Shown: positions 1-64,000 of the stretch, in pieces
Layout of the letters: each line of letters begins with the position of its first letter
Numbering within the stretch: position 1 is the first letter of the stretch
Virus record (IMG/VR): IMGVR_UViG_3300028654_000001
Span: 248,001 to 312,000 of that record
Length of the DNA: 64,000 nucleotides
Direction: 5' to 3' (one strand)
The notes under the pieces: model-generated
The model's input: only the letters and a program-made list of their open reading frames with translations
The model's database searches: none
What the model was told of the DNA's origin: nothing
Program-made: the position numbers and the translations under genes

Positions 1-236
1 CTCGGATCTTCCTTGTTCCGATTCTCACTCGGACCCCACAACTGGTCATCAGTGAAATCAAACACATCTTTCAGGATACGCTTAAGGGGATCAGCAAAAG
101 CAATCGGAACATAGTTGTGGGCTTGAACTAGCTGTCTAGCAGCTTCGTCCTTACCCGCACCGGCGCTACCTCTCTTACGGGAGAGCCCATTGAACCAACC
201 AGCCTCAGTGGTGAGACCCGAGATAGCTATCAACAT
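1..236 (-). CDS. deoxynucleoside monophosphate kinase, T4 gp1-like (partial, runs off the left edge)
   Basis: Not in the ORF track; my translation from ATG 236 is MLIAISG(LTTEAGWFNGLSRKRGS)AGAGKDEAARQLVQAHNYVPIAFADPLKRILKDVFDFTDDQLWGPSENRNK, with the P-loop GAGKD and the AFADPLK motif of phage dNMP kinases. Confidence 0.75.
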   Translation of the reverse strand, partial: MLIAISGLTTEAGWFNGLSRKRGSAGAGKDEAARQLVQAHNYVPIAFADPLKRILKDVFDFTDDQLWGPSENRNKEDP

Positions 237-245
237 GTACTCGGA

Positions 246-1493
246 CTACACCGAGTAAGGGACGAGGCCTTCGTCTGAGTTCAATATAGACCAAAGGATC
301 ATTCCTAGTGTAGACCAATCTACACTAGTCTTATCTATAGACGAGGAATCATTGACCAAGTCCCTAAGCTTGATTACCTCAACGTAGGTTTTCTCTGTGT
401 CAACCTCTATACCGAAAGTCTCTCCGGATTGAGCTATTCCCATAAGGTGGTCTCGCTCAGCCTTAGTGATCCTCCCGTAGAACAACGTGCTTGTGTGAGC
501 TGATAGAGTACCTGCCAGCTGCAAGGTACCCAGCTCCTTGAGTCGAGCTGGGTCTATGGTGAAAGAGGTTTCCTCGTGGAGCTCTTCGAGGGCCACTTTC
601 TTGGTCTCCCCTTTATCTTCCTTGGCGCTCCCACCTGGTAGCTCAATAATATACCCTGTATTAGTCCTAGCCGGGCTTCTAAACTCTTTTACCAAGAGAA
701 CCTCAGTATCCCACAGATGCTTGAGACCCTCTTCCTCAGGACGGTAGAGAAGCGCTACAGATGAGACGTCTGAACGTCCGAACACGAACTCATTTTTCTT
801 GGCCCTTTGTTCGGCTGCAATCCAAACATTGACATGAAGGCACCAGCAAAAGACTTTGTCCATCTGCTGTCCCACCCGGAATGTCCAAAGGACTCGAGCA
901 CTGTCCAGGCGGTTGCCAGCGGCCGTCTGGGACTTATACCACCTCTGGAAGGTGGTGTCCTTCCAGACGAGCAAGGGTACCTGAGCTTCGCCGCCGACTC
1001 GTAGGGAACCCTCTCCCAGGCTCTTGACGGCATCCTCGAGGGTGGTGTCCAGTGTCGAGTAGTTGGCCACCTTCAACTTGGTAGCCATGTGCTGAATGTA
1101 TTGAACCTTCTGAGCATCAGGTGGGGTACCAAGAATCACCTTCCCTGTGTCTGCCCAGACTCCGAATTCGACATTGGTTGTAAGACCTGGGAGAGTATTC
1201 AGATCTCGAGGAATCCAGAAAACAATCACATCAGCCATATTCAGTGCGGAGGTTTCCCACTCAACCTGGTCGACGTAATCTCCGAACACTTTTCCATCAC
1301 GAGGTTCCGGAACAAATACGTGACCATCGAACCCAAGCTTCTCAAGTAGTTCGAGGGCTTCGGGTCTCCAACTCTTGGTTTCCTTATCCCTAGGTGTAGG
1401 CCCCGCCAAAAACAGACTCTTCACAACCTCTGTGGGAAGATCCTCTTTAGCATAGACCACCTTCATGCCCGACTTCCATGTCTCTGGATTCAT
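246..1493 (-). CDS. nucleoside 2-deoxyribosyltransferase-like domain fused to a Nudix hydrolase
   Basis: N-terminus has FLAGPTPR...SWRPEALELL...QVEWE...ADVIVFWIPRDL..LPGLTTNVEFG (NDT-like); C-terminus has the Nudix box ELPGGSAKEDKGETKKVALEELHEETS. Confidence 0.8.
   Translation of the reverse strand: MNPETWKSGMKVVYAKEDLPTEVVKSLFLAGPTPRDKETKSWRPEALELLEKLGFDGHVFVPEPRDGKVFGDYVDQVEWETSALNMADVIVFWIPRDLNTLPGLTTNVEFGVWADTGKVILGTPPDAQKVQYIQHMATKLKVANYSTLDTTLEDAVKSLGEGSLRVGGEAQVPLLVWKDTTFQRWYKSQTAAGNRLDSARVLWTFRVGQQMDKVFCWCLHVNVWIAAEQRAKKNEFVFGRSDVSSVALLYRPEEEGLKHLWDTEVLLVKEFRSPARTNTGYIIELPGGSAKEDKGETKKVALEELHEETSFTIDPARLKELGTLQLAGTLSAHTSTLFYGRITKAERDHLMGIAQSGETFGIEVDTEKTYVEVIKLRDLVNDSSSIDKTSVDWSTLGMILWSILNSDEGLVPYSV
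247..253 (-). promoter_or_regulatory. YGGTGTA motif upstream of dNMP kinase
   Basis: TACACCG on the + strand, 10 nt from ATG 236. Confidence 0.55.
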
Positions 1494-1503
1494 GGTCCAG
1501 AAT

Positions 1504-1510
1504 TACACCG
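1504..1510 (-). promoter_or_regulatory. YGGTGTA motif upstream of the NDT-Nudix gene
   Basis: TACACCG on +, 10 nt from ATG 1493. Confidence 0.55.
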
Positions 1511-1557
1511 GAAGTTGGGTACCTAGTTTACTAAACCCCTTATCGGAGTGTTCAAGC

Positions 1558-2865
1558 ATGGCATCGGACCTCCACCTAATCCAACGGGTAGCATCAAAGT
1601 GGTCGAGTAAGGATTTTGAGTCAAGGTATGCCCGCCTTCTGCTTTCGATGTCAAGGGATCAAGCCAAAAAGGTCCTTGGTTTCCCTCCAAATGCTAACCC
1701 ATCAGAAAGTGAAATTACCAAGAACTATAGGGAGTTGGCTCTTAGGAACCACCCTGATCGTGGTGGTGATCTTGACACAATGGTGGAGATCAATGTTGCC
1801 AAGGATGTGCTGACCGGAAAGGCTCAGGAACGTTGGCAACCAGAGCCGAGCCCAGAGCGTACTAAATACAAGCCACCCCCACGTCCAGAGGCAGCCTACA
1901 CAGTGAAAGGGGTTCCATTTGCCGCCGCTTGGTCTGGAGCAGGGGTCCCAAGTGGCACTGATTGGAAGTTCGTCAGTGAGCAAGTTAGCTTGTACAGTAA
2001 GGGTTTCCCAACCCAACCTGGTTGTGTACTGTATGGGCAGACAGCAACACTCCATGTTTTCTGTGCAATCTTCAAGCAAGAGTCAACTGATAAGGTATGG
2101 CCCCCTACGGATTCTGATGGGAAGGTCTTTGAGGTTGAAGAAGGGTGGCGAGCTCAAGTTCTGACGGCCCCTATTGCTAAAGATCTAGATAAGATCGCCA
2201 TTAAGTACATCAAACAGATAGTCTCAAACTTCCCAGGTCCGGGCCCCAAAGATGGGAGTGTCCCAAAGAAGTATCTCCTCTATCCTCAAAGTATGGGAAG
2301 TCCAACGGAAGCCTATATCGGGAAGATCCCCTATCGTGGGAAGTTTGCCTTGAAAGAGGTTCTGAGACTTGCTGGTCTTGTTAAAGTTGATGAGGAGAAA
2401 GCTAAAGACACACCGGCTATTATTGAATTCTGGGGTGTCCAAAATAAGCAAAAACTACGAGATAACCCGAGAGGTTACTTGGGTAGTAGCGGTGACTTCT
2501 TCCTATCCATTGATGGCAAAGAGGTTAAACTAGAAGAGGGGACCTGCGAGAAGATCGTCAAGAGTATGTTCTTGGTCTCAGCTCTTCGAAACTTCGAGTA
2601 TCGAAAAGTCTACCGGTTGAATCGCCTGAAGGAGGGTTCTCTCTTCAAAGGCGGAGCTTACTACGCCTTCTTGACTCTTTTCGAGAGCCTCACTGGGGAA
2701 CCTTCTTGGGTAAAGGATGCCTTGGAAAAGAACGTAAGGATCTTCAAGCCTGAAGATCGAACAGCTTCAGTCTTCTTGAACCTCTGCTCTGAGATGTCTT
2801 TGAAGCAAGCTTCAGTTGTTACTGGGATCCCTATGCGTGAGCTAGTAGAGATGGTCTACGACTAA
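1558..2865 (+). CDS. DnaJ (J-domain) containing protein
   Basis: AKKVLGF...ITKNYRELALRNHPDRGGDLDTMVEINVAKDVL contains the HPD motif. I prefer start ATG 1558 (MASDLHLIQRVASKW) to 1465, which overlaps the divergent gene. Confidence 0.75.
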   Translation: MASDLHLIQRVASKWSSKDFESRYARLLLSMSRDQAKKVLGFPPNANPSESEITKNYRELALRNHPDRGGDLDTMVEINVAKDVLTGKAQERWQPEPSPERTKYKPPPRPEAAYTVKGVPFAAAWSGAGVPSGTDWKFVSEQVSLYSKGFPTQPGCVLYGQTATLHVFCAIFKQESTDKVWPPTDSDGKVFEVEEGWRAQVLTAPIAKDLDKIAIKYIKQIVSNFPGPGPKDGSVPKKYLLYPQSMGSPTEAYIGKIPYRGKFALKEVLRLAGLVKVDEEKAKDTPAIIEFWGVQNKQKLRDNPRGYLGSSGDFFLSIDGKEVKLEEGTCEKIVKSMFLVSALRNFEYRKVYRLNRLKEGSLFKGGAYYAFLTLFESLTGEPSWVKDALEKNVRIFKPEDRTASVFLNLCSEMSLKQASVVTGIPMRELVEMVYD

Positions 2866-4538
2866 TCATCCAAGTCAACAGCTACCGGAGCCCCTAAGGC
2901 TGACTTCTCTACCTCAATCAAATCAGGGGGAACTTTCCCTGAAGCTGCAACCATATCAAGCAGCTTCTTGATCATCGGTAAGTCCTGTTGGTAGCTCGCT
3001 GAGTGATTCGGGCTCGGAAGCCTCAGAACCATGTACAGAGATTCTGACAGAGTCAGCTCGAGAGGGTCCTTCTTCAGGATCAGATACGACGCAGGCCCTA
3101 TCCCGTAGATGTCCGGGCCGTATTCCACGACGTTGAGATACATCTCGATGATCTTGTCCTTGGTGAACGAGCTCTCTAGGGCGACCGTTAGGATGGCTTC
3201 TTGGATCTTCCTTCCAATGGTTCGGTTCCTGTTCAGCCACAAGTTCTTCGCCAACTGCATCGTGATGGTGGAGCCGCCGCGGAAGAACCTTCCGAGCTTC
3301 AAGTTGTCCTTCAAGCTGTTCTCGATGGCCTGAGGGATGAAACCCCTGTGGTAGAAGAACGCAGGGTCCTCTGTGGTCGTGAGGGCTGTGGTCATGTTCG
3401 GACTGATCATCTGATAGGGAGTCCAGTCCGGTGCCGATGGTCCAGCTTTACGCGTGAATGGCTTTCCATTTGGATGGTACGCGGTATAGGTGAACTCACC
3501 TGAGAGATCCTTGATGAACTTCGGGGGCGGACCGGTTAGCTTGCAGCCGTTTGAGATCTTGAGTTTCACATCCGGAAGAAGCCTCAAGTCGAACTTGAAG
3601 TCTCCGACTAACCTCACCTGTTTGAGTGGATCGATCAGCATCTCTTCTGGGATAGACTCGAGCCAGTGCTGGCAAGAGTCCACGCCCCAGACATGCTTGC
3701 CTTCCCAGTTGAAGTAGATTGTCGACCACTTACTCTTCACCCAAAGGTTAGGCATCCCAACCAGAGGATTCTTGGGGTCGATAGCTGTGACCTCTACATA
3801 CCTGAAGGTGACTGGCACCGGGTAGAATCTCTTGTGCTCCACCTGGATGGACTTCGCCTTCGGGTAGATCAGGCCATCGGTAAACTCAAGGGCTAGCCCT
3901 TCAATGGTAACCGGTGGGTAGTAGATATTCCCGAGCTCGAGATGCTTGGTTTGAGTATTGAAGGAACCCTCGGTGAACTTGACCTTGTCCAGCTTGAGGA
4001 AGTCACTGATCTTTTGGAAGGCGTCTGGTAGACCAACCCAACCACTGGCAACAGTGGCTACCTTCGACTTGAAGTCGTAGTGCACCCCCTCTACCATAAC
4101 CAGACCGTACTTGGTCTCAATCTTCCCCGTGGCGGCCCGTGCCTCATTCGAATCAAAGGAGGCCTTGTAGAGTTTAGCGGAGTCCAGTCCCCTGTAGAGC
4201 TTCACGGTCAGGTTCTTACCGGTAACCTTGAAACCGGAACCGTTCTTCTGATCCTTTGAGTCAGAGGTTATGTCGACAAGAGCCAGCCCTCCATCAACCG
4301 CAATCGTCTTGGATTTTCTACAGGCAATTGCAGAATCGAAGGTACCCTCGATGTTGTGGATCTTTACGTTAACCCTCTCAAGCCTAACACAATCGAGGTT
4401 GAGTAACTTGACTGACCCAACCTCGACGCCTGGTTTCAACCCGTTGATGTAATGCTTCAGAATTGAAGGAAGAAGCCAGCCAAGTAACAGCAGGGTTACT
4501 GGTATTGAACCGATAATTAGCCATTTCTTACGTAGCAC
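2862..4538 (-). CDS. membrane-anchored peptidoglycan transglycosylase (GT51 family, MtgA/PBP-TG-like)
   Basis: N-terminal TM helix; GT51 motifs EDPAFFYHRG, GGSTITMQLAKNL, RKIQEAILTVALE, KDKIIEMYLN; no transpeptidase domain. Confidence 0.85.
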   Translation of the reverse strand: MLRKKWLIIGSIPVTLLLLGWLLPSILKHYINGLKPGVEVGSVKLLNLDCVRLERVNVKIHNIEGTFDSAIACRKSKTIAVDGGLALVDITSDSKDQKNGSGFKVTGKNLTVKLYRGLDSAKLYKASFDSNEARAATGKIETKYGLVMVEGVHYDFKSKVATVASGWVGLPDAFQKISDFLKLDKVKFTEGSFNTQTKHLELGNIYYPPVTIEGLALEFTDGLIYPKAKSIQVEHKRFYPVPVTFRYVEVTAIDPKNPLVGMPNLWVKSKWSTIYFNWEGKHVWGVDSCQHWLESIPEEMLIDPLKQVRLVGDFKFDLRLLPDVKLKISNGCKLTGPPPKFIKDLSGEFTYTAYHPNGKPFTRKAGPSAPDWTPYQMISPNMTTALTTTEDPAFFYHRGFIPQAIENSLKDNLKLGRFFRGGSTITMQLAKNLWLNRNRTIGRKIQEAILTVALESSFTKDKIIEMYLNVVEYGPDIYGIGPASYLILKKDPLELTLSESLYMVLRLPSPNHSASYQQDLPMIKKLLDMVAASGKVPPDLIEVEKSALGAPVAVDLDD

Positions 4539-4548
4539 CTTGGCACCC

Positions 4549-4555
4549 TACACCA
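4549..4555 (-). promoter_or_regulatory. YGGTGTA motif upstream of the GT51 gene
   Basis: TACACCA on +, 10 nt from GTG 4538. Confidence 0.5.
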
Positions 4556-4566
4556 ACTGGTGGGCT

Positions 4567-5076
4567 TCAGCAAGAAACATATGTACAAAGGTACAGCTTA
4601 ATATCCCGACTTGTATGATCAAGAGCGCAGATGACCTCGAATAGGATTCTCTTGATCTCGTCTAATCGATCTAAATCAACTGAAAATAGGTCATTACCTC
4701 GGTACTCACTGCATTCGTACTCCAACAACCGGTAACCAAGAACGTAGTTTGAGTTACGATCCCAGTCATCTCCGTTCAAAGTTGGGTCCACAATATGGAA
4801 CTGAAGCTTATTAGTAGACCCATCGCTAGTGTTCCACTCGTCAAACAGCTCGTCTGGGGTCTTCTTACCAAACTGTTTTTTGGAGAATTCCATGAAGGCT
4901 GGTTTGAAACTGCGAACCATTTGAGGCTCAAGCTTAGCCCCACACTTGGAGCAGAAAGGACCTCCTTGAGGCGGGTGACCCTTTGGGCACACCACAGCTC
5001 CTGGAAGGGTAATCACCAAGTCATTGGGGCTTAGGGTGGCCCCAATGACCAATCGTGGATAGTAACTTGCTCCCAT
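4567..5076 (-). CDS. hypothetical protein with a small Zn-ribbon (CPKGH...CSKCG)
   Basis: 169-aa ORF packed between neighbouring genes on the same strand. Confidence 0.6.
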   Translation of the reverse strand: MGASYYPRLVIGATLSPNDLVITLPGAVVCPKGHPPQGGPFCSKCGAKLEPQMVRSFKPAFMEFSKKQFGKKTPDELFDEWNTSDGSTNKLQFHIVDPTLNGDDWDRNSNYVLGYRLLEYECSEYRGNDLFSVDLDRLDEIKRILFEVICALDHTSRDIKLYLCTYVSC

Positions 5077-5083
5077 GAAAACC

Positions 5084-7501
5084 TCAGATCTTGATCTCGA
5101 CTTCTCTCATGTCGACTTTGCAGAGGAGATCAGCGCCTCCGAGCTCGAGAGTCATAAAATTCTCATCCAAAGATTTGAACTCTATTGGCCATATTTGCCC
5201 AACTATGATGGCAAATTTGATCTGGGCTATCTCTCGGATCTTCTTGCGGGTGACCGCAACAGCATCCTTGGCCTTCTTGTCGATCCACGCAGTAAAGGCA
5301 GCAAGCTTCTCCTCATCGGAGGGTGGCTTCCCATCCTGTGCATTTGAGACCACAGCCATTGTGTATTCCTTGGAGGCCAGCCACTGCTCGACCTCGGTCA
5401 ACGCAGGTACCAAGAGAGCCCCGCTCGTGGTTTGCTTCTTGGTAGTACCGATCTTCTTCCGAACCTCATTCACGGAAGGGAGCTTGGATAGACCGGCAAT
5501 ACTGACCTCGAGCTTCTTGGCTACATAGAAGTCAATTGCAGCCGCTGAGACTGTGTGAGGGGGTGAAAAGCCAGAATAATCGGTGAACCCTTGCTCCTTC
5601 AACCAATTAGCTATCTCGTCTCCATACGTGGCTACGAACCCTGGTGACTTCTTGGGTGGTATCTTTTCGTCCCTGATGTCTTTATAGACCTTCTGGGCTG
5701 CCCTGGACTTCTCGAGCTCCCACTGAGCCAGGAACAGGGCCTTAGCACTGGCGGCCTTGATCATCCTTCGATTGATTACAGGGAGAGCTCGGAGGTTGAT
5801 GACCCCGATCACGAAACCACCAGCCATCGAAAGCTTGGTTGGCTTGGCTTCAGCAGGGAGCAACTCAGAGAGCTTCTTGGCGGTTGCCTCTGTAACCCTC
5901 ACTGGAAGAGACTCCACGTTGACTAAACCATCCTTAACAATGGCGTAGTTACGGAAGATAAAGGTTTGGAATGACGTCGGAACCTTCCCCTTGAACTCAT
6001 CCTTGAGACGAGCTGAAATGTCGACGGTGCCGGTTTTCCTAACCCCAATCGAGATATTCGGAAAGTCCTCGTTGTAAACCAAGGAAGAGATTGGATAGCC
6101 TTCAGGGGCTGGATCAGCCACGAACTTTAGAGGTGCTGGCTTGGAATTAAGAAGAGTTGTCAGCTCCTCATTCAGCTTCTTGATCTCAGAGGCCTTCTTC
6201 TCTGTACCCAACTTGACCTTGATCTCATCAACTCTAGCTTGCTCGGCAGCAGTGAGGATCTCGTCTGCATCAATTCGACTACGGCCGATCTTTGAGTACT
6301 TGAACTCAGGGTGCTCCAACAGGATATGAGCTGACTCATCACTGGCGAGTAACCCAAGAAGATCGAGAACCGTATAAGCATCGTCATCAGGTACCTTCTT
6401 TGGATCCCAGCCCTTCGTGTAGCGGAGCTTGACATCAAAAGCCGCCGCCTTGGTAGAGTCCATGAAGTCGCTGTATTTTTGCTTTCCAAAACATGACGAA
6501 AACCGATCGACGAAGTCAACATCGGCTAGAGCCTTCAGGAACGGGAAGACTACGTCAGACTTCATGCGAACCGAGTAGAGGGACACGGCCGCATATGCAG
6601 CTGCTAGGGCAACATTATCTGCTTCACAAGTTGGCAATTGTGAGTTGCTTGTATAAGCTGCGGATACCTGACCAAGATCAAGTTTGTAAGTAGTTCCTTC
6701 CTTGTGAGGGCTAACCCTCCAGAACTCGGTTACGTCAGTAGGAAGGTTAGCTTTACCGTCCTCAACGGCGTAGGTTGTCAGTTCCCCATCGATCAGAGTG
6801 TAGACGAAGTTCCCGATGGATCCCCCAGACACCTTGACTTCTATCTTGGGTGCTCCAGAGAGCTTCTTACTCAATGAGGCCTCGAGAGCTGGTTCGTACT
6901 TGGCAAAGTGCTCAGCGAAGATCAGTTGACCTCCGGCCTTTTCTGCCATGGCCGTCAAGAGAGGCCTATCAGCGTAGTAACCATACTCCACGAAGGTTGC
7001 CGCCGATAACCCACCAGCTGCCTCTTCAACGGTACTAAGGATCTCCCCTCTTGGCCAGCAATTATCACACCCATCCGACATGAAGAACAAAGAGAAGATT
7101 GACCCTGACCTCTTGGTACTCACACGCTTGATGAGTGCTGAGACCTCCTGGAGGGGCTCCTTGAACCCGGTTAGCCCAATTGGCTGCAACCACCTGTCGA
7201 TGGCCTTGTTGACGTCCTGCAGGTCAGTGAGGGTCGCTACAGGCTCGGCCTCGAGCAGAGTACCGAACTGCCCTCTACCTGAAAACCAGATGATAGATAC
7301 CGTGTCATTAATCCCAATGAGTTTCGGGAGCTTCCTCTTTAATTGCTCGCGAATCTTCGGAAGTTCGCCATACATGCTGCCTGAAACGTCAATAACCAAT
7401 AGGTGATTGGTTGGTACCTCGACAGGCTTCGCCTTCTCTTTTGTCTTCTTCAACTCTTGGTGAACAAGAAACAGCCCGTCAGCAACCTGGTATGACAGCA
7501 T
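5084..7501 (-). CDS. von Willebrand factor A (VWA) domain protein
   Basis: MIDAS motif LVIDVSGSM, then T...LFFMSDG; about 550 aa of unassigned C-terminal sequence. Confidence 0.8.
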   Translation of the reverse strand: MLSYQVADGLFLVHQELKKTKEKAKPVEVPTNHLLVIDVSGSMYGELPKIREQLKRKLPKLIGINDTVSIIWFSGRGQFGTLLEAEPVATLTDLQDVNKAIDRWLQPIGLTGFKEPLQEVSALIKRVSTKRSGSIFSLFFMSDGCDNCWPRGEILSTVEEAAGGLSAATFVEYGYYADRPLLTAMAEKAGGQLIFAEHFAKYEPALEASLSKKLSGAPKIEVKVSGGSIGNFVYTLIDGELTTYAVEDGKANLPTDVTEFWRVSPHKEGTTYKLDLGQVSAAYTSNSQLPTCEADNVALAAAYAAVSLYSVRMKSDVVFPFLKALADVDFVDRFSSCFGKQKYSDFMDSTKAAAFDVKLRYTKGWDPKKVPDDDAYTVLDLLGLLASDESAHILLEHPEFKYSKIGRSRIDADEILTAAEQARVDEIKVKLGTEKKASEIKKLNEELTTLLNSKPAPLKFVADPAPEGYPISSLVYNEDFPNISIGVRKTGTVDISARLKDEFKGKVPTSFQTFIFRNYAIVKDGLVNVESLPVRVTEATAKKLSELLPAEAKPTKLSMAGGFVIGVINLRALPVINRRMIKAASAKALFLAQWELEKSRAAQKVYKDIRDEKIPPKKSPGFVATYGDEIANWLKEQGFTDYSGFSPPHTVSAAAIDFYVAKKLEVSIAGLSKLPSVNEVRKKIGTTKKQTTSGALLVPALTEVEQWLASKEYTMAVVSNAQDGKPPSDEEKLAAFTAWIDKKAKDAVAVTRKKIREIAQIKFAIIVGQIWPIEFKSLDENFMTLELGGADLLCKVDMREVEIKI

Positions 7502-7533
7502 AGGTGAGGAATCCTTCCGTGGGAATCCCTTAA

Positions 7534-7540
7534 TACACCG
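7534..7540 (-). promoter_or_regulatory. YGGTGTA motif upstream of the VWA gene
   Basis: TACACCG on +, 32 nt from ATG 7501. Confidence 0.45.
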
Positions 7541-7576
7541 ATGGTCACCAGAATCAATGACTTTCTTGTGAACAGA

Positions 7577-8143
7577 TTACAGATCAGATATACTGATCCC
7601 AGTCATTTTTTGAAGCTTCTCAACGACATCAGTCTTTATCTGGCTGATTCTTGGTTCGGATACGTTCAGTTGAGCGGCCAATTCCTTTTGGGTCATACCT
7701 TCGAAGTAGTACTTCAGAATAATCGTCTCTTCGCGCTTGGTAAGCTTCGCCATTTTTGCTATAACTTTTAGGAGAAGCTGTCTAGAAGATACTTGATCCT
7801 CACCCAAGGTTAGATCAACCACGTCATTGTCTAGAACATCCCTAAACTCAGGTTGATTATCGGGTCCTGCCCTGCGCACATACCCGCTCTCTTTGCGGAT
7901 CTCATCAATGATCTGCCCGCGGATCCTCACTCGAGCATAGTAGACGAACTCATCTTCAGAACCCTCGTATCGGTTACAGGCATCCCATAGACCGATCTTA
8001 CCCCAGTGGATCAGTTCCTCAATTTGAAATGGAAATCCAGAACCTCTTAGACTCCATGCAACTTGCTTAGCTAAATAGCTATACTTGTTGAACCTCTTGT
8101 TGAAACCCCTACTGATAGGAGCCTTTTCCTTGTGATTGAACAA
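7577..8143 (-). CDS. sigma-70 family RNA polymerase sigma factor, FliA/WhiG (sigma28)-like
   Basis: Region 2 EELIHWGKIGLWDACNRY...FVYYARVRIRGQIIDEIRK; region 4 HTH LTKREETIILKYYFEGMTQKELAAQLNVSEPRISQI. Confidence 0.85.
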   Translation of the reverse strand: MFNHKEKAPISRGFNKRFNKYSYLAKQVAWSLRGSGFPFQIEELIHWGKIGLWDACNRYEGSEDEFVYYARVRIRGQIIDEIRKESGYVRRAGPDNQPEFRDVLDNDVVDLTLGEDQVSSRQLLLKVIAKMAKLTKREETIILKYYFEGMTQKELAAQLNVSEPRISQIKTDVVEKLQKMTGISISDL

Positions 8144-8164
8144 TTAAGATCCCTATCCTAGAAA

Positions 8165-9607
8165 TCATAACACCTTTTCGAGCAACTCAACTTGGTCCTG
8201 TGGAAGTTCATCCATGCAATAGAAGGCTACCATCTCAGCAAAGTTTTCTTCATCATTCTTACCAGCATATGGAGTTATGAATCCAGATCCTGGTGTTGAT
8301 TCAGGCTTTATACCTTTGAGTGCAGCCCATCCCTTGAGTGAGATACTAGCCTTATACGACGGATCATCCTCTCTATGCATGGTTACCTGGTAACCACTTC
8401 GAGACCCTCCGTATCCAACCCGTTCAACAACATAGGTCTTACCTTTCTCAACCACTGTGTCACCAGGTTTAGGAGAGAGGTCAGGGTTTTTCCTGATCTC
8501 AAACTCGAGGTCACTCGTTGATTGATCTACCTTGGACTTGATAATCTGGTAGATCCTAGCTATGTCTCGGCGCTTACTCTGTAGGAACTTAAATTGAAGC
8601 CGGTGTGCCAACTCATGGAGGATCGTTTGGAGGGCTGCCCCTTCATTACCATTCAGATTGGCTCGTACGAAGAACTCATCACTGGAAACCATGTAGAAGG
8701 CTAGTACCTTGGACTTGGTCAGTGTGTTGGAGATGAGGGCATCTCCATAGCATACTTTTCCAAGACCTTTCTTTGCTAGAAGATGAACAGCCTTCTCAAT
8801 GACCCTGGCACAGTTAGCCATCGTGGCTTCATTAAAACCACCAGTGTTCACAAGTCTAAAGGGACCAGCCTTCAATACGGTAGGAGCATCCACCCCACGC
8901 ACTGTAGCTTTACTAAAGGCATCCTTAGCTATCGCCAAGTGTTCCGTGTATAACTTGAACAACTTCTGGAAGGCTTTGACCCCATCCTCAAAGTTCTTTG
9001 GGCTAGCAAAGCGTGTCTTCTCGTAGAACCTCGAGCAGGCTTCAACCTTCCTTCTAACATCCGCTGGGAGGTCGTATTGCTGAAGAAGACCAAGGAAAAT
9101 GTTCTGAACCCCTATCCTCTGCATGGTACCAAGTGAGGACTTAGGGAAAAGTATGTACTCGTACTTCTTGTTACCAAAGAACCTGGATACCTCTAGCTTC
9201 TTGCCCTCGAAGGGCTCTCCTTCGTGTTGACTCAAGTACTCTTGTGCACTCAAGACATGAGGAAGTTCAATCTCCAAGTCTTCGTATCGATCCAGAGTGG
9301 TTTCCCAAGAACGAATGAGGTTCGGAATATCACCAATGGACATCGCATACCGGCGAGCTACCGAAGCAACGATTGGGCCCCCCTCCTTGCACTTGTTACA
9401 AGTAGTCAACACGGTTACCCGATCCGGACTGGTGCACCGGCACTGCTGGGTAACCGTACCGCAAACTCTGCACACCACCTTGTAGTGCTGCTTAGGGCCT
9501 GGAATGAAGTTACCCTCTGGCGTCCAAGAGCCAGAATCCTCAGAGGCTACTCTAGAGCCACCGGCGCTAGCATACCGCCTGGCGACAGACTGAATGAGAG
9601 AGTCCAC
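8165..9607 (-). CDS. multi-module protein with Zn-ribbon and C-terminal zincin-like metallopeptidase motif
   Basis: Two SVARRYA motifs flank CRVC...CRC...CNKC; LHELAHR (HExxH) plus downstream YAGKNDEENFAE. Confidence 0.6.
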   Translation of the reverse strand: MDSLIQSVARRYASAGGSRVASEDSGSWTPEGNFIPGPKQHYKVVCRVCGTVTQQCRCTSPDRVTVLTTCNKCKEGGPIVASVARRYAMSIGDIPNLIRSWETTLDRYEDLEIELPHVLSAQEYLSQHEGEPFEGKKLEVSRFFGNKKYEYILFPKSSLGTMQRIGVQNIFLGLLQQYDLPADVRRKVEACSRFYEKTRFASPKNFEDGVKAFQKLFKLYTEHLAIAKDAFSKATVRGVDAPTVLKAGPFRLVNTGGFNEATMANCARVIEKAVHLLAKKGLGKVCYGDALISNTLTKSKVLAFYMVSSDEFFVRANLNGNEGAALQTILHELAHRLQFKFLQSKRRDIARIYQIIKSKVDQSTSDLEFEIRKNPDLSPKPGDTVVEKGKTYVVERVGYGGSRSGYQVTMHREDDPSYKASISLKGWAALKGIKPESTPGSGFITPYAGKNDEENFAEMVAFYCMDELPQDQVELLEKVL

Positions 9608-9635
9608 CCTACTGAGGGTTTATCGAATGACTATC

Positions 9636-10760
9636 TCATGAAGCTCCACACTCAACCCAGGCCCGCTCAATCAGCTCCTGACAGAGTTGATCAATGGCGT
9701 TGACATCTGGTTCAGGAGGAAGTGGTGACACCTGCTCTAATTTGTTGAGTTCTTTGTTCTGTTGCTCGAACCAAGACACTAGGTCCTCAAACTCCCAGGC
9801 CCCGTTGCGAATAGCGAGTAGTTCTTCAGCATCTTTTCGTCGTATATCAAGCTCCCCGGTTATGAGGAGGTCTTTGCATGAACGGGATAACCTAACCAAG
9901 TGCATGGCGTGCTTCCCATCGTACCCAAACTTGGCCTCCATAGCGGCCCGCTCAGGGTTCCGACTATTCTTCCACTTCTGGAACTTGCTCCAATCGGATT
10001 TTTTGGAAGCATACCGCTTCTCTAACTCGAGTACCTGGATGAAGTTGGTGGTGAGACCCAAGCTGTTGGCGGCCGCATGCCAAACCTTGTCCTCTACCTC
10101 TAGATCAGCCCATGAGGTGACTTCAACCAGGCGACGCTGAAACTCATCCCGAATAGCCTGCCTCATGCTCGGAGCGATGTACTCGAGCTTGTGCCAGTTC
10201 CACGAGTCAACCTTCTTCTTGACCATGGCCATGGCAGCATCAATCTGATTCTTCGATGGATGAACGGGTATTGGAGCCAGCCCAAACTCTGCCCGCGTGG
10301 GCTCATGATCCGGCGGGTCAAATATCCACCGCCGGTGAAGTTTCACCTTCCTCATTTGTTCTGTAGCGTACCCTTGGAATGTTTCCCTAGCTCTTCGGCT
10401 GAGGAACATCCTCTTGTGATCCAGCAATGCTTGCCCTACAGGACTCACAAACAAGTGCTGCTCAGGGTTGGTGAAGAGGATCTCCAACGTATTAGGGTTG
10501 CACTCTGAAGCCAAGTACATGGCCTTCTTGATCTCGAAGATCACTAGGTCAGGATTCTTGAGTACCTCATGCTCGAAACTTCTCAGGATCCCAGTGTAGT
10601 AAGGCTTAGGGGCAATAGTGATTGCACGAATATCCAAGTCACTGCTTGGAGTATTGGTTCCATAAGCATGTGACCCATGAAGAGTCACAAAAATGGTACG
10701 GTTAGGCATCCAAGGATGCTCACCACCTGCATTGAAGTAATCTTGCCAGTCGAAGTTCAT
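9636..10760 (-). CDS. Pol-beta superfamily nucleotidyltransferase (YcgL/T4 NrdC.11-like)
   Basis: LHGSHAYGTNTPSSDLDIRAI and YDGKHAMHLVRL motifs; start ATG 10760 overlaps the upstream stop (ATGA). Confidence 0.85.
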   Translation of the reverse strand: MNFDWQDYFNAGGEHPWMPNRTIFVTLHGSHAYGTNTPSSDLDIRAITIAPKPYYTGILRSFEHEVLKNPDLVIFEIKKAMYLASECNPNTLEILFTNPEQHLFVSPVGQALLDHKRMFLSRRARETFQGYATEQMRKVKLHRRWIFDPPDHEPTRAEFGLAPIPVHPSKNQIDAAMAMVKKKVDSWNWHKLEYIAPSMRQAIRDEFQRRLVEVTSWADLEVEDKVWHAAANSLGLTTNFIQVLELEKRYASKKSDWSKFQKWKNSRNPERAAMEAKFGYDGKHAMHLVRLSRSCKDLLITGELDIRRKDAEELLAIRNGAWEFEDLVSWFEQQNKELNKLEQVSPLPPEPDVNAIDQLCQELIERAWVECGAS

Positions 10761-11191
10761 TTGGGTCTCAAGGGGCACAAAATATGAGCTTGGTTGAATA
10801 CATGATACACCTCATCCCAAGTACTCGGATCGAATCCAGCTTTATCGTCGATCAATATGGAGAAGTAGGGTTTACGCGTGAAGTCACCAGTCTTGGTGTT
10901 CTCCACAGGAGTTTCGTTCAAACCCTTGAAGTTGACTCCCTCTTCCGCAAGCCGATCGGTATATTTAGGGCCTTCTATTGGGTAACAGGAGGTCCAGAGA
11001 ACCAAGTAGATCTCAGGAAAGGAACTTATTTTTCTTAGGGCTTCGATAGCGTTAGGGTAAAAAGGTGCTGACGCATCCCTATAATTAGAGTCACAGATGG
11101 TATCATGGGCGTCAACCATGACATAGATAGTGTCCCACCCACGCTGCTGAGCAGTTAGGTACGCCTTGAGAATAGCTCGTCTCAGATCCAT
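10757..11191 (-). CDS. HAD-superfamily phosphatase-like protein
   Basis: IYVMVDAHDTI (DxxDT), LWTS and KPYFSILIDDKAG motifs. Confidence 0.6.
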   Translation of the reverse strand: MDLRRAILKAYLTAQQRGWDTIYVMVDAHDTICDSNYRDASAPFYPNAIEALRKISSFPEIYLVLWTSCYPIEGPKYTDRLAEEGVNFKGLNETPVENTKTGDFTRKPYFSILIDDKAGFDPSTWDEVYHVFNQAHILCPLRPK

Positions 11192-11202
11192 GGTGGTTAG
11201 AA

Positions 11203-11209
11203 TACACCG
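11203..11209 (-). promoter_or_regulatory. YGGTGTA motif upstream of the HAD gene
   Basis: TACACCG on +, 11 nt from ATG 11191. Confidence 0.55.
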
Positions 11210-11274
11210 GGAATCTGCAGAATCTCAACTAACTATCTAAGTTTTATGTAATTTGGCCCAATGGGCGGTAACCT

Positions 11275-11652
11275 TCAGACTTCACGCTGCCACTCACGAA
11301 GGACATGCTGAGCCTTATTTACCAGCTGTTTGAGTTCAACCACCGGTCGTTCAGACTTCCCAAGTATTTCTCGTAGTTCCATGAGCTTAGGACTTGATTC
11401 CATTGATCCTCGGAACATGTCAGGAAGACCATCCAATGAAAGGTTAATGTCTACGATCTTTTGCCAGATTCTAGCAAGTGATCCTCGACCCTCTTCAATG
11501 GTCTCCCTCTCGAGAGGTCCCTGAACAACACGTCCAGCCAGGTCACTCAGCGCTGCCGCTAGCTTCTCCCTCGAAGGTTCTGGCTCTTCAGTCATGGCCC
11601 AGATGGTCTTGATCTCTGCCTGAACCTCTTCGGCGGTGGCTAGCTTATTCAT
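11275..11652 (-). CDS. hypothetical helical protein
   Basis: ORF 11275-11667; ATG 11652 (MNKLATAEE) is the more likely start. Confidence 0.6.
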   Translation of the reverse strand: MNKLATAEEVQAEIKTIWAMTEEPEPSREKLAAALSDLAGRVVQGPLERETIEEGRGSLARIWQKIVDINLSLDGLPDMFRGSMESSPKLMELREILGKSERPVVELKQLVNKAQHVLREWQREV

Positions 11653-11815
11653 ACCCAGTAGTGGCAATAAGTAGATCAGTGCCAGACCCCCAAGAATGCC
11701 GATTCAATCAAATTTTGACGAGATTCTGACCTCTAGTGCGTAATAACTAAAGTGAATAGACAAACCTGATAACTAACTTATACCCACATAACAAGTAAAC
11801 TGGTGAGGATATCCA

Positions 11816-12172
11816 ATGGCTGAAGTTAAGAAATTCTGGATTGTAAGTGACCCCCCAAAAGTAGACGGTAGCTGGGACTGGATTTGGGAAGATCCAGCCA
11901 TTGTGAACTCATCGGATGTAGATGGTATGCGTATGGCTCAGTTCTGCGGGGCGTTGAGTGAGGGGGGTTACAGCATCCACGGACTTGTACGAGTTTATGA
12001 TGGTACTGAGACCGTCAGAGGACGTTGGGACAAGGAACACACCAAGGTGTACGATGATGAGGGTAGTGCCAAAACAGATGCTACCAAGCGTATGAACGCA
12101 CTGAAGAAGATCTACGATCGAAGGCACTCTGGTACGAAAGAAGCCAACGAAGCTATTCGTTGGAAGGCCTAA
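11816..12172 (+). CDS. hypothetical protein
   Basis: 118-aa ORF with SD-like GAGGA, divergent from the previous gene. Confidence 0.65.
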   Translation: MAEVKKFWIVSDPPKVDGSWDWIWEDPAIVNSSDVDGMRMAQFCGALSEGGYSIHGLVRVYDGTETVRGRWDKEHTKVYDDEGSAKTDATKRMNALKKIYDRRHSGTKEANEAIRWKA

Positions 12173-12636
12173 GCTCTCCTGTAGGGCATCCTGTAGCTTC
12201 GCCGACGTCTCACTTGGGGCTCTGCTGCCTCAAGTGATTTCGTTGCATCCTTCAATACCGCTTCGAAAGTTATATCCTCTTCGTAGCTTAGCCCGTCGTC
12301 ATCCGGGAAGCTGAAGTCCACCCCTGTCCCGTCATCCCCGATGATCAGGTACCGAGGGTGAAGTCCTTCATGAACCTCACGATGACATCTACTACACAAG
12401 AGATGGCACTTGTCTAACTCACTTCTGAGAAGTTCTATAGAAGCTAGCCGGTCGGAAATGTTGTATTCCTTCTCTAGTGGATTTGCATGGTGAAAGTCAA
12501 ATGCGCTAGGAAACCCCGTGTAGCCACAGATCTCGCATTTCCCACCCAGGTAATCCACAGCCTGTTGACGGAGCTCGCGTCTGCGGACACTGGCCTCGTG
12601 TCTCAGAACCCAAGCGGTGTCTTCATCAGTGTACAT
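12169..12636 (-). CDS. HNH endonuclease
   Basis: GGKCEICG...FDFHHANP...ELDKCHLLCSRCHREVH. Confidence 0.8.
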   Translation of the reverse strand: MYTDEDTAWVLRHEASVRRRELRQQAVDYLGGKCEICGYTGFPSAFDFHHANPLEKEYNISDRLASIELLRSELDKCHLLCSRCHREVHEGLHPRYLIIGDDGTGVDFSFPDDDGLSYEEDITFEAVLKDATKSLEAAEPQVRRRRSYRMPYRRA

Positions 12637-12707
12637 CTAAGTAGATGCTCTAAAAGAAGATCAGACAACTTGGCCCCGCTCACCAGACTCTTGTACCTAC
12701 CATCCTT

Positions 12708-12959
12708 ATGCAGACTGAAGAAGTTACTGTTTTCTCTGGGTTATCATTCAAACTATTGGAGTCAGGACCGTGGGATCCGAACTCCTTCGGGCTTGTCGAC
12801 ATCACTATAACCAAGGCCGAAACCAAGCTTGAAGTACTCATAGACTTAAACACAGAGGTACCCATCCAGTTCGAAATCGATTCGTATCTTTGGACGGGTT
12901 CCAAGTTGCTTCTGAGAACCAATGACAGAGTTCGTTGGATTCTCCAAGCTACCAATTGA
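12708..12959 (+). CDS. hypothetical protein
   Basis: 83-aa ORF filling the gap before dam; weak support. Confidence 0.4.
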   Translation: MQTEEVTVFSGLSFKLLESGPWDPNSFGLVDITITKAETKLEVLIDLNTEVPIQFEIDSYLWTGSKLLLRTNDRVRWILQATN

Positions 12960-12962
12960 TCT

Positions 12963-12969
12963 CGGTGTA
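12963..12969 (+). promoter_or_regulatory. YGGTGTA motif upstream of dam
   Basis: CGGTGTA on +, 15 nt from ATG 12985; the motif flips orientation with the gene. Confidence 0.55.
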
Positions 12970-12984
12970 AGTAGTGAGAATCAT

Positions 12985-13845
12985 ATGACAACAGCTAAGC
13001 CTGTGGTTAAGTGGGCCGGTGGGAAAAGACAGATTCTGGCACAAATCCGACGACGACTACCCAGATCCATGGATACTTACTATGAACCCTTCATCGGCGG
13101 CGGGTCTGTTTTCTTCGCACTGGCAAACCGAAAAGCCTTCAAGAGGGCAGTCATCAACGACAAGAACAAGGAGTTGACGGACACCTACTTGGCCATATCC
13201 ACAGGAAAGGTCAATGATATCATCAGTATTTTGACTGACTACCCAAACACGCGCGAGTTCTACAACGAGATCCGAGCTCGAGTACCCAGTGAGATCCCAG
13301 AGCTCGAGGTCAGGGTGGCCAGGTTCATCTACTTAAACAAGACCGGGTTCAATGGTCTCTACAGAGTCAACCAGAGCGGCGGCTTCAACACCCCCTTTGG
13401 AAAGTACCCCAACCCTAACTACTGCGATAAGGCTGGCCTCCTAGAAGCCGCACGAGCCCTTGAAGGTGTTACCATCGAGTGCGGAGACTTTGAAACCTCA
13501 GTCGCCGGGGCGAAACCTGGTGATGCCGTCTATTTCGACCCCCCTTACCTCCCCAAGAGTGAGACAGCTAACTTCACCTCGTATACGGAGGGCGGCTTCA
13601 GCCTTGCGGATCATGAGAGGCTGGCTAGGACGTTTAGAGAGCTGGCTGATCGTGGGGTGGCTGTTCTTCTATCTAATGCGGATGTAAGGAGAGCCAGAGC
13701 CCTGTATGCTGACTATCGAATCGCAAGGATTCAAGCCCGTAGAAACATCAACAGCGACGGGGACAAGCGGGGAGAGGTCAGTGAGATCTTGGTCGGAGCA
13801 AATCTCCCCCCGATAGCCAGCCTAAGTGTTGAGATCACTCCCTAA
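12985..13845 (+). CDS. dam: DNA adenine methyltransferase (Dam/D12 class)
   Basis: KPVVKWAGGKRQ, YYEPFIGGGSVFF, YLNKTGFNGLYRVN and VYFDPPY motifs; start set at ATG 12985. Confidence 0.9.
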   Translation: MTTAKPVVKWAGGKRQILAQIRRRLPRSMDTYYEPFIGGGSVFFALANRKAFKRAVINDKNKELTDTYLAISTGKVNDIISILTDYPNTREFYNEIRARVPSEIPELEVRVARFIYLNKTGFNGLYRVNQSGGFNTPFGKYPNPNYCDKAGLLEAARALEGVTIECGDFETSVAGAKPGDAVYFDPPYLPKSETANFTSYTEGGFSLADHERLARTFRELADRGVAVLLSNADVRRARALYADYRIARIQARRNINSDGDKRGEVSEILVGANLPPIASLSVEITP

Positions 13846-14793
13846 CATATAGTCACAGATCAGTTCGATGATTCGACGGTAGGGATTCTCATGCTGAGTC
13901 CCCACTGTCTCTACAAAACTGGCAGCCTTGACGTGACCACCACCTCCGTAGTGGAGAGCCAACTCACGAACGTTGAAGTCTTTTCGTGACCGGAGGGACA
14001 CCTTGAACTTGGCATTCTTTGCAAAACCTTCACACCAGTCTTCGCGATTCGAGTTGTCTTCAAGGTAGTAGCGGAACCCAGCAACAATATCCACACCAGC
14101 TTCGGCTGCCTCAGCGATCTCATTAATGGCCGTGGTGTCCTGAACCATGAGAACCTTGAGTGGCCCAATCGTAGCTCGGTAAGCCTCCTCGAGAGCCTTC
14201 TTGACAGTCCAGTCTTTTTTCTCTACTAAAACCCGGCCTATATCCATTCTACTATCCCAAGTACTCTGGAAGTTTGGAAAGATTGGTTCTTTAAGCCAAT
14301 CCTTCTTTGAGAAAAAGAATAGTGCCTCAGTGTACTCTCTCGACCTGTCCCATAATGGATGCTTAGTCTGCCAGGTATCGTAGATACCACAGATATTGGC
14401 GAAGTTCTTCACCAACTTGTTCTCACCAAGTAGGGGGACATAGACATAACGATATGCCAGCATAGCCCCCGAGACTCCAGGCTCCACTTTGACATCAGCA
14501 AAGATCCCTGACTCTCCAAAGGGCTCGACTACTTCCTTGGAGTGATGATCAAGGACAATGACACTTACAGGGATAAAGTCCTGGGTTCGGGTCTTATGAG
14601 GAGAGAAGTCACAAAAGAGCATTCCTTCCTCAGCTTCTAGCTTCTCGTGCTCCTCACTGTTGTACTTGATGAAACGGATTTTCGCTTCTGGAAGGGCCGC
14701 TTTGAGGATCATGGCCGAAGCCAAACCATCAGCACAGGTTTCATGCGAGATGATGGTCTTGATTGCTTTCAACCGCTCGAGGGAAAATGTCAT
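13822..14793 (-). CDS. DHH/DHHA1 family phosphoesterase
   Basis: HETCADG, FCDFS, VLDHH, SGAMLAY and GGGGHVKAAS motifs. Confidence 0.8.
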   Translation of the reverse strand: MTFSLERLKAIKTIISHETCADGLASAMILKAALPEAKIRFIKYNSEEHEKLEAEEGMLFCDFSPHKTRTQDFIPVSVIVLDHHSKEVVEPFGESGIFADVKVEPGVSGAMLAYRYVYVPLLGENKLVKNFANICGIYDTWQTKHPLWDRSREYTEALFFFSKKDWLKEPIFPNFQSTWDSRMDIGRVLVEKKDWTVKKALEEAYRATIGPLKVLMVQDTTAINEIAEAAEAGVDIVAGFRYYLEDNSNREDWCEGFAKNAKFKVSLRSRKDFNVRELALHYGGGGHVKAASFVETVGTQHENPYRRIIELICDYMLGSDLNT

Positions 14794-15269
14794 AGCTGAC
14801 CCCCGGACAGTTCGCCCTTCTTCTGACGAATCGAATCCATCAGTATGTTTCGAAGGGACTGGGTGAGTACCTTGTCTCGATCCCCCTTGGTGGTTAGGTA
14901 CCAGTCGTTCAATTCAGCAGTAGTAGTAATGGCTGTTAGTTCACCCAACAACCTCTTCTGAATGTCGTACTCTCCGAAAGTGTACGGGGCAGTTGTGAAT
15001 TCAGTGGAGGCCTTACCTCTGTTCTCTTCAGGTACCTCCTCATACTTTTTAGTGATATCTGTAGCCGTTCTGGCAGCCTCTAGGGCTTTCTCCAGAGTAC
15101 TTATTGCCTCAATCTCACCCGGGACATTACCAGAGAAGATTGACTCTATCACGAGTCTGAATGAATCGAAGGCTATTGCGAAGGCATTGAACTGGGCCTG
15201 ACTCTTCATGCTGGGGATTGACTGACGCAACACCTCAGCCATGGCATCGGGTGGAACATCTACCGGCAT
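14790..15269 (-). CDS. hypothetical protein
   Basis: 159-aa ORF coupled to the DHH gene. Confidence 0.6.
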   Translation of the reverse strand: MPVDVPPDAMAEVLRQSIPSMKSQAQFNAFAIAFDSFRLVIESIFSGNVPGEIEAISTLEKALEAARTATDITKKYEEVPEENRGKASTEFTTAPYTFGEYDIQKRLLGELTAITTTAELNDWYLTTKGDRDKVLTQSLRNILMDSIRQKKGELSGGQL

Positions 15270-15290
15270 TAAACTGATCCAATCTTGGAG

Positions 15291-15596
15291 TTATGAGTTA
15301 GGTGCTTCTGGAGTAGCTGCTACGAGCTTGTTGCAGAAGGTCTCTGCAAGTTTCTCGGCTACTGCGATGGATACACCGGCGGCTCGGAACTGAGAGATGA
15401 TCGTTCCTCGAATAAGTTGGACAGCTGTCCCCTTGTTCTCAAGAATCCTAGAACAAGCTTGGCAGATAGCGTAGAGATCCTTTGGCTGCTCTACACCCAT
15501 CTTCTTGAGAGTTTCTTGCTCAGAGGAGGGGACACGAAACACCTTCATGGTGCTCTCTTCTCGTTCCCGGTCACAGATTGAGCACTTGCGCTTCAC
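15291..15596 (-). CDS. hypothetical protein with two CxxC pairs
   Basis: CSIC and CQAC motifs; operon packing. Confidence 0.6.
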   Translation of the reverse strand: MKRKCSICDREREESTMKVFRVPSSEQETLKKMGVEQPKDLYAICQACSRILENKGTAVQLIRGTIISQFRAAGVSIAVAEKLAETFCNKLVAATPEAPNS

Positions 15597-16237
15597 GTCT
15601 TATCCCCGTATTCCTTGATGAGGATCCTGTCCACAGACTCTAGGTCAATATCCTCGTTGCAGATCTTTTCAGCCATCAATAGGGCAGCCCCTATTGGCAT
15701 GGTTATTAGCTGAAGCTTGTGCCTTCGAAGAATCTCGGCTTGTTTCACGTGAAAAGCGTCTGTTATGTTGTCCCTTGGTAGTAACTTAGTGTATTCATTA
15801 GATATTCTGTGAGGGTGGCAGTAGTGAGGGTCACTGACCGCATAGTAAACCCTGCAAATAAGTGGTCGAGTTTGGTAAACAGAGCATCGATTCTGGTCAT
15901 TTAGGAGAGGGCAAGGGATCATAGCCTTCATCCACACGTGATACTCAGTACCAAACTGCTGGTCAGCGGAGAACTTCATTCTTTCTTTGATACCAGAAGT
16001 CCACTTACCCTGCTCCAACATCCAACGGTAAATCAAGATCCCTTCGAGAATTGAGATCACAACAGGATGGTAGCAACACCAGGCACAGCCAGCAGTACAG
16101 GTAATTCTCTGACCATGCTTGGGTACCTCCGATCGTAGCTGCATCTCGAAGTCGGAAGATAGATCACTTCGGAGAACTTCAGTCTTCCCAACTGATTCCT
16201 CAATGGCTAAAGGGAGGCGGTGTTTAGTCATCATCAT
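15593..16237 (-). CDS. YkgJ/FliB-like cysteine-cluster protein
   Basis: CTAGCAWCCY...CPLL...CSVYQTRPLICR. Confidence 0.75.
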   Translation of the reverse strand: MMMTKHRLPLAIEESVGKTEVLRSDLSSDFEMQLRSEVPKHGQRITCTAGCAWCCYHPVVISILEGILIYRWMLEQGKWTSGIKERMKFSADQQFGTEYHVWMKAMIPCPLLNDQNRCSVYQTRPLICRVYYAVSDPHYCHPHRISNEYTKLLPRDNITDAFHVKQAEILRRHKLQLITMPIGAALLMAEKICNEDIDLESVDRILIKEYGDKT

Positions 16238-16760
16238 CCAGTAGGATCCTGCTGAACCGATTGAACTCTGCTTTTGGTTGAGCAGCAGAGTTCACTGCTG
16301 CTTGGCGACGAGCAACAGTACCAATGGTTTGAGGGACAGTGATCCTAACAGAGTGCCCCTTCTGGTGAGTGGCCAAGATCAGAACTCCAGGACGAAGTTT
16401 GAGACTTGGGTTCACGAAGAATGAACCCCCCTCGCGGAAGATGTCACTCTGAATCCAATCGACCCAGGGCTCTAATATGATCTCAGGTCGGCGAAGAATA
16501 GCTGGAACTACCATCTTCACGAACGGCCCTGCCCCAGACTTGACGGGAGCAGTAAGGAGTTGCCAGACCTTCGGTGGGTTGCAGACTACTTCCGGATTGG
16601 TAGGATCTAGTTTATTGGCCTCTTCAGGAAGCTCAATCTTGAAACCATCTTGCCCAATAAGTGCGACAAGACGAGAGTGTCGATCATAACCGGTGACAAC
16701 CCATCTCTGACGAGTTCCCCCTTGGGCTTCATACGATACTAGGTCACCAACATCCATCAC
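16224..16760 (-). CDS. hypothetical protein
   Basis: 178-aa ORF in the operon; ends FNRFSRILLDDDD. Confidence 0.6.
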   Translation of the reverse strand: MMDVGDLVSYEAQGGTRQRWVVTGYDRHSRLVALIGQDGFKIELPEEANKLDPTNPEVVCNPPKVWQLLTAPVKSGAGPFVKMVVPAILRRPEIILEPWVDWIQSDIFREGGSFFVNPSLKLRPGVLILATHQKGHSVRITVPQTIGTVARRQAAVNSAAQPKAEFNRFSRILLDDDD

Positions 16761-17113
16761 TCCACTCTAACACCAGGACGGAAACCTTGTACTATCAAAT
16801 CAACGTCAGGGATCGCAGCTTGAAGTTTTCTGATAACAGACTCCTTGGCCGCCTCACACGCGGTGCCCAAGAATTGATTGACTATTTCAGTCCTATAAGC
16901 CGGATCCCCTAGTATTACAAGTACTTCGCTCCACTCTCGTTCGGCGCCAACAAGGAAGTCCTGCTCGACTCGGGTCAAAGACCCCCAGGTTCCATCAGGT
17001 TCTTCTTCATCTTTCTTCGTGTAGATATACAAACGAAGCTGTACCTTTAGGAGCCTGGTAAGAGCCGAGAAGGTTCTTCCTTGCACATCTTGGGTGGCCG
17101 GTGGCATCGTCAC
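16757..17113 (-). CDS. hypothetical protein
   Basis: 118-aa ORF with overlapping start/stop. Confidence 0.55.
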   Translation of the reverse strand: MTMPPATQDVQGRTFSALTRLLKVQLRLYIYTKKDEEEPDGTWGSLTRVEQDFLVGAEREWSEVLVILGDPAYRTEIVNQFLGTACEAAKESVIRKLQAAIPDVDLIVQGFRPGVRVE

Positions 17114-17141
17114 AAAGGCGATGCCATAAGTAACTCAACCA

Positions 17142-17963
17142 TTACTCCGGCATTGGAGGGGCTTGTCTGCCAAAGGCTTTCATCCCACTATCCATGAGAA
17201 GATCTCGCACTACGTCAGCTGGGTCCTCTTGGTTGCCTTCTAGAGCTACAATAGGGGTAGGAGCTGAAACAGGAGGTTGCGTGGTAATGGTAGCTTCAAC
17301 GGGCCCCCCTTCAACTGAAGCATCATCCTTGGCCTTCTTTTTGCTCTTTGGGTTTACATGACCTTCAATCGGTCCCTTGTGTTTCCCAGTAGCATAAGGG
17401 TTGACTGGGTCTAAGTGATATTTTCCTCGTACCCCATCCCTGCGTAAGAAGATAGCTGGGTTAGCTGATAAGGCATAACGAATGTACCCTAAGGGATCCT
17501 TTGAGTCTGGTATCCAATGTCGACTCTTGAGTTCGACGTGGATCTCGGGTGCTGATAACTCTTTGCCACCCATCACAATCTGAATTGAATCCTCAAGGCG
17601 GGGTCGCGGTACCTCAACACCTTTTTTTGCCTTCGGGGGGACACCAGAGGCCTTTGTGAAAACCTTAGGTGGTTTCTTGGAGCTCTTCTTAGTTGTTACA
17701 GGCTTCTTGGAAGATTGGATCGACTTTTTCTTTGCCTTCTTCGATGATACCGAAGCCTCTACAGGCTCAGCTTCTGATTCCTCCTCGTCAGTTGGTACCT
17801 CCGATTCGGAAGATTCACCTAAGGTAATAAGCTTCTTGATCCCGTCGATCAGATCACGAATTGTAGCCACCCTAGCATCGATCTTCGCATTCACATCAAC
17901 CCGAAACTGTTCCTCAGCTTCAATGGCTTTCAGGTAAGTGGCAAGCTGTTCCTTGACCTTCAT
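17142..17963 (-). CDS. coiled-coil, Lys-rich linker and winged-HTH (HARE-HTH-like) protein
   Basis: LEDSIQIVMGGKELSAPEIHVELKSRHW...YIRYALS...RGKYHL resembles winged-helix domains. Confidence 0.5.
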   Translation of the reverse strand: MKVKEQLATYLKAIEAEEQFRVDVNAKIDARVATIRDLIDGIKKLITLGESSESEVPTDEEESEAEPVEASVSSKKAKKKSIQSSKKPVTTKKSSKKPPKVFTKASGVPPKAKKGVEVPRPRLEDSIQIVMGGKELSAPEIHVELKSRHWIPDSKDPLGYIRYALSANPAIFLRRDGVRGKYHLDPVNPYATGKHKGPIEGHVNPKSKKKAKDDASVEGGPVEATITTQPPVSAPTPIVALEGNQEDPADVVRDLLMDSGMKAFGRQAPPMPE

Positions 17964-18001
17964 GTGATCTAATCCTTTCCGATAGGCCTCCAGACACCTA
18001 C

Positions 18002-18008
18002 TACACCG
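18002..18008 (-). promoter_or_regulatory. YGGTGTA motif upstream of the wHTH gene
   Basis: TACACCG on +, 38 nt from ATG 17963. Confidence 0.45.
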
Positions 18009-18101
18009 ATTAGTAGACTGAGGTCATAAATTCGGTAGCAGCCATAATACTGAGTAACTTGCCTATTGCAAGATTCTGCAGTCATGAATGCTAAGGAAAA
18101 G

Positions 18102-18641
18102 TCACTCCGATGTCATCTTCCGAAGAATGCGAATGTGACGTGGACTAGAACTTTCTTCCAGAACATTTTGAAATTCACATTTTCTAATCTGAAAGCACGT
18201 TGCCGCAACTCCAGGGCCTGCCCTAAGTCCTTCGCAGTTTTCGCAATTTTTGGTTCCAAAGTTCAATTTGAATCTAAGCTTTCCGGATTCTAATAACGAT
18301 TCTCGATAGGCCAGCTGCAGTTCTTGCGCTGCAACCAAAGCAACTTCAAAGTTACCGTCCAGGAATGCCTTTAATAGAATTTCGGAAGGGTCTACTTCGC
18401 GATGCCCTGGAATTCCCGTTGGAGGTCGTCTTCTGAGATAATCCCGAAGCTCCTCAATACTTGTTCGGACTTCCCCTCCTGAATCGCCCTCTGCAACCCT
18501 GCTAGCCTCCGATCCCCAGTCTTTTCCGCTACTCTGATGGCTTGGGACATCAGAGTATCCCAGGCTACGGTCCCCTTCGGGGTCAACTGCTTGACTTGTT
18601 CGTGTGCTCTGGTCTTCATTGTACGTCATGCGCCTCTTCAT
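18102..18641 (-). CDS. hypothetical protein; only the 3' half (CENC...C...C) looks coding, start uncertain
   Basis: The 5' half overlaps ORF 18392-18619 in another frame. Confidence 0.35.
   Translation of the reverse strand: MKRRMTYNEDQSTRTSQAVDPEGDRSLGYSDVPSHQSSGKDWGSEASRVAEGDSGGEVRTSIEELRDYLRRRPPTGIPGHREVDPSEILLKAFLDGNFEVALVAAQELQLAYRESLLESGKLRFKLNFGTKNCENCEGLRAGPGVAATCFQIRKCEFQNVLEESSSPRHIRILRKMTSE
18392..18619 (-). CDS. hypothetical protein
   Basis: 75 aa; start overlaps the stop of 18616-19050. Confidence 0.5.
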   Translation of the reverse strand: MKTRAHEQVKQLTPKGTVAWDTLMSQAIRVAEKTGDRRLAGLQRAIQEGKSEQVLRSFGIISEDDLQREFQGIAK

Positions 18642-19050
18642 TAGTAGATGGAGTCACAGTGAGGTCTGAGTCCTCAGCTAGCTTATCGTTAAGCTTAAGC
18701 AATAGGTTAGCTAAGGTAGGATCTGAAGACTTCTCCAGTAGCCACTGTACTAAGTCCCTCAATACCTCTGATTGACGTTGTTGACCCTCAATAATAGCAG
18801 GAAGCTGATCTTGAACGGTATCAGCAAGCCTCTTCATAGCAGAAACCGCCTCCTCAAGATCCTCTACGCTATCGAGTTGGGCTGCTATAGCCTCCATCCT
18901 CGCAGAGGCAGCAACAAACTCATCTATCTTAGCTGGTAAGGTTGCGACCCCATCCAGGTTGGAAAGAGAGTTAATCAGCTTAATAGGGGATACCCCTTGA
19001 TGTCGAGACTTCTTCTCGGCTGCCCTACGGAGACTTCGGTTGACACTCAT
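18616..19050 (-). CDS. hypothetical coiled-coil protein
   Basis: Starts MSVNRSLRRAAEKK; operon packing. Confidence 0.6.
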   Translation of the reverse strand: MSVNRSLRRAAEKKSRHQGVSPIKLINSLSNLDGVATLPAKIDEFVAASARMEAIAAQLDSVEDLEEAVSAMKRLADTVQDQLPAIIEGQQRQSEVLRDLVQWLLEKSSDPTLANLLLKLNDKLAEDSDLTVTPSTNEEAHDVQ

Positions 19051-19406
19051 CGGTTGTTACAATTCCCACGGTATAGTTCGTAGAATGGGTAGGGGTTTTC
19101 ACCCTTATTTAGTTGATCTGGTAACTCATTGTCCTCAGTCATTAGTGAGAGCAATGGAACCAACTCAAGAAGCTGCAATAACTCAGGACAGGACGTAATT
19201 TTTGGAAGATCCATCCTTGCCTGCGGAGTACGTTCGATGATGTAGACTAACTGATCCTTCCGTAGAGGGTACAGATCATCCAACATGCACTTTCCTTCTT
19301 CGAACCAATAGTTGTTACTGGTATTTCCGTCGCACAGGGTTCGGAAAGGTGGCTCACAACAAGGGTCTGAATCTCGGTCTCGGTCACTCATGACTTCCTC
19401 ATCCAA
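19047..19406 (-). CDS. hypothetical protein
   Basis: 119-aa ORF in the operon. Confidence 0.5.
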   Translation of the reverse strand: MDEEVMSDRDRDSDPCCEPPFRTLCDGNTSNNYWFEEGKCMLDDLYPLRKDQLVYIIERTPQARMDLPKITSCPELLQLLELVPLLSLMTEDNELPDQLNKGENPYPFYELYRGNCNNR

Positions 19407-19675
19407 CCCATTCTGAAGAGTTGTTTCTTACTGTCTATTGATACCCTACAGTAATAGATTCCTGTTCTTACACGCCTCTCGTAGAGTGGCTTGCCAGAGC
19501 TACCGCTTTCCTTCTCTTTACGAAGGTAGTCGATGAGTTTCTGTTCAAAGTCAGATGTGCTGTCAGTATCAACAGCCGTCAGGATCTCTTCTTTGAGCAG
19601 GTCATCCGAGTCCTCATCCAACTCGATGCCAAGGTCACTGAGAGTGAGGTGCTGCTGAGGGGATGCCATTGGCAT
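19388..19675 (-). CDS. hypothetical acidic protein
   Basis: 95-aa ORF; TACACC motif at 19680. Confidence 0.55.
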   Translation of the reverse strand: MPMASPQQHLTLSDLGIELDEDSDDLLKEEILTAVDTDSTSDFEQKLIDYLRKEKESGSSGKPLYERRVRTGIYYCRVSIDSKKQLFRMGWMRKS

Positions 19676-19685
19676 CCATTACACC

Positions 19686-19964
19686 TCAGGCCACCACTAC
19701 TAAGACGGGAGCCAGCTCCTCAGCCCAGAACTCTACTTGTCGACCATCAGGGAAAGAAACCCCAATCATCGGGTCATCGGGGAAGTGCTGCCCACATCCA
19801 CATGAGTACTCCAAGTAATCGACTATTCCGAATAGACCTATAAACTCTGATACATCTGTAAACGGAGGATTGATGTCAATTGCATCTACTACCTTAACCC
19901 GTTGCCCTGGCTGATAAGGAGAGCCATCAACAGGCACTGTAATGTACTCCAGAACTTCTAGCAT
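19686..19964 (-). CDS. hypothetical protein, possible SH3-like fold
   Basis: YQPGQRVKV...GIV...IGVSF...EFWAEEL pattern. Confidence 0.55.
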   Translation of the reverse strand: MLEVLEYITVPVDGSPYQPGQRVKVVDAIDINPPFTDVSEFIGLFGIVDYLEYSCGCGQHFPDDPMIGVSFPDGRQVEFWAEELAPVLVVVA

Positions 19965-19972
19965 AGGAGCCC

Positions 19973-21817
19973 CTACTTGGCGATCGGAAGAGTCCTTTGC
20001 CGCGTGGTGTCTCTCCGCTTAGAGCTGAAGTCTTTGACACCAGCATAGCAATTATGAGTAGCAAGACCAGCAGCTAGGAACGTCTTACTGCTAGTTCGAA
20101 TATCAGTAACATCTCTAACCCCTACTTGCTCTATAGACACAATTCGATCTTTAGAGAAGTCAACTGATCTACCAAAGAAGTTTGAGGACTTTCTGATTAT
20201 CGCTGGCTGTACTAGTGAGAAAAACTTAGCGTATTGACGGAGCCCACCACTAACTCTTGCTGAAACTCTAGAACCTTCCACTGGCATCTCGATGCCCAAT
20301 GAAGAGGCATACTTAGACACTCGAGTAAGCAAACCGTTATCCTTGGTTTGGTGAACCCTCAGGGACTTATTATAGCTACCCTCAGCATCGAATATACCTG
20401 CTAGGAAACCTTTTCTATACTCGTCTGACTCGAAGTAATGATCTAGGTTCAGTAACGTTCGAATTGAATCTATTGATCTTGTCTCAACTTTTTGCATGGG
20501 TAACTTAGAGAGCTTAGACCCAGAATCAAAAGGCCTAATTTCTACACCAACTCCAAAACACTCTAAGTATTCTCTGAGACGAACTAGTGGCTCTTGATCT
20601 GTTAGAGCTACTCTCCAATAAGGTTGTTTAGGGCGATGACTTTCAGTCAATCGTGAAGTACCGTCTCCGATAGTCATAGCTGCAACATAGCCAGCCTTAT
20701 ACTCACTAGAGAACAACGGCCCCTTAGTTATACCGAACTGTTGTAAGTCACAATCTAGAGCTAGGTGGTCGGTTCTTTTCCAAGACTTTCGTGTTTTACC
20801 TTCAAACCAGAGATGTTCAGCTGTCGTGAGCACCTCACTTGACTCAGTGATCACTCTAGTAACCGGCCTACGAAAATTCCACACACCCTCAACTATAGAG
20901 CGTCTGAATCTCCTATCCATCCTAAAACCAGGCGGATCTTCATCAAAACCAATTAGAGTATCCCCAACTTGGATATCCCCAAGTGGCCTCCATGAAAAGT
21001 TATCATGGAGTACTAGTGTTTCTGGTGCTAGGCAGTACTTACACCCAACTGAGCAGGACTCGTTCACCGTGAAGGGGTCTACCATCAACACGCAACCACA
21101 GCCCTCTGAAGCTGGTTTTGAGTACCCGGTAAGAGAGAAGTCTTCCGGAGGAGCACACACCCCTGAATCCAAGTTTGGGTGTGCCCCTGGGTGCCCAAGG
21201 AGAAGCCTATCCTCGTTACAAAGGTAGACCTTGATCCCGTGCCTCTGCGATACCTCAGCCAACTCGAGTAAGATGTTCACTCGGTCAACTTCAGATCGAG
21301 TCTCCGGCATCAAGTCGTTCTCCTGAAGGAAGGACAGGTATACCCTGTCAATTCCCTCACTAGAGGCCATGGCCGCAATTTGCTCAAACCGAGCTATGAT
21401 CACTGGGTGTGGTAGGATAGGAACTGGAGAGAATCTCCAATAGACATTCTTCGGCCCAAGTATGTGAGCTGCCGTGGCAAGAGTATTGATGGCCTCGCCA
21501 AGCTTAGGAGCTTTCCCCTCAACCTCCATCCACCCGGTCACCGTGATGTGAGCCTTGATGTTGTACCCGAAATCCGTTAAGTTCGACCGAATGAGGTTAT
21601 TTGGATTCTTAGTCCAGAAAATCAGGCCAAGAACATCGTCAGGCCGCAATGACCATCGATAGGGGATAGCTTCCGTCGGGTGAAACCCAATGAAGTGCCC
21701 TACCTTGAGGGCCGCCAAAAAGTAATCCCATTTGTCTATGCAGACATCAGTCCACCGCGAGAACGAGTAAGGAAAGCCGATCTCCTTACCACTTAGAACC
21801 TCTTTTGCCTTGCTCAT
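19973..21817 (-). CDS. DUF1848-family (radical-SAM/spore photoproduct lyase-like) protein containing an intein
   Basis: SFSRWTD, IFWTKNP, WRFSP and GCGC motifs; spliced C-terminal CSVGCKYCYA (CxxxCxxC). Confidence 0.75.
   Translation of the reverse strand: MSKAKEVLSGKEIGFPYSFSRWTDVCIDKWDYFLAALKVGHFIGFHPTEAIPYRWSLRPDDVLGLIFWTKNPNNLIRSNLTDFGYNIKAHITVTGWMEVEGKAPKLGEAINTLATAAHILGPKNVYWRFSPVPILPHPVIIARFEQIAAMASSEGIDRVYLSFLQENDLMPETRSEVDRVNILLELAEVSQRHGIKVYLCNEDRLLLGHPGAHPNLDSGVCAPPEDFSLTGYSKPASEGCGCVLMVDPFTVNESCSVGCKYCLAPETLVLHDNFSWRPLGDIQVGDTLIGFDEDPPGFRMDRRFRRSIVEGVWNFRRPVTRVITESSEVLTTAEHLWFEGKTRKSWKRTDHLALDCDLQQFGITKGPLFSSEYKAGYVAAMTIGDGTSRLTESHRPKQPYWRVALTDQEPLVRLREYLECFGVGVEIRPFDSGSKLSKLPMQKVETRSIDSIRTLLNLDHYFESDEYRKGFLAGIFDAEGSYNKSLRVHQTKDNGLLTRVSKYASSLGIEMPVEGSRVSARVSGGLRQYAKFFSLVQPAIIRKSSNFFGRSVDFSKDRIVSIEQVGVRDVTDIRTSSKTFLAAGLATHNCYAGVKDFSSKRRDTTRQRTLPIAK
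20051..21034 (-). mobile_element. intein with LAGLIDADG homing endonuclease (328 aa) in the DUF1848 gene
   Basis: Begins CLAPET, ends THN followed by C; internal YVAAMTIGDG and FLAGIFDAEG. Confidence 0.9.
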
Positions 21818-21896
21818 ACGGTTTGGCCTATTTTTCCAGGCTTTTCAAGTAGTAATCTAGGCTAGCCAGCCTGTCAACCACTTTCAGAACCTCACC

Positions 21897-21908
21897 CGGT
21901 GTAACACC
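21897..21908. promoter_or_regulatory. overlapping head-to-head motif at a divergent gene junction (CGGTGTA on +, GGTGTTA on -)
   Basis: CCCGGTGTAACACCAGGG; 9 nt from ATG 21913. Confidence 0.5.
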
Positions 21909-21912
21909 AGGG

Positions 21913-22512
21913 ATGCAGAGCCTAAATGAGTTAGCCAAAACGTCTCATGAAGTTTCCAGAAGCAAGGGGTGGTGGGAACCAGGATCCAATAAGTCGGATG
22001 CAGCCCTCATCTCACTTATTCACTCGGAAGTCTCCGAAGCCTTGGAGGACTACCGCATGGGTCACGCTCCTAACGAGTACTGGTTCGAAAGTACAGCAGA
22101 GCAGGGTGGGGTAAAATACTCAATCCGAGACGACGTCAATGGAACGAAACCGTGTGGGGTACCCTCTGAACTTTCGGACGTAGCCATTAGAATTGGTGAC
22201 TACTTCGGGGGTAGGAACCTGGATCTAGAAGAAGCCCACAAGCGAACTTTGGAACTGGAACCGGTCAAAGACTTTGAAGGCGGGCTCGCGAGGATTCATC
22301 ACGCTCTTTCTATGGCCTTCGGGGAGAGTCACGAGTTCAGTCCCGCCATTAGTCAGGGCACCACAGCTGGAAAAACCTTTTGGTTGGCCACTGCCTTACG
22401 ATATACCTTTGATCTGGCTAAGATCTGTGATATCGACCTGTGGTACCACATAAACCTGAAAACAGAGTTCAACAAAACGAGATCTCATAGGCATGGCGGG
22501 AAGAAACTCTGA
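21913..22512 (+). CDS. MazG-like nucleotide pyrophosphohydrolase
   Basis: SHEVSRSKGWW, LIHSEVSEALEDYR, KPCGVPSELSDVAIRIGD; ends KTEFNKTRSHRHGGKKL. Confidence 0.75.
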   Translation: MQSLNELAKTSHEVSRSKGWWEPGSNKSDAALISLIHSEVSEALEDYRMGHAPNEYWFESTAEQGGVKYSIRDDVNGTKPCGVPSELSDVAIRIGDYFGGRNLDLEEAHKRTLELEPVKDFEGGLARIHHALSMAFGESHEFSPAISQGTTAGKTFWLATALRYTFDLAKICDIDLWYHINLKTEFNKTRSHRHGGKKL

Positions 22513-23182
22513 GGTCGAGGGGCCAGATCCTCCTCTAAGGGATGACCGAGCCGAATACGAAAAGCTGAAGAGTTCTGCTCAGTTCATACTTGGGTCTGAT
22601 GAGTGTGGGCTTGGATCTTGGGCCGGTCCTTGTGTTACCTGTGCCGTCGCGGTACCAAAAGATTGGAAACCACCTTTTGGCCTGAATGATTCCAAGAAGG
22701 TTGGGTCTAAGAAGCGAGAGCAGCTCTTCGAGATACTCAGGAACCGGATCCCATACGCCTGTGAGATGGCTCAATCTGATGAGATTGACCGTGTAGGGAT
22801 TACTTTGGCTCTTCGAAGGTGTTTTAGGGCTTGCATCGAGAACGTCCTAGCGAGGGCACCAGGGGCTCTCATCGTCATCGATGGTGAGGTTAGGATCCCA
22901 GGTATAGATCATCTCCGTTTTCCAAAGGCTGATGGTATAGTGCCCGCGGTCATGGCAGCCTCAGTCATCGGAAAGGTTATTCACGACCGATACATGTGGC
23001 TGATGGCCGAGAAATTCCCAGGTTATTCTTTTCATAAGTCATCTGGGTATGGAACACCAAAACACCGTGAAGCTCTCGAACGTCTCGGGCCATGTCCAAT
23101 CCACAGAAGAAGTTACCTTCCGGTTGCTAAAATTGGAATTAGGTCAGAAGAAGGAATCAGTGTTGACTCTGACGAAGACTGA
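22493..23182 (+). CDS. rnhB: ribonuclease HII
   Basis: GSDECGLGSWAGP, LNDSKK, IDG, KADG...AASVIGKV.HD, GYGTPKH and IHRRSY motifs. Confidence 0.88.
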   Translation: MAGRNSEVEGPDPPLRDDRAEYEKLKSSAQFILGSDECGLGSWAGPCVTCAVAVPKDWKPPFGLNDSKKVGSKKREQLFEILRNRIPYACEMAQSDEIDRVGITLALRRCFRACIENVLARAPGALIVIDGEVRIPGIDHLRFPKADGIVPAVMAASVIGKVIHDRYMWLMAEKFPGYSFHKSSGYGTPKHREALERLGPCPIHRRSYLPVAKIGIRSEEGISVDSDED

Positions 23183-23969
23183 TGCCTCTTACCTAGCAGG
23201 CTTATTTGATGGTGAAGGATGCCTTACTGTTGTACTGCAAAAAGGTCATCGAGGAAAACGTACCAAAGGAGTCCTAACTCCACATCTTATGTTTACAATT
23301 GCTAACACCGATAGGGGAGTCCTTCAATGGTGCTTAGATACCATAGGTACTGGGATAGTAGTAATTGGTAGGGGTTACTCAGCAAAGCACCCCCGTAGAT
23401 TACCACTGTATCGCTATAATCTAGAAGCTAATGCAAATCTAGTGACCTTACTACCACGAATGATACCTTACTTGAAGGTAAAGAAGGAGAGAGCTATACT
23501 ATCCATGAGGTTTTTGGAACTAAGAAGTAATCGGGACAGGAGGGCGTATACGGAGGAAGATGTAACAATTCTGTTCAATATCAGACAAGCAAACCTCAGA
23601 GATTATGACTTGCATGGAACTCCTACCTTACGCTACATGGGTAAATCTTATACCAAGGATGAGTTTATTGAGTTGTTTTTCAGGGATAGAGACGGATCAA
23701 TCTATCGGCACGTAGACTGGACACCAGAAATGGATTCAGTAATTGGAACAGATACTGATCTTAACGTAGCTAAACTACTTGGATTAAAGATAAGTATGGT
23801 TCAAAAGAGGCGGGTTCACTTAGGTATACCTTCTTCGATGGATCTCAGACCAAAGAAAGAAAGGGTACTACAACTCAGATCCGAAGGACTCACCTTAAAA
23901 GAGATCTCCTCGAAGATTGGTATCAGTAAGTCTTCGGTGGCTAGAGTCCTAGACGAAGTGGTGTACTAA
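23160..23969 (+). CDS. free-standing LAGLIDADG homing endonuclease with C-terminal HTH
   Basis: ASYLAGLFDGEGCL; probable GTG start at 23160 after AAGGA; C-terminal GLTLKEISSKIGISKSSVARVL. Confidence 0.8.
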   Translation: MLTLTKTDASYLAGLFDGEGCLTVVLQKGHRGKRTKGVLTPHLMFTIANTDRGVLQWCLDTIGTGIVVIGRGYSAKHPRRLPLYRYNLEANANLVTLLPRMIPYLKVKKERAILSMRFLELRSNRDRRAYTEEDVTILFNIRQANLRDYDLHGTPTLRYMGKSYTKDEFIELFFRDRDGSIYRHVDWTPEMDSVIGTDTDLNVAKLLGLKISMVQKRRVHLGIPSSMDLRPKKERVLQLRSEGLTLKEISSKIGISKSSVARVLDEVVY

Positions 23970-25058
23970 CTAGGCACCAGCTGGGCCTATAGCCCACCCA
24001 AGCGCTGGCCTCACCTGATCAGTCTCGGGGTCATGACTGGTACCAACGAAACCCCCAATAAACTGCATGGGGATCTTCTCACCATAGTAGAGCCAAGTAA
24101 ACGGAACTCCTGAGATTCCTGTGGGGAACTGGTCTGTTGTTGGCCCACCGCACATGCAACCAAGCCCTTGATCCCAATTTTCAACGAACTGGTTTGGAGC
24201 GTTGAACTTGCCACCGTAACCCCTGAGGTACGGGAACAAGGCATTGACCGCCCCAGTCACGTAGGGGCCTCCTGAGCCGTTGCCTTTCTTGTAGAGGCTA
24301 TTCCAGAACTTCAAGTCGGAGTTACCCTTGAATGCCGAAACGAAGTGAGCGAGCACATTCTTCAAGGCATCGATCCACCACTTACAATCAAACTCAGCTA
24401 GGCACGAGACCCGATCGATGATGTTAGACCAGTCATCCTCGGTACCTAAGAGTGTGATCTGTGGAATACCACAGCAGGTTTTGCAGCCAAATGAGAAGTA
24501 GGACTGCATGGCATCCAAGAGAACCACTTCCGATGCGGCCCGCTCGATAGCCGTCGTAGTCGAGAAGTTGGACACAATCAAGTCCCGCTTGGGACCGATG
24601 TACTCAGCAATTCGGTCTGAGAACTCAGAAAAAGCCCCTTGCCAGTCATTCTTCGGAGAACCCTTGGAGAACCCGTCTCTACTGATCTCGATGTAGATCT
24701 TGTCGTCAAGAGCCTCTTTCCCTACTGGGTTCACGAACAAGTGCCGAAATCGATCTGAGTTGGCATTGATGTGATTGGCAAACCCCTGAGCGATGGCAAC
24801 CCAGATGTCATCCGGGGACAGCACCAACGGGCAGTGGATCTCGAATGAGTGGTGAATAGCTCGGACCAACCCATGCAGCTTCTGAGTACCATTCCACCTG
24901 TCTTCGTAAAATCCTATTAGATTATCTTGGTTTGACCCGCAAGCTTCAACCGAGACTTCGGAGAGGCACTTCACGGAATCAGCAAGTTCAATACGCCCCG
25001 GAGCCCCTTTACCAGGCTCAACCCTTGAAACATCTGCAACCTTGAATGTGACAGGCAT
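23970..25058 (-). CDS. DUF4419-family protein
   Basis: HCPLVLSPDDIWVAIAQGF, FSTTT, LLDAMQSYF, CGIPQITLLGTEDDW and GSGGPYVTG motifs; start ATG 25058. Confidence 0.75.
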   Translation of the reverse strand: MPVTFKVADVSRVEPGKGAPGRIELADSVKCLSEVSVEACGSNQDNLIGFYEDRWNGTQKLHGLVRAIHHSFEIHCPLVLSPDDIWVAIAQGFANHINANSDRFRHLFVNPVGKEALDDKIYIEISRDGFSKGSPKNDWQGAFSEFSDRIAEYIGPKRDLIVSNFSTTTAIERAASEVVLLDAMQSYFSFGCKTCCGIPQITLLGTEDDWSNIIDRVSCLAEFDCKWWIDALKNVLAHFVSAFKGNSDLKFWNSLYKKGNGSGGPYVTGAVNALFPYLRGYGGKFNAPNQFVENWDQGLGCMCGGPTTDQFPTGISGVPFTWLYYGEKIPMQFIGGFVGTSHDPETDQVRPALGWAIGPAGA

Positions 25059-25067
25059 ACGGCCTAT

Positions 25068-25074
25068 TACACCG
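25068..25074 (-). promoter_or_regulatory. YGGTGTA motif upstream of the DUF4419 gene
   Basis: TACACCG on +, 9 nt from ATG 25058. Confidence 0.55.
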
Positions 25075-25095
25075 ATGGACACACAAACATCAAGC

Positions 25096-26115
25096 TTAAT
25101 TCAGCGAATTCAGTGATTCTAGTGGGAGGCTGCCCTTCGGACCTTCAATGATACCACCGTCGATTGGCCAGCTCTTAGGGACTGCAAGCCGTGGAACATC
25201 ACGGCCACGGACGAAGGCATCCGCAATAGCTTCAGACATACCGATAGTTAGCCCGGTAGTTTCTTTGATGTACTGGGTGACACGCTCAACCTTGTGAGCC
25301 TTGGTTTCCTTGGGTACGTACTTGAAAGCAGTCAAACCCTCCCTAGGAACATACACCCGATAGGCCTTTTCATTCACGTCTTGAATAGCCCAATCGACCC
25401 ACTGCCCAGCCTCTTCAACGTCAACACCTTTTGAACGCAGGTACTTCTCGACAGCTCCCTGGGTCATCTCCCTCTTCATCGTCTGGTAGAAAGCGAACGA
25501 AAGCATTTGGTGCTCTCGAGGGACTGGAACCCTCTCGTTGAAGTCGAACCCAAGTGGGGTGGCCCCACGCTCAACAGAAGAGAGGGCCTTGTCCAACTTA
25601 GGAGCTACGTGAGACTCAAAGAACTCTTCGACAAGCTTGTCGACTTGCTTGGTGAGCTCGTCCTTACTCTCCGCAACACTCTTCTCAAGAGCCTCCATAG
25701 TTTCGTTATAGCGTCGCTTCATGTCCGCTTCGATCCTATGAAACTCGGACTTCGAGACCCGGTTGAGCTGCCCTTTCTTCTCAAGTTTGGCGATAATATC
25801 AGCGCTACTGTTTGCAGAGCCCCAGAACTTTTCGTCCCCGTCACTCACTCTCCACATAACAACGGTGGAGCTATCTAGGTCATACACCCAGAGGTACCTC
25901 CATTTGTTAGCATGGGGTTTCTCAATCAACCGAGAGGGTCCTTGCCTAGCACCCTCCTCAAAGTCACTGCCTGTTGGTCCTATATAATCGGATAGGTTGT
26001 ACCGCTTACCGGAAATAGTGACAGTAGGAACCCTTGGCTTCTGGGGCAGTCTTACCAGGGGTCCCGCTTGACGGAACCTGGCTACAACATTGCGAATGAT
26101 CTTGAGGTCGTCCAT
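25096..26115 (-). CDS. hypothetical protein with VAxR(Y/F)-type leader
   Basis: MDDLKIIRNVVARFRQAG. Confidence 0.65.
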   Translation of the reverse strand: MDDLKIIRNVVARFRQAGPLVRLPQKPRVPTVTISGKRYNLSDYIGPTGSDFEEGARQGPSRLIEKPHANKWRYLWVYDLDSSTVVMWRVSDGDEKFWGSANSSADIIAKLEKKGQLNRVSKSEFHRIEADMKRRYNETMEALEKSVAESKDELTKQVDKLVEEFFESHVAPKLDKALSSVERGATPLGFDFNERVPVPREHQMLSFAFYQTMKREMTQGAVEKYLRSKGVDVEEAGQWVDWAIQDVNEKAYRVYVPREGLTAFKYVPKETKAHKVERVTQYIKETTGLTIGMSEAIADAFVRGRDVPRLAVPKSWPIDGGIIEGPKGSLPLESLNSLN

Positions 26116-26221
26116 TCAATACTTACCAATATCGATCCGCTTCTTTTCACCAGTCTCGAGATTAACTACTTGGATCCCAATGATGTCTACTACCCTACGG
26201 AGGATGGGATCACTTAACATC

Positions 26222-26701
26222 CTAGACTATTACCCCTAGGTCCCCCAAGTTCTCAACCACCTGCATCAAGCTATCCACAGCATGTACGTCGTCCGTAATG
26301 AGTTTCCTTAGTTCACGATCGTGAACCTTAGTTTCTATACTCTTGAAGTCGTGTATTATATCGTTTACATCAGCTAGGTCATTGGATACAGCGTCAAGGA
26401 CATCATCCTTCTTACGTCTCCAGGACACCAACTTCTCTTCAACTTCCTCTGGAAGGGCCAAGGCACTCTTGTATCTAGAGGCAACCCTTCGAATGAGTAG
26501 GGCATCTTGAAATTCTTTGAGGGGTTCCATTGTAGCTTCTTTCCCTTTTAGGTATTCACTCTGGGGTTTGTGACAGTGAGGAGAACCTGGATTCTTGTGC
26601 TTACAAAATACGGACCACGCAGTTGCCCAGGCCTGCTCATCAGAGTAGTCTGGGTTATCCTTTTTAATTTTCTCGTGGTATTTGTCAACTGGAGAGGGCA
26701 T
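26222..26701 (-). CDS. two-module hypothetical protein (ChaB-like N-terminus, internal RVASRY)
   Basis: EQAWATAWS; DALLIRRVASRYKSA. Confidence 0.6.
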   Translation of the reverse strand: MPSPVDKYHEKIKKDNPDYSDEQAWATAWSVFCKHKNPGSPHCHKPQSEYLKGKEATMEPLKEFQDALLIRRVASRYKSALALPEEVEEKLVSWRRKKDDVLDAVSNDLADVNDIIHDFKSIETKVHDRELRKLITDDVHAVDSLMQVVENLGDLGVIV

Positions 26702-26705
26702 GTTA

Positions 26706-28049
26706 TCACCTGATGCTTGGTTGTGCCTTCACTCGAGCGGCTACTCTTGAAGCAAGCACTGCATCCTCAAATTCACGAAGTGATTCGGTTGCTGACTTCT
26801 CAGACCCTTCGTTCTTCTTGACGAACCAGATCTCGGACACGTCACTCAAGTTTACCTTAACCGTACCCTCTTCATCATTGGAGGTTGCCTCTTCCGTTGG
26901 CTCTTCCTCAGGGGGCTCCTCTTCCGTTGGTTCTTCCTCGTCAAGATCCTCTTCGGGCTCTTCAGCACCCTCATCAAAAGAGGTAAGAACACTGTCAACA
27001 TCCTCGTCACCAAAGTCCTCAAACTCCTTGGCGACGTTAGCCGTCATGAAGTTACCGAGAACGTCATCAACATCTACCTCAGCACCCTCAGCCGCATAGC
27101 GGTATAGGACCAGAGCCGGGTTTCCAGTAGAAGCCAAATGGCTCATGAACTCCTCAACTCCGTGTCCGATGTGACCGATCTCATCCAGAACATGGAGGTG
27201 ACCCATTGCACGCGACACAGCCTTCATGGCTGTGTGTCTTGCCATCCCTTTGGCAAAGGCCCCAGCGGCTGCAATCGGGCTGCTAGCAGTCAGAGCTGCA
27301 GCTGCAACACCAATGGCTATATGCATGGCAACGGTCTTGACAGCCTTTTTCTGATCCTTGCTCATCTTCTTTCCACTAAGTACAGTCTTGATCCCTTGAC
27401 CGGCTTCTTTGTACTCGTGGACTTCGTGCTTGACGGCCTTTACCACTCCTTTAGTGATCTTCTCTGGAGCTTCAACTAGAGACTTGTGGATCTCATGAAG
27501 GACCTTGCGGCGATGGCTGTCATCCTGAATGAACTGTTGGACTTCCTTAGGGGCATTCTTGACGAAGTCGAGCGCCTTGGCGCCGAGCCCCTTCATCCGT
27601 TCCTTCCAGTTCTTCTTCGGAGACTCCTTATGCTCGTCGGTCTTGGCTTTTGGCTTTTCCTCAGTCGTAGTCTCCTCTGGTTTCTCACCAGTGGGCTTCT
27701 CCTTGGTCTTATCGTCAGTGGGCTTTCCTTTTGACTTATCCTTTTCTTCAGCCTTCTCCACCCAGGCCTGGTAGGCCTTCATGGCCTCCTGATAGAAGTG
27801 CTTGTTCTTCAGAGCTGTGCTGAACGAGACTTGGCGGTGCCGGTCACGAGACAGTGGATTGGGACTCGGGTTCGGAACCATCCTCTTGCCACCCTGTTGG
27901 GTGGTCTCGAGCCACTCACGCCACCGGGGGGGTACACGACCCTTGTTGCTCGAGGAACCCTCTTCCGGATCTTCGCCCTCACTCAGAGCAACTTTCTGAT
28001 AGAGAGCGGCTACTCGAAGAGCCAGCACATGATCAGCTAGGTTAATCAT
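26706..28049 (-). CDS. hypothetical protein with charged low-complexity tracts and two RVAA motifs
   Basis: LALRVAALYQKVA; DAVLASRVAARVKA. Confidence 0.65.
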   Translation of the reverse strand: MINLADHVLALRVAALYQKVALSEGEDPEEGSSSNKGRVPPRWREWLETTQQGGKRMVPNPSPNPLSRDRHRQVSFSTALKNKHFYQEAMKAYQAWVEKAEEKDKSKGKPTDDKTKEKPTGEKPEETTTEEKPKAKTDEHKESPKKNWKERMKGLGAKALDFVKNAPKEVQQFIQDDSHRRKVLHEIHKSLVEAPEKITKGVVKAVKHEVHEYKEAGQGIKTVLSGKKMSKDQKKAVKTVAMHIAIGVAAAALTASSPIAAAGAFAKGMARHTAMKAVSRAMGHLHVLDEIGHIGHGVEEFMSHLASTGNPALVLYRYAAEGAEVDVDDVLGNFMTANVAKEFEDFGDEDVDSVLTSFDEGAEEPEEDLDEEEPTEEEPPEEEPTEEATSNDEEGTVKVNLSDVSEIWFVKKNEGSEKSATESLREFEDAVLASRVAARVKAQPSIR

Positions 28050-28327
28050 ACCTTTTGCAGGTAGTCAGGGTTGCACATGTACATCCTCTGAGTAACCTTC
28101 CCACGAGTTGTAATCTCAGTCACCTGAGCAACTTCAACCCCACGATCACTATAGAGCTTCGTCATGGTACGCTTGGAGTGCATGTACCGCGGTTCTGGCC
28201 AATGAGCTTTCGCTATTGCATCGAGATACTCTTTCTCGGTGCACTCCATCATCCCAGAAGCTGTTTTGGCAGTAGTTTGCTCAGCAAGAACTCTAGCGGC
28301 TACCCTGGCAATGATCTGAAGGCTCAT
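28046..28327 (-). CDS. hypothetical protein with RVAARV leader
   Basis: MSLQIIARVAARVLAEQTTAKTAS. Confidence 0.6.
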   Translation of the reverse strand: MSLQIIARVAARVLAEQTTAKTASGMMECTEKEYLDAIAKAHWPEPRYMHSKRTMTKLYSDRGVEVAQVTEITTRGKVTQRMYMCNPDYLQKV

Positions 28328-28363
28328 GAACGTCTCCTGCTACAGAAGACGTTATCAAAAGAA

Positions 28364-29047
28364 TCAGGTAGCGTTGCCCGTATCTCGAAGCTTATCTAAC
28401 CACTCCTGGATATTATCCAAATCTGTATACAGGAATAGGACACCGTAAAGAGTGCTAGCCCCGTACAGAACATCTGTGAAGAATGAGTTGTTCTGGGCAG
28501 CTTTTTCGATTTTTTGGTATACAATGGCCTCACTACCCAGGTATACCTCGAGATTCCAATCGATACTGAACTCCTCCTCCTCTTTCAGAAGCTTGTCTTG
28601 AAGCACCCCTGCTTCCTTAGCAAGCTGATACATCTTGATCATGCTAGGAAGGTCTTGAACAGCCTCAATAATACCGTGCGATAGCTTAAGTCCCTCAACG
28701 ATCTGTTTCATGAGGGTCTCCCACTCTTTGTCAAGCTTCTTTGCTACGGTAACCCCCTCTTGCAACAGGCTAACTAGTTGCTCAGTATCTTTGATCCTCT
28801 GTTCGATCTTGTCCGCTTCAACCCCAATTGCAGGAGTCTGGAGTGGGCCGACTAAGGATCTGAAGATAGAAGCCAAGTACTTGCACTTCTTTATGTAACC
28901 CCCAGCAGCCTTAACGTCTCGTTTGACCGAATCTCTGGCGTCTTCCCATTCAATAGCCTCCGCATCCCCGAACCAATCAATGGCAGAGGTTACTTGTTGT
29001 TGATAGCGTTTAACAACAGAGGCTATGAGGGTTCTATCGTCAGTCAC
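28364..29047 (-). CDS. hypothetical helical protein with SVVKRY leader
   Basis: MTDDRTLIASVVKRYQQQVTSA. Confidence 0.6.
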   Translation of the reverse strand: MTDDRTLIASVVKRYQQQVTSAIDWFGDAEAIEWEDARDSVKRDVKAAGGYIKKCKYLASIFRSLVGPLQTPAIGVEADKIEQRIKDTEQLVSLLQEGVTVAKKLDKEWETLMKQIVEGLKLSHGIIEAVQDLPSMIKMYQLAKEAGVLQDKLLKEEEEFSIDWNLEVYLGSEAIVYQKIEKAAQNNSFFTDVLYGASTLYGVLFLYTDLDNIQEWLDKLRDTGNAT

Positions 29048-29070
29048 ATAGAACTAACTCAATCAAAAGA

Positions 29071-31446
29071 TCAGGCTTCAGCAGCGGCCGGAGAAATCTC
29101 CCCCCGAGGGGGTATGTCAGCAGGCTCCCGCTCTCGCAAGGTAATCATACAATCCCCACCATTGACGGCTTGTTTCGTTACAACAATCTTTTCAATGTCA
29201 GGGTTGTTTGGAGCTTCATAGGAGATCTTCCTGGTTGCTTTCTCTACAATCGAACGCAGAGCCCTGGCACCCGTTGGCTTCTTCTTAGCCAGAGTGGCGA
29301 TCTCGGTGAGAGCTTCTGGATCAAATTCAAGGTTGATCCCATCCATTCTGAAGAGGGCCTGAACCTGTTGCACTATACTATTCCGTGGTTTCACCAAAAT
29401 CTCGACTAACTGTTCTTCTGTTAGCTCGATAGTACTAGTAATTATAGGAAGGCGTCCCATCATCTCAGGTATGATCCCAAAGTCCAGAACATCTTGCTCT
29501 ATAACCTCAGTATAACCACGGGTTTTATCAACTTTTTCCTTTGCTACAGCCCCAAAACCCATGCTGGAACTCTTGTTCAACCTTCGAGCAACAATCTCAT
29601 CAATGCTAGCAAAGGCACCCGCGCAGATGAAGAGAATGTTCGTAGTATCCACCAAGTCAAAGGTCTGCATCCCGGCGCCAGCCTTACCCATTCCACGAGG
29701 GACTGCCACTGTCGACCCCTCGAGGAGCTTGAGGAGGGCTTGCTGAACACCCTCACCAGATACATCCCGGTACCCAGCTCGGTCACGACCGCTACCCCTG
29801 GCGATCTTGTCTACCTCGTCTAAAAACACGATTCCCCATTGAGCACGCTCCACATCTCCACCCGCATCTAATATGAGACCCTGGATGAGAGTCTCCACAT
29901 CAGCCCCAACATAACCGGCTTGTGTGAGGGTGGTTGCGTCTCCAACATGGAATGGAACGTTCAGCATCCGAGCTAACGTCTCAAAAATATGAGTTTTTCC
30001 AGTGTTATGGGTAACAGTGAAGTCGTCCAGTAGGTAGCGGTGGTCCCCATCTAAAACAAATCCAAAGTATTCCTCAGCCGGCATAGTTCGAGTCTTGAAT
30101 CCAATCCTGAGAACATTTTTACTAGACTGCCTCTCAGCTGCCTTCTTACGAGGTATTCTAGTAGGGACTTCAGAGGTACTTCCGGATATGCACATCCGAT
30201 AGTAAGCCCCTACAAATCCTGTTTGACAACTCTTTGTACAAGGTTGCGGGTAACAAGCAAAACCAAGACTCCTAGTAATGAAGGTTAGGTCCCCCACTAA
30301 GGTTTTCGACTTGTTTACGAAGTCAAAGCAACTGCATTCATCGAGAGAACCATCTGTATCGATTAACCCTGCTAGGATCTCTAACCGATCTTTCCTAGAT
30401 GCTGTTTTGTAACAATGAGGTATGAACTTGTTCTCTCCAGTAACCCTAAGTAAACCTAGGCCCTCTAATGCTTTTGCTATTGGATTCTGAGGCTTACCGC
30501 ATCCTGGCTTGTCTGGGTTGGGGGAGTAACTATCACTCTGGGTCAAGTAATAAGTTGGGCACCGTTCCCCATTAGAATCATTCGGGGATAGGGTTAATCC
30601 AAATTTAGCAGCTTGCCTCTCTAGCTCTGCAAGTATCTCTGGGTCATCTGTAGTCACACCTGGGGTGCCTCCTAATGAACCGTCACCTAGTAGGATACCT
30701 AAGAAGTAAGGGTCAATAGGGAGTTCAGTTGTAGTAGCGGTAAACTCAACTGGTACCCGGAATAACTTGTGAACCGACTTCCTAGTTCTAGACCAAGATA
30801 GCCAATCCATTAGGGCAACGTCAGAAACATCATTAGCAGGGCGGTACCCTGATCCACCATTGTATCCAGTACGAACAAGAGTAAGGATATGACCCTCATT
30901 AACTACCCAGGGCTCGCCCTTAGTTGGAACAATCTCAACCATCCCACTAGTACCCCGATGTAATTCAAGTACATTGCGAGGGGTACTATCTGGACCCATA
31001 AGCTGATCACCCACCTGAACATCCTCTACAGCTTTTAGGGTCCCATCGAACATCAGCACAAGCTGACCTTTTTGGTGGCACCCGCTCGGCCCTAGAAACA
31101 AAATATTGCTTTTCCTAATTTCCACGGGTTTTGACCCGTCAGTCGGTTGCTCAGTAGCCCACTTACGACGTTTGAAGTGGTTGTAGACCACCGTGGAGAT
31201 GTCAATCTTGGCTTGCTCTTGTCCAATCACAAATTCATCCAAGTGAGCTTTGATCTCAAAGGGCTTCTTAAGAGGTTCTTCTTTCTTAGCCTCAAAGCCA
31301 CCCTTTTCAGCACCAGCTTCAAGAGAGGCAGCAGCCTGTACAATACATCGATTGCAGATCGATGGCCCCTTCTCTGGATTTGCTACAACGAGGTTCTTAA
31401 CCTCGTTTCGGGGGCGTCCGCAAAAGTCACAGGTAGTTACTGCCAT
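29071..31446 (-). CDS. clpX: ATP-dependent Clp protease ATP-binding subunit ClpX, containing an intein
   Basis: Zn-binding CDFCG...CNRC; spliced Walker A GPSG|TGKT; AGYVG pore loop; FLDEVDKI; RDVSGEGVQQALLKLLEG; MGF loop; GARALR. Confidence 0.92.
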   Translation of the reverse strand: MAVTTCDFCGRPRNEVKNLVVANPEKGPSICNRCIVQAAASLEAGAEKGGFEAKKEEPLKKPFEIKAHLDEFVIGQEQAKIDISTVVYNHFKRRKWATEQPTDGSKPVEIRKSNILFLGPSGCHQKGQLVLMFDGTLKAVEDVQVGDQLMGPDSTPRNVLELHRGTSGMVEIVPTKGEPWVVNEGHILTLVRTGYNGGSGYRPANDVSDVALMDWLSWSRTRKSVHKLFRVPVEFTATTTELPIDPYFLGILLGDGSLGGTPGVTTDDPEILAELERQAAKFGLTLSPNDSNGERCPTYYLTQSDSYSPNPDKPGCGKPQNPIAKALEGLGLLRVTGENKFIPHCYKTASRKDRLEILAGLIDTDGSLDECSCFDFVNKSKTLVGDLTFITRSLGFACYPQPCTKSCQTGFVGAYYRMCISGSTSEVPTRIPRKKAAERQSSKNVLRIGFKTRTMPAEEYFGFVLDGDHRYLLDDFTVTHNTGKTHIFETLARMLNVPFHVGDATTLTQAGYVGADVETLIQGLILDAGGDVERAQWGIVFLDEVDKIARGSGRDRAGYRDVSGEGVQQALLKLLEGSTVAVPRGMGKAGAGMQTFDLVDTTNILFICAGAFASIDEIVARRLNKSSSMGFGAVAKEKVDKTRGYTEVIEQDVLDFGIIPEMMGRLPIITSTIELTEEQLVEILVKPRNSIVQQVQALFRMDGINLEFDPEALTEIATLAKKKPTGARALRSIVEKATRKISYEAPNNPDIEKIVVTKQAVNGGDCMITLREREPADIPPRGEISPAAAEA
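30004..31080 (-). mobile_element. intein with LAGLIDADG endonuclease (359 aa) in the ClpX Walker A
   Basis: Begins CHQKG, ends THN followed by T; LGILLGDG and LAGLIDTDG. Confidence 0.9.
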
Positions 31447-31459
31447 AGAGGAGGTATAC

Positions 31460-31466
31460 TACACCG
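31460..31466 (-). promoter_or_regulatory. YGGTGTA motif upstream of clpX
   Basis: TACACCG on +, 13 nt from ATG 31446. Confidence 0.55.
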
Positions 31467-31498
31467 ACAGCCTACTAATGCCAAGTAAATCGTGGATT

Positions 31499-33715
31499 CT
31501 AGCCCATCAGCTTCTCAAACCGCTCGACTTTTAAGTGGTCCCATGGGCCGGTTATATTGAAGTGTCCAAGAGCGAATAACTCAGCAAATGACTCACTAGA
31601 ACCTGACATGGACTCGGTCATACTGTACTTGCTAGTCCACCACTCCGGCTTGTCGAAGTCAACGGGTAACTTGTGTAGTTTCTCGTACCGGTGCCCAAGT
31701 TCGTGAATCAAAATGTAGTCTACGCTGCCGTATGTGCCACCAGAACGCTGGAGAATCTTTGGGACAGCCCGAACATAGAGCGTGTCTTCAGATGCGCTAT
31801 ACCTGCCTGAGGATGTACCCCTGAAGTTTTTCGGTGGGGCTAGAGCTACAGTCAGGCCTCCCGAGAGAGCCTTCTTCCTCCATCCTGAAAGGCCACTGAA
31901 CAGGGAGTCTAATCGAGTTGCATACTTGATGAGATTGTCCTCGGACATACCTACCTTGTTGAGGTAGGTGTCAGATCCAATCTTGTACTCTGCTACAAGC
32001 TTGCTACCACCTTCATCAGTGAAATACTGAATGAGCTCATCCATCTTTGGCTTCAAGTCTCGTTCCCATAGAGTCTTGACAACCACTTGAGTCATTTTAT
32101 CGGAATCTGGAGAGAGGTTCCACCCATGCTCGTTTCTGGATTGATTCAAGATCCCCATAAAGCGATCCAAAGAGTCAACCATACCCCGGTGCCCACGGAC
32201 ACTGACTCCAACCTTGAAGTTCTGCTTCATCCAATCAGCCAAGTCATAGGCCTTGGATCTATCATAGGGGCCATGCAGAAGAGATTCAACTCTCTTTTCA
32301 AGATCATCAGCTAAGCCCGCTAAGAAAAGGCGAGCTATTCGAAGTGGGTATATTGCGGCTGACTTGTTGTGTTTGAAGAACTCAACCTGCTTGAGCCGAT
32401 CCTCTGCTTCTTCCTTGGACTTATAGCAACCACCACTCCAATCAGGGTTATTTGGGCTACGAACGCAGTACTGCCCTTTTTCCTTATGGATGACTGCCAG
32501 CACCGATCCTGCAAGCTTCACCTCACCTGGGATAACAATCCTCAACCAGTCCTTTACTTGGTCTAGGACTGTAGCGGAACCGTAGCCAACTAACCTACCG
32601 ATAGCATCACAGAAAGCCTCTTCTGGCTTCTTACCAGCGTACCCTGTGACGGGGTTCTTGGGTACCTTGAGTGTGGTGACCCCAGCATCAAACCCACTCT
32701 GAAAGTCTTCTCGAGTCTCGTAAGCGTGGCTAGATTGATGTCCGTGAGATAGGACGTCCACTTGGAGGGCAAGGACAGGATCCTTGGTCTTCATGTAGTC
32801 GGTGAAGTCCGAACTCCAGGTGAGACGTTCTGGCCACTTGTCAAGAAGCTCCTTTAGATCAAGGGGACCATAGTCCTGACGAATAGCCGTGTCCCAGTAC
32901 TCCTGAGCGGAACCAGAGAGGCCCTTGTACATGTGGTGGGCCATCTCGTGAGCCATCATATGAGCCCCCCACAGCGAGCTTTCCCCTGTCATGGACAACA
33001 TAGAGACCATGATGTGATCCGTTAGGTATTCCCCACCCTGGTCTAATTTACCCTCGAAGTTGATCTCAATCGGAAGTTGGTGATGGATCAACCAAGGGAC
33101 AGTCTTAGAGGCATTGCGCCTGTAGATTCGGAGGGACTCCCTAAACTTGGCGAGAGTCTCCTGTTGCCAATCCTCTTTAGGATCGAACCCGTAGACCTCT
33201 GCTTGGAAACCCTCGATCACCAATCGATCTCGGTTTGGGACTTTGACCTTGATCTCAGAATCCGGAACATTCTCAAGTGCACCCTTGATAGCTTTCCAGA
33301 ACTTCTGTGCTCGGACTTTGACTTTCTTTTCCCAAGGATCCTTATCCATCAGGAATCTTTGGAATCTAGCATCCTTGCCTGCAACTGTAGCAGGAAGGCT
33401 TGGGGCCATCAAGGGAAACGCTAGCTCCAAGTAAAAGTCCCAAGCTGGAGTCCTAAGTTTATCGAAACGGTGATCCCCATTATCCTTGTACTCATTCAGG
33501 AACTGTTCGAACATGAGGAGCTTGAATCTCCCCTTGTACACATCGAAGGCCTCTTTTAGCTCAACGGCCTCATCATAGTCCTTGACCAGAGGTAGGTTCT
33601 TCATCAAGGTGAGGAAGTCCTTGCGCATCTTCTCCACCCAGTTCACATTGATCTGTGAGATACCCGCTACTTTACGGCGGTACCTGTGGGCTACGGTGAG
33701 TACGAGAGGATCCAA
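31499..33715 (-). CDS. multi-module protein with two zincin-like (HExxH) domains
   Basis: AHEMAHH...YAGKKPEEAF and IHELGHR...SKYS...ESFAE; leader TVAHRY; internal LRIARLF. Confidence 0.6.
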   Translation of the reverse strand: MDPLVLTVAHRYRRKVAGISQINVNWVEKMRKDFLTLMKNLPLVKDYDEAVELKEAFDVYKGRFKLLMFEQFLNEYKDNGDHRFDKLRTPAWDFYLELAFPLMAPSLPATVAGKDARFQRFLMDKDPWEKKVKVRAQKFWKAIKGALENVPDSEIKVKVPNRDRLVIEGFQAEVYGFDPKEDWQQETLAKFRESLRIYRRNASKTVPWLIHHQLPIEINFEGKLDQGGEYLTDHIMVSMLSMTGESSLWGAHMMAHEMAHHMYKGLSGSAQEYWDTAIRQDYGPLDLKELLDKWPERLTWSSDFTDYMKTKDPVLALQVDVLSHGHQSSHAYETREDFQSGFDAGVTTLKVPKNPVTGYAGKKPEEAFCDAIGRLVGYGSATVLDQVKDWLRIVIPGEVKLAGSVLAVIHKEKGQYCVRSPNNPDWSGGCYKSKEEAEDRLKQVEFFKHNKSAAIYPLRIARLFLAGLADDLEKRVESLLHGPYDRSKAYDLADWMKQNFKVGVSVRGHRGMVDSLDRFMGILNQSRNEHGWNLSPDSDKMTQVVVKTLWERDLKPKMDELIQYFTDEGGSKLVAEYKIGSDTYLNKVGMSEDNLIKYATRLDSLFSGLSGWRKKALSGGLTVALAPPKNFRGTSSGRYSASEDTLYVRAVPKILQRSGGTYGSVDYILIHELGHRYEKLHKLPVDFDKPEWWTSKYSMTESMSGSSESFAELFALGHFNITGPWDHLKVERFEKLMG

Positions 33716-33718
33716 TGA

Positions 33719-34423
33719 TCACACCCCGAGTAGGTTAGCCAGCGCGGCCGCGGCTTCAGCAGGCTTGTTGTACTCGATGTTGTTCACCGCTTCCCAAGTC
33801 ATGCCCTGACGGTCAAGCCTCCACCTCGAACCATCCTGGATGATTCTGTATGTGCCCTTTGGGGTCTCGGCAAGATACACCAAGTAGTTCTCGTCTCGTC
33901 GACTTATCTCCAAGATTTGGAATTGGATCTTCGTACCAAGCTTAGTCTTGCCCTTCGGAACCGACTTGACCTTCATCCAATCGTTGTACTCTTCAACAGA
34001 GGTCTCAATAGCTTTAATCTTGACCTTCTGGCTCTCGTTCTCCCCGATCTCACCCTTGATCCAATCGACCCAAGTGTTGAGAGCTAAGAGGTGTGCCTTC
34101 AGGGTTCGGATAGCTTCATCCAGGTCACCTGACAGCTGACTGACCTTTTCAGGAGGGATGACAGTGCTATGACTGAGTATCCCAAGGAACTGGAATAGAT
34201 GATTGTCAAGCCGAGCTCTAGCTTGCTCTGCATTCACGAACGTTTCAAGAGAGGGTTTGGAGTATCCAGGAAGGTAACCCTTCATGTCCAGTGTACGGAG
34301 CTCTTTCAACAACTCACGAACGAGATCCCCAGTCTTTTCTGACTTGTCCGAAGAAACCTTCCAACGATCATTACCCATCGACATGTTCAAACTTCTCCGT
34401 AGACAATACAGTCTTGCCCCCAA
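33719..34423 (-). CDS. hypothetical protein
   Basis: 234-aa ORF; the true start is probably slightly downstream (MSMGND). Confidence 0.55.
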   Translation of the reverse strand: MGARLYCLRRSLNMSMGNDRWKVSSDKSEKTGDLVRELLKELRTLDMKGYLPGYSKPSLETFVNAEQARARLDNHLFQFLGILSHSTVIPPEKVSQLSGDLDEAIRTLKAHLLALNTWVDWIKGEIGENESQKVKIKAIETSVEEYNDWMKVKSVPKGKTKLGTKIQFQILEISRRDENYLVYLAETPKGTYRIIQDGSRWRLDRQGMTWEAVNNIEYNKPAEAAAALANLLGV

Positions 34424-35148
34424 ATCAAACCATCACAATGAACCTTACCGGTTTTCTCAATGATGCAGATCCCACCATCACCAAAGTCGTTCGGCCCCTC
34501 GACTCCATATCGATTGGAGACTACGAGTGTAACCTTGTTCTCCTCTGCAAACTCAATCCAACTGTTCGAAGGAAACCCGCCCTTTCCCCAATTTGCGCTT
34601 AATACAACTACATCTGCATCACCAGGGGAGTAGAAATTAGACCAATCATCATTCTTCTTGTCTCGAACGTCTCGACAGATGAGGAGGCCGATCCTCTTAT
34701 CCTCGAATTGAGACTTGATCACCGGTGGGTTAGAGATTCCCTTGGAAGCCCACAGGTGGTCATTGGCAAAATGGTTGATTTTACGGTAGCTCTCGTAGTA
34801 ACCCCCAGGCTCCATGTATATCTGTGAGTTGTAGATCTTGGAGGTACCAGAATCTACCTCGATGAACCCAAAGACGATGATGACATTGAGCTCCCTGGAT
34901 AGCTTTCGAAACACAAATAAAGCCATGTTAGGGTCTATTGAATCAACCTCATCCAACCCACTTACAGACTCTGCAAGGGGTCGAGCTTCAGCATCCGACA
35001 TGAAGGAGTAGCCAGTTGAGCAAAGTTCTGGCAAAACTACTAACTTAGCCCCATGAGTAGCTGCCTCTACAACGAGATTGGCCATCCGCATTATATTTGC
35101 GGACTTTTTCTTGAAGGTTGGGCAAAACTGTACTGTACCTACGCGCAT
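34387..35148 (-). CDS. carbon-nitrogen hydrolase (nitrilase/amidase superfamily)
   Basis: Catalytic E-K-C triad: VVLPELCSTGY, YRKINH, GLLICRDV. Confidence 0.85.
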   Translation of the reverse strand: MRVGTVQFCPTFKKKSANIMRMANLVVEAATHGAKLVVLPELCSTGYSFMSDAEARPLAESVSGLDEVDSIDPNMALFVFRKLSRELNVIIVFGFIEVDSGTSKIYNSQIYMEPGGYYESYRKINHFANDHLWASKGISNPPVIKSQFEDKRIGLLICRDVRDKKNDDWSNFYSPGDADVVVLSANWGKGGFPSNSWIEFAEENKVTLVVSNRYGVEGPNDFGDGGICIIEKTGKVHCDGLIWGQDCIVYGEV

Positions 35149-35155
35149 AGGGTAC

Positions 35156-36871
35156 TCACTTGAGAAGTGTGTAACGAGCCGTCAACTTGCTCTTCAGGTA
35201 ACTCCAAACAGAGTTCCTAACTTCACGATTCACCGCAGCAAGTCTTTTTTGAATAATTCTTGTCTGATCTGGAGTCAGGGACTTTAGGACCCCCGATTGC
35301 CAACGATCGAAGATATCCATACAGAAGGAGGTGTCCGCTGGAGTATTGGTAGTGAAAGCCTGGAACACCTTTTGTATATCGATGTCTAGATCATAACCCA
35401 TCTTTTGAGCGATGGTGATCCCACGGGTCTCCCTCACGAGCTCGGCAACCTCATCTACTTCCTTTGCCACAATCTCAAGAGCCCTACTATCCTTCTCTTG
35501 AAGGAGGTCTTCAAAAGCATTGATGGCCTTGGCTCCCATAACATCAGCATCGATGAGGGATTCGTCAGCCGCCCTGAAGAGAGATATCTGGACTCCGGCA
35601 ATATCTCTGACCGTACCCCTCCCTAACTTGTACAGATCCTCAATGGATTCTCGAACTTTAGCATAACCACCTTTGCCAACGAACTCAGCAAATTGCCCGA
35701 CGTTGTAGGCAGCCTTTTGGGCAGCCCCGTCCGAGTTTGACAGGTCAGGGTAAAACTCGATGCGTAATGCCTGGCTGACAACAGAGGCTTCCCTCTTGAG
35801 TTGTTCAATGAAGTCATCGCTCATCAGGGCCAAGCGAACAGTTTCGAACTGCTGATCAAATAAATCTCTCTGAGCCTTCAGACCAGCTTCCAAGATGGCA
35901 CTTAGGTGCTTGTACTGTCGGACTAGAGTCGACTCGAAGCGGTAGTCCTCGGTGAGTTGACTCTTACCCTTATCACACTTCCGTTGAACCGAATCAAGGA
36001 GTGAGTCCTTCTTCTCAGCCACTGCACCCCATGAGATAGAGATCACCTGGGAGGCTGTACCAAGATTGGCCAAGTCGGTAACCAGGTCGAAGTAGTCAGT
36101 AAGAATCTCGAACTTCTCGTCGAGCTTCCTTTTTGACATGATCGCTGAGGTGAGTGCTCCAAGCCCGTTTCCAGTGAACTTTTGCTTGGCCCGCACGGCC
36201 TTCATCTTCTTCTCAATCTTCTTGGCTAGGACATACGCGTCTGAGCCAACTTTGCTTGAAGAGTTCTTAATACCAAGGGTATTGCAGATGAAAACCACCT
36301 CAAACAGGGCTTCACTGTATTCGACGATGTCTAAGTCACCTGAGCCACCAGAGAGAGCCGCAATGATCCTACGAAGGTAGGTTTCGATAGCATCAACTTT
36401 GCTCAGGGTAGCTAAGTCAGTTTCATCCACTTGCCCCTTGTCCATCTTCTTGAGGATGGCCTTTTGGGCGTTGAGCTTCTTCATGATGGCTGCTGGAGCT
36501 TCGTAGCCACCTATCTCTAAATAGTGGTAGATACACTCGCAACCGACGATGAGCTTGTTCCCAGAGGTGCGGTTTCTGATTGGGAAGTGGTACTTGATGG
36601 GGGTCTTATCGCAGAGCTCACATGTCCCTGACGAGATGAATGGGAGACCGTTGCTCTCCCATTCACGAATAGCCTCATCAATGTTGTCAGATGATGAAGC
36701 TGCAAGAAGCCTCTCCCTGATCTTTGGCCAGTATTCACTACTGCGCCCCTTCCTACCGATAGCTTCCCCCTGCTCAAGATCTATGAGGGCGTCATCAATC
36801 TCAGAAATATCCCCGATGCCGGTCAGGTCATCGACGGGCTTCTTCTTGCTGGCGGCAAAGTTCAGAAACAT
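35156..36871 (-). CDS. hypothetical protein with a Zn-binding module
   Basis: TCELCDKTPIKYHFPIRNRTSGNKLIVGCECI followed by a long helical region. Confidence 0.65.
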   Translation of the reverse strand: MFLNFAASKKKPVDDLTGIGDISEIDDALIDLEQGEAIGRKGRSSEYWPKIRERLLAASSSDNIDEAIREWESNGLPFISSGTCELCDKTPIKYHFPIRNRTSGNKLIVGCECIYHYLEIGGYEAPAAIMKKLNAQKAILKKMDKGQVDETDLATLSKVDAIETYLRRIIAALSGGSGDLDIVEYSEALFEVVFICNTLGIKNSSSKVGSDAYVLAKKIEKKMKAVRAKQKFTGNGLGALTSAIMSKRKLDEKFEILTDYFDLVTDLANLGTASQVISISWGAVAEKKDSLLDSVQRKCDKGKSQLTEDYRFESTLVRQYKHLSAILEAGLKAQRDLFDQQFETVRLALMSDDFIEQLKREASVVSQALRIEFYPDLSNSDGAAQKAAYNVGQFAEFVGKGGYAKVRESIEDLYKLGRGTVRDIAGVQISLFRAADESLIDADVMGAKAINAFEDLLQEKDSRALEIVAKEVDEVAELVRETRGITIAQKMGYDLDIDIQKVFQAFTTNTPADTSFCMDIFDRWQSGVLKSLTPDQTRIIQKRLAAVNREVRNSVWSYLKSKLTARYTLLK

Positions 36872-36933
36872 CTTACCTACAAAAGTTTCATAGGTAGTTT
36901 TTGATTAACCTGTTATGACAAGCTCATGTTTCT

Positions 36934-37267
36934 CTGACAACCATTTTTGACCTGAATACCTACCGAGAGGGCTGCCCTAGCTGACAACCGCTGCTGGCCT
37001 GAGCACCAACCGTAAGTACGTGGCCAAGCTATAGAAAATGACGAACTGGAGCCGTAAGGCTCGATGCTGAAGACATCGAGCTCTTGCTGACAACCGCTGC
37101 TGGCCTGAGCACCAACCGTAAGAGCTTGCTGCGTTCTTCACCGGTCTCAGGCCGTCGACTGACAACCGCTGCTGGCCTGAGCACCAACCGTAAGGGCCTG
37201 AGCACCAACCGTAAGCACACTCGGCACCCATCTGACAACCGCTGCTGGCCTGAGCACCAACCGTAAG
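36934..37267 (-). CRISPR. degenerate CRISPR-like mini-array, 36-nt repeat CTTACGGTTGGTGCTCAGGCCAGCAGCGGTTGTCAG (minus strand)
   Basis: Identical repeats at 36981-37016, 37087-37122, 37159-37194 and 37232-37267; 21-nt partial repeat at 37195-37215; 7-nt remnant at 37052-37058; degenerate terminal repeat at 36934-36969 (26/36 identical); unique spacers of 16, 36, 28, 35 and 11 nt. Confidence 0.8.
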
Positions 37268-37338
37268 TCCAGTCGTCATAAACCAATAAACTCCTGTACT
37301 TGAGGCGTGCTTTGCGAGAGATTCCTTTCCTCCTCCTT

Positions 37339-38967
37339 TTAAAAGAACCTAAGTTGTTGATTTCCTTTAGGTTGTCTTTTAGAAGCGCCTGGGCGCTCGC
37401 GATGGGTACTCAGATCAGTAACGGGCTGGTAAGGCTCACACCCTTTTCCTGGCTCTCGTTCCCCACAAGCAGGTTCTACAACATCCAGGATCTCAGGCGC
37501 AACCGTTTCTTGGCCAGCTGATACAGGCGATCCAATCTGACTCCGGTTTCTAAGGCCGAAGCTGGTAGGTAACTCTCGTCCCTTGCCTATCTCGGATTCT
37601 TTTCCACTCAATGTCGCCTGTAAAAGCTTGTCCACTTCCGGCCAGGTTTTTAACGCCTGACCCACATTGAGCTGATCCCCTTCCACGCAAGTAGCGAGGA
37701 AAGCAGAGTATAAGTCTCGTTGAGACTTCAAACCACAGTCACACGAATGCCACCTCTGACTGAGAGACTTCTTCTCTATAGTCCCGCACCCATGGCAGGT
37801 TTGACTCAAACGAGTTGTTCTTGTTGAGAATTCAGTAACCTTTGAGGCTTTACGGCGAAGCTCAGCCATGAACATCCCAGGTGCCCGATACCCAACTGAT
37901 CTACCAAAGTTTTTCTGAAAAGATCTGTAAGATACTTTTTCTGTCCTAATATCGTCACCCAAAGTAAGGATTCGGTTAACCAAGTTACCTTGGAGGCTCT
38001 TTCGATGAGCTGCTTGCTTACGCTGAATAGATGATCTCTGTAAGGATACTTTGGTCTGTCTCTTGGAGATAACCCACTTCTTCGATCCCTTACGGATAGT
38101 TCCATCTGGGTTATAGTTGTTCGGATTATTGGATCGACGCTGACGATCCTCCTGTCTCTGAAGTTGGCGAATAGTCTCTTGTTTATCATCGAGTTCCGAA
38201 CAAAACTCCTCTAAAAGAGCTACTCCAGCTTGAGGAGCCACTACTGCAATAGTTGAAGGTCCTAAGTCTAACCCAACTACCCCGTGTCCAGGGAGGTTAC
38301 TTTCCTTTATGTATGGAAGACCCTCACAAACTAGTTGAGCATAGTACCGAAGTTTACTGCCAACTTGTCGACGGACTAGTTGAACATGTTTAATCCGGTG
38401 GGACAAACCATGGGCAGTAACCTTGTCGTTTGGGTCAATGACTGCTTTGATCCCCTTGAGCCCAAACCAATCAATATGATCCTTCTTCCATTTGACGCCG
38501 GAGTTGCTACGACCATCAATACAATTAAAAGTTCCTTTCCGTAAGAAATGTGGTCTACCACGTTTACTAAAGCTGTACCCCTGAACGATTTTGAACTCCC
38601 GAGAGGCAATAGCCATCATCGTGGAGGCGTCTAAATGACCGTCACTATTGAGCCAAGAATGAGTTAGATTAGCAGTAACCCAGTTATGAAGGTCAAACTC
38701 TCGAAAGTTAAATTCCTCATTCAACTGATTAAAGGTCTCGAACCTGGTCTTCGATTCTAATGAGCCCCTACCACCCTTTGGGAGTTTTATAGCAGTTCGG
38801 TATGCCTTGGATTCCTTCATCAAGTCCAACCGTTTGAGAGTCTCTGTCAAGCAAGCATTACCAACCATCCGAGCGACCTCAAATCGAATAGCAAGGATTC
38901 GCTCATCCCTAGGCGACGTAGCCAGAGGAAGCTCACAAACGAAGGTTGGACTTGAGTTACGAGCCAC
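37339..38967 (-). CDS. tnpB: TnpB/Cas12-like RNA-guided RuvC nuclease (542 aa)
   Basis: RuvC-I VGLDLGPS, RuvC-II IRTEKVSY, Zn finger CHGC...CDC and RuvC-III QRDLYSAFLA; all three catalytic residues present. Confidence 0.88.
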   Translation of the reverse strand: MARNSSPTFVCELPLATSPRDERILAIRFEVARMVGNACLTETLKRLDLMKESKAYRTAIKLPKGGRGSLESKTRFETFNQLNEEFNFREFDLHNWVTANLTHSWLNSDGHLDASTMMAIASREFKIVQGYSFSKRGRPHFLRKGTFNCIDGRSNSGVKWKKDHIDWFGLKGIKAVIDPNDKVTAHGLSHRIKHVQLVRRQVGSKLRYYAQLVCEGLPYIKESNLPGHGVVGLDLGPSTIAVVAPQAGVALLEEFCSELDDKQETIRQLQRQEDRQRRSNNPNNYNPDGTIRKGSKKWVISKRQTKVSLQRSSIQRKQAAHRKSLQGNLVNRILTLGDDIRTEKVSYRSFQKNFGRSVGYRAPGMFMAELRRKASKVTEFSTRTTRLSQTCHGCGTIEKKSLSQRWHSCDCGLKSQRDLYSAFLATCVEGDQLNVGQALKTWPEVDKLLQATLSGKESEIGKGRELPTSFGLRNRSQIGSPVSAGQETVAPEILDVVEPACGEREPGKGCEPYQPVTDLSTHRERPGASKRQPKGNQQLRFF

Positions 38968-38976
38968 GTATTTAGT

Positions 38977-38983
38977 TACACCA
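38977..38983 (-). promoter_or_regulatory. YGGTGTA motif upstream of the tnpB/cas12-like gene
   Basis: TACACCA on +, 9 nt from GTG 38967. Confidence 0.5.
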
Positions 38984-38995
38984 GAGATAAGTTAG

Positions 38996-39352
38996 TTACT
39001 CGAATTGTCGTTTCCAATACTGATCCCCCGGGCCTCGGTATTGAACACTAGTCCTGGGTGCTGATTGCATCAAGGAGATAGGAATCTTCGCCGTTTTACT
39101 CTTGACCCTGACCTCAAACCCATCGCTACAGGGTCGGATCACAGCACGCCCCCTCTTGAAAATCTCATCCATGAGCTTGTTCAAGTCAACACTGTCGGGC
39201 AGCTTGAACCTCTGATACTCAACCGATCCGATCGAAAGCTTGTCCAATACCATAAGGTGTTTGAACACATAACCAAGCTCGGAAGCCACCTCAACAACTA
39301 ATTGTGCAACAAGTTTTGGTGATTGGTGTTGGGTCTCAACAGCAAAATTCAT
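38996..39352 (-). CDS. hypothetical protein
   Basis: 118-aa ORF. Confidence 0.55.
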   Translation of the reverse strand: MNFAVETQHQSPKLVAQLVVEVASELGYVFKHLMVLDKLSIGSVEYQRFKLPDSVDLNKLMDEIFKRGRAVIRPCSDGFEVRVKSKTAKIPISLMQSAPRTSVQYRGPGDQYWKRQFE

Positions 39353-39391
39353 GAGGTCAGTCTCGCTCTGGAAGTGGTTATCGAAGGAATC

Positions 39392-39787
39392 TCAGTCATC
39401 ATCCTCTAGGATTCGTTCGAACCTCGTTCGAGGATTTACTTTCTCTGGCTTCACAATTTTGTGAGATGTTCGAATGTAGGTGGTACGTAACTCCCATCGG
39501 TCTTGTCCGTATTCAACCTGGGATAAAACATAGACAGGACCCTCGTGACCTCTGAGGTGATTGTGTGCCCTTTCACCCTCTAGAGTCAAAAACTTAAGAA
39601 ACCCACCCGATGGTAATCTAATGGTGAAAGCATCCATCCGTTGAATGTGTTCACTAGACAGTGAGGACCTAGCAGCAGCTATTAGGAATCTGGAATGGTT
39701 ATTATTGAATGCGAACACGATTACCCTTTGACCCCCAAGGGCAGCCGGTACGGCTTCCGCTAACATCTGTGCTTGATTCAACTCCAC
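39392..39787 (-). CDS. hypothetical protein
   Basis: 131 aa; ends PRTRFERILEDDD. Confidence 0.55.
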   Translation of the reverse strand: MELNQAQMLAEAVPAALGGQRVIVFAFNNNHSRFLIAAARSSLSSEHIQRMDAFTIRLPSGGFLKFLTLEGERAHNHLRGHEGPVYVLSQVEYGQDRWELRTTYIRTSHKIVKPEKVNPRTRFERILEDDD

Positions 39788-39794
39788 TGGGTCC

Positions 39795-40769
39795 TCAGGT
39801 TGTTCGCTCTTTTGGTACCGCTGCTTCAGCTTCTCTCACGAAGTCTTCGATTGGTCGGGCGCATGGCAACTCAAAGTCTGCCGGCTGGTAGTCATTAACG
39901 TCGAATGCAGTAAGGAACTCATCGATCTCCCGCTGAGCCATACCATGTTCCTTGCATAACATCTCTATAGATTGGGTTCCAGTTAGTGGAATCCCAAGTT
40001 TGAGCATGTTACACAGGACCAACATCTCTTGGCGGCTGAAGTTGTGCGACTTATAGTTGTAGTCGGACCACGCGGAGAATAGGTTTGGCCATCCCTGTTG
40101 AAGAATTCCAGCAATGCTGTTAGCAAAGGCCCTGATCTCCCACTGGGCGTGATTATCACACCGAAGAGTCAGAAAGTGCATCAGGTTGTGAGCATCAATC
40201 TTCCACCGCCATTGAGTATAGGTCGAGAGTGGGAGATCAATCCTGGACAACTCTCTAGCTACATCTTCGGCCAAGAGCCACTCATAGTTGTCCTTGGTAG
40301 TGACCCGTCCATCAACCCACCGTTGAACCGCCTTAGTGTAGGTGTTGGCATCCGTCTCAGAGTTCTCACGCCCCTGTTTATTGTTCGTAGATTGCTTGGC
40401 AAAGTTACCAAGTTCCGGAGTGTGGAAGAGCATCGGAAGAAGACTATATCGACCACTGACCTCATTTACCGCTGCTGTTCGATGCCTGATCCACTGACGA
40501 GCTACGAAGATCGGCATCGAACAATGGAAGTGCAGCTCGACAAACTCGAATGGACTTGTGTGCATCTTTCGACGAAGGTATCTAACCAAACCACGGTCAT
40601 TGTTACCAGCTTTTGTGCCATGCCCATAGCTTGTTCTGGCACAAGTCGGCACAGTATTGTCCGTCCCCATGTAGTCCACTAGTGCCACAAAGCCATGATC
40701 CAGAACTGGAAAGTATTCGCCCAGAAGGGCTTCCGCAGTCTCTGAGGTGGCACGCTTGGTCTCGGTCAT
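39795..40769 (-). CDS. thyX: FAD-dependent thymidylate synthase
   Basis: HTSPFEF, PIFVARQWIRHR, NEVSGRYS and HAQWEIR motifs. Confidence 0.93.
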   Translation of the reverse strand: MTETKRATSETAEALLGEYFPVLDHGFVALVDYMGTDNTVPTCARTSYGHGTKAGNNDRGLVRYLRRKMHTSPFEFVELHFHCSMPIFVARQWIRHRTAAVNEVSGRYSLLPMLFHTPELGNFAKQSTNNKQGRENSETDANTYTKAVQRWVDGRVTTKDNYEWLLAEDVARELSRIDLPLSTYTQWRWKIDAHNLMHFLTLRCDNHAQWEIRAFANSIAGILQQGWPNLFSAWSDYNYKSHNFSRQEMLVLCNMLKLGIPLTGTQSIEMLCKEHGMAQREIDEFLTAFDVNDYQPADFELPCARPIEDFVREAEAAVPKERTT

Positions 40770-41425
40770 ATGACGTCCTCTCGTTCAAAACGGGTGGGTA
40801 TCTTACTTCGATCGAACTCGGGCTCAGGAAGAGGAAATCGTGCTTCCTTCAGGAACCCAGATTCGAACACCCTGTTTACACCAGAGTCACCAAACCTATT
40901 CTTACTGATTGTAAACGATCTACCTCTATCATCCAAACGTATGGTGAGACTCGCATAATAACCAACCCCAGCTGGAAAGTCCTCTGGTAAGGTTCTCCGA
41001 TTCCATGTAATAACCATGGCTAAGTCTGGTCTTCTTCTACGAACTCTACTAATGACCCTAACCATCTCCTGAGCTCGAGCCGCCATACCCTCAGATACAG
41101 AGACCATGTTTTGAATACCCTCAACAAGGACTAGATCATAGCTTTGATCCAGTAGCAACTCACCTAATTCATAAAGCGATGTCACATCTTGATTGATATC
41201 GTAGTGGTGGTAACTAGGATCTGGTCCGTTCTCGATATCAACTACAAGAACTCGAGCACTAGTGTGTCTTGCAACATTATCAGCAATGGATCGAATAAGA
41301 GAGGTCTTACCAGACATCGGGGTCCCTATAACAGTAGTAAGAGATCCGCGGGGGATTCCAGGACAATCCTCCCCTATGAGAGAATCTATAGCTGGAAATC
41401 CAGTGCTGTAGTGTGGGACAGACAT
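40766..41425 (-). CDS. short RecA/RadA-superfamily ATPase
   Basis: GIPRGSLTTVIGTPMSGKTS, Walker-B-like LVLVE and ISKNRFG. Confidence 0.65.
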   Translation of the reverse strand: MSVPHYSTGFPAIDSLIGEDCPGIPRGSLTTVIGTPMSGKTSLIRSIADNVARHTSARVLVVDIENGPDPSYHHYDINQDVTSLYELGELLLDQSYDLVLVEGIQNMVSVSEGMAARAQEMVRVISRVRRRRPDLAMVITWNRRTLPEDFPAGVGYYASLTIRLDDRGRSFTISKNRFGDSGVNRVFESGFLKEARFPLPEPEFDRSKIPTRFEREDVI

Positions 41426-41991
41426 CAGCAGATCCCCTTACTCACCATGGATACAATCGCATCCCAGTGATAGACCCGAAACCCATCCCAAGACATGTGG
41501 TTGTTATTGGTTGTATTCCAAAGAATAGGAACCCCTCTAGGATTAAACTTATACCAGCTTCGAAGTTGATCTAAGTTATCCTCAACGAACCAATCTCCTG
41601 AAATGAGATATTTAGCCGACAAGAAGGCAACGTGGTCTTTGTCAAAACCGAAGTGCTTATCTAGCCATTCATACCGCTCTGATACCCATGGAACACTATC
41701 GTGGGGGTTGGTAACAGCGAACACCTCAACCAACCCCTGAAGTTTTCTGATAGCCTCTTGAGAACCCTCGATTGGCTTTAGTCCAAGGCAAAACCCAGGT
41801 TCTGCCATCTCTCTGAACACACCCATCCGTTGAACATCAGTCAGGATACTAAATAGATCCCATACTTTGAAGTCCTCAAGCTTCCAGTTCTGGTCAGTAA
41901 CCCGTCGAATAATCTCAACTACTGGTGCTTGTAGTGAAGCCAATACTTCGTCAACATCAACTAAAAGTCTACGAGGTGCTGCCACTGGCAT
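41425..41991 (-). CDS. 5'(3')-deoxyribonucleotidase (NT5C-like HAD)
   Basis: LLVDVDEVLA, LKPIEGSQEA, ERYEWLDKHF and GDWFVED motifs. Confidence 0.85.
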   Translation of the reverse strand: MPVAAPRRLLVDVDEVLASLQAPVVEIIRRVTDQNWKLEDFKVWDLFSILTDVQRMGVFREMAEPGFCLGLKPIEGSQEAIRKLQGLVEVFAVTNPHDSVPWVSERYEWLDKHFGFDKDHVAFLSAKYLISGDWFVEDNLDQLRSWYKFNPRGVPILWNTTNNNHMSWDGFRVYHWDAIVSMVSKGIC

Positions 41992-42000
41992 CTAGCCCTA

Positions 42001-42007
42001 TACACCG
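42001..42007 (-). promoter_or_regulatory. YGGTGTA motif upstream of the deoxyribonucleotidase gene
   Basis: TACACCG on +, 9 nt from ATG 41991. Confidence 0.55.
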
Positions 42008-42012
42008 GGAAG

Positions 42013-42270
42013 TCACTGTCTAGCTGGTAAAAATGGAACTTCTGTCTGATCCTGAAGCTGTGGGTCTAAAGGCTCCACTGGAATTGGACTAAACTTGTCC
42101 AGTTGATTTATCTCAAGAATCTCTACATTGTGCTCTTTCAGGGCCGCCTCAAACTTAGGTAGATCCTGAACTACCAGGCAAAATGCATCGATCCCTTCGC
42201 CGATGGCAACTGTCCACTCGGGAAGTAAGATTTCACTCTGAGACTTAACCTTGAACGAATAATAGGCCAT
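42013..42270 (-). CDS. hypothetical protein
   Basis: ATG 42270 (MAYYSF) overlaps the upstream TGA. Confidence 0.55.
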   Translation of the reverse strand: MAYYSFKVKSQSEILLPEWTVAIGEGIDAFCLVVQDLPKFEAALKEHNVEILEINQLDKFSPIPVEPLDPQLQDQTEVPFLPARQ

Positions 42271-43430
42271 CAGGTCAGTATCTCCACAGAAAGTCCAGAG
42301 GTAGTGATATCTTCGATCCTGAAGGCACTTATCGCCCAAACGTTTAACCACAAGGTGGCTTCGGTTACCGCCTCAATCGTCCATCTCCCGTGCATCTCCC
42401 GAGAGTGTAGCCCAAAATCAAGCAAGGGCAGCTCCAGGATGCCTGCAGACGAGTGGGTGTAGATGGCTAGGTAGTCTGGTCCAGGAACGGCTATGGTTCT
42501 GCAGCCGCGCTTCTGAAGGGCAGCAGCTAGGTTGGGCTCAGCAATCCAAAGACCCTCAGTATGACCTTGGACAGCTTCCTCGAACGGAGTCAACCGTGGA
42601 TTCAGGTTCCTATACTCGAGCATGGCCGAAGCTATACTCCGAATCCAAGAGGTGGCGATAACCGCGGTTGAAGCCGTTAGCTGGTCATACTTTAGATTGA
42701 TGGCTAATGGATCTTGGATCGGCCTACGTTGAAGGCTACTCGGGTGGACCTGAATTCTAGTATAGTCATGCTCAGAGTCAGGCTGAGCACCGATCGGAAA
42801 GTATTGAAGAAAATCTTCGACAACCCCCTTTGGGTTTTCGAAGATAGTCGGGATAACCTGCTCAATCTTACCAACTATATCCCGTCGGCCTCCACGAGAG
42901 AGGGTCAGTAATCTTGAGTCCCCCTCCTCACGAAGTCTCTCGGTTTGATTGACCCTTGAGAGAGCTCGCTCTCTCACCCTGCTCTCTAGCTGGTCCTCAA
43001 ACCTCCACATGGTTATGAAGGCCTCAATCTCAGGTTTTACGGCCTGGGACCTCTCAACCAGACGCCCATCTTCTCTGAGTACTGGCGCTGGTTGGTAAAA
43101 ATCTTCATTGCTCAGCTTGGCAATGGCCCTTCCGGTTTCACTAGAGATCATAAGGATCCCATCACCAAGCTGAGCATACTCATCAGCAAGATACTGGGCT
43201 ACGTCATCCAAACCCTCATCAAAATGGAGTTTCTCACGCAACCGCTGGGTCAACGTCTCCACGTCAATGACACCCGTGGTGAATAGGCCCCCCAGATTAG
43301 GATCCTCCTGAATCTTTTCCCTACTGCGCCTAAGTAACCCAGAGCTCGGGTTAGCTTTCGAAAGAACCCTGACATTAACCTTCCTGGATAGGGCCTGCTG
43401 TTGAGGTGTCAGGGTGGTTAGGTCAGGCAT
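42270..43430 (-). CDS. hypothetical protein (possible divergent capsid-fold paralog, unverified)
   Basis: Long ORF 42270-43463; ATG 43430 is the likely start. Confidence 0.6.
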   Translation of the reverse strand: MPDLTTLTPQQQALSRKVNVRVLSKANPSSGLLRRSREKIQEDPNLGGLFTTGVIDVETLTQRLREKLHFDEGLDDVAQYLADEYAQLGDGILMISSETGRAIAKLSNEDFYQPAPVLREDGRLVERSQAVKPEIEAFITMWRFEDQLESRVRERALSRVNQTERLREEGDSRLLTLSRGGRRDIVGKIEQVIPTIFENPKGVVEDFLQYFPIGAQPDSEHDYTRIQVHPSSLQRRPIQDPLAINLKYDQLTASTAVIATSWIRSIASAMLEYRNLNPRLTPFEEAVQGHTEGLWIAEPNLAAALQKRGCRTIAVPGPDYLAIYTHSSAGILELPLLDFGLHSREMHGRWTIEAVTEATLWLNVWAISAFRIEDITTSGLSVEILT

Positions 43431-43480
43431 GATTCGTACTCCTACCGGCCCTACTGTGGTCACGTTGGGTCGGATGTCAA

Positions 43481-46426
43481 CTACTTGGTGGCCTTCTCTG
43501 CTGCAGTAGCCGAGATTGTCTTGAATTGAGTTGAACGACCCTTAGAAGCAAATCTGGCTCGGATACCGTCCCCAGATTCCTTGTCGAACCCTACCCAATC
43601 AATGATATTATGGATCTCATCAGACATAGTCTTGATGATACGGGGCCGCCGCGTTAGGTCCTCCAGAAGGATCTCATAGTCCAGACCCTTGCACTTTGCA
43701 TTGAAGCTTTTGACCATCGAAGCTTCAACAGCCTGTTCGATCTCACGACCTACTAGACCATCAGCTTTCTCGGCCAAAGTAGCTAGGTTGAAGTTGGATA
43801 CATCTTGCGAGAAGTTCTTTGCATGGATCTTTATGATATCGATGAGGGTTTCCTCATCAGGGATATCGAAGAAGAACCTTTCTGGCATCCTGTTGACCAT
43901 CTCCGCGGGCATGGTCTTCAGGGAGTTGGCAGTCATCACCAAACAGGCTGGAGCATTAGATTCTTGGGTCCAGGTTGAGAGGATACCCAGCAAGCGAGAG
44001 GTGGTACCCGCATCTGATTGAGCCGATGAATCCCCACCGGATAGGCTCTTCTCAGCTTCATCTATCCACATAATGCAATTATGTGTGATCAATCCATTTG
44101 CAATAAATGAATGAGTGTCCTCACCCTCACAAACCAAGTCATAAACATCTTGAGTCCCAATGGGTTCAATGCTCTTCACCTGTACCCACCTACAATCAGC
44201 CTCAAGAATACGCTTGAGCTCAGATCCGCTAGACCCGAACTTCTCAATGTAGTTAATGAGATGACGTTCACTAACTGGAACTCTACCACTCTCATAAGAC
44301 CAGGTAACCCCAGACGAAGCACCTAAATCTGAGAACTTGGTACCAGACGCCTTTCTGGCCTCATGTAATAGTTGACCACAAGCAAACCCTGAACCTCGAT
44401 CAAAACCAATAGATGAAGAACTAATTTGTGTGGCCTTGACACTCTTTTCAACAAGGTACTCCCTAATAATTCCGGCTAAGTGAACAGCTCTACTACCGGT
44501 AATCTCCATTGAAGGGAAGTCAAACTTAGAAGGTATTACCCCCAGTGATTGGATTAGTTGACGACCCAATAACTGACGCTGAGCCCACATCTTCGGATGT
44601 TTGACAGTAAGAGCGATCTTATTACGGCCAATACATCCATCAGCATCAATCCACCCCGCAAGGAAAGCAGCTCGTACCTCCGGTGGTGCTGTCAAGATAT
44701 GCTTACGTGCTTCTCTGAGAAATTCAGCTGCTAACTGATTTGTAACTAAAGATGTCCAACAGGTTTTGAAAACTGAATCTTCAGTTAGTCCAGTTAGTAT
44801 AGGATCCTTAGAGTTATTCTCATGACGTGTTGCTTGAAGTCCAAATTGATTGATTAACCCGTGCTCAAAATAGGAGAGTAACCCCTCAGACGTGTTAACC
44901 AAACCAATTCCGTCATTAGCGCCGATGAAGCCATCACCCTCAAGTATACCTAGAACCCAACCTAGTTCTGTAGACCAAACCCTTGGGAGCTTTGGTACAA
45001 TGGCATCCCGAAAACCGCCACCCCCCCTACGAAACTCCATTCTTCCCTGGGCAGCTTCATAATTACGCATTCCAACTGGATGGAACCTAGTGCAATCTGA
45101 ATCCCCGGGATACTTGGCTATAGAAACCGCCATCATATCCCCAGGTAAAAGCTCGTCAGTGCTGACCCAATCTGGTAACCCACCTCGCATAATATAGTGG
45201 AGGTGGTTTTCTGTAGCGTTCAAGTAGTAACCATTAGCAGCATCAATACGGAAGGCTTCTGCTTGACGACATGTGATAGCACTCACCCGGGTTGAACCCA
45301 ATCGAAGTGTCTTTTCATTCCAACATTGAACGGAAAGATCAGTGGTTCCAGACAAGGACTCTTGCCATAAAACACCAATTGGTTTTGAAGTCCCATCTGC
45401 AAGAGTGACCTCGGTCTCTTCCGTCACGCATGGGGATACCGACTCCACGATCCTCAGAGCCCGATACAAGTTAGCTTCGGACTCACCCACTGCAGAGTTT
45501 CTAAGTTTTCCCATCTCGAACTGAATGAGAGGGAGCTTCCATTCTGTGGCAAGAGCCTTGGCTGAAAGTGACTTACCACAACCATAAACCCCCATGAGAA
45601 GGACCCCGCGGGGTGGTACCAAACCGAATGCCTGCCCCTCTTCAGTCCAACAAGATTGAGTACTACGTGCCCATTCTTTGAAGCACTCGGCCCCACCAAC
45701 CGAGTCAAAGCTAACTTTGCTCGAGTCGACGATCTGTACCAGATCGGTTTTCTTAATCTGGTTCCGCTTGTACTTACTAATCAAGACCGGGTCTACACGC
45801 TTTGGATCTACGGAGTCCTTCTTGGTTCTCACCACTGATTGAGTGATGGCAGCCTCTACCTCAAAGCTAGTAAACCCACGGAATAACTTGCCGATATTGG
45901 AGGGCACAGGTGTCTGAAGTTGCCTACAGAAATCTGTAACAAGAGTAGTCAACTCTTCTTCCTGGAGCCCCTTAGTGTCAACGATCTCAAAGTACCGAGC
46001 AAGCTTCTCTGGAATGACTCGCCGAGTGCTCACAAATATAAGGCACTTCACAACTCTGAGATCCACATGGAGTTGATGGATGATGTTCAGAACACGCCGG
46101 ACAGCTTGTTCATCTCGAAAGATCCTTTCAGGATCAGTGAAGATGTAGAAGTGCTCCTTGTCTTTCGGGTCATCCTTGTAGACCTGAGTAAGAGCCTCAT
46201 GGAGCTCGCGTGGAGTAGCCTCCGTATGACTCCTTTGAGTCCAATCTCTAGTCAGATCACCAATCTTCTTCAACCCGAGGCACCAATTGTAGACCCATGT
46301 TCGGTCTTCATGCTTATTCATCTGGAGTTGGAAGTCTTTGATGAAGTTATCCTCTTCATCGGTGACTACATAAACCAGACGGGTAAGTGCCCGTAGGTGA
46401 TGAACCATCTCAGCATTCAGGGTCAT
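43481..46426 (-). CDS. Ycf46-like AAA+ ATPase containing an intein
   Basis: PPRGVLLMGVYGCGKSLSAKA, VGESEAN, spliced SP|CIMWIDEAEK, TAN and RFFFDIPD motifs. Confidence 0.85.
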   Translation of the reverse strand: MTLNAEMVHHLRALTRLVYVVTDEEDNFIKDFQLQMNKHEDRTWVYNWCLGLKKIGDLTRDWTQRSHTEATPRELHEALTQVYKDDPKDKEHFYIFTDPERIFRDEQAVRRVLNIIHQLHVDLRVVKCLIFVSTRRVIPEKLARYFEIVDTKGLQEEELTTLVTDFCRQLQTPVPSNIGKLFRGFTSFEVEAAITQSVVRTKKDSVDPKRVDPVLISKYKRNQIKKTDLVQIVDSSKVSFDSVGGAECFKEWARSTQSCWTEEGQAFGLVPPRGVLLMGVYGCGKSLSAKALATEWKLPLIQFEMGKLRNSAVGESEANLYRALRIVESVSPCVTEETEVTLADGTSKPIGVLWQESLSGTTDLSVQCWNEKTLRLGSTRVSAITCRQAEAFRIDAANGYYLNATENHLHYIMRGGLPDWVSTDELLPGDMMAVSIAKYPGDSDCTRFHPVGMRNYEAAQGRMEFRRGGGGFRDAIVPKLPRVWSTELGWVLGILEGDGFIGANDGIGLVNTSEGLLSYFEHGLINQFGLQATRHENNSKDPILTGLTEDSVFKTCWTSLVTNQLAAEFLREARKHILTAPPEVRAAFLAGWIDADGCIGRNKIALTVKHPKMWAQRQLLGRQLIQSLGVIPSKFDFPSMEITGSRAVHLAGIIREYLVEKSVKATQISSSSIGFDRGSGFACGQLLHEARKASGTKFSDLGASSGVTWSYESGRVPVSERHLINYIEKFGSSGSELKRILEADCRWVQVKSIEPIGTQDVYDLVCEGEDTHSFIANGLITHNCIMWIDEAEKSLSGGDSSAQSDAGTTSRLLGILSTWTQESNAPACLVMTANSLKTMPAEMVNRMPERFFFDIPDEETLIDIIKIHAKNFSQDVSNFNLATLAEKADGLVGREIEQAVEASMVKSFNAKCKGLDYEILLEDLTRRPRIIKTMSDEIHNIIDWVGFDKESGDGIRARFASKGRSTQFKTISATAAEKATK
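44078..45430 (-). mobile_element. intein with LAGLIDADG endonuclease (451 aa) just before Walker B of the AAA+ ATPase
   Basis: Begins CVTEET, ends THN followed by C; LGILEGDG and FLAGWIDADG. Confidence 0.9.
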
Positions 46427-46461
46427 ATTCTCCTGGACTCCATCAAGTGTTCGTCAGGGTA

Positions 46462-46468
46462 TACACCA
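46462..46468 (-). promoter_or_regulatory. YGGTGTA motif upstream of the Ycf46-like gene
   Basis: TACACCA on +, 35 nt from ATG 46426. Confidence 0.4.
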
Positions 46469-46478
46469 CAAAACAGGA

Positions 46479-46514
46479 AAGGCCCACTAAATTCTTTCTA
46501 ATTTAGTGGGCCTT
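46479..46514 (-). terminator. intrinsic terminator-like hairpin
   Basis: Perfect 15-bp stem AAGGCCCACTAAATT/AATTTAGTGGGCCTT with a 6-nt loop, followed on - by TCCTGTTTTG; lies downstream of the DUF1257 gene. Confidence 0.7.
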
Positions 46515-46535
46515 CTGCCGAACAATCAGGCTTGC

Positions 46536-46880
46536 TCACGCTTCTCGTGAGCAACACAAAACGTAGACTTGCTGACCTTTTACGGTCTCAGTCTCCGTGC
46601 TCACCGTGGTACCCTTTTGGAAGTGGAACTCCTTGCGTTCGGTAACCGTGTAGTGCTGACGAAGGGCGGAAATCTTTGCATCCGTTGCATCACGGTTATT
46701 ATCTATATCGGCACCAATAACTTGACCCGTGCGGGTGTCAATGGTGGTTCCGTCGAAGGCACCAGTCTGAAGGTTGAAACGAGTCCCCTCCTGGCGGTAT
46801 TTGATACCCTGTGAATCTAGAGTCTTGGCCAGGATCTTTGTGTCCTTCATCTGAGTGGTGATACTCGCTCTGTGCGACAT
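46536..46880 (-). CDS. DUF1257 (Ycf35-like) protein
   Basis: MSHRASITTQMKDTKILAKTL N-terminus; adjacent to the Ycf46-like gene. Confidence 0.65.
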   Translation of the reverse strand: MSHRASITTQMKDTKILAKTLDSQGIKYRQEGTRFNLQTGAFDGTTIDTRTGQVIGADIDNNRDATDAKISALRQHYTVTERKEFHFQKGTTVSTETETVKGQQVYVLCCSREA

Positions 46881-46942
46881 AGTACTATACTCTCCTTGAT
46901 TGGTTGAATCTTTACCCTAATAGGTGTTCAAAGTTTAGTGGA

Positions 46943-47131
46943 TTAGCTACTGGCGATCTCGTGGACTTCATCAGCCAGATCACTGGGCAACTTTTCGTCC
47001 TTCTCTAAAGTTCCAGTCCCAGCGATGTAGTTTCGAAGGATGTGGTCACAACCCTCTGAGGTTGCACCATTAATCTTCTCAACTTCCATGTGACCGTCTA
47101 CAAAAACTCGTTCCTTCCACGTAACCGTCAT
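46943..47131 (-). CDS. DUF2997-like small protein
   Basis: VFVDGHMEVEKINGATSEGC pattern; context with DUF1257 and Ycf46. Confidence 0.55.
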   Translation of the reverse strand: MTVTWKERVFVDGHMEVEKINGATSEGCDHILRNYIAGTGTLEKDEKLPSDLADEVHEIASS

Positions 47132-47159
47132 AAATCCTCTTTTCAGTTGCTAGTACCTT

Positions 47160-47166
47160 TACACCG
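47160..47166 (-). promoter_or_regulatory. YGGTGTA motif upstream of the DUF2997 gene
   Basis: TACACCG on +, 28 nt from ATG 47131. Confidence 0.45.
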
Positions 47167-47168
47167 AT

Positions 47169-47834
47169 TCACTTTGAACCACCAAGGCGAATCGTAGCCC
47201 CCGCCTCAACAACAACTTCTGAAGAATGTCTTTGCTTCGGGGCTGCCCAAGGGTCATTGCTAGGATCCCCTTTTACACTAGGTTTACTTCCACGTCCACT
47301 ACCATTTGGGAATTCTGTCGATGAAGAAGGATTGCCCGGTAAATAAAGACCGCTACGATTCGATGTATTCATCAAAGCCAAAGATTCTAGGTTACCTCTA
47401 GCTGGAATTACTAGCGGGGTCCCGACCTCCTTAGACAGAGGTTGAGTCTCACTCTCAGGTTGATTTTCGGTACCTTCCGACTCACTGGCCTCTTTTATGA
47501 GAACCTCTTCTGTCGGTACTGCTAGGAATGAAACTGGCTGGTCAGGTTGCTCTTTTGCTGTGGGAATTTCAGAAGAAATTTCCCAAGAGTCCAAAACGGG
47601 ATGGAACTCTTTGCTGGAAATGTCCCTGAATCTAGGGTCTCCTGTCTCCATCTTCGGTACCTTAAGAAAAAGACGGTCAAGCCAAGTGGTGACCCGTCTC
47701 TCAAACTTGGTGGTTCCGTAGAGACTTCGCGTGCAATCTGGTTGAAGGCACCGATTGCACCAAAACATTTTGAAGTCCTCTGTCGGGACTTTCAACTGAT
47801 TGCATTCACCTAAGTTATCTCTACGATCTGGCAC
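47169..47834 (-). CDS. hypothetical protein with Cys-rich N-terminus
   Basis: C..WCNRC..PDC, followed by a low-complexity C-terminus. Confidence 0.6.
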   Translation of the reverse strand: MPDRRDNLGECNQLKVPTEDFKMFWCNRCLQPDCTRSLYGTTKFERRVTTWLDRLFLKVPKMETGDPRFRDISSKEFHPVLDSWEISSEIPTAKEQPDQPVSFLAVPTEEVLIKEASESEGTENQPESETQPLSKEVGTPLVIPARGNLESLALMNTSNRSGLYLPGNPSSSTEFPNGSGRGSKPSVKGDPSNDPWAAPKQRHSSEVVVEAGATIRLGGSK

Positions 47835-47842
47835 GTTAACCC

Positions 47843-50800
47843 TCAGAGGTTATGGTCATCCATCAGTACTTTGAAAAGATTCACGTTCACTTTAATTTGC
47901 AAAGCCGGATCAATCAAGGTCTCGTTGTTACCACTCTCGAGAAGATGAAGAACCCTCCCTTCTGGATCCCGACACCTCATGCAGGCTGCACTCACTTGTT
48001 TTACCGTATTCTGTGTTAGATTGTAGGGGCTGATATGGTATATTAGAACCCCATTACCATTATCAGACTTAGACTTCCCATTGCCGTTAGGTGGAACTGA
48101 AGTTCGTGCCGGAGGGAGGTTTGATGCCAGATTGGGTTCCGGAGTCTCAACTTGAATTGAAGTGGCTGTCTGTGGAACCGAAGTCTCAGTAGTAGAAGTG
48201 GTTGAACTGACTGGACTTGAGTTGGAGGGAGGAGGATCCTGCGCGGGAGGCGACTGGGGAGTCTCCCCCTTCCGCATGTAGTCTGGTACCAAATGCCCCT
48301 CTAGCCAAGGGGGTATTTGCTGATAGTACCTTCCGTTTACTTCCACGTCAGTTTTCTTAGGTGACTTGCCCTTCTCCGGAATATACCCGTGCATGATCTT
48401 GTAGTAGTCATACTTGGGATCCCAGTGCAGGTCGAGTAAGGGCTCAACCTCAAGATGGACTGGCCACCCACGAGCCATCTTCGCCGGTGAGCACATGATA
48501 TCAGTGAGGACTGGCATTACCTCCATGAGCTTCTCATGTTGTACCTCAAAAACAAGCTCATCATGTACTGTCAACAAGAACCTGACGGTATTATCCTGTA
48601 ACCACCCCATCTTGTAGAACTTCTTGTAGAGCATGACCATCGACATCTTCATGATGTCGGCACCCGAGTTCTTAGTAATAACCCCGTCAGCTTCAAATCG
48701 ATGAAGGGGATCTTTGACCGAAAGTGTGTAGGTCTCCTCCACTTGGTCAAGAATCTTGATCTTCTTGATCTTCTTGTGGCCGTAAATAGGATTCCGAAGG
48801 GTTACCCCAACTTGCTTGCATAAGTCATCAAGCGTATAAACAGTGACCTTACCCCCATTGACGAGTCGACGGTACAGAACATAGCTTGAATTGTCTCTGA
48901 AATCGGACTGTACCCACTTACCACGACTCAAAAAGTCTTGTACCAAAAAGTCAGGGGCAAACATATCATGGAACTTAGGTCCCCGGTTCTGCACCCCTTG
49001 TACATTACGCTCAAACATTCTGCGATTGATGTCAAGACGGTAACTAGTAGTATCGTCTCCGTTCTTATCAGACCCACTCCGATAGGGTCCACGAATGACT
49101 GATTCCACCCCAAGGGTACGAAGGAGCAACTTCAAGTCCTCAAGTAAGGGGCGCTGGCACAAATGGATATTGTAGGGATTCCCTTTTGCACTCACCAGTG
49201 GAGGCTTATGACCATCAGAATCCATGACACCACGGATAAAAGATTTCCGGTGCTCCAACCTCTCTTGAAGAATACGTGCTGGTAATCTCTTGGTGTGCGC
49301 TGTTGCCCCAGGGGTCAACCCTAATCGTTCAAGAAAACAAGTAAGTTCCACATTTTGGACTATCACTTGATGTCTTGTTGATTCTTTATTCTTTGGAGTA
49401 TGGGTGTTAGTCCTGAATTGCGTATTAAGCCCACAGGCCCCCCAGAAGTCTCGACACCTTTTGATAGCTATAGCCTCATGTGAACCAAAACAGGTCCTAA
49501 ATATCCCATCATTGAAGCAACCGTCTCCAATATAGCGTCCAACCCAATACCAGAACTCGGAGTGACTACCTCCAAGTTGAAAGTGTCTCTGTGCTTTTTC
49601 TACCCGAGTTACTGAATGTAGCTTAGGTGGGTTGAACTCTATAGGGTAGCAAAGTGCAGTTGCAGACCTGTCACCTGGACTCAGGTTTTTGAAGTTTATC
49701 CAAGAGTACCCAGAATCCGACACAACCAATTGTTTATGTCGAATATCACAACGAACGGTTGTTCCATCACTCAAAGTGATCTCAGCCAACCGGCACTCAC
49801 CCATAGAATGCGCTGTTGCCTTAGCCCATTTTGATCCAGTCCAAACCTGAACTAACTTATTGGCTGCAGATAAATCCCCGATCTTTTTCAACCCACTTTT
49901 GGTTGTGATAAGACTGGCATAAAAATTGCACCCCTGGATCGGATAATTCAGAGAATATCTCTCACAGGCAGCTACCACTGCCTTATCCTGGCTGTCAACA
50001 TCCGGAACAGCCATCCATCTACCGAATGCTGTATAGACCCCCTTGTCCTTCTTGACAAGAGCTTTCTGTTTTTTGACCCACTCATTGAAAATGGGCATTG
50101 CCTTATCGAATGCGGCTTTCCTCCGAGCTGCCTCCTGCTGGGTACACTTGGTAGCCCGCATGATGGCCATCGTCCCACCACCGTAAACCAAACTGAAATT
50201 CGCCATTTTTCCTTGTTGGCGTTGCTGTTTGGTGATCTCACTACCGAAAAAAGCCTTGGCCGTGATGGTATGCAAGTCCCCCGTACCCTCATTGAACTCC
50301 TTAATCCAAGCAGGCTCTCTCGATAGATTGGTGACGATTCTAAGCTCTTCACCAGCGAAGTCAATCTTGACCATCGTGTAACCCTCACGGGCTACGAAGG
50401 CTTTTCTCAATGCTGTAGCTACCTTAGGCTTCTTCTCATCATACGTGGAGGGGATGCCGTGGATCGGGATTGCACCATACCCTTGAGAAGCTTCCCCAGC
50501 CGGAGCTGTGAACCTACCTGTTGGTGCACCAGTCTGCTTGAATTGGTACCGAAGTTCTTGATTTTCATCACAATTGTTCAGCATACCTTCAAGATAAGTG
50601 CCAATGACCTTCTCTATCTGGCGATACTTGACAATTACCAATAAAATCGGGTTTATATCAGGGTGTTCTTCAACCAACTTTTCAAGAGTATCGGCATCTG
50701 TCTTGTACTGTTGAGAACCAACGGCCGAAGTCTTATCTGGCTTTGGTTCGATGTTGAGCCCCGTCGAACTAGCAAAGAGGAAGTTGCTTAGTTGTTGAGT

Positions 50801-52093
50801 GGACTGAGGGTCAAAGTTTTTGAAACCCTTGAGTTCAGCTAACCCAACAATTTGCTTGCGATAGAGGTCAGCTTCTTCCTTGGCTTCGGTGAGGAGATTT
50901 CTAACATACTCGTGATCAATCTTGATTCTCAGCCTCTCCATCCACCGTAGGACTTGGCTGACTTGTTTCTCGAGTCGATAGATGTTGGCATATCGAGGGT
51001 CCTTAGCAACCGAGAGGATGCTAGGCTTGTCACACAGTAGAAAGGTGCAGATAGCATCCGAGCAAGCGTAGTAGCGGGCCTCGCTCGGTTTCAAAGTAGC
51101 AAACTTGATCTCCCTACCCTTGACGAACAAGTCTTTCAACTTAATCATTTCATATTGGATAGGGGACCCTTTGGGATCTTCGTCGACGAGCTCGTGCAAC
51201 GGATTCTTAGGATCAGCCTTGATGTACCCTCTGATCGTAGTACCCTTCTTGTCGGTGACCCACAGATTGGCCTTAGCTTTCTCCTTGAGACCCAGTGACT
51301 TGTCACCGGTGAAGATGCAGTAGTAGATGAGAAGACCATCCTCAAAGGACTCTGGGTGCCAAAAGTCGATCCCAGTAACCGGATACAAGAATTCCTGGTC
51401 GAACTTAGCGTGCCAGAAGTAGATTTTCACTTTTCCTGGACGTTCCAAGAGAGGACTACCAAGTGGATCGGTCTTCTTCCCATCGGCGCTAATCACTGGC
51501 TGTGCTGCTAGACACAACCTTTTAATCTCTCTCCCGGCTTCAATCGGATTTACGTTGATAATCTCTTCTCCGGGAGCCGCATGGCGAACTGGAACATAGT
51601 ACCCAGTGTACCCATCGTAACTAAGACAGTAACCCACAATCTTGTGAACGGTTGTTGGAATGACATCGGGTCTGGTATCATTCCAATGCTCAACTGGAAC
51701 CTTGATCTCAGATTGTTTTTTCCAATAAATCCTATTATCTAGACCCTCAGTTTCTAAGTCGAGGGAGCACTTACCGGCTTTGATGGCTTGATCGACAATC
51801 TCAGTTAGCTCAGCCAGGGTCTCAACTACCACGAACTTGTGGTAGTTCATCCAGGCCTTCATAATGTCGGTGGCATCGGGTTCCAGATTAGCACCCATGC
51901 TTTCCATAATGGAATCGAAGTCATCCCCAGAGGTATCTGAATCTGGTGGGTTGAATTCTGGAGAACTAATCGTCTGAGGAATGGGCAAGGGTTCATCATC
52001 CCCTGTCGCTTCCGCAAGAGTTGGTGGTTGACTTGACTGAATTTCTACCTGTCCAAGAATCGCGGCCAACTCATCATCGTCAATTGACGGCAT
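47843..52093 (-). CDS. polA: family A DNA polymerase with 3'-5' exonuclease, containing an intein
   Basis: Exo DLETE, HAKFD, YACSD; TGRF; motif A KIDFAGEELRI; motif B RQQGKMANFSLVYG; NYPIQG|SGAD; motif C TVHDELVFE. Confidence 0.92.
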   Translation of the reverse strand: MPSIDDDELAAILGQVEIQSSQPPTLAEATGDDEPLPIPQTISSPEFNPPDSDTSGDDFDSIMESMGANLEPDATDIMKAWMNYHKFVVVETLAELTEIVDQAIKAGKCSLDLETEGLDNRIYWKKQSEIKVPVEHWNDTRPDVIPTTVHKIVGYCLSYDGYTGYYVPVRHAAPGEEIINVNPIEAGREIKRLCLAAQPVISADGKKTDPLGSPLLERPGKVKIYFWHAKFDQEFLYPVTGIDFWHPESFEDGLLIYYCIFTGDKSLGLKEKAKANLWVTDKKGTTIRGYIKADPKNPLHELVDEDPKGSPIQYEMIKLKDLFVKGREIKFATLKPSEARYYACSDAICTFLLCDKPSILSVAKDPRYANIYRLEKQVSQVLRWMERLRIKIDHEYVRNLLTEAKEEADLYRKQIVGLAELKGFKNFDPQSTQQLSNFLFASSTGLNIEPKPDKTSAVGSQQYKTDADTLEKLVEEHPDINPILLVIVKYRQIEKVIGTYLEGMLNNCDENQELRYQFKQTGAPTGRFTAPAGEASQGYGAIPIHGIPSTYDEKKPKVATALRKAFVAREGYTMVKIDFAGEELRIVTNLSREPAWIKEFNEGTGDLHTITAKAFFGSEITKQQRQQGKMANFSLVYGGGTMAIMRATKCTQQEAARRKAAFDKAMPIFNEWVKKQKALVKKDKGVYTAFGRWMAVPDVDSQDKAVVAACERYSLNYPIQGCNFYASLITTKSGLKKIGDLSAANKLVQVWTGSKWAKATAHSMGECRLAEITLSDGTTVRCDIRHKQLVVSDSGYSWINFKNLSPGDRSATALCYPIEFNPPKLHSVTRVEKAQRHFQLGGSHSEFWYWVGRYIGDGCFNDGIFRTCFGSHEAIAIKRCRDFWGACGLNTQFRTNTHTPKNKESTRHQVIVQNVELTCFLERLGLTPGATAHTKRLPARILQERLEHRKSFIRGVMDSDGHKPPLVSAKGNPYNIHLCQRPLLEDLKLLLRTLGVESVIRGPYRSGSDKNGDDTTSYRLDINRRMFERNVQGVQNRGPKFHDMFAPDFLVQDFLSRGKWVQSDFRDNSSYVLYRRLVNGGKVTVYTLDDLCKQVGVTLRNPIYGHKKIKKIKILDQVEETYTLSVKDPLHRFEADGVITKNSGADIMKMSMVMLYKKFYKMGWLQDNTVRFLLTVHDELVFEVQHEKLMEVMPVLTDIMCSPAKMARGWPVHLEVEPLLDLHWDPKYDYYKIMHGYIPEKGKSPKKTDVEVNGRYYQQIPPWLEGHLVPDYMRKGETPQSPPAQDPPPSNSSPVSSTTSTTETSVPQTATSIQVETPEPNLASNLPPARTSVPPNGNGKSKSDNGNGVLIYHISPYNLTQNTVKQVSAACMRCRDPEGRVLHLLESGNNETLIDPALQIKVNVNLFKVLMDDHNL
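48668..49930 (-). mobile_element. intein with LAGLIDADG endonuclease (421 aa) in PolA
   Basis: Begins CNFYAS, ends TKN followed by S; GRYIGDG and IRGVMDSDG. Confidence 0.88.
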
Positions 52094-52103
52094 AACAGAG
52101 TAC

Positions 52104-52538
52104 CTATCCTTCTACTAATTGATGAACCACTACCACTACATACACCCCTTCTCGCCACAGCTTTATGAGCTCTCCGCCTAACCTTCGAGCCTCAAGATCT
52201 TCTATCCCTGACGGCTCAAAGCACCAGGGCATGTGCTTTGACTTCGGAGTACACTTAGTTTTGTCGTGATATTGGCAGATCTTCTTTTTGTCACAATCGA
52301 AGTGTGGTAGCTTTCTAAGGGCAAATTCAGGTGCAAGCATTAGGGCTTTGAACAATGGCTTGGTCCAACCCTTGAGAGCGTGGGTCATATCCTCTTGTGA
52401 GACTACAGTAAGCAATAAAGTGATTGCAGACCCCTGAAGCGGCTTCCACTCTTGTTCCCAATTAACCCCATACTGGTAGATGAGGTACAAGGATAGGTCC
52501 TTGAGTTCGTTAGTCTTTATGGTAAGTTTTCTAGACAC
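52104..52538 (-). CDS. hypothetical Cys-containing protein
   Basis: 144 aa, lying between the primase Zn finger and polA. Confidence 0.6.
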   Translation of the reverse strand: MSRKLTIKTNELKDLSLYLIYQYGVNWEQEWKPLQGSAITLLLTVVSQEDMTHALKGWTKPLFKALMLAPEFALRKLPHFDCDKKKICQYHDKTKCTPKSKHMPWCFEPSGIEDLEARRLGGELIKLWREGVYVVVVVHQLVEG

Positions 52539-53166
52539 TTCTTAGCTTCTCAGCTATCTTCTCCAGTATCTGTCGAGCTACTTTCTCAGCCGTTTCAAGG
52601 TCAATCGTTTGATGAGCCATCCTGTAGTGTAGGTTATCAAGAATACGACCTACCGTTAGGAACCCATTCATAGTGAATGCCTCTTTGGAGCTTCGGAGTC
52701 GACACTCGCATACACCAAGCAACCGAAGAACCGCTAACTCTTCTTCGGTTGGGCCTCGTTGTACTGGCTCTCTGCTCATGTCAGGAGCCTCAGGGGTAAT
52801 GATCCCAAAAGCTTTTTCTAGACCCCGAAGAATCATGGTGAACTTCATCTCAGGATCACCACTGAACTCACGCCAGAGGCCGAATATATCCCACCTTTTT
52901 CGACAAGTGAAACAGTACAGACCTGATCTGCTATCACCTTGTTGGGGGTGAAGTCGTGCCGATGGTATAGAATCACTGTGAAACGGACATAAGATCTGTT
53001 CTTCACGGCTATCATCATGATACTTTAACTCAACCCAGAAGTGCCTTAGTACATCATGAGCTGAGACTTTATCCAGAAGAACCTCTACTCGTTGGTCAAC
53101 CCACATCTTGTAGACAGTGTTCCGATGGGAGTTCTGAAAAGCCTCTTGCATTCTCGATTGAGCCAT
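52531..53166 (-). CDS. stand-alone CHC2 zinc-finger (DnaG primase Zn-binding domain) protein
   Basis: LCPFHSDSIPSA...YCFTC...WDIF; no TOPRIM domain. Confidence 0.75.
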   Translation of the reverse strand: MAQSRMQEAFQNSHRNTVYKMWVDQRVEVLLDKVSAHDVLRHFWVELKYHDDSREEQILCPFHSDSIPSARLHPQQGDSRSGLYCFTCRKRWDIFGLWREFSGDPEMKFTMILRGLEKAFGIITPEAPDMSREPVQRGPTEEELAVLRLLGVCECRLRSSKEAFTMNGFLTVGRILDNLHYRMAHQTIDLETAEKVARQILEKIAEKLRSV

Positions 53167-53169
53167 AGG

Positions 53170-54672
53170 TTAGATTCCCTGGAACATGTTGTTTCCAAGC
53201 CCTTGACCAGCCCTAAGGTCATCAATAGACATCCCTTGGTCATTCTGACCTCTGAAGGGGTCACAATCTCCAATTCTTCGTGAGCCCCAATGGATCCTCG
53301 CCATGAAGGGTTGAAATGGGATACCGTCTCTCCTTTTTAGGCAATCGAACATGGTGGTCCCATTCTTACGATGTTCATCGTTGAGGTAAGTTGTCGTAAT
53401 TACATCAGAAGATCGTTCGGCCTCGTTCGCATAGGATAGAGCTCGAAGCTTGTATCGGCCCTCATTCTTATCCGCGAAGTCCTTGCCATCACGGTTGATT
53501 TGGAACAGCAAAAGGATCGGCACCTTCTCACCGTGATTGAAGTGAAGAGCCATCTTCTTGGTGTCCCGTAGAACCGAGTTCAATTCAACAGTGTAGTCCT
53601 TATTTCTACGCTTCTTGCGCGGCTCTAAGAGCCCACCGTGGTCAATGATCAGGAGGTGAACCTCAGCTTCCTGGTGTCTTAACTCAGCGAACATCTGGAT
53701 GTCATCAGTATTGACATCATCATCCGGCCCCCAGAGATCAAATCTTCCATACTCGGCATTGGTTCCAAAGTCATTGATTACGATCTCGTAGAAAGCCTTC
53801 TCATCTGCGGTTAGGGTTCCTGATTTGACTTTGTCATAGTCCAATGGTGCACACATGCTGTAGTCTTTTGACCTAGGATCTGTATACTTCCCGTTAGAGG
53901 AATGCATGACATGGATCATTAACAGAACCTGTTCATAGGGCATCTCCAACGTCACGTAGACGATGTTAGATCTATAACGAGTCACCAGGTTGTAGGCCCA
54001 ATTCAGAGCAAAGCTTGTCTTAAGCTCACCGGTGAAGGCGGCATGGAGCCACATCTCACCTTTCTTGATCCCTCGAATTACCTTATCGATGCCATTGAGA
54101 CCGCAGAACTTACCCCAAGCGAGAGCTTTATTGGCTTCCGCCTCCTCATACATCTTCTTTACGAGTTCCCCATCCTCTCGGATGTTACCCTCAATTTTGG
54201 CGTTAGACTCGTAGAATAGGAGTTCGTGAGCCTTTTTTACAATGTGGTTGATTCCGTCTCGAAGACCTTGCTTCTTCTCGTTATCTAGAATCAAGCCCTT
54301 GTTGATTATCTCTTGAGCTTCCTTTAGGTACTGGACCGCCCTCAGCTTGCTCTGTTCTTCAACAGTGGTCTTGAGAAGATAGGTATAGTTTGTTCCCTTG
54401 TGAGCTGGATGCTTCTCAAAGTCCCCTACACGTTCTTTACACTCCTCATCCCGCTTAGCCTCAAAGTAGTCCTTGATAGTCTGAGGAGTGGGCATCTCCA
54501 AGCTCGAGTGGAAGTACCACTTCAAGAACTCAAAGATCCTAGCATCAGGCGGCTGATCCCATTCAATGTGGGATCGCTCCAACTTTTGGAAGTTGGAGAT
54601 CATGTCGACTTGTTGAAGTCCGCCAAAGTCGATGACCGAGTGGAGAATCCCTCTCATCGATTTTTCCCCCAA
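53170..54672 (-). CDS. dnaB: DnaB-like replicative helicase
   Basis: GIKKGEMWLHAAFTGELKTS, VTLEM, LIIDH, FQINR and AERSSDVI motifs. Confidence 0.8.
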   Translation of the reverse strand: MGEKSMRGILHSVIDFGGLQQVDMISNFQKLERSHIEWDQPPDARIFEFLKWYFHSSLEMPTPQTIKDYFEAKRDEECKERVGDFEKHPAHKGTNYTYLLKTTVEEQSKLRAVQYLKEAQEIINKGLILDNEKKQGLRDGINHIVKKAHELLFYESNAKIEGNIREDGELVKKMYEEAEANKALAWGKFCGLNGIDKVIRGIKKGEMWLHAAFTGELKTSFALNWAYNLVTRYRSNIVYVTLEMPYEQVLLMIHVMHSSNGKYTDPRSKDYSMCAPLDYDKVKSGTLTADEKAFYEIVINDFGTNAEYGRFDLWGPDDDVNTDDIQMFAELRHQEAEVHLLIIDHGGLLEPRKKRRNKDYTVELNSVLRDTKKMALHFNHGEKVPILLLFQINRDGKDFADKNEGRYKLRALSYANEAERSSDVITTTYLNDEHRKNGTTMFDCLKRRDGIPFQPFMARIHWGSRRIGDCDPFRGQNDQGMSIDDLRAGQGLGNNMFQGI

Positions 54673-55532
54673 CTACTGTTTTTCTTGTACCCCTTACTGT
54701 CACCAAAGAGGAGCGGGTCACTTGTATCCATTCTAGGGGTTGGCTCCTTATCTGGAATCACAATTCTTTCCTTCGGCATAACCGCCTTCACTGGGTTAGT
54801 TCTCTCATCATCAATAGCTAGACCTTCTTCACTCTGTAACTCAGAACCCTCAAAACCCCTCGGGGTAATGACATGCCCCTTATTGGTCAGGGTTAGGTCA
54901 ACGACTTCGAAGTTGTTCGCTACGAAGTCACCAACGTCTTCGCTGTAAGCAAAGTGCCCAGGCCCAAATAGGCTGTTGGGTTCCTCAATGATCCAAGTTG
55001 GTTTGCAGATCATTGCCCGTGTTATTAGGGCTTCCTTGAAGTACCCAGGCAGAGCCTTGTTCTTGTGCCCAGCACCTCCAAGCCTAATCACAACTAGTTC
55101 GAAGTCACCTCCGATGAAATCCGCTAGCGTATTGAATACTGGGATATCTTCCCGCTTCGACTTTGGTCTCGCAGTGTAAGAGTTGAGACCCATACGGACA
55201 TTGAAGATATCAATCTCGTTCACTATCCTAAATCTGTAGTGCAGACTTTCGTTCATCATTTTGACTGACAGAACTATGAACAAGTGCGAGACAATGTCAG
55301 TCCACCATCCCTTGATGAATAGGTTCTCGTGGGTGCGGTCTACGGGTACTTCGCCACCAACCCTCCCTGGCATCATAAGAGGGGAGTACTCTATCGGTGG
55401 GGCTTGACCAATCTCCGGCCCCATCCGTCTCTTAGCCTCCCTCCAGAAGAAACAAGAGCAGGGTTTCCAACGAGTATCACCAACCAGAACGAACCCATCA
55501 TGACATTTTGGATTTTTGCATTCCTCGTCCAT
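54654..55532 (-). CDS. degenerate DnaC/IstB-like helicase loader
   Basis: N-terminal CKNPKC...CSC Zn motif; Walker-B-like ELVVIRLG; KPTWII; no intact Walker A; directly upstream of dnaB. Confidence 0.5.
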   Translation of the reverse strand: MDEECKNPKCHDGFVLVGDTRWKPCSCFFWREAKRRMGPEIGQAPPIEYSPLMMPGRVGGEVPVDRTHENLFIKGWWTDIVSHLFIVLSVKMMNESLHYRFRIVNEIDIFNVRMGLNSYTARPKSKREDIPVFNTLADFIGGDFELVVIRLGGAGHKNKALPGYFKEALITRAMICKPTWIIEEPNSLFGPGHFAYSEDVGDFVANNFEVVDLTLTNKGHVITPRGFEGSELQSEEGLAIDDERTNPVKAVMPKERIVIPDKEPTPRMDTSDPLLFGDSKGYKKNSSWGKNR

Positions 55533-55544
55533 GTAGATGGTCAC

Positions 55545-55551
55545 TACACCG
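55545..55551 (-). promoter_or_regulatory. YGGTGTA motif upstream of the DnaC-like gene
   Basis: TACACCG on +, 12 nt from ATG 55532. Confidence 0.5.
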
Positions 55552-55556
55552 AAGGA

Positions 55557-58500
55557 TCATTTATTTGAGGTATCTCTTAGAGATTGCAGCAAATCCTTGA
55601 TGTCATTCTCGCTTCGATCAAACTTTAGAGCTCCGGCAGCAGCTTCCCCGATGACCTGATCGATCAGCCCTTTCTTCCGACGAAGCTTCTGAACTACCTT
55701 GCTGTCAATCGTTTCAGCCTTTTTACCTGAGAGGCCGGGTCGTCTCGTAATCAAGTGAACAGCAAGAACTCGAGGGTGCGGTGACCCAATTCGAATCATC
55801 CGACCAAGAAGCTGAACATACCTGCCCCAAGACCACGGGGAATCAAACAGAATCATCGCAGAAGCGGCCTGGAGGTTAATTGCCTCACTACCGGCATCGG
55901 TGATGATGACTACCCTGACTTTACTGCTAAGATCCTGAAATTGGTCTTGAGCACTCTTTCTATTTTTACCGCTCTGTGAGCCGGATATGGAAACACTCTT
56001 GATACCCTCTTTGGTCAAAATAGCTTGAAGTCTAGGGATATGACTGGCAAACCGAGTGTAGACAATGACCTTCTCACCGTCGAACTCTTCAGACAGTAAT
56101 TCAACAAGAGCCGCTTCTTTGGAGCTTCGCCCCTCGAAGTCAGACCCCCCACCCTCTTCAAACTTCAGTAAAGAAAGAGAATTACAGATCTCTTGAATGT
56201 AAATGAGGCTTGTAAGTTGTTTGGTGTCCTTGTAGTCACGAAGTTCACCGTCTCCAAGTTCAAGAAGCCCTCCCAGTGCTTCTGCGTACTTTCTCTCTTC
56301 CACTTTGGAGAGTTCACACACAACTTCGCGAGTTGTGAGGGCTGGGAGTTCTGTAGAAACATCCTGTTTCGCCCGCCCGTAGAAGAATGGGTCGATAGTT
56401 TGTCTGAAGTGTTGTAGGTTCTTATACCCAACAACAATAGGTACCTTTCCCCCACCCTTAATCCGCTGCATCTCAGTGACGCAGTAAACATTAAGGAATG
56501 CATTCTTGGTACCGAAGGTCTCCGGCCTAATGACCTTGTAGATACCAAAACCCTCCATCAAGTGATTCTGAAGGAGAGTGGCGGTTAAACCCCAGACACG
56601 TTTAGCTTTACCAGACAAGAACTTGCAAGTTTGATGAGTCTTAGTTGTCGGATTTTTGCAGGCTGTGATCTCATCGAAGATCACAGTAAGCCGTGGAATA
56701 CCTGATGTCAGCTTGTCGAGGAAACCCAGGCCAGCAACAGCTTGAGTACCCTTTTTGGCCCCCACCGGCGGTGGCTCCTTGGTAATCCCTTGATCCCAAT
56801 CACGAACCACCCCGTGATAGTTGACGACAAGGACTCCAGGCCCTGTATGCCTAAACCAAGCAGAGTAGGCTTCTTTACGCTGATCTAGGGTACCAGAAGC
56901 AATGAAGTATTTGATCCCAATCGAGAACTTGTCAATCTCAGAAGCCCACTGTCCAATAGCCGACTTCGGACACACTACCATGACCTTCATGGTAGGATCC
57001 CTCTCCCAGATATAACAGAGAGCACCAATAGCTTGGAGGGTGTTGTGGTTGATGAATCCGTTTCCTGCGAAGCAATGCTCAGGATCGTCAATCTCCAAGT
57101 CCATCACAGGAGCTGACTTATACTCAACGGATACAATTGGGTCGTAGTAAAAATGGCGCTGAGTGACTTGAAGCACTCTCCGGTACTCATTTGTACTTGA
57201 TAAACCCATCTTATAGGAGACCTCCAAAAGCTTCTGTAGCCACTGGTAGCTCGGATCACGATATCCGCACAGAATATTCTTCAAAGTTGACCTGAAGCAT
57301 TCTCCAAACTGCTTCAAACCTGAACCAACTCGATTGGAATTTGCTCCCTGCTTAGAAGTAGCTTGCAGGATTAGTTTTTTGAGAGCACCAACCTCGGAGG
57401 TGAAGTTTGGTATTAGGTCTTTGTTCGGATTGGAGGATCGTGTAAGACTAGACTTCAACAAGGCTACCTTGCGCTTGGATCGAAGCCCAATCTCCCTCTG
57501 AAAAACCCTAGCATCGTCACCAAAGAACGTTACCCTCCAGTAGGTATGAGAGTACCCTTTAACTTTCTTTGGCTGACGGTTAGAAACCACACCAAAGCGC
57601 AAGAGTAACAATTGAACCTGCTTGGCTAATTCCTCTGAGGCAGTACTAAACTCTATGCCACCCCCATTAGATACAGAACACTCAGCCTCAATGAGAGCAG
57701 ACAAGAAGCATCGAATTGCCTCCCTTGTACCCCGCAGTATCAAGTCGGGTATACTCTTCTCTGCAGAAAGAACTTCCCTGACCCCGCAAGATATCAGATA
57801 ACGACGTATGTCCTTTGATGAAACGGCTACGAGCTTGTCTTTCGCCTTACTGTTGGCATTCCCCTTCCAACCAAATATAGCATACAACAGATCCCGTATC
57901 TCACGGTGGTTGTCGGGGTTCGACTCCAGGTGTTGAGTAATCTGGACGCTTGTTGGATGCCTATTACCCTCGCTGATTAACCATCCCAATAAGGTGGCTA
58001 ACTTGGGAGTTAGACGGTTTGGGTAGGTATACCCACGTGAACATTGAGCTAGATCAAAGTCAATGATGGGCTCTTTAGTTGGAAATGGTACCTCACAGCG
58101 ATCTATACAAATGTGGTCTCCAATCTTGAGGTCAGGGAGCTTGACAAAACCCTCTCTAGAAGTCTGCCTAGCGTATACAGGATGGATCAAACTCCCTTCA
58201 AGTTGATAACCATTTCTAGTTGTCAACTTGATAGTTGGCTTGGTACCTCCCCAGTAGAAACTCTTAACTGGAGCCACCCTTGATCCTGTCCACACAGATA
58301 CTGGATAATCTAAGTTGTAAAAACCCTCAGACTTAACCCCCTTCGGCTTCAAAGAATCAATCGTTAGTAGTCCGAGATCAGTATTCAGTAGAGTGCTGCC
58401 GGTGACACACTTCCCCAAACCAGTTCCATCCCCCAGAATCATTCGATTTACCCTAAGTAAGTGGTAAATCCCCTGAACCTGATAGTATCTGAGCCTTAGA

Positions 58501-58655
58501 GGTTGGGTAGTCCCATCAATTCCGACAATCTCCTCACGGAGCATCTTGGTCGGTCTCAATTGACAAGTCTTACTAGCCCGAACTTGCTTTAGCTGTTCGT
58601 AGATCTGTTCAAATTCGGTAGCCCGAGTGGCTACCGGTATTGCTGCTGTCGGCAT
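55557..58655 (-). CDS. SNF2-family helicase containing an intein
   Basis: LRYYQVQG, ILGDGTGLGK|TLQ, DEIT, LTATLLQN, GSEAINLQAA and QLLGRMIRIG motifs. Confidence 0.88.
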   Translation of the reverse strand: MPTAAIPVATRATEFEQIYEQLKQVRASKTCQLRPTKMLREEIVGIDGTTQPLRLRYYQVQGIYHLLRVNRMILGDGTGLGKCVTGSTLLNTDLGLLTIDSLKPKGVKSEGFYNLDYPVSVWTGSRVAPVKSFYWGGTKPTIKLTTRNGYQLEGSLIHPVYARQTSREGFVKLPDLKIGDHICIDRCEVPFPTKEPIIDFDLAQCSRGYTYPNRLTPKLATLLGWLISEGNRHPTSVQITQHLESNPDNHREIRDLLYAIFGWKGNANSKAKDKLVAVSSKDIRRYLISCGVREVLSAEKSIPDLILRGTREAIRCFLSALIEAECSVSNGGGIEFSTASEELAKQVQLLLLRFGVVSNRQPKKVKGYSHTYWRVTFFGDDARVFQREIGLRSKRKVALLKSSLTRSSNPNKDLIPNFTSEVGALKKLILQATSKQGANSNRVGSGLKQFGECFRSTLKNILCGYRDPSYQWLQKLLEVSYKMGLSSTNEYRRVLQVTQRHFYYDPIVSVEYKSAPVMDLEIDDPEHCFAGNGFINHNTLQAIGALCYIWERDPTMKVMVVCPKSAIGQWASEIDKFSIGIKYFIASGTLDQRKEAYSAWFRHTGPGVLVVNYHGVVRDWDQGITKEPPPVGAKKGTQAVAGLGFLDKLTSGIPRLTVIFDEITACKNPTTKTHQTCKFLSGKAKRVWGLTATLLQNHLMEGFGIYKVIRPETFGTKNAFLNVYCVTEMQRIKGGGKVPIVVGYKNLQHFRQTIDPFFYGRAKQDVSTELPALTTREVVCELSKVEERKYAEALGGLLELGDGELRDYKDTKQLTSLIYIQEICNSLSLLKFEEGGGSDFEGRSSKEAALVELLSEEFDGEKVIVYTRFASHIPRLQAILTKEGIKSVSISGSQSGKNRKSAQDQFQDLSSKVRVVIITDAGSEAINLQAASAMILFDSPWSWGRYVQLLGRMIRIGSPHPRVLAVHLITRRPGLSGKKAETIDSKVVQKLRRKKGLIDQVIGEAAAGALKFDRSENDIKDLLQSLRDTSNK
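57042..58409 (-). mobile_element. intein with LAGLIDADG endonuclease (456 aa) in the SNF2 Walker A
   Basis: Begins CVTGST, ends NHN followed by T; LGWLISEG and LSALIEAEC. Confidence 0.9.
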
Positions 58656-58661
58656 TAAAAC

Positions 58662-59264
58662 TCACCAAAAAGAGAAGTAGAGTCCCGCTTGCGGGTTTAC
58701 TTTCAGAGTCCACCAAGAGTAGGCAGCCCCTATAAACCAACCAAAGTTACGAGTGATGTCCATTCCAACCCCAGCCCCCGCGGATCTGAATCCAGTGGCT
58801 ACATTGAAGTTGACGGCCTTGTAATAGAGGATATCCCAGAGAATCCCGACATCAACCGCTTGCTTTGCTGAACTCTGGCTGAAGGCATCCACGAAAAGAA
58901 AACTGCCTGAAAACTTAGGCCGGAACCTGAACCCCCAGACAGGAGGTTCCTTCTTAGCCACTATAAGTGTCAGCTTCTCGTTAGCCGACACATCATACCC
59001 GCACCAGGACATATTGATGGTGTACGGGTGTGGATCTGATCCTGAGTAGTAAACCCTTCCATCCACATCAGTGGTGATTGTCACCGAATCAAGCTTGAAC
59101 GTTGGTTTGGTTTTCTGAAAACAACTCTTCTCTTTAAGAATTGAGACGAAAGAACTCATGTCAGCTTTGGGGACACAGGTGTCGTCAGCATTCGGGCATG
59201 AAACATCAGCCCTACTAGGAGAAGCATAGAATACGACTGCCAAAACTAGAGGGAGGTTTTTCAT
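58662..59264 (-). CDS. secreted/outer-membrane protein, possible spanin-type lysis component
   Basis: Signal peptide MKNLPLVLAVVFYASPSRA; C-terminal amphipathic beta-strands ending QAGLYFSFW. Confidence 0.5.
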   Translation of the reverse strand: MKNLPLVLAVVFYASPSRADVSCPNADDTCVPKADMSSFVSILKEKSCFQKTKPTFKLDSVTITTDVDGRVYYSGSDPHPYTINMSWCGYDVSANEKLTLIVAKKEPPVWGFRFRPKFSGSFLFVDAFSQSSAKQAVDVGILWDILYYKAVNFNVATGFRSAGAGVGMDITRNFGWFIGAAYSWWTLKVNPQAGLYFSFW

Positions 59265-59273
59265 GGTGTTAGT

Positions 59274-59280
59274 TACACCG
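59274..59280 (-). promoter_or_regulatory. YGGTGTA motif upstream of 58662-59264
   Basis: TACACCG on +, 9 nt from ATG 59264. Confidence 0.55.
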
Positions 59281-59314
59281 AAGGGCTGTGCCTAAGGATT
59301 GCTTTTTCTGTCCG

Positions 59315-59899
59315 TTACTTACTGTACTTTTTGAGTAACTCGTCAACTTCTGAAGCCGGAACTCCAGTGTTGTCTTTTACTGTGACAGCAACTGTTGTAG
59401 GATTAATCACCACAACTTGATCTACCTGACTATTCTTTACACCCTCTGGCAACACCACTGTTGTAGGCTGGCTATCCCCAGGAGCAGTGAAGACCACTGT
59501 ACCCGGATCTGAGAACAACCCAGGGGGCTGAATGGGAACCACCACTGCCTGGGTATCACCCTTCTGATCTGGGTCCCCTTCCGGAATCAGCTTCCCGTCT
59601 GGACCTACTCGCTTTGGATCAATCGAGTTAGCCGTCTCTACAGTGGGTCCACGATCCGGAGTTGCCCCACCCTTCTTTCCTAAGAGCTTTCCAAGAACCC
59701 CACCGATCTGAAGCTCTTTGAAACCCATAGAAACCAAGACAACTGCGATTACGAGGACAGCAAGGGCAGCAAACGGTCCTAGAACCTTCGGACTGATCTT
59801 TCGAATGATGGACCAGAGCTTAGAAAAGAAGTTTTTGAATGATGTCCATACGCTTGCCCCAAAAGAGGTTTGGGCTGATGGTTTGATTTCTTCAGGCAT
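59315..59899 (-). CDS. single-pass membrane protein, possible i-spanin-like
   Basis: TM segment FAALAVLVIAVVLVSMGF followed by a Pro/Gly/Val-rich region. Confidence 0.5.
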   Translation of the reverse strand: MPEEIKPSAQTSFGASVWTSFKNFFSKLWSIIRKISPKVLGPFAALAVLVIAVVLVSMGFKELQIGGVLGKLLGKKGGATPDRGPTVETANSIDPKRVGPDGKLIPEGDPDQKGDTQAVVVPIQPPGLFSDPGTVVFTAPGDSQPTTVVLPEGVKNSQVDQVVVINPTTVAVTVKDNTGVPASEVDELLKKYSK

Positions 59900-59906
59900 A
59901 GTGTCC

Positions 59907-60374
59907 TTAGGCTGCAGTAGGTTTTGGAGGTTCCTTGTTCTTCTCTTTGAGGTCCCCTAAAACGACAGGAGCTGTTAGGCCAACTGGCTCAGCTGTAAAA
60001 CTGTCATCATCATCTCTCCCACGTCCACTTTTTAGCCAACCACGGATTCGGTTGTAGATGAAGGCTGAGAACAAACCACAGATACACCCATAGAGAACTC
60101 TGGCTAACTTGGTCTTCACCGCAAAGTCAGGCCAAACAAAGGTTTTTGCAGCAAAACTCAGGGCTCCACCAATGATAATCGGCAGAATCGGCACAATTAC
60201 CTCACCCCAGATCCTACTGGATAGGGATGCATTCTTGGCCTCACCCTGCTGAATCAGGATACCCCAAGTTCCCTCAATTATCCGGCGAATCAAATAGGTT
60301 ACTACGTAAATTGCCAGACATATATAGATCGTCTGTACATTGAAAATGGTTGAAGCTAGTGAGTTGAGGTCCAT
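59907..60374 (-). CDS. probable holin (three TM helices)
   Basis: Three hydrophobic segments and a charged C-terminal tail; lies after the tail-fibre-like gene. Confidence 0.55.
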   Translation of the reverse strand: MDLNSLASTIFNVQTIYICLAIYVVTYLIRRIIEGTWGILIQQGEAKNASLSSRIWGEVIVPILPIIIGGALSFAAKTFVWPDFAVKTKLARVLYGCICGLFSAFIYNRIRGWLKSGRGRDDDDSFTAEPVGLTAPVVLGDLKEKNKEPPKPTAA

Positions 60375-60531
60375 TTCATCCGTTCCTTGAATGAGGGGTC
60401 AACAATTCGAACGGATAAGAGGAAAAGGCGGTTAGGGTGGTAGTTGTCTGTAGCCAAAACTCCCAGCAGCATGAAAGTCAACTATTTTGTTGAGATCTTG
60501 TGATAGCTCGACTCAAACCTCTTCACGACTT

Positions 60532-63500
60532 TTAGGTACCTGCTGCACCTACGATATGCTTGGCAAACAGCCACTTATCACCATTACTTGGAGTGGTCAC
60601 ATTTAGAGATCCACCACTAACCGCAGCCTCTGCTTTGATCGATACTGTCCCAGAGTTAGTATTAGAAACAGTGTAAGAGAAGGGTACCGTTAGGTAGACA
60701 TCAACACCATTGTCCATAGGGAATTGATAAGTTGTGATATCTACTGGGGTAACCCCATCGACCAATATCAAGTAAAAGCTAGCTATGTTACCAGCAGATG
60801 CAGCTGCCACTAAGTGAACAATGACAGTACCCTCTAGGAGGTCACCCCCCTCTACGGTGAACGCTTGAGGAAATGCACTAAGCAGGACCGGAGAGGCTGA
60901 AATGACAGGGTTAGCCGAAGTTATTGGGTTGATGATACTGGTGCTATTAACAACAACCCTCTCTGTAACTCCCTCAATGTATCGGGTAACAGAGGAACCA
61001 TCTGAATATCTTAGTTGGTTCGCCGCTGACAGCGGGCTACCAAATGAAAAGATAGCGCTGGTACAATTGTTCGGCATTGCTGGAGGATTTGCTGAAGATT
61101 CAACAAGGCCAAACCCGTTGTTACCGCTACTAGACCCCCGGAAGGCCAAACCCGTTCTATCTGCTGCTAGTATGGGATAGACCTCAGAACCGAGGTACAA
61201 GTTGACGGCCCCATCAGCACCACCACTTGGACCATGCTTGCCTGAGATGAGAAATAGACCGCCACCATCCTGAGAGGATCCAGCGAGCTGCTTACCATTC
61301 TGAGCCTGAATTTTGAAGTTCTCGCCAAATGAACCAGTTAGAACGTCAGCTTGGCTGATAACAATTGGGTTCCCAATGTTCTCGTCAAATGTGACAGCTG
61401 GGTTGTATAGGTGGACCCCGTCTACCCCCACAACCATCACTGTCACTGGTGAGGGAGACATGGTTGTACCATTCTCAACCTGTAAGAACACCTTACCCAT
61501 GCTGGAGAAAGAACCCTTACCAGCCTTCAGGTAGATATCACCACCTGGATGCGGATGAGAGACGTCACCCAGAGCATTACCAGCGAAGATACCTAGATCT
61601 CCACCCTTACCTTGGAAAGCTGTTGCTACATCAGCAGACTTGATAGTGAGAGTTTCACCATCACCATTAGTGGATTTCTGCCCGATTTTAGGTGCTAGAA
61701 CTCTTGAACTAAAAGTCAGGCTATAGACGTCAACAGCATTTGGATCACCCAATTCGGTGATATTGTGGTCAAAAAATGCACTTTCAGTGTCGGTAGCACT
61801 AATCAGTAAGTTACTGCGTAAGCCATTAGCTACTTGAATAGTTCCAGTTCGACCTGAGCCGGTACTTTGCCCTGCTACGATACGGATACCACCACCATCA
61901 TTATTCCCAGGTGCCGCAACCTGGGATTTAATGGTGAGTTCGGATCCATTACCTGTTAGGGCATCATCTTGATCAATTGTGGTGTTGGTAGTCTCAGCAG
62001 TGAAGTGGATTCCGTAGTTTCCGGAATTACTTGGACCAAGAATGAGATCCGTATTGGTGAAGCTTGCTACGGTAACGAGAGGTCCTATCCTAACAGAAAC
62101 GGTGCCATTAGTGATAGTTCCGAGACCTGCTGATACAGTAACATCACCACCATTACCAACACCCGCAGTTCCACCTCGTATAGCGACGTTACCTCCGTTC
62201 CCGTCGAAAGTGGTACCTCCTGCTAGAGTAACCCCCCCACCATTACCTGAAGAACCAGTGGAAGAACCCCCCACTAGAACGAGTCCACCAGCGGTCCCAG
62301 AACCACTTGAAGTCCCAGAAGCAACTGTGAGGTTACCTGTGCTTGCAGTCCCAGTACCGTCTCCGGTACTGATAATTAGGGTACTTGTAGTACCAGAAGA
62401 CCGATTAGAAGTACTAATGTGTGAGGCATTGGTGAATGTGAGTGCATTGGATGATATTAGTACATCCCCAGCAATGCTAGCTGTACCGCCAACAGACAAG
62501 TCATTGGTCAAGAATAGTGCTGTCAGGGTAGGAGCATTTGACCAGAAGTTGTAGGTCCCATTGCTGGCATAGACTGTGTTGGGAGCCCCCTTCGGGAACG
62601 ATTCAATAGCTGGAGGATCAACAATCTGACTTATCGTCTTCCCAATTGGCAAGTCAATAGTGGTTGGATCCACATTGTAGAAAGTATGGTTGGCGAGAAG
62701 CGGATGCCCTTCGATACGATACAGGTCAGCCCCTGATACCGATTCTCCGCTGCCATTTGTACCTAGTAAGATCATGGCTTCAGATGGAGTGGTATTGAGT
62801 TCCATCACATTGGTAACAATGGCCATCATCAACTCATCTCCAGCGGATACCTGAGCTGATCCAACACTAGTAAGGGAGTTCCTAACTAAGAAGGCCCTAC
62901 CGACAAGAGCCCTAGTCCCACTAACCGAACCCAGGATTCTCTCATAGGTGGCGAAGATCTCTCCACCAGGACGATCCCCAGAGCCGATGAAAGCAGACCC
63001 ACCCCTATTGGTTCTGAAGTTTGTGAGAGAACTATAGCTTTGACTACCATCCACAAGGATTATCACATCCCCTGGAAGACCAGCAGAGGTCTCCGATGGC
63101 ATACTTGAGGTTTCAGTCTGGTCCAATGTTGTAGAGCTGCCTAAGCCAGCTACGCCAGATCCCACACCCGTGTTGGAAGTGTAAATCAAAGGGGAGGCAA
63201 AGTCATCCGAGAACCGCCCTCCATGAAAATCCATGTCTCGGTATAGAGCTCCTAGAGGGAGTCGGGTAGTAAGACCCAGATAGTCCGGGTTTGCCTCAAG
63301 GTCACTGAAGATGGATGAGCTTCCAATAGCCCCAAGCTTGGTAATTGGTCGAGGTGTTGATGCTCCACCAGATGCTACTGTTGGAGGGTAGGGTCGAACA
63401 CCACTTGGGTCTACTGGATCTTCATAACCAACATTTCTAGGTTCATAGGTATTTGGCTGAACAAAGTCTCCGCTGAGCCTCCCAGTGCCCAAACTAGTAA

Positions 63501-64000
63501 TGAATCCGATCGAAGCAAGCACCTCAAGGGGTTTCTGATTTGGTCTAGTTAGGGTGCTGACTGTAAGAGAGGTCGAGGCTAACTCAAATGCTGTAGCTGA
63601 ATCAAGGGGTCCTCTTTGATACCCAATATCGAGTCCTGAAGAACTAGATGTTTGCCAGGGGTCCCCTTGGTAGACTGACCTGGAATAATTGACCAAAGCT
63701 GTGGCCGTAGCCGGTAACGGCCCAGGCAGAATTGTGTTAGGACCTGGTATTGGTTGAGCTGGGGTAACAGCGGATGAGAGTGCCAATCGGAAAGGCTGGT
63801 TAAGATCAAATGACCCAATACCAAACCCGAAGACACTAGCCTCAATTACATAATCTCCAACTGCAAATGAACTAGGTGGGTGGGGGGCTTTGGAAATATC
63901 AATGGCGTCTGAATTTAGGATGAAGGTGCTAACCCCATTGTTCAAATCATCTCGTTCAATCCAGAATACAGGCCCATCGAAGGACTGACGAAGCAGATTC
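60532..64000 (-). CDS. large virion structural/tail fibre-like protein (partial, open to the right edge)
   Basis: Gly/Ser/Thr-rich repeats (GGxxxxxxGxxxGG). My translation of 63946-64000 has no in-frame stop, so the gene starts beyond the window. Confidence 0.65.
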   Translation of the reverse strand, partial: NLLRQSFDGPVFWIERDDLNNGVSTFILNSDAIDISKAPHPPSSFAVGDYVIEASVFGFGIGSFDLNQPFRLALSSAVTPAQPIPGPNTILPGPLPATATALVNYSRSVYQGDPWQTSSSSGLDIGYQRGPLDSATAFELASTSLTVSTLTRPNQKPLEVLASIGFITSLGTGRLSGDFVQPNTYEPRNVGYEDPVDPSGVRPYPPTVASGGASTPRPITKLGAIGSSSIFSDLEANPDYLGLTTRLPLGALYRDMDFHGGRFSDDFASPLIYTSNTGVGSGVAGLGSSTTLDQTETSSMPSETSAGLPGDVIILVDGSQSYSSLTNFRTNRGGSAFIGSGDRPGGEIFATYERILGSVSGTRALVGRAFLVRNSLTSVGSAQVSAGDELMMAIVTNVMELNTTPSEAMILLGTNGSGESVSGADLYRIEGHPLLANHTFYNVDPTTIDLPIGKTISQIVDPPAIESFPKGAPNTVYASNGTYNFWSNAPTLTALFLTNDLSVGGTASIAGDVLISSNALTFTNASHISTSNRSSGTTSTLIISTGDGTGTASTGNLTVASGTSSGSGTAGGLVLVGGSSTGSSGNGGGVTLAGGTTFDGNGGNVAIRGGTAGVGNGGDVTVSAGLGTITNGTVSVRIGPLVTVASFTNTDLILGPSNSGNYGIHFTAETTNTTIDQDDALTGNGSELTIKSQVAAPGNNDGGGIRIVAGQSTGSGRTGTIQVANGLRSNLLISATDTESAFFDHNITELGDPNAVDVYSLTFSSRVLAPKIGQKSTNGDGETLTIKSADVATAFQGKGGDLGIFAGNALGDVSHPHPGGDIYLKAGKGSFSSMGKVFLQVENGTTMSPSPVTVMVVGVDGVHLYNPAVTFDENIGNPIVISQADVLTGSFGENFKIQAQNGKQLAGSSQDGGGLFLISGKHGPSGGADGAVNLYLGSEVYPILAADRTGLAFRGSSSGNNGFGLVESSANPPAMPNNCTSAIFSFGSPLSAANQLRYSDGSSVTRYIEGVTERVVVNSTSIINPITSANPVISASPVLLSAFPQAFTVEGGDLLEGTVIVHLVAAASAGNIASFYLILVDGVTPVDITTYQFPMDNGVDVYLTVPFSYTVSNTNSGTVSIKAEAAVSGGSLNVTTPSNGDKWLFAKHIVGAAGT

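What the first reader, a model, noticed from the sequence alone, without database searches (positions are those of the whole stretch)
247..59280. Genome-wide YGGTGTA element at near-fixed distance before start codons
Seen: at least 15 copies, always in the sense orientation of the downstream gene and always preceded by a pyrimidine. Gaps to the start are 9-15 nt at 247, 1504, 4549, 11203, 12963(+), 21897(+), 25068, 31460, 38977, 42001, 55545 and 59274, and 28-38 nt at 7534, 18002, 46462 and 47160. I saw no conserved -35 box, and most short-gap genes lack a clear SD. The genes are mainly metabolism, replication and host-takeover genes. Inference: a single-box phage promoter giving near-leaderless mRNAs, or a non-SD translation signal.
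Basis: partly seen in the sequence, partly recalled or inferred. Interest (0 to 1): 0.7.

Follow-up and report, generated by a model that had tools for sequence, protein, structure and literature searches.

The report
Single-box promoter of a soil megaphage
A strict six-letter word, GGTGTA, sits about 10 bases before the start of roughly 85 genes of an uncultured 512-kb soil phage and most likely acts as a one-box promoter that makes messenger RNAs with almost no leader, which has not been seen in the giant phages whose transcripts have been mapped.

Summary
The window lies in a 512,571-bp phage genome with terminal repeats, from rhizosphere/soil.

Main results:
- GGTGTA (consensus yyyGGTGTAnT) lies 9-12 nt before 75 start codons and 7-15 nt before 84-86.
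- Using longest-ORF starts only, it occurs 48 times at that distance. All hexamers average 0.73 (sd 1.33).
- Each single-mismatch variant occurs 3 times or fewer.
- No -35 box is present.
- None of the 86 motif genes has a 5-nt SD, against 18% of other genes.
- Long-gap copies carry an SD.

Evidence for a DNA-level promoter:
- Motif genes are enriched at divergent unit heads.
- Two motifs serve divergent starts only 18 or 33 nt apart.
- The word is depleted inside genes on both strands.
- It is conserved with its spacing in four related contigs whose flanks have diverged.
- One copy is conserved 5 nt before a tRNA-Trp gene in two phages, which excludes a purely translational signal.

No phage RNA polymerase was found. 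Three sigma-family genes were, one of them in the window.

Best reading: a class-specific single-box promoter for sigma-redirected host polymerase, giving mRNAs with leaders of roughly 0-5 nt. No RNA data exist, so transcript 5' ends are inferred. Verdict: a new variant of a known kind.

The parts
247..253 (-). CGGTGTA, gap 10 to ATG at 236 (260-aa gene that runs off the window's left end)
   Evidence: An independent gene call gives the same start. The orthologue in L025 has gap 10.
1504..1510 (-). CGGTGTA, gap 10 to ATG at 1493 (415 aa, nucleoside 2-deoxyribosyltransferase-like)
   Evidence: The source's gene caller picks a later ATG. Differences from the L025 orthologue in the disputed stretch fall mostly at third codon positions, which favours the motif-linked ATG.
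4549..4555 (-). TGGTGTA, gap 10 to GTG at 4538 (558 aa, transglycosylase domain)
   Evidence: An independent gene call gives the same GTG start.
7534..7540 (-). CGGTGTA, long gap of 32 to ATG at 7501 (805 aa, VWA-like), with SD-like GGAAGGA in the leader
   Evidence: L026 keeps gap 32 plus GGAAGGA; L025 has gap 15.
7577..8143 (-). Gene for a 188-aa FliA/WhiG-like sigma factor (regions 2 and 4). It is one of three sigma-family genes of the phage and a candidate specificity factor. It lies in the gene array headed by the motif at 11203.
11203..11209 (-). CGGTGTA, gap 11 to ATG at 11191 (144 aa). Heads the array 144 aa, RlaP-like, 480 aa, sigma.
   Evidence: Orthologues have gap 12 (L025) and gap 11 (L026), with unrelated flanks.
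12963..12969 (+). CGGTGTA, gap 15 to ATG at 12985 (286 aa, D12 N6-adenine methyltransferase)
   Evidence: The L025 orthologue (287 aa) has gap 10.
18002..18008 (-). CGGTGTA, long gap of 38 to ATG at 17963 (273 aa), with SD-like GGAAAGGA in the leader
   Evidence: The L025 orthologue has gap 35 with the same SD.
19680..19686 (-).
21897..21903 (+). CGGTGTA, gap 9 to ATG at 21913 (199 aa). Head of a divergent unit.
25068..25074 (-). CGGTGTA, gap 9 to ATG at 25058 (362 aa, DUF4419)
31460..31466 (-). CGGTGTA, gap 13 to ATG at 31446 (791 aa, ClpX-like with an intein)
38977..38983 (-). TGGTGTA, gap 9 to GTG at 38967 (542 aa, weak Cas12f/TnpB TNB-domain match)
42001..42007 (-). CGGTGTA, gap 9 to ATG at 41991 (188 aa, NT5C 5'-nucleotidase)
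   Evidence: Orthologues in L012 and L013 have gap 8.
46462..46468 (-). TGGTGTA, long gap of 35 to ATG at 46426 (981 aa, AAA+ with an intein), with SD AGGAG in the leader
   Evidence: Orthologues keep the motif at gaps 32 and 54, with GGGAG/CGGAG.
47160..47166 (-). CGGTGTA, long gap of 28 to ATG at 47131 (62 aa), with SD AGAGGA in the leader
   Evidence: Orthologues have gaps 19 and 21, with AGGAG.
55545..55551 (-). CGGTGTA, gap 12 to ATG at 55532 (292 aa)
   Evidence: The gap is 12 in the window, L012 and L013, with unrelated flanks.
59274..59280 (-). CGGTGTA, gap 9 to ATG at 59264 (200 aa). The SNF2 helicase gene follows 6 nt behind this gene, without a motif of its own.
   Evidence: The L012 orthologue has gap 9. 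In L012 and L013 the SNF2 gene has its own motif.

Best explanation
YGGTGTA (full consensus yyyGGTGTAnT) is the single recognition box of one class of phage promoters. It is read on the DNA by the host's multisubunit RNA polymerase, redirected by a phage-encoded sigma-family protein. Three candidates are encoded: two FliA/WhiG-like proteins, one of them at window 7577-8143, and one protein with region 2 only. No -35 box is needed.

Transcription is predicted to start about 6-11 nt downstream of the box. In the roughly 75-85 genes where the start codon lies 9-12 nt after the box, the mRNA is therefore leaderless or has a leader of at most about 5 nt. It has no Shine-Dalgarno sequence and would be translated by the leaderless route. 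Where the box lies 19-54 nt upstream, the mRNA has a short leader with an ordinary SD.

The class covers nucleotide-metabolism, replication, DNA-modification, chaperone/protease and many unknown genes, as well as the small genes interleaved with the tRNA array. It is almost absent from the tail/structural block. It is therefore probably an early or middle temporal class.

What is shown:
- the motif, its strictness and its spacing;
- the absence of an SD and of a -35 box;
- its placement at the heads of transcription units;
- its conservation in relatives;
- its presence before a tRNA gene;
- the absence of a recognisable phage polymerase;
- the presence of sigma genes.

What is inferred:
- that it is a promoter;
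- where transcription starts;
- which factor reads it;
- the temporal class.
For: 1. Position and strength. 48 copies lie at gap 9-12 before longest-ORF starts, against 0.73 +/- 1.33 for all hexamers. The word is enriched 13-fold in intergenic DNA in the sense orientation (110 observed against 8.5 expected). Every single-mismatch variant occurs 3 times or fewer.

2. Nothing else is conserved from -40 to -4. In the tRNA block the DNA just upstream of several motifs is the 3' half of different tRNA genes, so no common -35 element can exist there.

3. Unit heads. 42 of 86 motif genes have an opposite-strand upstream neighbour, against 188 of 659 other genes (p = 2.7e-4). Only 7 of 86 abut their upstream gene, against 261 of 659 (p = 7e-10).

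4. Five divergent spacers carry a motif for each gene, including spacers of 33 nt (G000 222681-222713, back-to-back TACACC|GGTGTA) and 18 nt (G000 203061-203078).

5. SD dichotomy. 0 of 86 motif genes have a 5-nt SD, against 18% of other genes, 25% in the late block and 7% of random codons (p = 6e-7). All four long-gap copies in the window, and several elsewhere, carry AGGAG-type SDs.

6. Comparative. In contigs of four related genomes (L012; L013 and L020, both from one 183-kb record; L025; L026), whose proteins are 40-87% identical, the box is kept while the flanks diverge. Short gaps are kept (12/12/12; 9/9; 9/8/8; 11/12/11). Long gaps drift (28/19/21; 35/32/54; 32/32/15).

7. Boxes come and go with operon structure, as for the SNF2 gene and the 386-aa gene.

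8. Non-coding target. CTTGGTGTAA followed by 5 nt and then tRNA-Trp is conserved in G000 and G001, with unrelated upstream sequence.

9. YGGTGTA is depleted inside genes on both strands: sense 32 against 46.5 +/- 6.5, antisense 35 against 54.7 +/- 7.6.

10. Machinery. There are three Sigma70_r2 hits, two of them FliA/WhiG-like. There is no Rpb2_6 hit and no DFDGD or DxDGD motif in any frame. The giant proteins are tail, baseplate, helicase and glycosyltransferase proteins.

11. Geometry. With a 10-nt gap the TA of the box falls at -12/-11 relative to the A of ATG. [quoted passage not shown]
Against: - No transcript 5' end has been seen. No RNA run holding this genome was listed.
- The box does not resemble any known sigma -10 consensus beyond the TA. 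It is far stricter than housekeeping -10 elements.
- Both FliA-like sigmas have a region 4, which normally reads a -35 box, yet none is found.
- The tRNA-Trp site requires a start no more than 6 nt after the box, whereas a strictly leaderless mRNA needs a start 10-11 nt after it. Either start-site choice is flexible or the mRNAs carry leaders of 3-5 nt.
- No pyrimidine(-1)/purine(+1) preference marks any candidate start position.
- Terminators directly upstream of the box are anecdotal, not general.
- The link between sigma and motif is untested. Every contig carrying a sigma orthologue belongs to the same clade, so there is no negative control.
- The depletion inside genes is modest (z = -2.2 and -2.6).
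- My gene map is a crude longest-ORF map. Independent gene calls covered only about 20 kb of the window and two relatives.
Confidence: 0.72

Rival explanations
1. It is a non-SD translation-initiation signal in the mRNA. GGUGUA, 9-10 nt before AUG, would recruit the ribosome through rRNA pairing or a phage-encoded factor.
For: The distance to start codons is very sharp, with a peak at 9-10 nt. Motif genes lack an SD. The phage encodes an IF1 homologue. GGUG can pair with CACC of the 16S 3' end (established knowledge).
Against: - A copy is conserved 5 nt before a tRNA-Trp gene in two phages.
- Long-gap copies (19-54 nt) are conserved in orthologues, carry their own SD, and drift in gap length.
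- Motif genes are enriched at the heads of divergent units, with no other conserved promoter-like signal upstream.
- Antisense copies are also depleted inside genes.
- The base before GGUG is a pyrimidine in 88% of sites and A in only 9 of 84, whereas anti-SD pairing would favour A.
- GGUG ends 11-12 nt from AUG, far beyond the usual SD spacing.
- No S1, S21 or IF3 gene was found.
Confidence: 0.07
2. It is a promoter, but for a phage-encoded RNA polymerase that sequence models do not recognise (a divergent single-subunit or two-barrel enzyme) rather than for sigma-redirected host polymerase.
For: - A short, invariant box without a -35 element is typical of phage-polymerase promoters.
- The PF00940 search is uninformative, because its controls did not ring.
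- Many large proteins have no annotation.
- A second motif class with hairpin-like arms exists elsewhere in the genome. It loosely recalls the hairpin promoters of N4 (established knowledge).
Against: - There is no Rpb2_6 hit and no DFDGD or DxDGD catalytic motif in any frame.
- The largest proteins match tail, baseplate, helicase or glycosyltransferase families.
- The phage does carry three sigma-family genes, which are useful only with a cellular-type polymerase.
- The box spans 8-11 informative positions, not the roughly 20 of T7-type promoters.
Confidence: 0.12
3. It is an RNA-processing site. A sequence-specific endoribonuclease would cut at or near GGUGUA in polycistronic transcripts, releasing tRNAs and creating short-leader mRNAs.
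For: In the tRNA block the motif starts 1-5 nt after the 3' ends of four tRNAs and 5 nt before tRNA-Trp. A strict hexamer would suit a sequence-specific nuclease.
Against: - The motif is enriched at the heads of divergent units rather than inside operons, and rarely occurs where genes abut.
- Paired motifs in 18-33-nt divergent spacers would require promoters buried in the neighbouring genes.
- Antisense depletion inside genes is unexpected for a signal read on RNA.
- The model does not explain why motif genes lack an SD.
Confidence: 0.06
4. It is a chance or compositional artefact, or a repeated paralogous 5' region rather than a functional signal.
For: About 210 of the 297 genomic GGTGTA copies are background. 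Some are tRNA 5' ends (GGTGTAGCTCA...).
Against: The excess at gap 9-12 has z about 35. No shuffle reached the window's count. The flanks are unrelated between copies. The box is conserved in orthologous positions in four related contigs.
Confidence: 0.01

Closest known systems
Bacteriophage T4 late promoters (TATAAATA, read by the sigma-family protein gp55 with gp33 and the sliding clamp)
   Same: Both are a single, nearly invariant box around -10 with no -35 element. Both are phage-specific, define one temporal gene class, and use host core polymerase with a phage sigma-family protein. (The T4 properties are from established knowledge.)
   Different: The sequence is unrelated (GGTGTA against TATAAATA). 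T4 late mRNAs have ordinary leaders with an SD, whereas here the box sits at a fixed 9-12 nt from the start codon and the genes lack an SD. No homology to gp55, gp33 or gp45 was tested. The candidate sigmas here are FliA-like with a region 4, plus one protein with region 2 only.
'TA-led' leaderless genes of Actinobacteria and Deinococcus-Thermus (-10 box about 10 bp upstream of the start codon; Zheng et al. 2011, PMC3160421)
   Same: Both show a promoter-type signal containing TA about 10 bp upstream of the start codon, no SD, and SD-led genes coexisting in the same genome.
   Different: In those bacteria the signal is the degenerate housekeeping TANNNT. Here it is an invariant GGTGTA, specific to a phage clade and to a subset of its genes. 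Leaderless 5' ends have been mapped experimentally in those bacteria and not here.
Sigma cascades of large phages such as Bacillus phage SPO1 (gp28, gp33/34)
   Same: Both have several phage-encoded sigma factors, with distinct promoter classes for gene blocks. Here a second motif class (GTARTAC) marks a different genome region. (The SPO1 properties are from established knowledge.)
   Different: SPO1 promoters are two-box (-35 and -10) with leadered mRNAs. No assignment of a sigma to a class has been made here.
Mapped jumbo phages phiKZ and AR9
   Same: All are giant phages with class-specific short promoter motifs.
   Different: phiKZ and AR9 use their own multisubunit polymerases. Their 5' UTRs are 26-491 nt (AR9, PMC5312081), or mostly 31-40 nt with no leaderless transcript detected (phiKZ, PMC8244752). 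This phage has no recognisable polymerase, and its motif leaves no room for a leader.
FliA (sigma-28) promoters, TAAA-N15-GCCGATAA
   Same: The candidate factor is FliA/WhiG-like. An 8-nt extended -10-type box ending in TA(A) is formally similar.
   Different: No TAAA -35 box is present, and the -10 sequence differs at most positions. The FliA consensus is quoted from established knowledge and was not tested here.

Membership tests
Shine-Dalgarno ribosome-binding site | Complementarity to the CCUCC core of the 16S 3' end | tested here: not met
   Only GGUG could pair with CACC. The preceding base is C or T in 88% of sites and A in 9 of 84. Leadered genes of the same phage use AGGAG-type SDs.
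Shine-Dalgarno ribosome-binding site | Spacing of about 5-9 nt to the start codon | tested here: not met
   GGUG ends 11-12 nt before the start codon, because the gap is 9-10 nt after GGTGTA.
Shine-Dalgarno ribosome-binding site | Occurs only in front of protein-coding genes | tested here: not met
   A copy is conserved 5 nt before tRNA-Trp in two phages.
Leaderless ('TA-led') gene architecture | Promoter-type signal containing TA about 10 bp upstream of the start codon | tested here: met
   With gaps of 9-10 nt the TA of the box falls at -11/-10 or -12/-11. The criterion is taken from PMC3160421.
Leaderless ('TA-led') gene architecture | No SD between the signal and the start codon | tested here: met
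   0 of 86 motif genes have a 5-nt SD, against 18% of other genes (p = 6e-7).
Leaderless ('TA-led') gene architecture | Primary transcript 5' end at or within a few nt of the start codon | not testable with these tools
   No RNA run was listed. The tRNA-Trp site implies a start no more than 6 nt after the box, so leaders of 0-5 nt are all possible.
Sigma-70-family two-box promoter (TTGACA-N17-TATAAT) | -35 and -10 hexamers with 16-18-nt spacing | tested here: not met
   There is no -35 signal upstream of the box. Generic sigma-70-like sites are not enriched in window 1-20000 (12 found against 16.9 expected).
T4-type single-box late promoter | One invariant box near -10 and no -35 element | tested here: met
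T4-type single-box late promoter | TATAAATA sequence, with gp55, gp33 and the clamp as factors | tested here: not met
   The sequence is GGTGTA. The factors were not searched by homology. A sigma-like protein with region 2 only exists at G000 484268-485422.
FliA/sigma-28 promoter | TAAA at -35 and GCCGATAA at -10 | tested here: not met
   The matrix shows neither element. A FliA-like sigma is nevertheless encoded.
Promoter of a phage-encoded multisubunit RNA polymerase (phiKZ/AR9 type) | Beta/beta'-like genes in the phage genome | tested here: not met
   There is no PF00562 hit, and the controls for that search rang. No DFDGD motif occurs in any of the six frames.
Promoter of a T7-type single-subunit RNA polymerase | A T7-like polymerase gene, and a conserved promoter of about 17-23 bp that includes the start site | tested here: inconclusive
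   PF00940 gave no hit, but the controls did not ring either. The conserved block is only 8-11 nt.
N4-type hairpin promoter | Inverted repeat forming a hairpin at the promoter | tested here: not met
   Arm complementarity is no better than after shuffling (4.17 against 4.00). There is only a weak folding-energy excess (-4.6 against -3.5 kcal/mol).

The most novel reading that the evidence does not exclude
This megaphage clade may run a large part of its early/middle programme as a dedicated leaderless regulon. A phage sigma would read an invariant one-box promoter placed so that transcripts begin at or within a few bases of the start codon. At tRNA-Trp, transcription would begin at the mature 5' end of the tRNA itself. 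Phage gene expression would then be independent of SD-based initiation, and for that tRNA possibly independent of RNase P. This could let the phage keep translating while host SD-led translation is shut down.
Probability: 0.25. Interest if true: 0.75.

Novelty: new variant of a known kind. Interest (0 to 1): 0.55.

Why it matters
Almost nothing is known about how uncultured huge phages organise transcription.

- **A readable regulatory code.** The genome carries a strict GGTGTA class of about 85-110 copies, a second GTARTAC class in another genome block, and SD-led late genes. This can be used to delimit transcription units and to correct start codons. In several genes the motif-linked start disagrees with automatic gene calls.
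- **A first for giant phages, if confirmed.** The mRNAs would form the first large leaderless or near-leaderless regulon described in a giant phage. The mapped jumbo phages phiKZ and AR9 have none.
- **A testable pairing.** The finding points to a pairing between a phage FliA-like sigma and a one-box promoter.
- **A possible tool.** A six-base promoter that needs no -35 box and no leader is also a compact part for expression design, once its factor is identified.

Tried and rejected
- **RNA evidence.** Two searches for sequencing runs listed only DNA metagenomes from rhizosphere and soil, and no RNA run.
- **Terminator adjacency.** I hoped to show that terminators abut the box. A strict scan found 2 of 86 against 4 of 660, and a looser scan found 1 of 86. 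T-rich tracts are somewhat commoner upstream (29% against 14%), but the argument is only anecdotal (window 46462 and L012).
- **Hairpin idea for GGTGTA.** Several window copies look hairpin-like, but arm complementarity equals the shuffled controls and the folding-energy excess is small. Rejected as a defining feature.
- **TSS base preference.** None was found.
- **Sigma-motif co-occurrence.** The sigma was not found in the fragments G001-G003, which are 4-38% complete. The first search of viral contigs with the sigma found nothing. The contigs that do carry sigma orthologues all belong to the same clade, so there is no negative control. P0011's contigs had no DNA available.
- **Host identification.** The phage IF1 gave only 37-38% matches, to Spirochaetota and Armatimonadota MAGs. 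GenBank phages share at most 30% PolA identity, and essentially nothing matches the sigma. The host is unknown, so its 16S 3' end could not be compared directly. The phage's own SD-led genes imply a canonical anti-SD.
- **Literature.** A search for the hexamer returned only unrelated primer hits.
- **TAACTAAC.** This enriched word turned out to be overlapping stop codons.
- **Distant relative.** L015 (43% PolA identity) shows no comparable word.
- **Whole-record counts.** Total counts in the fragment G001 are not informative, because the control pattern is equally frequent there.

Full report
**Context**

The window is bases 248,001-312,000 of a 512,571-bp virus record with direct terminal repeats. 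It has about 48% G+C. The genome recurs in rhizosphere and soil DNA metagenomes. It has no cultured relative: PolA is at most 30% identical to any GenBank phage, and the sigma factor has essentially no match there.

The window encodes replication and metabolism genes, several of them interrupted by inteins. They include PolA, an SNF2 helicase, a ClpX-like protein, an AAA+ protein, a Dam methyltransferase, an NT5C nucleotidase, a nucleoside deoxyribosyltransferase-like protein and a transglycosylase.

**Checking the observation**

One more short-gap copy lies at 19680. Seven other copies lie inside genes. The window holds 23 YGGTGTA against 9.9 +/- 3.4 in shuffles.

I built a crude gene map of the whole genome from non-overlapping longest ORFs. 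It has 747 ORFs and 92% coverage.
- Of 297 GGTGTA copies, 84-86 lie 7-15 nt upstream of a start. The peak is sharp, at 9 nt (23 copies), 10 (26), 11 (7) and 12 (11).
- With no knowledge of the motif, and using only the first start codon of each frame, GGTGTA occurs 48 times at gap 9-12. The mean over all hexamers is 0.73 (sd 1.33), and the best unrelated hexamers reach 6-7.
- The hexamer is essentially invariant. Each of the 18 single-mismatch variants occurs 0-3 times at that position.
- The extended consensus is yyyGGTGTAnT, and nothing is conserved between -40 and -4 of the box.
- GGTGTA is the most enriched word in intergenic DNA, with 110 sense copies against 8.5 expected.
- Independent gene calls for a near-identical contig and for two relatives agree with the motif-linked starts in most cases.

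**Is it a translation signal or a promoter?**

Several independent lines point to a DNA-level promoter.

(a) *Placement at unit heads.* Half of the motif genes (42 of 86) have an upstream neighbour on the opposite strand, against 29% of other genes (p = 2.7e-4). Only 8% abut or overlap their upstream gene, against 40% (p = 7e-10). The motif marks 22% of divergent heads but only 3.5% of tightly packed co-directional genes.

(b) *Divergent spacers.* Five divergent spacers carry one box for each gene. At G000 222681-222713 the two start codons are 33 nt apart, with TACACC|GGTGTA back to back. At 203061-203078 they are 18 nt apart, and each box abuts the other gene's start codon. Each of these genes needs its own promoter, and the box is the only shared upstream signal.

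(c) *SD dichotomy.* None of the 86 short-gap genes has a 5-nt SD match. The figures are 18% for other genes, 25% for the tail/structural block and 7% for random in-frame codons. The copies that lie 19-54 nt upstream do carry AGGAG-type SDs. The late block uses ordinary SDs, so the host ribosome evidently has a canonical anti-SD.

(d) *Comparative evidence.* Contigs of four related genomes were found through PolA and through the sigma factor: L012; L013 and L020 (both from the same 183-kb record); L025 (from a 473-kb contig); and L026. Their proteins are 40-87% identical to the window's, and their intergenic flanks cannot be aligned with it.
- The box is kept upstream of orthologous genes.
- Short gaps are kept: 12/12/12, 9/9, 9/8/8 and 11/12/11.
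- Long gaps drift: 28/19/21, 35/32/54 and 32/32/15.
- Boxes appear and disappear with operon structure. The SNF2 gene has its own box in L012 and L013, but not in the window, where it follows its neighbour by 6 nt.

(e) *A non-coding target.* The phage carries 42 tRNAs and a tmRNA at 458-480 kb. CTTGGTGTAA followed by 5 nt and the 5' end of tRNA-Trp is conserved in G000 and in the relative G001, although the sequence upstream of the box is unrelated. A translation signal has no role there. In the same block the unit 'tRNA, 1-5 nt, GGTGTA, 9-10 nt, ATG' recurs and is conserved in the relative. The DNA upstream of those boxes is therefore the 3' half of various tRNA genes and cannot hold a common -35 element.

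(f) *Depletion inside genes.* YGGTGTA is depleted on both strands relative to codon-shuffled genes: sense 32 against 46.5 +/- 6.5, and antisense 35 against 54.7 +/- 7.6. Avoidance of antisense copies fits a DNA signal and not an mRNA signal. The effect is modest.

(g) *Poor fit to an SD.* Only GGUG could pair with the 16S 3' end. It ends 11-12 nt from the start codon, and the base before it is a pyrimidine rather than the A that pairing would favour.

**Which polymerase?**

I found no RNA polymerase of the phage's own.
- There is no hit to the beta-subunit domain, and the controls for that search rang.
- There is no DFDGD or DxDGD catalytic motif in any frame.
- The largest proteins match tail, baseplate, helicase and glycosyltransferase families.
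- The T7-type search was uninformative, because its controls did not ring.

The phage does encode three sigma-family proteins:
- a 188-aa FliA/WhiG-like protein with regions 2 and 4, in the window (7577-8143, - strand);
- a 269-aa paralogue at 77 kb;
- a 384-aa protein with only a region-2 match, at 484 kb.

The window's sigma has a tight orthologue group at 60-87% identity on phage-sized contigs. Identity then falls to 39% or less, for cellular FliA-like proteins. The window's sigma gene lies in the array headed by the box at 11203, so it may be a product of this promoter class rather than its reader. Which sigma reads the box is not established.

**Where does transcription start?**

- If the TA of the box corresponds to positions -12/-11 of a sigma-type -10 element, a 10-nt gap puts the start on the A of ATG. 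That is the geometry described for leaderless genes (PMC3160421).
- The conserved tRNA-Trp site allows a start no later than 6 nt after the box.
- No base preference marks a start position.

I therefore state only that the start is predicted within 6-11 nt of the box. That gives leaders of about 0-5 nt for the short-gap genes, with no room for an SD.

**Other ideas tested**

- Several window copies look like hairpins. Across all sites, however, arm complementarity equals the shuffled controls, and the folding-energy excess is small.
- Terminators directly upstream of the box are not general.
- Generic sigma-70 promoters and intrinsic terminators are not enriched in the window.

**Distribution and class**

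Motif genes are dense at 160-310 kb, reaching 10 of 33 genes per 20 kb. They are nearly absent from 320-440 kb, the tail/structural block. A second motif class, cCCTCAnnnGTARTACTGAGc-ATG, marks about 33 genes, mostly at 12-190 kb. Its GTA lies at the same 9-nt distance from ATG, and its arms are partly complementary. Together with the SD-led late genes, this looks like a temporal programme with several promoter classes. Such a programme would match the presence of several sigma factors.

**Comparison with known systems**

- In function the box most resembles the T4 late promoter: one invariant box, no -35 element, and a phage sigma-family factor.
- In geometry it most resembles the TA-led leaderless genes of Actinobacteria and Deinococcus.
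- It is a member of neither. The sequence is different, the T4 factors were not tested, and the bacterial signal is the degenerate housekeeping -10 element.
- In the mapped jumbo phages phiKZ and AR9, which use their own polymerases, no leaderless transcripts were found.
- A literature search for the hexamer as a promoter found nothing relevant.

**Verdict**

The promoter reading with near-leaderless mRNAs is well supported by sequence and comparative evidence, but no transcript ends have been observed. The translation-signal reading is not supported. I rate it a new variant of a known kind, of moderate interest.

Noticed in passing
G000 12-190 kb, outside the window (for example G000 75000-75021, 87601-87622, 88779-88800 on +; 67378, 156245, 140955 on -): There is a second upstream motif class, cCCTCAnnnGTARTACTGAGc-ATG, at about 33 sites. 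Its GTA lies 9 nt from ATG, the same distance as in GGTGTA. Its flanks are complementary, with apparent covariation (CTCA/TGAG, CCCTCA/TGAGGG, CTCTC/GAGAG, TCAAG/CTTGA). Stems of 4 bp or more occur in 70% of sites, against 48% after shuffling. It may be a second promoter class or a hairpin element.
   Followed up: partly
G000 468120-468125 (- strand) and L020 16272-16277 (- strand): GGTGTA lies exactly 5 nt upstream of the mature 5' end of tRNA-Trp in two related phages. If the box is a promoter, this tRNA could be transcribed from its first nucleotide, without a 5' leader.
   Followed up: partly
G000 457935-479593 (- strand): The phage carries a block of 42 tRNA genes and a tmRNA, interleaved with small ORFs that each carry their own GGTGTA box. 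The tmRNA tag predicted here (VADLPRDSLGSG) differs from the conventional ANDNALAAAA predicted in the relative (L020). ARAGORN also calls a tRNA with anticodon CTA at G000 498602-498674.
   Followed up: no
window 47843-52093, 55557-58655, 29071-31446, 43481-46426, 19973-21817: Five genes in the window carry intein/LAGLIDADG insertions: PolA, the SNF2 helicase, the ClpX-like gene, the AAA+ gene and a DUF1848 gene. That is an unusually high density.
   Followed up: no
window 37339-38967 (- strand): A 542-aa protein has a weak Cas12f/TnpB TNB-domain match and sits directly behind a GGTGTA box (GTG start, gap 9).
   Followed up: no
G000 57007-57231 (L022 1483-1707, + strand): The phage encodes a translation initiation factor IF1 homologue of 74 aa. 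No S1, S21 or IF3 was found. It lies in the block rich in the second motif class.
   Followed up: partly
G000 222681-222713 and 203061-203078: Two divergent promoter pairs are extremely compact. One is a 33-nt, nearly perfect palindrome with back-to-back boxes. The other is an 18-nt spacer in which each box abuts the opposite gene's start codon.
   Followed up: yes
L026 2699-3226 (- strand): In one relative an HNH/NUMOD4 homing-endonuclease gene is inserted upstream of the Dam methyltransferase gene. There the GGTGTA box (gap 11) precedes the endonuclease gene.
   Followed up: no
window 1466-1493 and 12922-12985: Automatic gene calls on a near-identical contig place two starts differently from the motif-linked starts: 406 against 415 aa, and 307 against 286 aa. 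Orthologue lengths and third-position substitutions favour the motif-linked starts, so the motif can help to correct annotation.
   Followed up: partly

Follow-up and report, generated by a model that had tools for sequence, protein, structure and literature searches.

What is the short peptide that recurs on unrelated proteins of this huge-phage locus, and what does it do? The window, a 64,000-nucleotide stretch of a 512-kb IMG/VR phage contig, was flagged by an initial annotation because eight otherwise dissimilar proteins carry hh-x-(R/S/T/N)-V-(A/V)-x-(R/K/L)-(Y/F/W/V), in 11 copies, at N-termini or module boundaries and usually followed by an Ala. These copies were proposed to be a lineage-specific capsid-targeting or cleavage signal for packaged and ejected proteins, with internal copies defining polyproteins. 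We found that the motif is conserved across a clade of huge (300-550 kb) uncultured phages, on the ends of many unrelated proteins encoded beside a phage ClpX unfoldase gene. We read it, tentatively, as a portable docking tag that gathers these proteins onto one hub, probably ClpX, although this receptor is inferred from sequence, models and gene linkage.

A recurrent peptide on eight proteins

To determine whether the motif is more frequent than expected, we scanned all six frames of the window with a regular expression, finding exactly 10 strict matches, all at the positions first described, all within long ORFs and none in other frames. Residue shuffles of the 64 window proteins gave 0.18 expected matches (maximum 3 in 300 shuffles). 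The eleventh, looser copy, PLRIARLF at 32324-32347 (-), is homologous to the N-terminal tags of stand-alone relatives of the C-terminal module of its carrier. The observation behind the initial annotation is therefore confirmed. Although the pattern was defined after the copies had been seen, and Arg, Ala and Val are common in genomes of about 50-60% GC, the shuffles preserve composition, and a 9-position PSSM gave 95 hits against 2.2 in shuffles over 392,583 aa of related loci.

We next asked whether the copies could be a nucleotide-level element, such as a promoter or downstream box, or the remnant of an ancestral N-terminal domain. Identity among the copies is 0.57 at codon positions 1+2 and 0.34 at position 3, indicating that selection acts on the peptide, and C-terminal copies exist, arguing against a nucleotide-level element. 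By all-against-all BLASTP the eight carriers share nothing else, with the exception of a 26-aa flank around the tag in g26222 and the C-terminus of g26706 (proteins are named by their first coordinate), and they have different predicted folds, for example J-domain and zincin, arguing against common ancestry. As the tag also changes ends within orthologous families, a non-functional origin of the motif is very unlikely and already contradicted by these results.

The tagged proteins and their neighbors

The first carrier is a J-domain (DnaJ-like) protein at 1558-2865 (+), with the copy LIQRVASKW at 1576-1602 (+). The tag becomes N-terminal if Met32 (base 1558) of the ORF at 1465-2865 is the start, as the public gene call reads it. 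This protein matches Pfam DnaJ and has an HPD motif at residue 65 of the public gene call, invariant in our alignment. Its AlphaFold (AF2) model matches J-domains by Foldseek (2guz, TM 0.73 by target), with no match in the C-terminal 300 aa.

The second carrier, g8165 (8165-9607, -), is a zincin-like (HExxH) protein built as tag, zinc ribbon, tag and core domain, with LIQSVARRY at the N-terminus (9572-9598, -) and IVASVARRY at the junction before the conserved core (9347-9373, -). H331, E332 and H335 are invariant in our alignment. The Pfam Peptidase_Mx1 match is below its cut-off, Foldseek against the PDB gave no significant whole-protein match and only weak matches to Wss1 and M1 catalytic sub-domains, and the atlas leads for the zincin-like modules (M90, Mx1 and ATLF-like) all score below 0.9, so peptidase function is only inferred from the motif. 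A tblastn search with g8165 found one distant uncultured 485-kb phage (LR745208, 25% identity), with a weak tag-like N-terminus and no ClpX nearby.

The remaining carriers lie together on the minus strand. Protein g25096 (25096-26115), of no known family, has the N-terminal copy IIRNVVARF (26074-26100, -). Protein g26222 (26222-26701) comprises a small Cys/His N-domain, an internal tag at residue 69 (LIRRVASRY, 26471-26497, -) and a helical tail, and the same N-domain is fused to a J-protein in two other proteins (P0145 and P0156). Protein g26706 (26706-28049), K/E-rich with one hydrophobic segment, has a tag at each end: LALRVAALY at the N-terminus (27999-28025, -) and LASRVAARV at the C-terminus (26730-26756, -; residue 432 of 447). 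The 93-aa protein g28046 (28046-28327) has the N-terminal copy IIARVAARV (28289-28315, -), and g28364 (28364-29047), directly downstream of ClpX, has the N-terminal copy LIASVVKRY (29003-29029, -). Finally, g31499 (31499-33715), starting at a TTG codon, is a fusion of two HExxH zincin-like modules, each preceded by a tag: LVLTVAHRY at the N-terminus (33680-33706, -) and the degenerate PLRIARLF at the junction. Six copies in the window start within 10 aa of the ORF start. Searches of Pfam and PHROGs returned nothing for five of the eight carriers.

Two neighboring genes are untagged. The ClpX unfoldase at 29071-31446 (-) matches Pfam zf-C4_ClpX, AAA_2 and ClpB_D2-small and is interrupted by an intein (Hint and LAGLIDADG) in the Walker A motif. 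An intein-free orthologue aligns with E. coli ClpX over residues 2-405 and keeps the GYVG pore loop and an LGF (IGF-type) ClpP-docking loop; the window protein has AGYVG and MGF, and the RKH loop is absent. The second gene, at 34387-35148 (-), encodes a nitrilase-like (CN_hydrolase) protein, which is present upstream of ClpX in 35 of 37 clade loci and in none of 43 other phage ClpX loci.

The tag is portable between protein ends and families

To explore the tag in relatives, we examined where it lies within single protein families. Among 83 proteins of the J-protein family, scored with a 6-residue core, 50 have N-terminal tags only, 7 C-terminal only and 1 both, while the interior has only 11 hits in 28,328 aa. 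Orthologues carry one, two or three copies, or carry the tag at the other end, and the g8165 family nearly always starts with it. Fusion proteins keep the tag at the junctions: the C-terminal module of g31499, for example, is a separate gene of ~315-330 aa directly upstream of ClpX in relatives.

The tag is about 14 residues long, D-(P/A)-L-h-x-(R/N/S)-V-(A/V)-x-R-(Y/F)-x-x-(A/S), and reads as an N-capped amphipathic helix. AF2 models it as a helix with lower confidence than the cores: in g8165 the tags have pLDDT 42-55 beside a core above 90 and are weakly packed, whereas in the J-protein the tag is the N-terminal end of a long helix with pLDDT 68-76, so that it is clearly unpacked only in the zincin model. 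The helical hydrophobic moment averages 0.50 against 0.29 for random 12-mers and is consistently high at 100 degrees but not at 170 degrees. The Ala following the motif is real but is part of the motif itself: in 88 unique tags, position +3 after the aromatic is A or S in 56%, and 87% have an Ala within 10 aa against 51% of random 10-mers. Positions +7 to +10 are somewhat enriched in P, D and E, which we read as a linker. Together with the swapping of ends within families, these features indicate a flexible terminal tail independent of the fold of its carrier.

Tags cluster around a clade-specific ClpX gene

We then mapped the tags relative to ClpX. In 32 non-redundant clade loci, all 54 tags lie on the ClpX strand; 52 lie between -2.5 and +7.5 kb of the ClpX start, and none between -10 and -5 kb. 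In one relative (L033), almost every gene called in the block carries a tag or a weaker tag-like N-terminus, except ClpX and the nitrilase-like protein, which are never tagged. By contrast, we found no tags in 40 loci with more distant phage ClpX and only 2 marginal hits in 38 bacterial ClpX loci. Zero counts in three relatives of 64-69% GC (L070, L073 and L083) are uninformative, as our simple ORF caller fails there. The linkage is not absolute, because tagged genes also occur 20-170 kb from ClpX, in this window (1558-9607) and in one other locus (L006), and conserved gene order could partly reflect a conserved core genome rather than function. These results cover only about 72 kb of the 512-kb genome.

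The neighbors of the block are nucleotide-metabolism and replication genes. The recognizable ones are DHFR and DUF1848 in relatives, and in the window ThyX and replication genes lie further along. The initial annotation had set equal frequency in metabolic proteins as a refutation of its idea, and this was not observed, with no tags in the ~30 kb of replication genes in the window or in the NAD and nucleotide genes to its left.

Evidence bearing on packaging or cleavage

The proposed interpretation is partly supported. The motif is a lineage-specific, portable peptide code at termini and module boundaries, and internal copies do mark junctions of modules that are separate genes elsewhere, but we found no support for capsid targeting, ejection or protease cleavage. 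No structural gene was recognized among the annotated genes of the window (most ORFs in the related loci were left unannotated), and no tagged protein hits a PHROG virion category. The T4 capsid-targeting sequence and phiKZ-type prohead-protease signals are likewise short, lineage-specific N-terminal peptides on unrelated phage proteins, but they are N-terminal only, are removed at a defined protease site and sit on virion proteins. Here, C-terminal, internal and tandem copies exist, which does not fit a removed N-terminal propeptide, and no conserved cleavage-type consensus follows the tag, the A/S at +3 fitting helix periodicity. A J-domain co-chaperone would also be an odd capsid cargo. In favor of packaging, the tags lie at termini and junctions, encapsulin-type and T4-type targeting peptides are similarly short, several tagged modules are HExxH peptidase-like and could process themselves, ClpX and ClpP were detected in phage G particles (PMC12484599), and jumbo-phage AAA+ chaperones, including ClpX, have been speculated to help virion assembly or move proteins into heads (PMC7824862). 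A megablast search of the cluster against GenBank phages found nothing, and tblastn with ClpX found no cultured phage above 50% identity in the phage collection from which virion proteomics could be borrowed. We consider a packaging or processing signal unlikely.

Equally unlikely is that the tag is a leader or junction peptide cut or bound by the zincin-like proteins of the module. Three zincin-like module families are each preceded by a tag and shuffled as tag-zincin cassettes, and fusions in two related loci (L009 7949-11182 and L004 5687-8356) look like polyproteins. However, the zincin's own tags are not packed on its modelled core, many tagged proteins are small single-module proteins with nothing to release, and C-terminal tags lie a few residues from the stop codon.

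ClpX as the inferred receptor

Our preferred, though tentative, explanation is that the tag marks the proteins of a proteostasis module specific to this clade, comprising a ClpX unfoldase, a J-domain co-chaperone, several HExxH zincin-like modules and a few proteins of unknown fold. In this view, the tag would tether them to the phage ClpX hexamer, probably through its N-terminal zinc-binding domain, to act as adaptors, co-factors or timed substrates, resembling how SspB-type XB tails tether adaptors to bacterial ClpX. Our analysis establishes the motif, selection on the peptide, its portability between ends and families, its predicted helical and peripheral nature, its tight linkage to the clade-specific ClpX gene, and the untagged state of this ClpX, which keeps a zinc N-domain, a pore loop and a ClpP-docking loop; binding to ClpX, the N-domain as the binding site and what docking achieves are inferences.

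The zinc domain is a docking platform for adaptors and substrates, with three dimers per hexamer, and binds a short basic-hydrophobic consensus (LKxh, like the SspB tail) (PMC7226468, PMC7804408). RssB, trigger factor and the substrate lambda O also bind this domain. The clade ClpX keeps the C4 zinc domain with an invariant Phe at the position of E. coli F16, although under a gapless alignment the residue equivalent to I46 is not hydrophobic while the next residue is. Two or three tags per protein would fit a multivalent receptor. Like the XB (ClpX-binding) tail of SspB-type adaptors, the tag is a short basic-hydrophobic peptide on a flexible tail, shared by otherwise unrelated partners and present in more than one copy, but it is longer, ends in a conserved aromatic residue, is mostly N-terminal, and its carriers are encoded next to ClpX. 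The sequence match to LRVVK / LKxh is only partial: an R-V-(A/V) core is shared and some copies read L-R-V-A or L-R-V-V (LALRVAALY here, LALRVVARY in the protein P0024), but in most the Leu is not adjacent to the Arg, and a conserved R-(Y/F) follows. The XB tail reportedly binds as an extended strand in the 2007 ZBD-XB crystal structure, whereas our tag is predicted to be helical, which counts against the analogy.

A different hub is possible but less likely. The nitrilase-like protein is just as conserved, adjacent and untagged, so that phyletic pattern cannot separate it from ClpX as the receptor, and enzymes of this superfamily form large oligomers; however, peptide docking on nitrilase-superfamily proteins is not known to have a precedent. 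The receptor could also be a host factor such as DnaK or host ClpX/ClpP, as the module contains a J-protein that should recruit host Hsp70, but the J-protein itself carries the tag, which argues against a simple DnaK client site. Alternatively, tags could bind one another to assemble the module proteins into one complex. The small residue at the center of the hydrophobic face could pack against many kinds of groove, but nine to fourteen residues is short for stable self-association, and strict conservation of V, A, R and Y/F suggests one specific receptor.

Functionally, the logic most closely parallels p97/VCP cofactor motifs such as VIM (RX5AAX2R), VBM and the SHP box, in which short Arg/Ala-rich helical motifs let many unrelated cofactors dock on the N-domain of one AAA+ unfoldase, although that system is eukaryotic, with an unrelated N-domain fold and no sequence relation. 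Encapsulation peptides of bacterial microcompartments and cargo-loading peptides of encapsulins are amphipathic helices of about 10-18 residues, set off by a linker at either terminus or between domains of unrelated cargo encoded beside the receptor gene. The tag shares the either-terminus placement and, as predicted, the helix and linker, but no shell or HK97-fold gene was recognized in the block, although most of its genes have no known fold; its conserved untagged genes are ClpX and the nitrilase-like protein. SPO1 gp53, an adaptor-like protein reported to re-programme host ClpCP (PMC6873191), provides a precedent for phage proteins docking on a Clp unfoldase to redirect proteolysis, but is a single protein acting on host ClpC, with no shared tag and no phage-encoded unfoldase.

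A more speculative and unlikely possibility is that the tag is the assembly code of a modular, phage-built unfoldase machine. One ClpX hexamer would recruit, through its three N-domain dimers, interchangeable tagged cofactors: several HExxH peptidases, a J-protein bringing in host Hsp70, and scaffold-like proteins tagged at both ends. A second, interchangeable tag (Y-x-Y-D-R-R) would address a second site. Such a machine, like the p97 cofactor system or an FtsH assembled in trans, would remodel or destroy host proteins or mature phage proteins; more remotely, ClpX could use the tag to thread these proteins into procapsids.

Huge phages carry hundreds of genes of unknown function, and this tag groups about ten of them per genome into one physical or regulatory module. 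Even if the receptor is something else, the tag is a practical handle on the hub. If it binds the phage ClpX, this would be, as far as our literature searches show, the first described set of adaptors or cofactors for a virus-encoded Clp unfoldase, would yield a small, transferable targeting tag, and would represent a bacterial-virus counterpart of motif-based cofactor recruitment in AAA+ machines.

Genomic setting and recurrence of the motif

The 64-kb window belongs to IMGVR_UViG_3300028654_000001, a viral contig of 512,571 bp, and encodes a family-A DNA polymerase, a DnaB-like helicase, an SNF2 helicase and an AAA protein, several of them split by inteins, together with ThyX, a TnpB-like protein, a sigma-70-type factor, a vWA protein, a transglycosylase, an RlaP-like nucleotidyltransferase, a CN_hydrolase and a ClpX with its C4 zinc N-domain and an intein. 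In total, inteins or homing-endonuclease domains interrupt five genes in 64 kb (29071-31446, 47843-52093, 55557-58655, 43481-46426 and 19973-21817, all on the minus strand): ClpX, inside the Walker A motif, DNA polymerase A, the SNF2 helicase, an AAA ATPase and a DUF1848 protein. The TnpB/Cas12f-like transposon protein (37339-38967, minus strand; PHROG transposase, Cas12f1-like TNB domain) sits between the ClpX block and the ThyX and replication genes. We found no nucleotide match among GenBank phages, and no cultured phage in the collection searched has a ClpX more than 50% identical to that of this clade. The nearest cellular ClpX N-domains (loci L142-L179) are at most 49% identical and come mostly from freshwater Bacteroidota (Crocinitomix, Aquirufa, Cytophagaceae), a weak hint about the host range of the clade.

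To determine whether the short motif reported in the initial annotation, hh-x-(R/S/T/N)-V-(A/V)-x-(R/K/L)-(Y/F/W/V), is real, we scanned all six frames and found exactly ten strict matches, all within the long ORFs named in that annotation and none in other frames, so the observation holds. Shuffling residues within the 64 window proteins gave a mean of 0.18 matches, and never more than 3 in 300 trials. Six copies begin within ten residues of the ORF start. Public gene calls disagree with the ORF starts at two carriers: the J-domain protein encoded by ORF 1465-2865 (plus strand) is called from Met32 (base 1558), leaving out 1465-1557 and making its tag N-terminal, whereas the Atlas record of g31499 (window genes are named by their lowest coordinate; g31499 is a fusion of two HExxH zincin-like modules) starts at residue 30 and so omits the tag (33628-33715, minus strand); for the latter we take the TTG start, which has GGGGTG upstream. 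The looser eleventh copy, PLRIARLF at 32324-32347, is a degenerate homologue of the N-terminal tags carried by stand-alone relatives of the C-terminal half of g31499. The carriers are otherwise unrelated by BLASTP, with the single exception of a 26-residue flank shared by the tagged protein g26222 and the C-terminus of g26706. The latter (26706-28049, minus strand) is a K/E-rich, low-complexity protein with one Ala/Gly-rich hydrophobic segment and a tag at each end, a layout that would suit a cross-linker or scaffold. Arg and Val codons differ among copies (identity 0.57 at codon positions 1 and 2, 0.34 at position 3), so the peptide is what is conserved.

The tag is predicted to be a peripheral helix

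Pooling 88 unique instances from the window and its relatives, we obtained the consensus D-(P/A)-L-h-x-(R/N/S)-V-(A/V)-x-R-(Y/F)-x-x-(A/S), followed from about +7 by a stretch somewhat enriched in P, D and E. The initial annotation had noted an Ala within about 10 aa of the motif, and this is real (87%, against 51% of random 10-mers), but the Ala is concentrated at +3, where it continues the helical face, and no protease-type consensus follows. The helical hydrophobic moment averages 0.50, against 0.29 (sd 0.15) for random 12-mers of the window, while the strand moment is not consistently high. AlphaFold2 with deep alignments models the tags as helices: in g8165, a zincin-like protein, both copies have pLDDT 42-55 beside a core above 90, and in the J-protein the tag is the N-terminal end of a long helix, with pLDDT 68-76. 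In these models the tag is thus a helical element at the edge of its carrier, clearly outside the folded core in the zincin and continuing a longer N-terminal helix in the J-protein. Between the two tags of g8165 (9374-9571, minus strand) lies a C4 zinc-ribbon-like segment (CxxC...CxxC) that AlphaFold2 models as three strands with moderate confidence.

The tag is conserved and portable across a clade of huge phages

Homologues of g8165 (185 proteins) come largely from contigs of 150-550 kb and nearly always begin M-D-P-L-A-x-R-V-A-x-R-(Y/F), sometimes twice in tandem; one HAD-fusion homologue (P0048) keeps the tag at the junction. In the J-protein family (83 proteins), a 6-residue core score identified 50 proteins with an N-terminal tag only, 7 with a C-terminal tag only and 1 with both, whereas the interior has 11 hits in 28,328 aa. 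Orthologous J-proteins carry one tag (the window), two (related locus L037), three (L008), or none at the N-terminus but one at the C-terminus (L033). Tag+zincin cassettes are also shuffled between close relatives: L004, an 82%-identical relative, has an extra HExxH module of about 400 aa between the two tags of the g8165 orthologue (L004 5687-8356), and L009 carries a three-module fusion of a module like the N-terminal one of g31499, two tags and a g8165-like module (L009 7949-11182). A 9-position PSSM at 13 bits gave 95 hits over 392,583 aa, against 2.2 in shuffles.

We also observed a second terminal motif, Y-x-Y-D-R-R, at the N- or C-end of 80-110 aa proteins next to ClpX, and on some g8165-like and J-like proteins it replaces the RVAxRY tag. 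Instances are found in related loci at L020 13339-13671, L062 from 9608, L065 12647-12889, L080 from 9701, L029 9779-10930 and L030 8406-9665, and in proteins P0071, P0075, P0078, P0080-82, P0085, P0092, P0101 and P0198. Both motifs can occur in one genome (L020, and the contig of L030/L040).

Tagged genes cluster around a clade-specific ClpX

The tagged families are split into two groups in this window, but in relatives they sit in one co-directional block. In L033 the order is nitrilase-like, small tagged protein, zincin like the C-terminal module of g31499, ClpX, g8165-like zincin, J-protein, g26706-like, g26222-like, g25096-like (g25096 being a further tagged protein of the window). To explore this linkage in greater depth, we retrieved loci around clade-type ClpX N-domains. 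In 32 non-redundant loci we found 54 tags, all on the ClpX strand, of which 52 lie between -2.5 and +7.5 kb of the ClpX start and none between -10 and -5 kb. ClpX (25 loci) and the nitrilase-like protein (24 loci) are never tagged, whereas the family downstream of ClpX is tagged in 31 of 39 members. By contrast, there is not one hit in 40 loci with more distant phage ClpX genes, and 38 bacterial ClpX loci give 2 marginal hits in 413,000 aa of open frames. Some tagged genes do lie far from ClpX.

The initial annotation had proposed a signal for capsid targeting or cleavage. The genomic context points to ClpX, not to the capsid. The neighbours recognised around the block are DHFR and DUF1848 in relatives; in this window they are ThyX and replication genes, and the contig sequence to the left (locus L141, 1-8400) holds a cluster of NAD-salvage and nucleotide genes: NAMPT, NUDIX, adenylosuccinate synthetase, a CTP_transf-like protein, a DNMK-like kinase and a nucleoside deoxyribosyltransferase. 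None of these neighbours carries a tag, and no tagged protein hits a PHROG virion category. These observations cover only about 72 kb of the genome, however, so tags on structural proteins elsewhere are not excluded, and because ClpX and ClpP were found in particles of phage G, an unrelated megaphage (PMC12484599), a link to virion assembly remains possible.

ClpX as the favoured candidate receptor

The clade ClpX (29071-31446, minus strand, in the window) keeps the C4 zinc domain, with an invariant Phe at the position of E. coli F16, as well as the GYVG pore loop and an LGF/MGF loop equivalent to the ClpP-docking IGF loop. In bacteria, the zinc domain is the established docking site for adaptors and substrates (SspB, RssB, trigger factor, lambda O), with three dimers per hexamer and a short consensus, LKxh, close to the SspB tail (PMC7226468, PMC7804408). 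The tag shares an R-V-(A/V) core with that consensus, sits on tails, and often occurs two or three times per protein, which suits a trivalent receptor. The match to the consensus is only partial, however, and the tag looks helical, whereas the SspB tail reportedly binds as a strand. The cargo makes sense around an unfoldase: a J-domain co-chaperone with an invariant HPD and three families of HExxH zincin-like modules. Phage proteins that dock on host Clp unfoldases are known (PMC6873191), and ClpX and DnaJ genes have been noted in jumbo phages without a proposed partner code (PMC7824862); our literature searches found no description of this motif.

The other untagged candidate is the nitrilase-like (CN_hydrolase) protein (34387-35148, minus strand, in the window; loci L061-L100). 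Its gene lies 0.1-2.5 kb upstream of the clade ClpX in 35 of 37 loci and is absent from 43 other phage ClpX loci, so phyletic patterns do not separate the two. The N-terminal amidase of the N-degron pathway belongs to the same superfamily. The recurrence, conservation and portability of the tag and its linkage to the clade ClpX are direct results of this analysis, whereas binding to ClpX is inferred, and we regard ClpX as a tentative assignment, favoured but somewhat less likely than not to be the receptor. We consider it highly likely that the tag is a docking or sorting peptide of some kind.

Together, these results confirm and extend the original observation: the motif is a clade-wide, portable terminal element, predicted to be helical. 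The interpretation first attached to it is partly supported, in that the general idea of a lineage-specific address code is right, while the specific reading as capsid targeting or cleavage is unsupported and in part contradicted. The best-supported explanation is a docking tag of a ClpX-centred proteostasis module in this clade of huge phages.

Follow-up and report, generated by a model that had tools for sequence, protein, structure and literature searches.

The window analysed here (64,000 nucleotides, positions 248,001 to 312,000 of the IMG/VR record IMGVR_UViG_3300028654_000001) carries on its minus strand a gene for a TnpB-family RNA-guided nuclease of 542 amino acids (37339..38967), recognized as an open reading frame, by alignment to its family and by profile and structure matches. 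The reading frame starts with GTG. In the source database the protein has 509 amino acids and starts at an internal Met; the long form is taken to be the correct one, because its N-terminus aligns with the relatives from about residue 5. All members of the family alignment share the RuvC residues D234, E343 and D418, which bears out the 542-residue RuvC protein with intact D/E/D of the preliminary description, and in a PDB profile match the RuvC-II and RuvC-III motifs of ISDra2 TnpB are the counterparts of E343 and D418. The protein also has a zinc finger (CxxC...CxC). The NCBIfam model guided_TnpB matches with 69 bits (E 4.5e-19), which is under its curated cut-off of 100, and there is a PHROG transposase match with E 7.5e-33. 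The top Foldseek matches of an AF2 model are the TnpB structures 8iaz and 8h1j. Residues 461-542 are a disordered tail in this model; disorder of the C-terminal ~80 residues would be expected, because they appear to be a translated RNA gene. Judged from its sequence and modelled structure the protein is a TnpB-type RuvC nuclease with the catalytic triad, the zinc finger and the TnpB fold, for which cleavage activity is predicted.

The contig from which the window was taken is 512,571 bp long, the genes around the TnpB gene are phage-like by Pfam, and an upstream phage ORF lies only 28 nt from the TnpB start codon; a TnpB-type nuclease borne by a large phage, as first proposed, is thus what is found. 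Pfam scans of the 15 ORFs between 26.7 and 46.4 kb gave no cas genes and no tnpA (Y1 transposase), and it is for these 15 ORFs only that the earlier statement of no tnpA, cas1, cas2 or cas4 in the window stands. PADLOC was run on 61 ORFs, and among the best 25 of 63 families there was nothing but methyltransferases, helicases of the SNF2 type and a homing endonuclease. Matching loci are also present in the Clostridium phages c-st and D-1873, both of which are toxin carriers. Three assemblies, namely the source contig, one from a sister JGI sample and one from a separate Logan run, agree in every base of the locus. No array variants were seen in the two other assemblies of the same phage, which are either identical or broken within the first repeat. 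The identity in three assemblies shows a stable lineage; it is not proof of selection.

Downstream of the gene and on the same strand there is a small array of repeats. The stop codon is separated from the first repeat by a 71-nt gap (37268..37338), a putative leader by its sequence. When this gap is read in frame past the stop, the peptide matches the longer C-terminal tail of the relatives P0002/P0121 (83% identity), which are encoded on the contigs ERZ1426832, ERZ1426815 and ERZ1426844, and the match runs up to 12 nt short of the first repeat. The repeat nearest to the gene, R4 (37232..37267), is 36 nt long, begins CTTAC and ends GTCAG on the minus strand, and has exact copies in R3 (37159..37194), R2 (37087..37122) and R1 (36981..37016). 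R4 is followed by a unique stretch of 16 nt, Sa (37216..37231), and then by a 21-nt partial repeat (37195..37215), a tandem duplication of the 5' part of the repeat which is fused directly to R3. Between R3 and R2 lies the 36-nt spacer Sb (37123..37158). The unique stretch between R2 and R1 is 70 nt long (37017..37086) and consists of 28 nt with an 8-bp hairpin, a 7-nt vestige of a repeat start, and 35 nt. A degenerate terminal repeat (36934..36969), which matches at 26 of 36 positions and still ends GGTTGTCAG, lies 11 nt beyond R1. The preliminary description of the nuclease, the gap and the array, with its four identical repeats, partial copy and degenerate copy, is therefore correct in all these parts.

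Four exact 36-nt repeats are to be compared with none expected in shuffled sequences. The unique stretches are irregular (16, 36, 70 and 11 nt), and because of this irregular spacing the array has only one canonical repeat-spacer-repeat unit. The truncated units and the partial repeat suggest that the array is decaying. A protein-coding reading of the array (ORF 36977..37279) was rejected, since it would have the identical repeats in three different frames; a protein-level search with the array-spanning ORF, which is a weak test, found no array-derived ORF in the P0002/P0121 lineage. The end-to-end fold of the minus-strand repeat, which the preliminary description had noted, is indeed predicted (13 pairs, 4 of them G-U, -8.6 kcal/mol), but it is not above chance: z is -0.02, and 98 of 200 shuffles fold equally well. 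The repeat hairpin was accordingly dropped as evidence.

The TnpB family of which the protein is a member is a large one of the IS200/IS605 type. Members with about 55% identity to the protein reside in intact elements, in which tnpA, the target site TTAC and a conserved right end with TCAG as its last letters are present. One Nitrospirota genome has more than 25 near-identical 1.65-kb copies of a relative; TTAC at the left flank and GGTCAG at the right end are found in all 11 Nitrospirota copies that were aligned. A Y1 tnpA gene precedes a 54%-identical relative in eight contigs. Upstream of the right-end terminus there is a hairpin which is almost invariant in sequence at 43 loci from several phyla. 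It should be noted that these 43 loci were picked with a pattern that itself ends [GT]TCAG; independent alignments of multi-copy elements have right ends which finish GTCAG, with GTCGG in one copy. For the phage copy neither a left-end nor a right-end hairpin is found in the window, whereas the same model detects both in the relatives. The TnpB of the window has lost its transposon ends.

The termini of the repeats in the array, GTCAG, resemble the right ends of this TnpB family. Phage-borne relatives (L121, L163, L165 and L170) have mini-arrays directly downstream, and among these the repeats GAGGTTCGG and GTTGCCAG end like right ends as well. In a type V-K system one would expect the repeats to have 3' ends like GGTTGAAAG, with Cas12k as effector and with Tn7-like genes. 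The preliminary description had compared the repeat end with theirs; the family's own right-end terminus is the better-documented match. ShCas12k is a weak structural match to the protein (E 1.3e-3), and the Pfam scans of the neighbouring ORFs revealed no Tn7-like genes. The first half of an objection foreseen in the preliminary description, that homologues would be found in intact IS200/IS605 elements and the repeats be duplicated transposon ends, has proved justified, in that the homologues do occupy such elements; the repeat ends do resemble transposon ends.

A region homologous to the omegaRNA of the family lies within the 3' end of the reading frame (37389..37584, minus strand). It was found with the covariance model R1, which was built from 17 IS-borne relatives and has 28 pairs, 18 of them with compensatory changes; the score in the window is 57.5 bits (E 1.6e-15), and a MAFFT alignment agrees with the model on this region. 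The body and the helices are kept. A local skip of 29 nt stands in the match in place of the terminal right-end hairpin, which is thus unmatched, and a right-end-like terminus, AGCGCCCAG at 37397-37389, can also be aligned by the model. A sigma-70-like promoter match at 37596..37624 (minus strand), a weak one of which the position alone is suggestive, immediately precedes the omegaRNA-like region; the promoter search gave this one site, which is no more than in shuffles.

The place expected for the ancestral terminal hairpin's 5' arm is taken exactly by a predicted anti-repeat (37396..37433, minus strand), complementary to the whole 36-nt repeat with 30 pairs over 36 nt. Its complementarity score is 40, compared with 27.4 +/- 2.8 (maximum 38) for dinucleotide shuffles, none of 300 reaching 40. 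It is the top non-self complement to the repeat on both strands of the window (128 kb searched), with a small lead over the next-best site, which scores 38. The score is near-ungapped and was adopted, with dinucleotide shuffles, instead of the RNAduplex energy. RNAduplex energy alone gives the anti-repeat no significance: 22 of 200 and 13 of 100 shuffles do as well, a result of promiscuous pairing by the G/U-rich repeat and of the large loops which the method permits. Cofolding prefers the heterodimer of repeat and anti-repeat by ~16 kcal/mol. In P0002/P0121, the closest lineage, the C-terminal tail is conserved, including the codons of the anti-repeat; as the weak protein-level search turned up no array there, this counts against a coupling of TnpB and array. 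On the computational side these data fit a tracrRNA-like part with an anti-repeat which derives from a split omegaRNA, the pairing being predicted.

Only one of the unique stretches could be traced. All 36 positions of Sb match a site ~215 kb off in this phage contig, near contig position 500.7 kb; the limits of the match coincide exactly with the edges of the repeats. The gene that contains the target is a member of an uncharacterised family (~150 aa) and, like 10 homologues, has no Pfam or PHROG match; the 5' flank of this single protospacer is CCTTT. The 16-mer Sa is found in only two unrelated IMG/VR contigs, which is chance level, two 22-mers from the 70-nt stretch have no other match in IMG/VR, and no spacer matches elsewhere in the window. 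A role in phage competition or in control of host genes, which had been suggested, is therefore unsupported, since the sole traceable spacer matches the phage's own genome. That Sb is bounded exactly by repeats, as real CRISPR spacers are, counts for a CRISPR-like reading. The perfect self-match counts against it, since no such target should persist in the presence of an active nuclease whose PAM is compatible.

Our preferred explanation, to which we give somewhat better than an even chance, is that a stranded IS200/IS605 TnpB is now, or was recently, a TranC-like minimal effector resembling type V. The 3' end of the reading frame would encode a tracrRNA-like RNA composed of the omegaRNA body followed by the 38-nt anti-repeat, and the downstream array would be transcribed in the same direction as the TnpB gene. 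The 36-nt repeat and the anti-repeat would pair and rebuild in trans the terminal stem which the ancestral omegaRNA forms in cis, and with the stem rebuilt the sequence 3' of the repeat would be placed as guide. The RuvC site would then cut DNA matching the guide beside a short 5' motif. We infer all of the following from the features described above: transcription, pairing and processing of the RNAs, guided nuclease activity, the PAM and the biological purpose of the locus. The suggestion of a TnpB-to-Cas12 intermediate agrees with the omegaRNA body which is kept, the missing hairpin, the predicted anti-repeat in the hairpin's place and the GTCAG ends of the repeats, and the locus is apparently a further example of such transposon-to-CRISPR intermediates.

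The idea that the effector is of an undescribed kind can no longer be upheld. The name TranC was given in 2025 to effectors which derive from TnpB, have a guide RNA in two parts and small arrays, and lack adaptation genes; this is according to Jin et al. (Cell 188:6283), whose work is cited in PMC13565253 and PMC13639567. In a survey of the TranC clades the arrays have 3-20 repeats of 32-38 bp and there are no adaptation genes, and a phage-borne case, CauTranC9, is already known (bioRxiv 10.64898/2026.03.27.714800). The locus resembles TranC in having a TnpB-derived effector of ~500 aa and of IS605-type origin, in the small array of 36-nt repeats on the same strand and 71 nt away, in the lack of adaptation genes among the ORFs scanned, and in what looks like a division of the guide RNA between a tracrRNA-like part and crRNAs. 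It differs in the partial erosion of its array and in the match of the intact spacer to the phage's own genome. Furthermore, LaTranC is far from the protein of the window: it ranks 15 in Foldseek, after TnpB structures, and gives no match in a profile search of PDB sequences. Since the 55%-identical relatives have remained mobile, the locus probably has an independent origin.

The best structural matches of the protein are the TnpB proteins of ISDra2 and ISFba1, and with these TnpB-omegaRNA systems it shares the fold, the RuvC triad, the zinc finger and a predicted guide-RNA scaffold in the 3' end of the reading frame. It departs from them in lacking a left end, a right-end hairpin and a nearby tnpA, in being a single copy in a phage, and in being followed by an array in place of a single guide derived from the flank; it is also ~130 aa longer than ISDra2 TnpB. 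For CasPhi (Cas12j) and CasLambda, compact type V effectors of huge phages which need no tracrRNA, the likeness lies in the huge phage, the single small RuvC effector and the small array. They are different protein families, and the structural match to CasLambda is marginal (E 0.07). In Cas12n (type V-U4) the tracrRNA is encoded by the DNA of the unstructured C-terminal tail (bioRxiv 10.64898/2026.03.27.714800). Likewise the disordered C-terminal tail in the window overlaps the tracrRNA-like region and is followed by a mini-array, but the structural match is weak (9j09, E 5.8e-4) and the proteins are not close relatives.

The first alternative takes the array for an orphan mini-array of host type that happens to lie beside a stranded TnpB and serves either together with Cas proteins of the host or as an RNA decoy against them. 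Viral mini-arrays and solitary repeat units are said, in work credited to Medvedeva et al. in 2019 and Camara-Wilpert et al. in 2023, to borrow or block host Cas, and the present array resembles them as a short array in a virus without cas adaptation genes. The adjacency would be explained if the family lands near hairpin-forming repeats, or if TnpB and array share an accessory or anti-defence region. Several relatives do adjoin arrays of other types: L051, which sits between I-E-like arrays, and L114 both adjoin I-E-like 29-nt repeats, and L117 has intact transposon ends, yet lies 16 nt from an array of 36-nt repeats of an unrelated type. Adjacency of TnpB to an array can thus arise by insertion, and the tree requires at least five independent gains of it. 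The TnpB gene of the P0002 lineage adjoins Tad2-like anti-defence genes, and a clean 36-nt spacer implies integration by Cas1-Cas2, which would have to be the host's, as there is no cas1 or cas2 in the ORFs scanned. On the other hand, viral mini-arrays copy a host repeat, whereas the present repeat is predicted to relate to the RNA of the neighbouring TnpB: its best complement in the window is at the position of the omegaRNA terminal stem, and its end is like the right end of the TnpB family. The repeat matches no Rfam CRISPR-DR family, it gives only chance-level matches in plasmid and phage collections, and within IMG/VR it is found in this contig only, all of which speaks against a host-type repeat. 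We regard the orphan array as rather unlikely.

A second alternative is a decaying relic. TnpB and array may once have been coupled, or the array may have come from duplications of the right end, and the array, now eroding and without function, could tolerate a self-matching spacer. This is what one might expect from the truncated spacers of 16 and 11 nt, the 21-nt tandem partial, the 7-nt vestige and the degenerate end repeat, and from the perfect match of Sb to its own genome, and in the tree the window and P0002 are on a long branch. A relic is harder to reconcile with a reading frame of 542 intact codons with all catalytic residues kept, four repeats which are 100% identical, helices of the omegaRNA body which are kept, and a locus identical in three assemblies. 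We find it unlikely.

More doubtful still is a bolder form of the TranC-like explanation, in which the step from TnpB to CRISPR was independent and very recent and took place in the huge phage, and in which the self-matching spacer would steer binding or cutting to one of the phage's own genes, serving regulation or genome processing and not defence. An ordinary TnpB-omegaRNA acting in cis, with a diverged hairpin ending near 37389 and with the repeats as protein-binding sites or recombination scars, is very improbable, for although the covariance model aligns AGCGCCCAG to the right-end terminus, and a 5-bp hairpin could be drawn in the intervening 29 nt, the fixed guide after 37389 would have no target in the window or in L110, left end and tnpA are lacking, and neither the complementarity of repeat and anti-repeat nor a repeat-bounded spacer that copies 36 nt of a distant gene exactly can be explained.

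What the locus means depends on whether the coupling through RNA is real. If it is not, we have an ordinary stranded TnpB next to an orphan mini-array. The self-matching spacer Sb is explained by no current model. If the coupling is real, this would be an unusually young case of a transposon nuclease turning into a CRISPR effector, and a further compact RNA-guided nuclease of ~500 aa whose guide has two defined parts. A direct comparison of before and after would be possible with the 55%-identical relatives, which are mobile, and the ancestral terminal hairpin could be mapped base by base onto the duplex of repeat and anti-repeat. Phages have been suggested as vehicles for the transition from TnpB to CRISPR (bioRxiv 10.64898/2026.03.27.714800), and with real coupling the 512-kb phage host would bear on this idea.

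On balance the locus appears to be a TranC-like system (TranC denotes transposon-CRISPR intermediates with the guide RNA split into tracrRNA and crRNA), carried by a huge phage and probably independent in origin. The sequence features of the locus are real. The source of the window is a huge phage, whose IMG/VR contig IMGVR_UViG_3300028654_000001 (512,571 bp) carries both the protein and the repeats. The minus strand holds 56 of the 63 ORFs around the locus, and the neighbours include ThyX, a 5'-nucleotidase, a RecA-like ATPase, a nitrilase-family protein and two intein-bearing ATPases. The latter (29071-31446 and 43481-46426, both minus) are a ClpX-like protein with a Hint domain and an AAA ATPase with intein splicing and LAGLIDADG endonuclease domains. 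In a PADLOC scan several window ORFs strongly resembled DNA methyltransferases of the type II or orphan kind (best E 2e-89); SNF2-type helicases and a homing endonuclease were also matched strongly. No close relative was found among the deposited phage genomes searched; in two further assemblies of the same phage the locus is identical or the assembly breaks within R4, the exact repeat nearest the gene.

The preliminary description had claimed a 542-aa RuvC protein with intact D/E/D residues, and this holds: the TnpB-family ORF at 37339..38967 (minus) encodes 542 aa, D234, E343 and D418 are invariant in the family alignment, and in the alignment with ISDra2 TnpB E343 and D418 fall on its RuvC-II and RuvC-III motifs. 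The protein matches NCBIfam guided_TnpB (E 4.5e-19, under the curated cut-off), the Pfam Cas12f1-like TNB domain (under the gathering score) and a PHROG transposase family (E 7.5e-33). Among 8,000 word-sharing candidates scored, 3,422 relatives were obtained at E ≤ 0.001. The best 120 of these, the window's own protein and the 83%-identical P0002 aside, show 47-57% identity and a length of ~515 aa; "putative transposase" is a frequent label among them and ~2-kb contigs are frequent, as with multi-copy elements. In the AlphaFold model (pLDDT 69.8) confidence extends over residues 5-460, and residues 461-542 are disordered; in a structural comparison the model comes closest to ISFba1 and ISDra2 TnpB, then to Cas12f, LaTranC being 15th. 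In the tree the window protein and P0002 form a long branch within a clade of Chloroflexota-type IS605 TnpBs.

The relatives of the protein are genuine transposons. Homologues within intact IS200/IS605 elements, which the preliminary description had considered, were found as a multi-copy Nitrospirota element and as a relative adjacent to Y1 tnpA. In the Nitrospirota MAG MFD03044.bin.1.139 one single-gene element, which has no tnpA inside, is present >25 times (L008 plus at least 25 further loci); 11 aligned copies are near-identical, 1.65 kb long, preceded by TTAC, and have a subterminal hairpin at both ends and the terminus ...GGGGAGTGGTCAG. This element is recently active. A Y1 tnpA gene directly precedes a 54%-identical relative in 8 contigs. 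A right-end pattern search matched 43 loci from many phyla, with a nearly invariant hairpin (AGAACCCCC.GGCTTTAGCC.TGGGGAG, then 1-3 nt and the terminus) whose loop usually contains the stop codon; the pattern was written to end in [GT]TCAG, and the TCAG terminus is upheld by the multi-copy alignments, which are free of this constraint. The terminal 180 nt of 17 elements, once aligned, gave a consensus structure of 28 pairs, 18 with compensatory changes, which is the family omegaRNA, the guide RNA of TnpB. At one relative the right end has its terminal 30 nt in two copies (L021:2950-3077), 93 nt apart, the second within a longer perfect palindrome; a miniature derivative element is one possible explanation, an initial step towards right-end duplication another.

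A covariance model built from the 17 aligned sequences matches 37584-37389 on the gene's strand (57.5 bits, E 1.6e-15), and the omegaRNA body and helices align. The terminal hairpin is unmatched, the alignment containing a 29-nt skip at which MAFFT agrees. The covariance model that detects left ends in relatives found no left-end hairpin upstream of the gene, and the start codon lies just 28 nt from the next phage ORF. Because of these features and the long-branch position among IS605 TnpBs, the window TnpB is a stranded copy and not an intact element.

The array begins 71 nt past the stop codon, as previously claimed, and consists of four exact 36-nt repeats (36981, 37087, 37159 and 37232, minus; 0 expected by chance), a 21-nt partial repeat (minus) abutting R3, and a degenerate copy (26/36) at 36934-36969 (minus). 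On the gene's strand the order is R4, 16 nt, partial repeat, R3, 36 nt, R2, 70 nt, R1, 11 nt and degenerate repeat, so that a single unit has the textbook repeat-spacer-repeat form. The end-to-end fold proposed for the repeat is indeed predicted, but it is no better than that of shuffled sequence (z = -0.02). The 70-nt stretch opens with 28 nt (37059-37086, minus) that form a perfect 8-bp G+C-rich hairpin (GCTCGATG / CATCGAGC), directly followed by a 7-nt copy of the repeat start. In IMG/VR the exact repeat occurs on this contig only; no Rfam family matched it, and plasmid and phage collections gave chance-level matches at most. A 100-aa ORF spanning the array (36977-37279, minus) was rejected as a gene because identical repeats occupy three frames and no homologue exists among 5.8 billion proteins.

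When 80 viral loci encoding family members were examined, several had a mini-array directly downstream: seven repeats in L121, five in L163, nine ending GAGGTTCGG in L165, five and three ending GTTGCCAG in L170 and three I-E-like repeats in L114. On the tree array adjacency requires at least 5 independent changes. It cannot all reflect coupling, because of two loci. In the viral contig L117 an apparently intact element (2528-4579), with a complete right end and a left-end hairpin, lies merely 16 nt from an array of five 36-nt repeats (4595-4891). In L051 (Anaerolineae chromosome OZ241372.1) arrays of I-E-like 29-nt repeats flank a family TnpB on both sides (400-1350 and 5670-6650), and their repeat hairpin (CCCCACAGG..GTGGG) is similar to the element's own end hairpins, a hint that family elements may insert near such repeats. 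These two loci keep alive the explanation that a host-type orphan array came to lie beside a stranded TnpB, which we consider unlikely given the match between repeat and gene RNA described below.

The search with the spacers was informative for one stretch only. The canonical 36-nt spacer Sb (37123-37158) matches 36/36 a site ~215 kb away on the same contig (L110:12480-12515, at ~500.7 kb), the match ending precisely at both repeat edges; the other unique stretches gave no informative match. Since Sb is a clean 36-nt insert, this argues for a true CRISPR-type array which was once given a spacer by an integrase supplied in trans. The target is on the sense strand of a gene that encodes an uncharacterised ~150-aa protein with 119 representative homologues and no match in Pfam or PHROG. 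Its 5' flank in spacer orientation, CCTTT, is T-rich as in type V PAMs but differs from the TTAC of the TnpB family. A perfect self-match is hard to reconcile with an active nuclease; it might be tolerated through an incompatible PAM, binding without cutting, a phage population polymorphic at either site, or a dead system. A non-functional relic is nevertheless quite improbable, the catalytic residues being intact, and the self-matching spacer is accounted for neither by the TranC-like reading nor by any of the three alternatives.

The TranC-like reading is based on the link between the repeat and the RNA of the gene. Every exact repeat finishes GTCAG on the gene's strand and the degenerate copy retains GGTTGTCAG, while family right ends finish TCAG. 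The upstream 533 nt of the gene's strand were scanned for complements of the repeat RNA (Watson-Crick +2, G-U +1, mismatch -2, gap -3), and the best complement, 37433-37396, has 30 pairs over all 36 nt and a score of 40; 300 dinucleotide shuffles gave 27.4 +/- 2.8 with a maximum of 38, none reaching 40. It is also the top non-self complement in the whole window on both strands (next 38, 36 and 36). This predicted anti-repeat starts at a CTTAC corresponding to the conserved CTTAGAAC junction of the family, precisely the place expected for the 5' arm of the lost hairpin. In cofolding the heterodimer of the two RNAs is favoured by ~16 kcal/mol, repeat positions 1-29 pairing with the anti-repeat. 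The site is not significant when judged by RNAduplex energy alone, therefore the argument is carried by the positional coincidence and the stricter complementarity score, which make a purely cis omegaRNA with unrelated repeats very unlikely.

P0002 and P0121, the 83%-identical relatives (ENA contigs ERZ1426832, ERZ1426815 and ERZ1426844), keep the tail, anti-repeat codons included, and in-frame reading beyond the window stop codon yields a peptide agreeing with their longer tails until 12 nt from R4. In their contigs 128-152 nt lie between the stop and the next called ORF, and a protein-level search found no array-derived ORF in this lineage. Their gene has a different phage-like context, after two Tad2-like (anti-Thoeris) genes and a UDG gene, with a conserved 105-aa ORF and a papain-like peptidase downstream.

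The tail modelled as disordered (461-542) fits what would be expected if its DNA is retained for an RNA; the same kind of tail over RNA-encoding DNA has been reported for Cas12n (bioRxiv 10.64898/2026.03.27.714800). In the "functional RNA splitting" of TranC the omegaRNA terminal stem is shared between tracrRNA and crRNA repeat (Jin et al., 2025, as cited in PMC13565253 and PMC13639567). There the stem is divided; here a predicted anti-repeat lies at the 5' arm of the lost hairpin and the repeats end like right ends. Repeat ends, predicted anti-repeat and disordered tail together fit splitting of the TranC type. Of the undescribed or poorly characterised type V effector or TnpB-to-Cas12 intermediate first proposed, what is favoured is a TranC-like intermediate, which would add one example to a kind already described in 2025.
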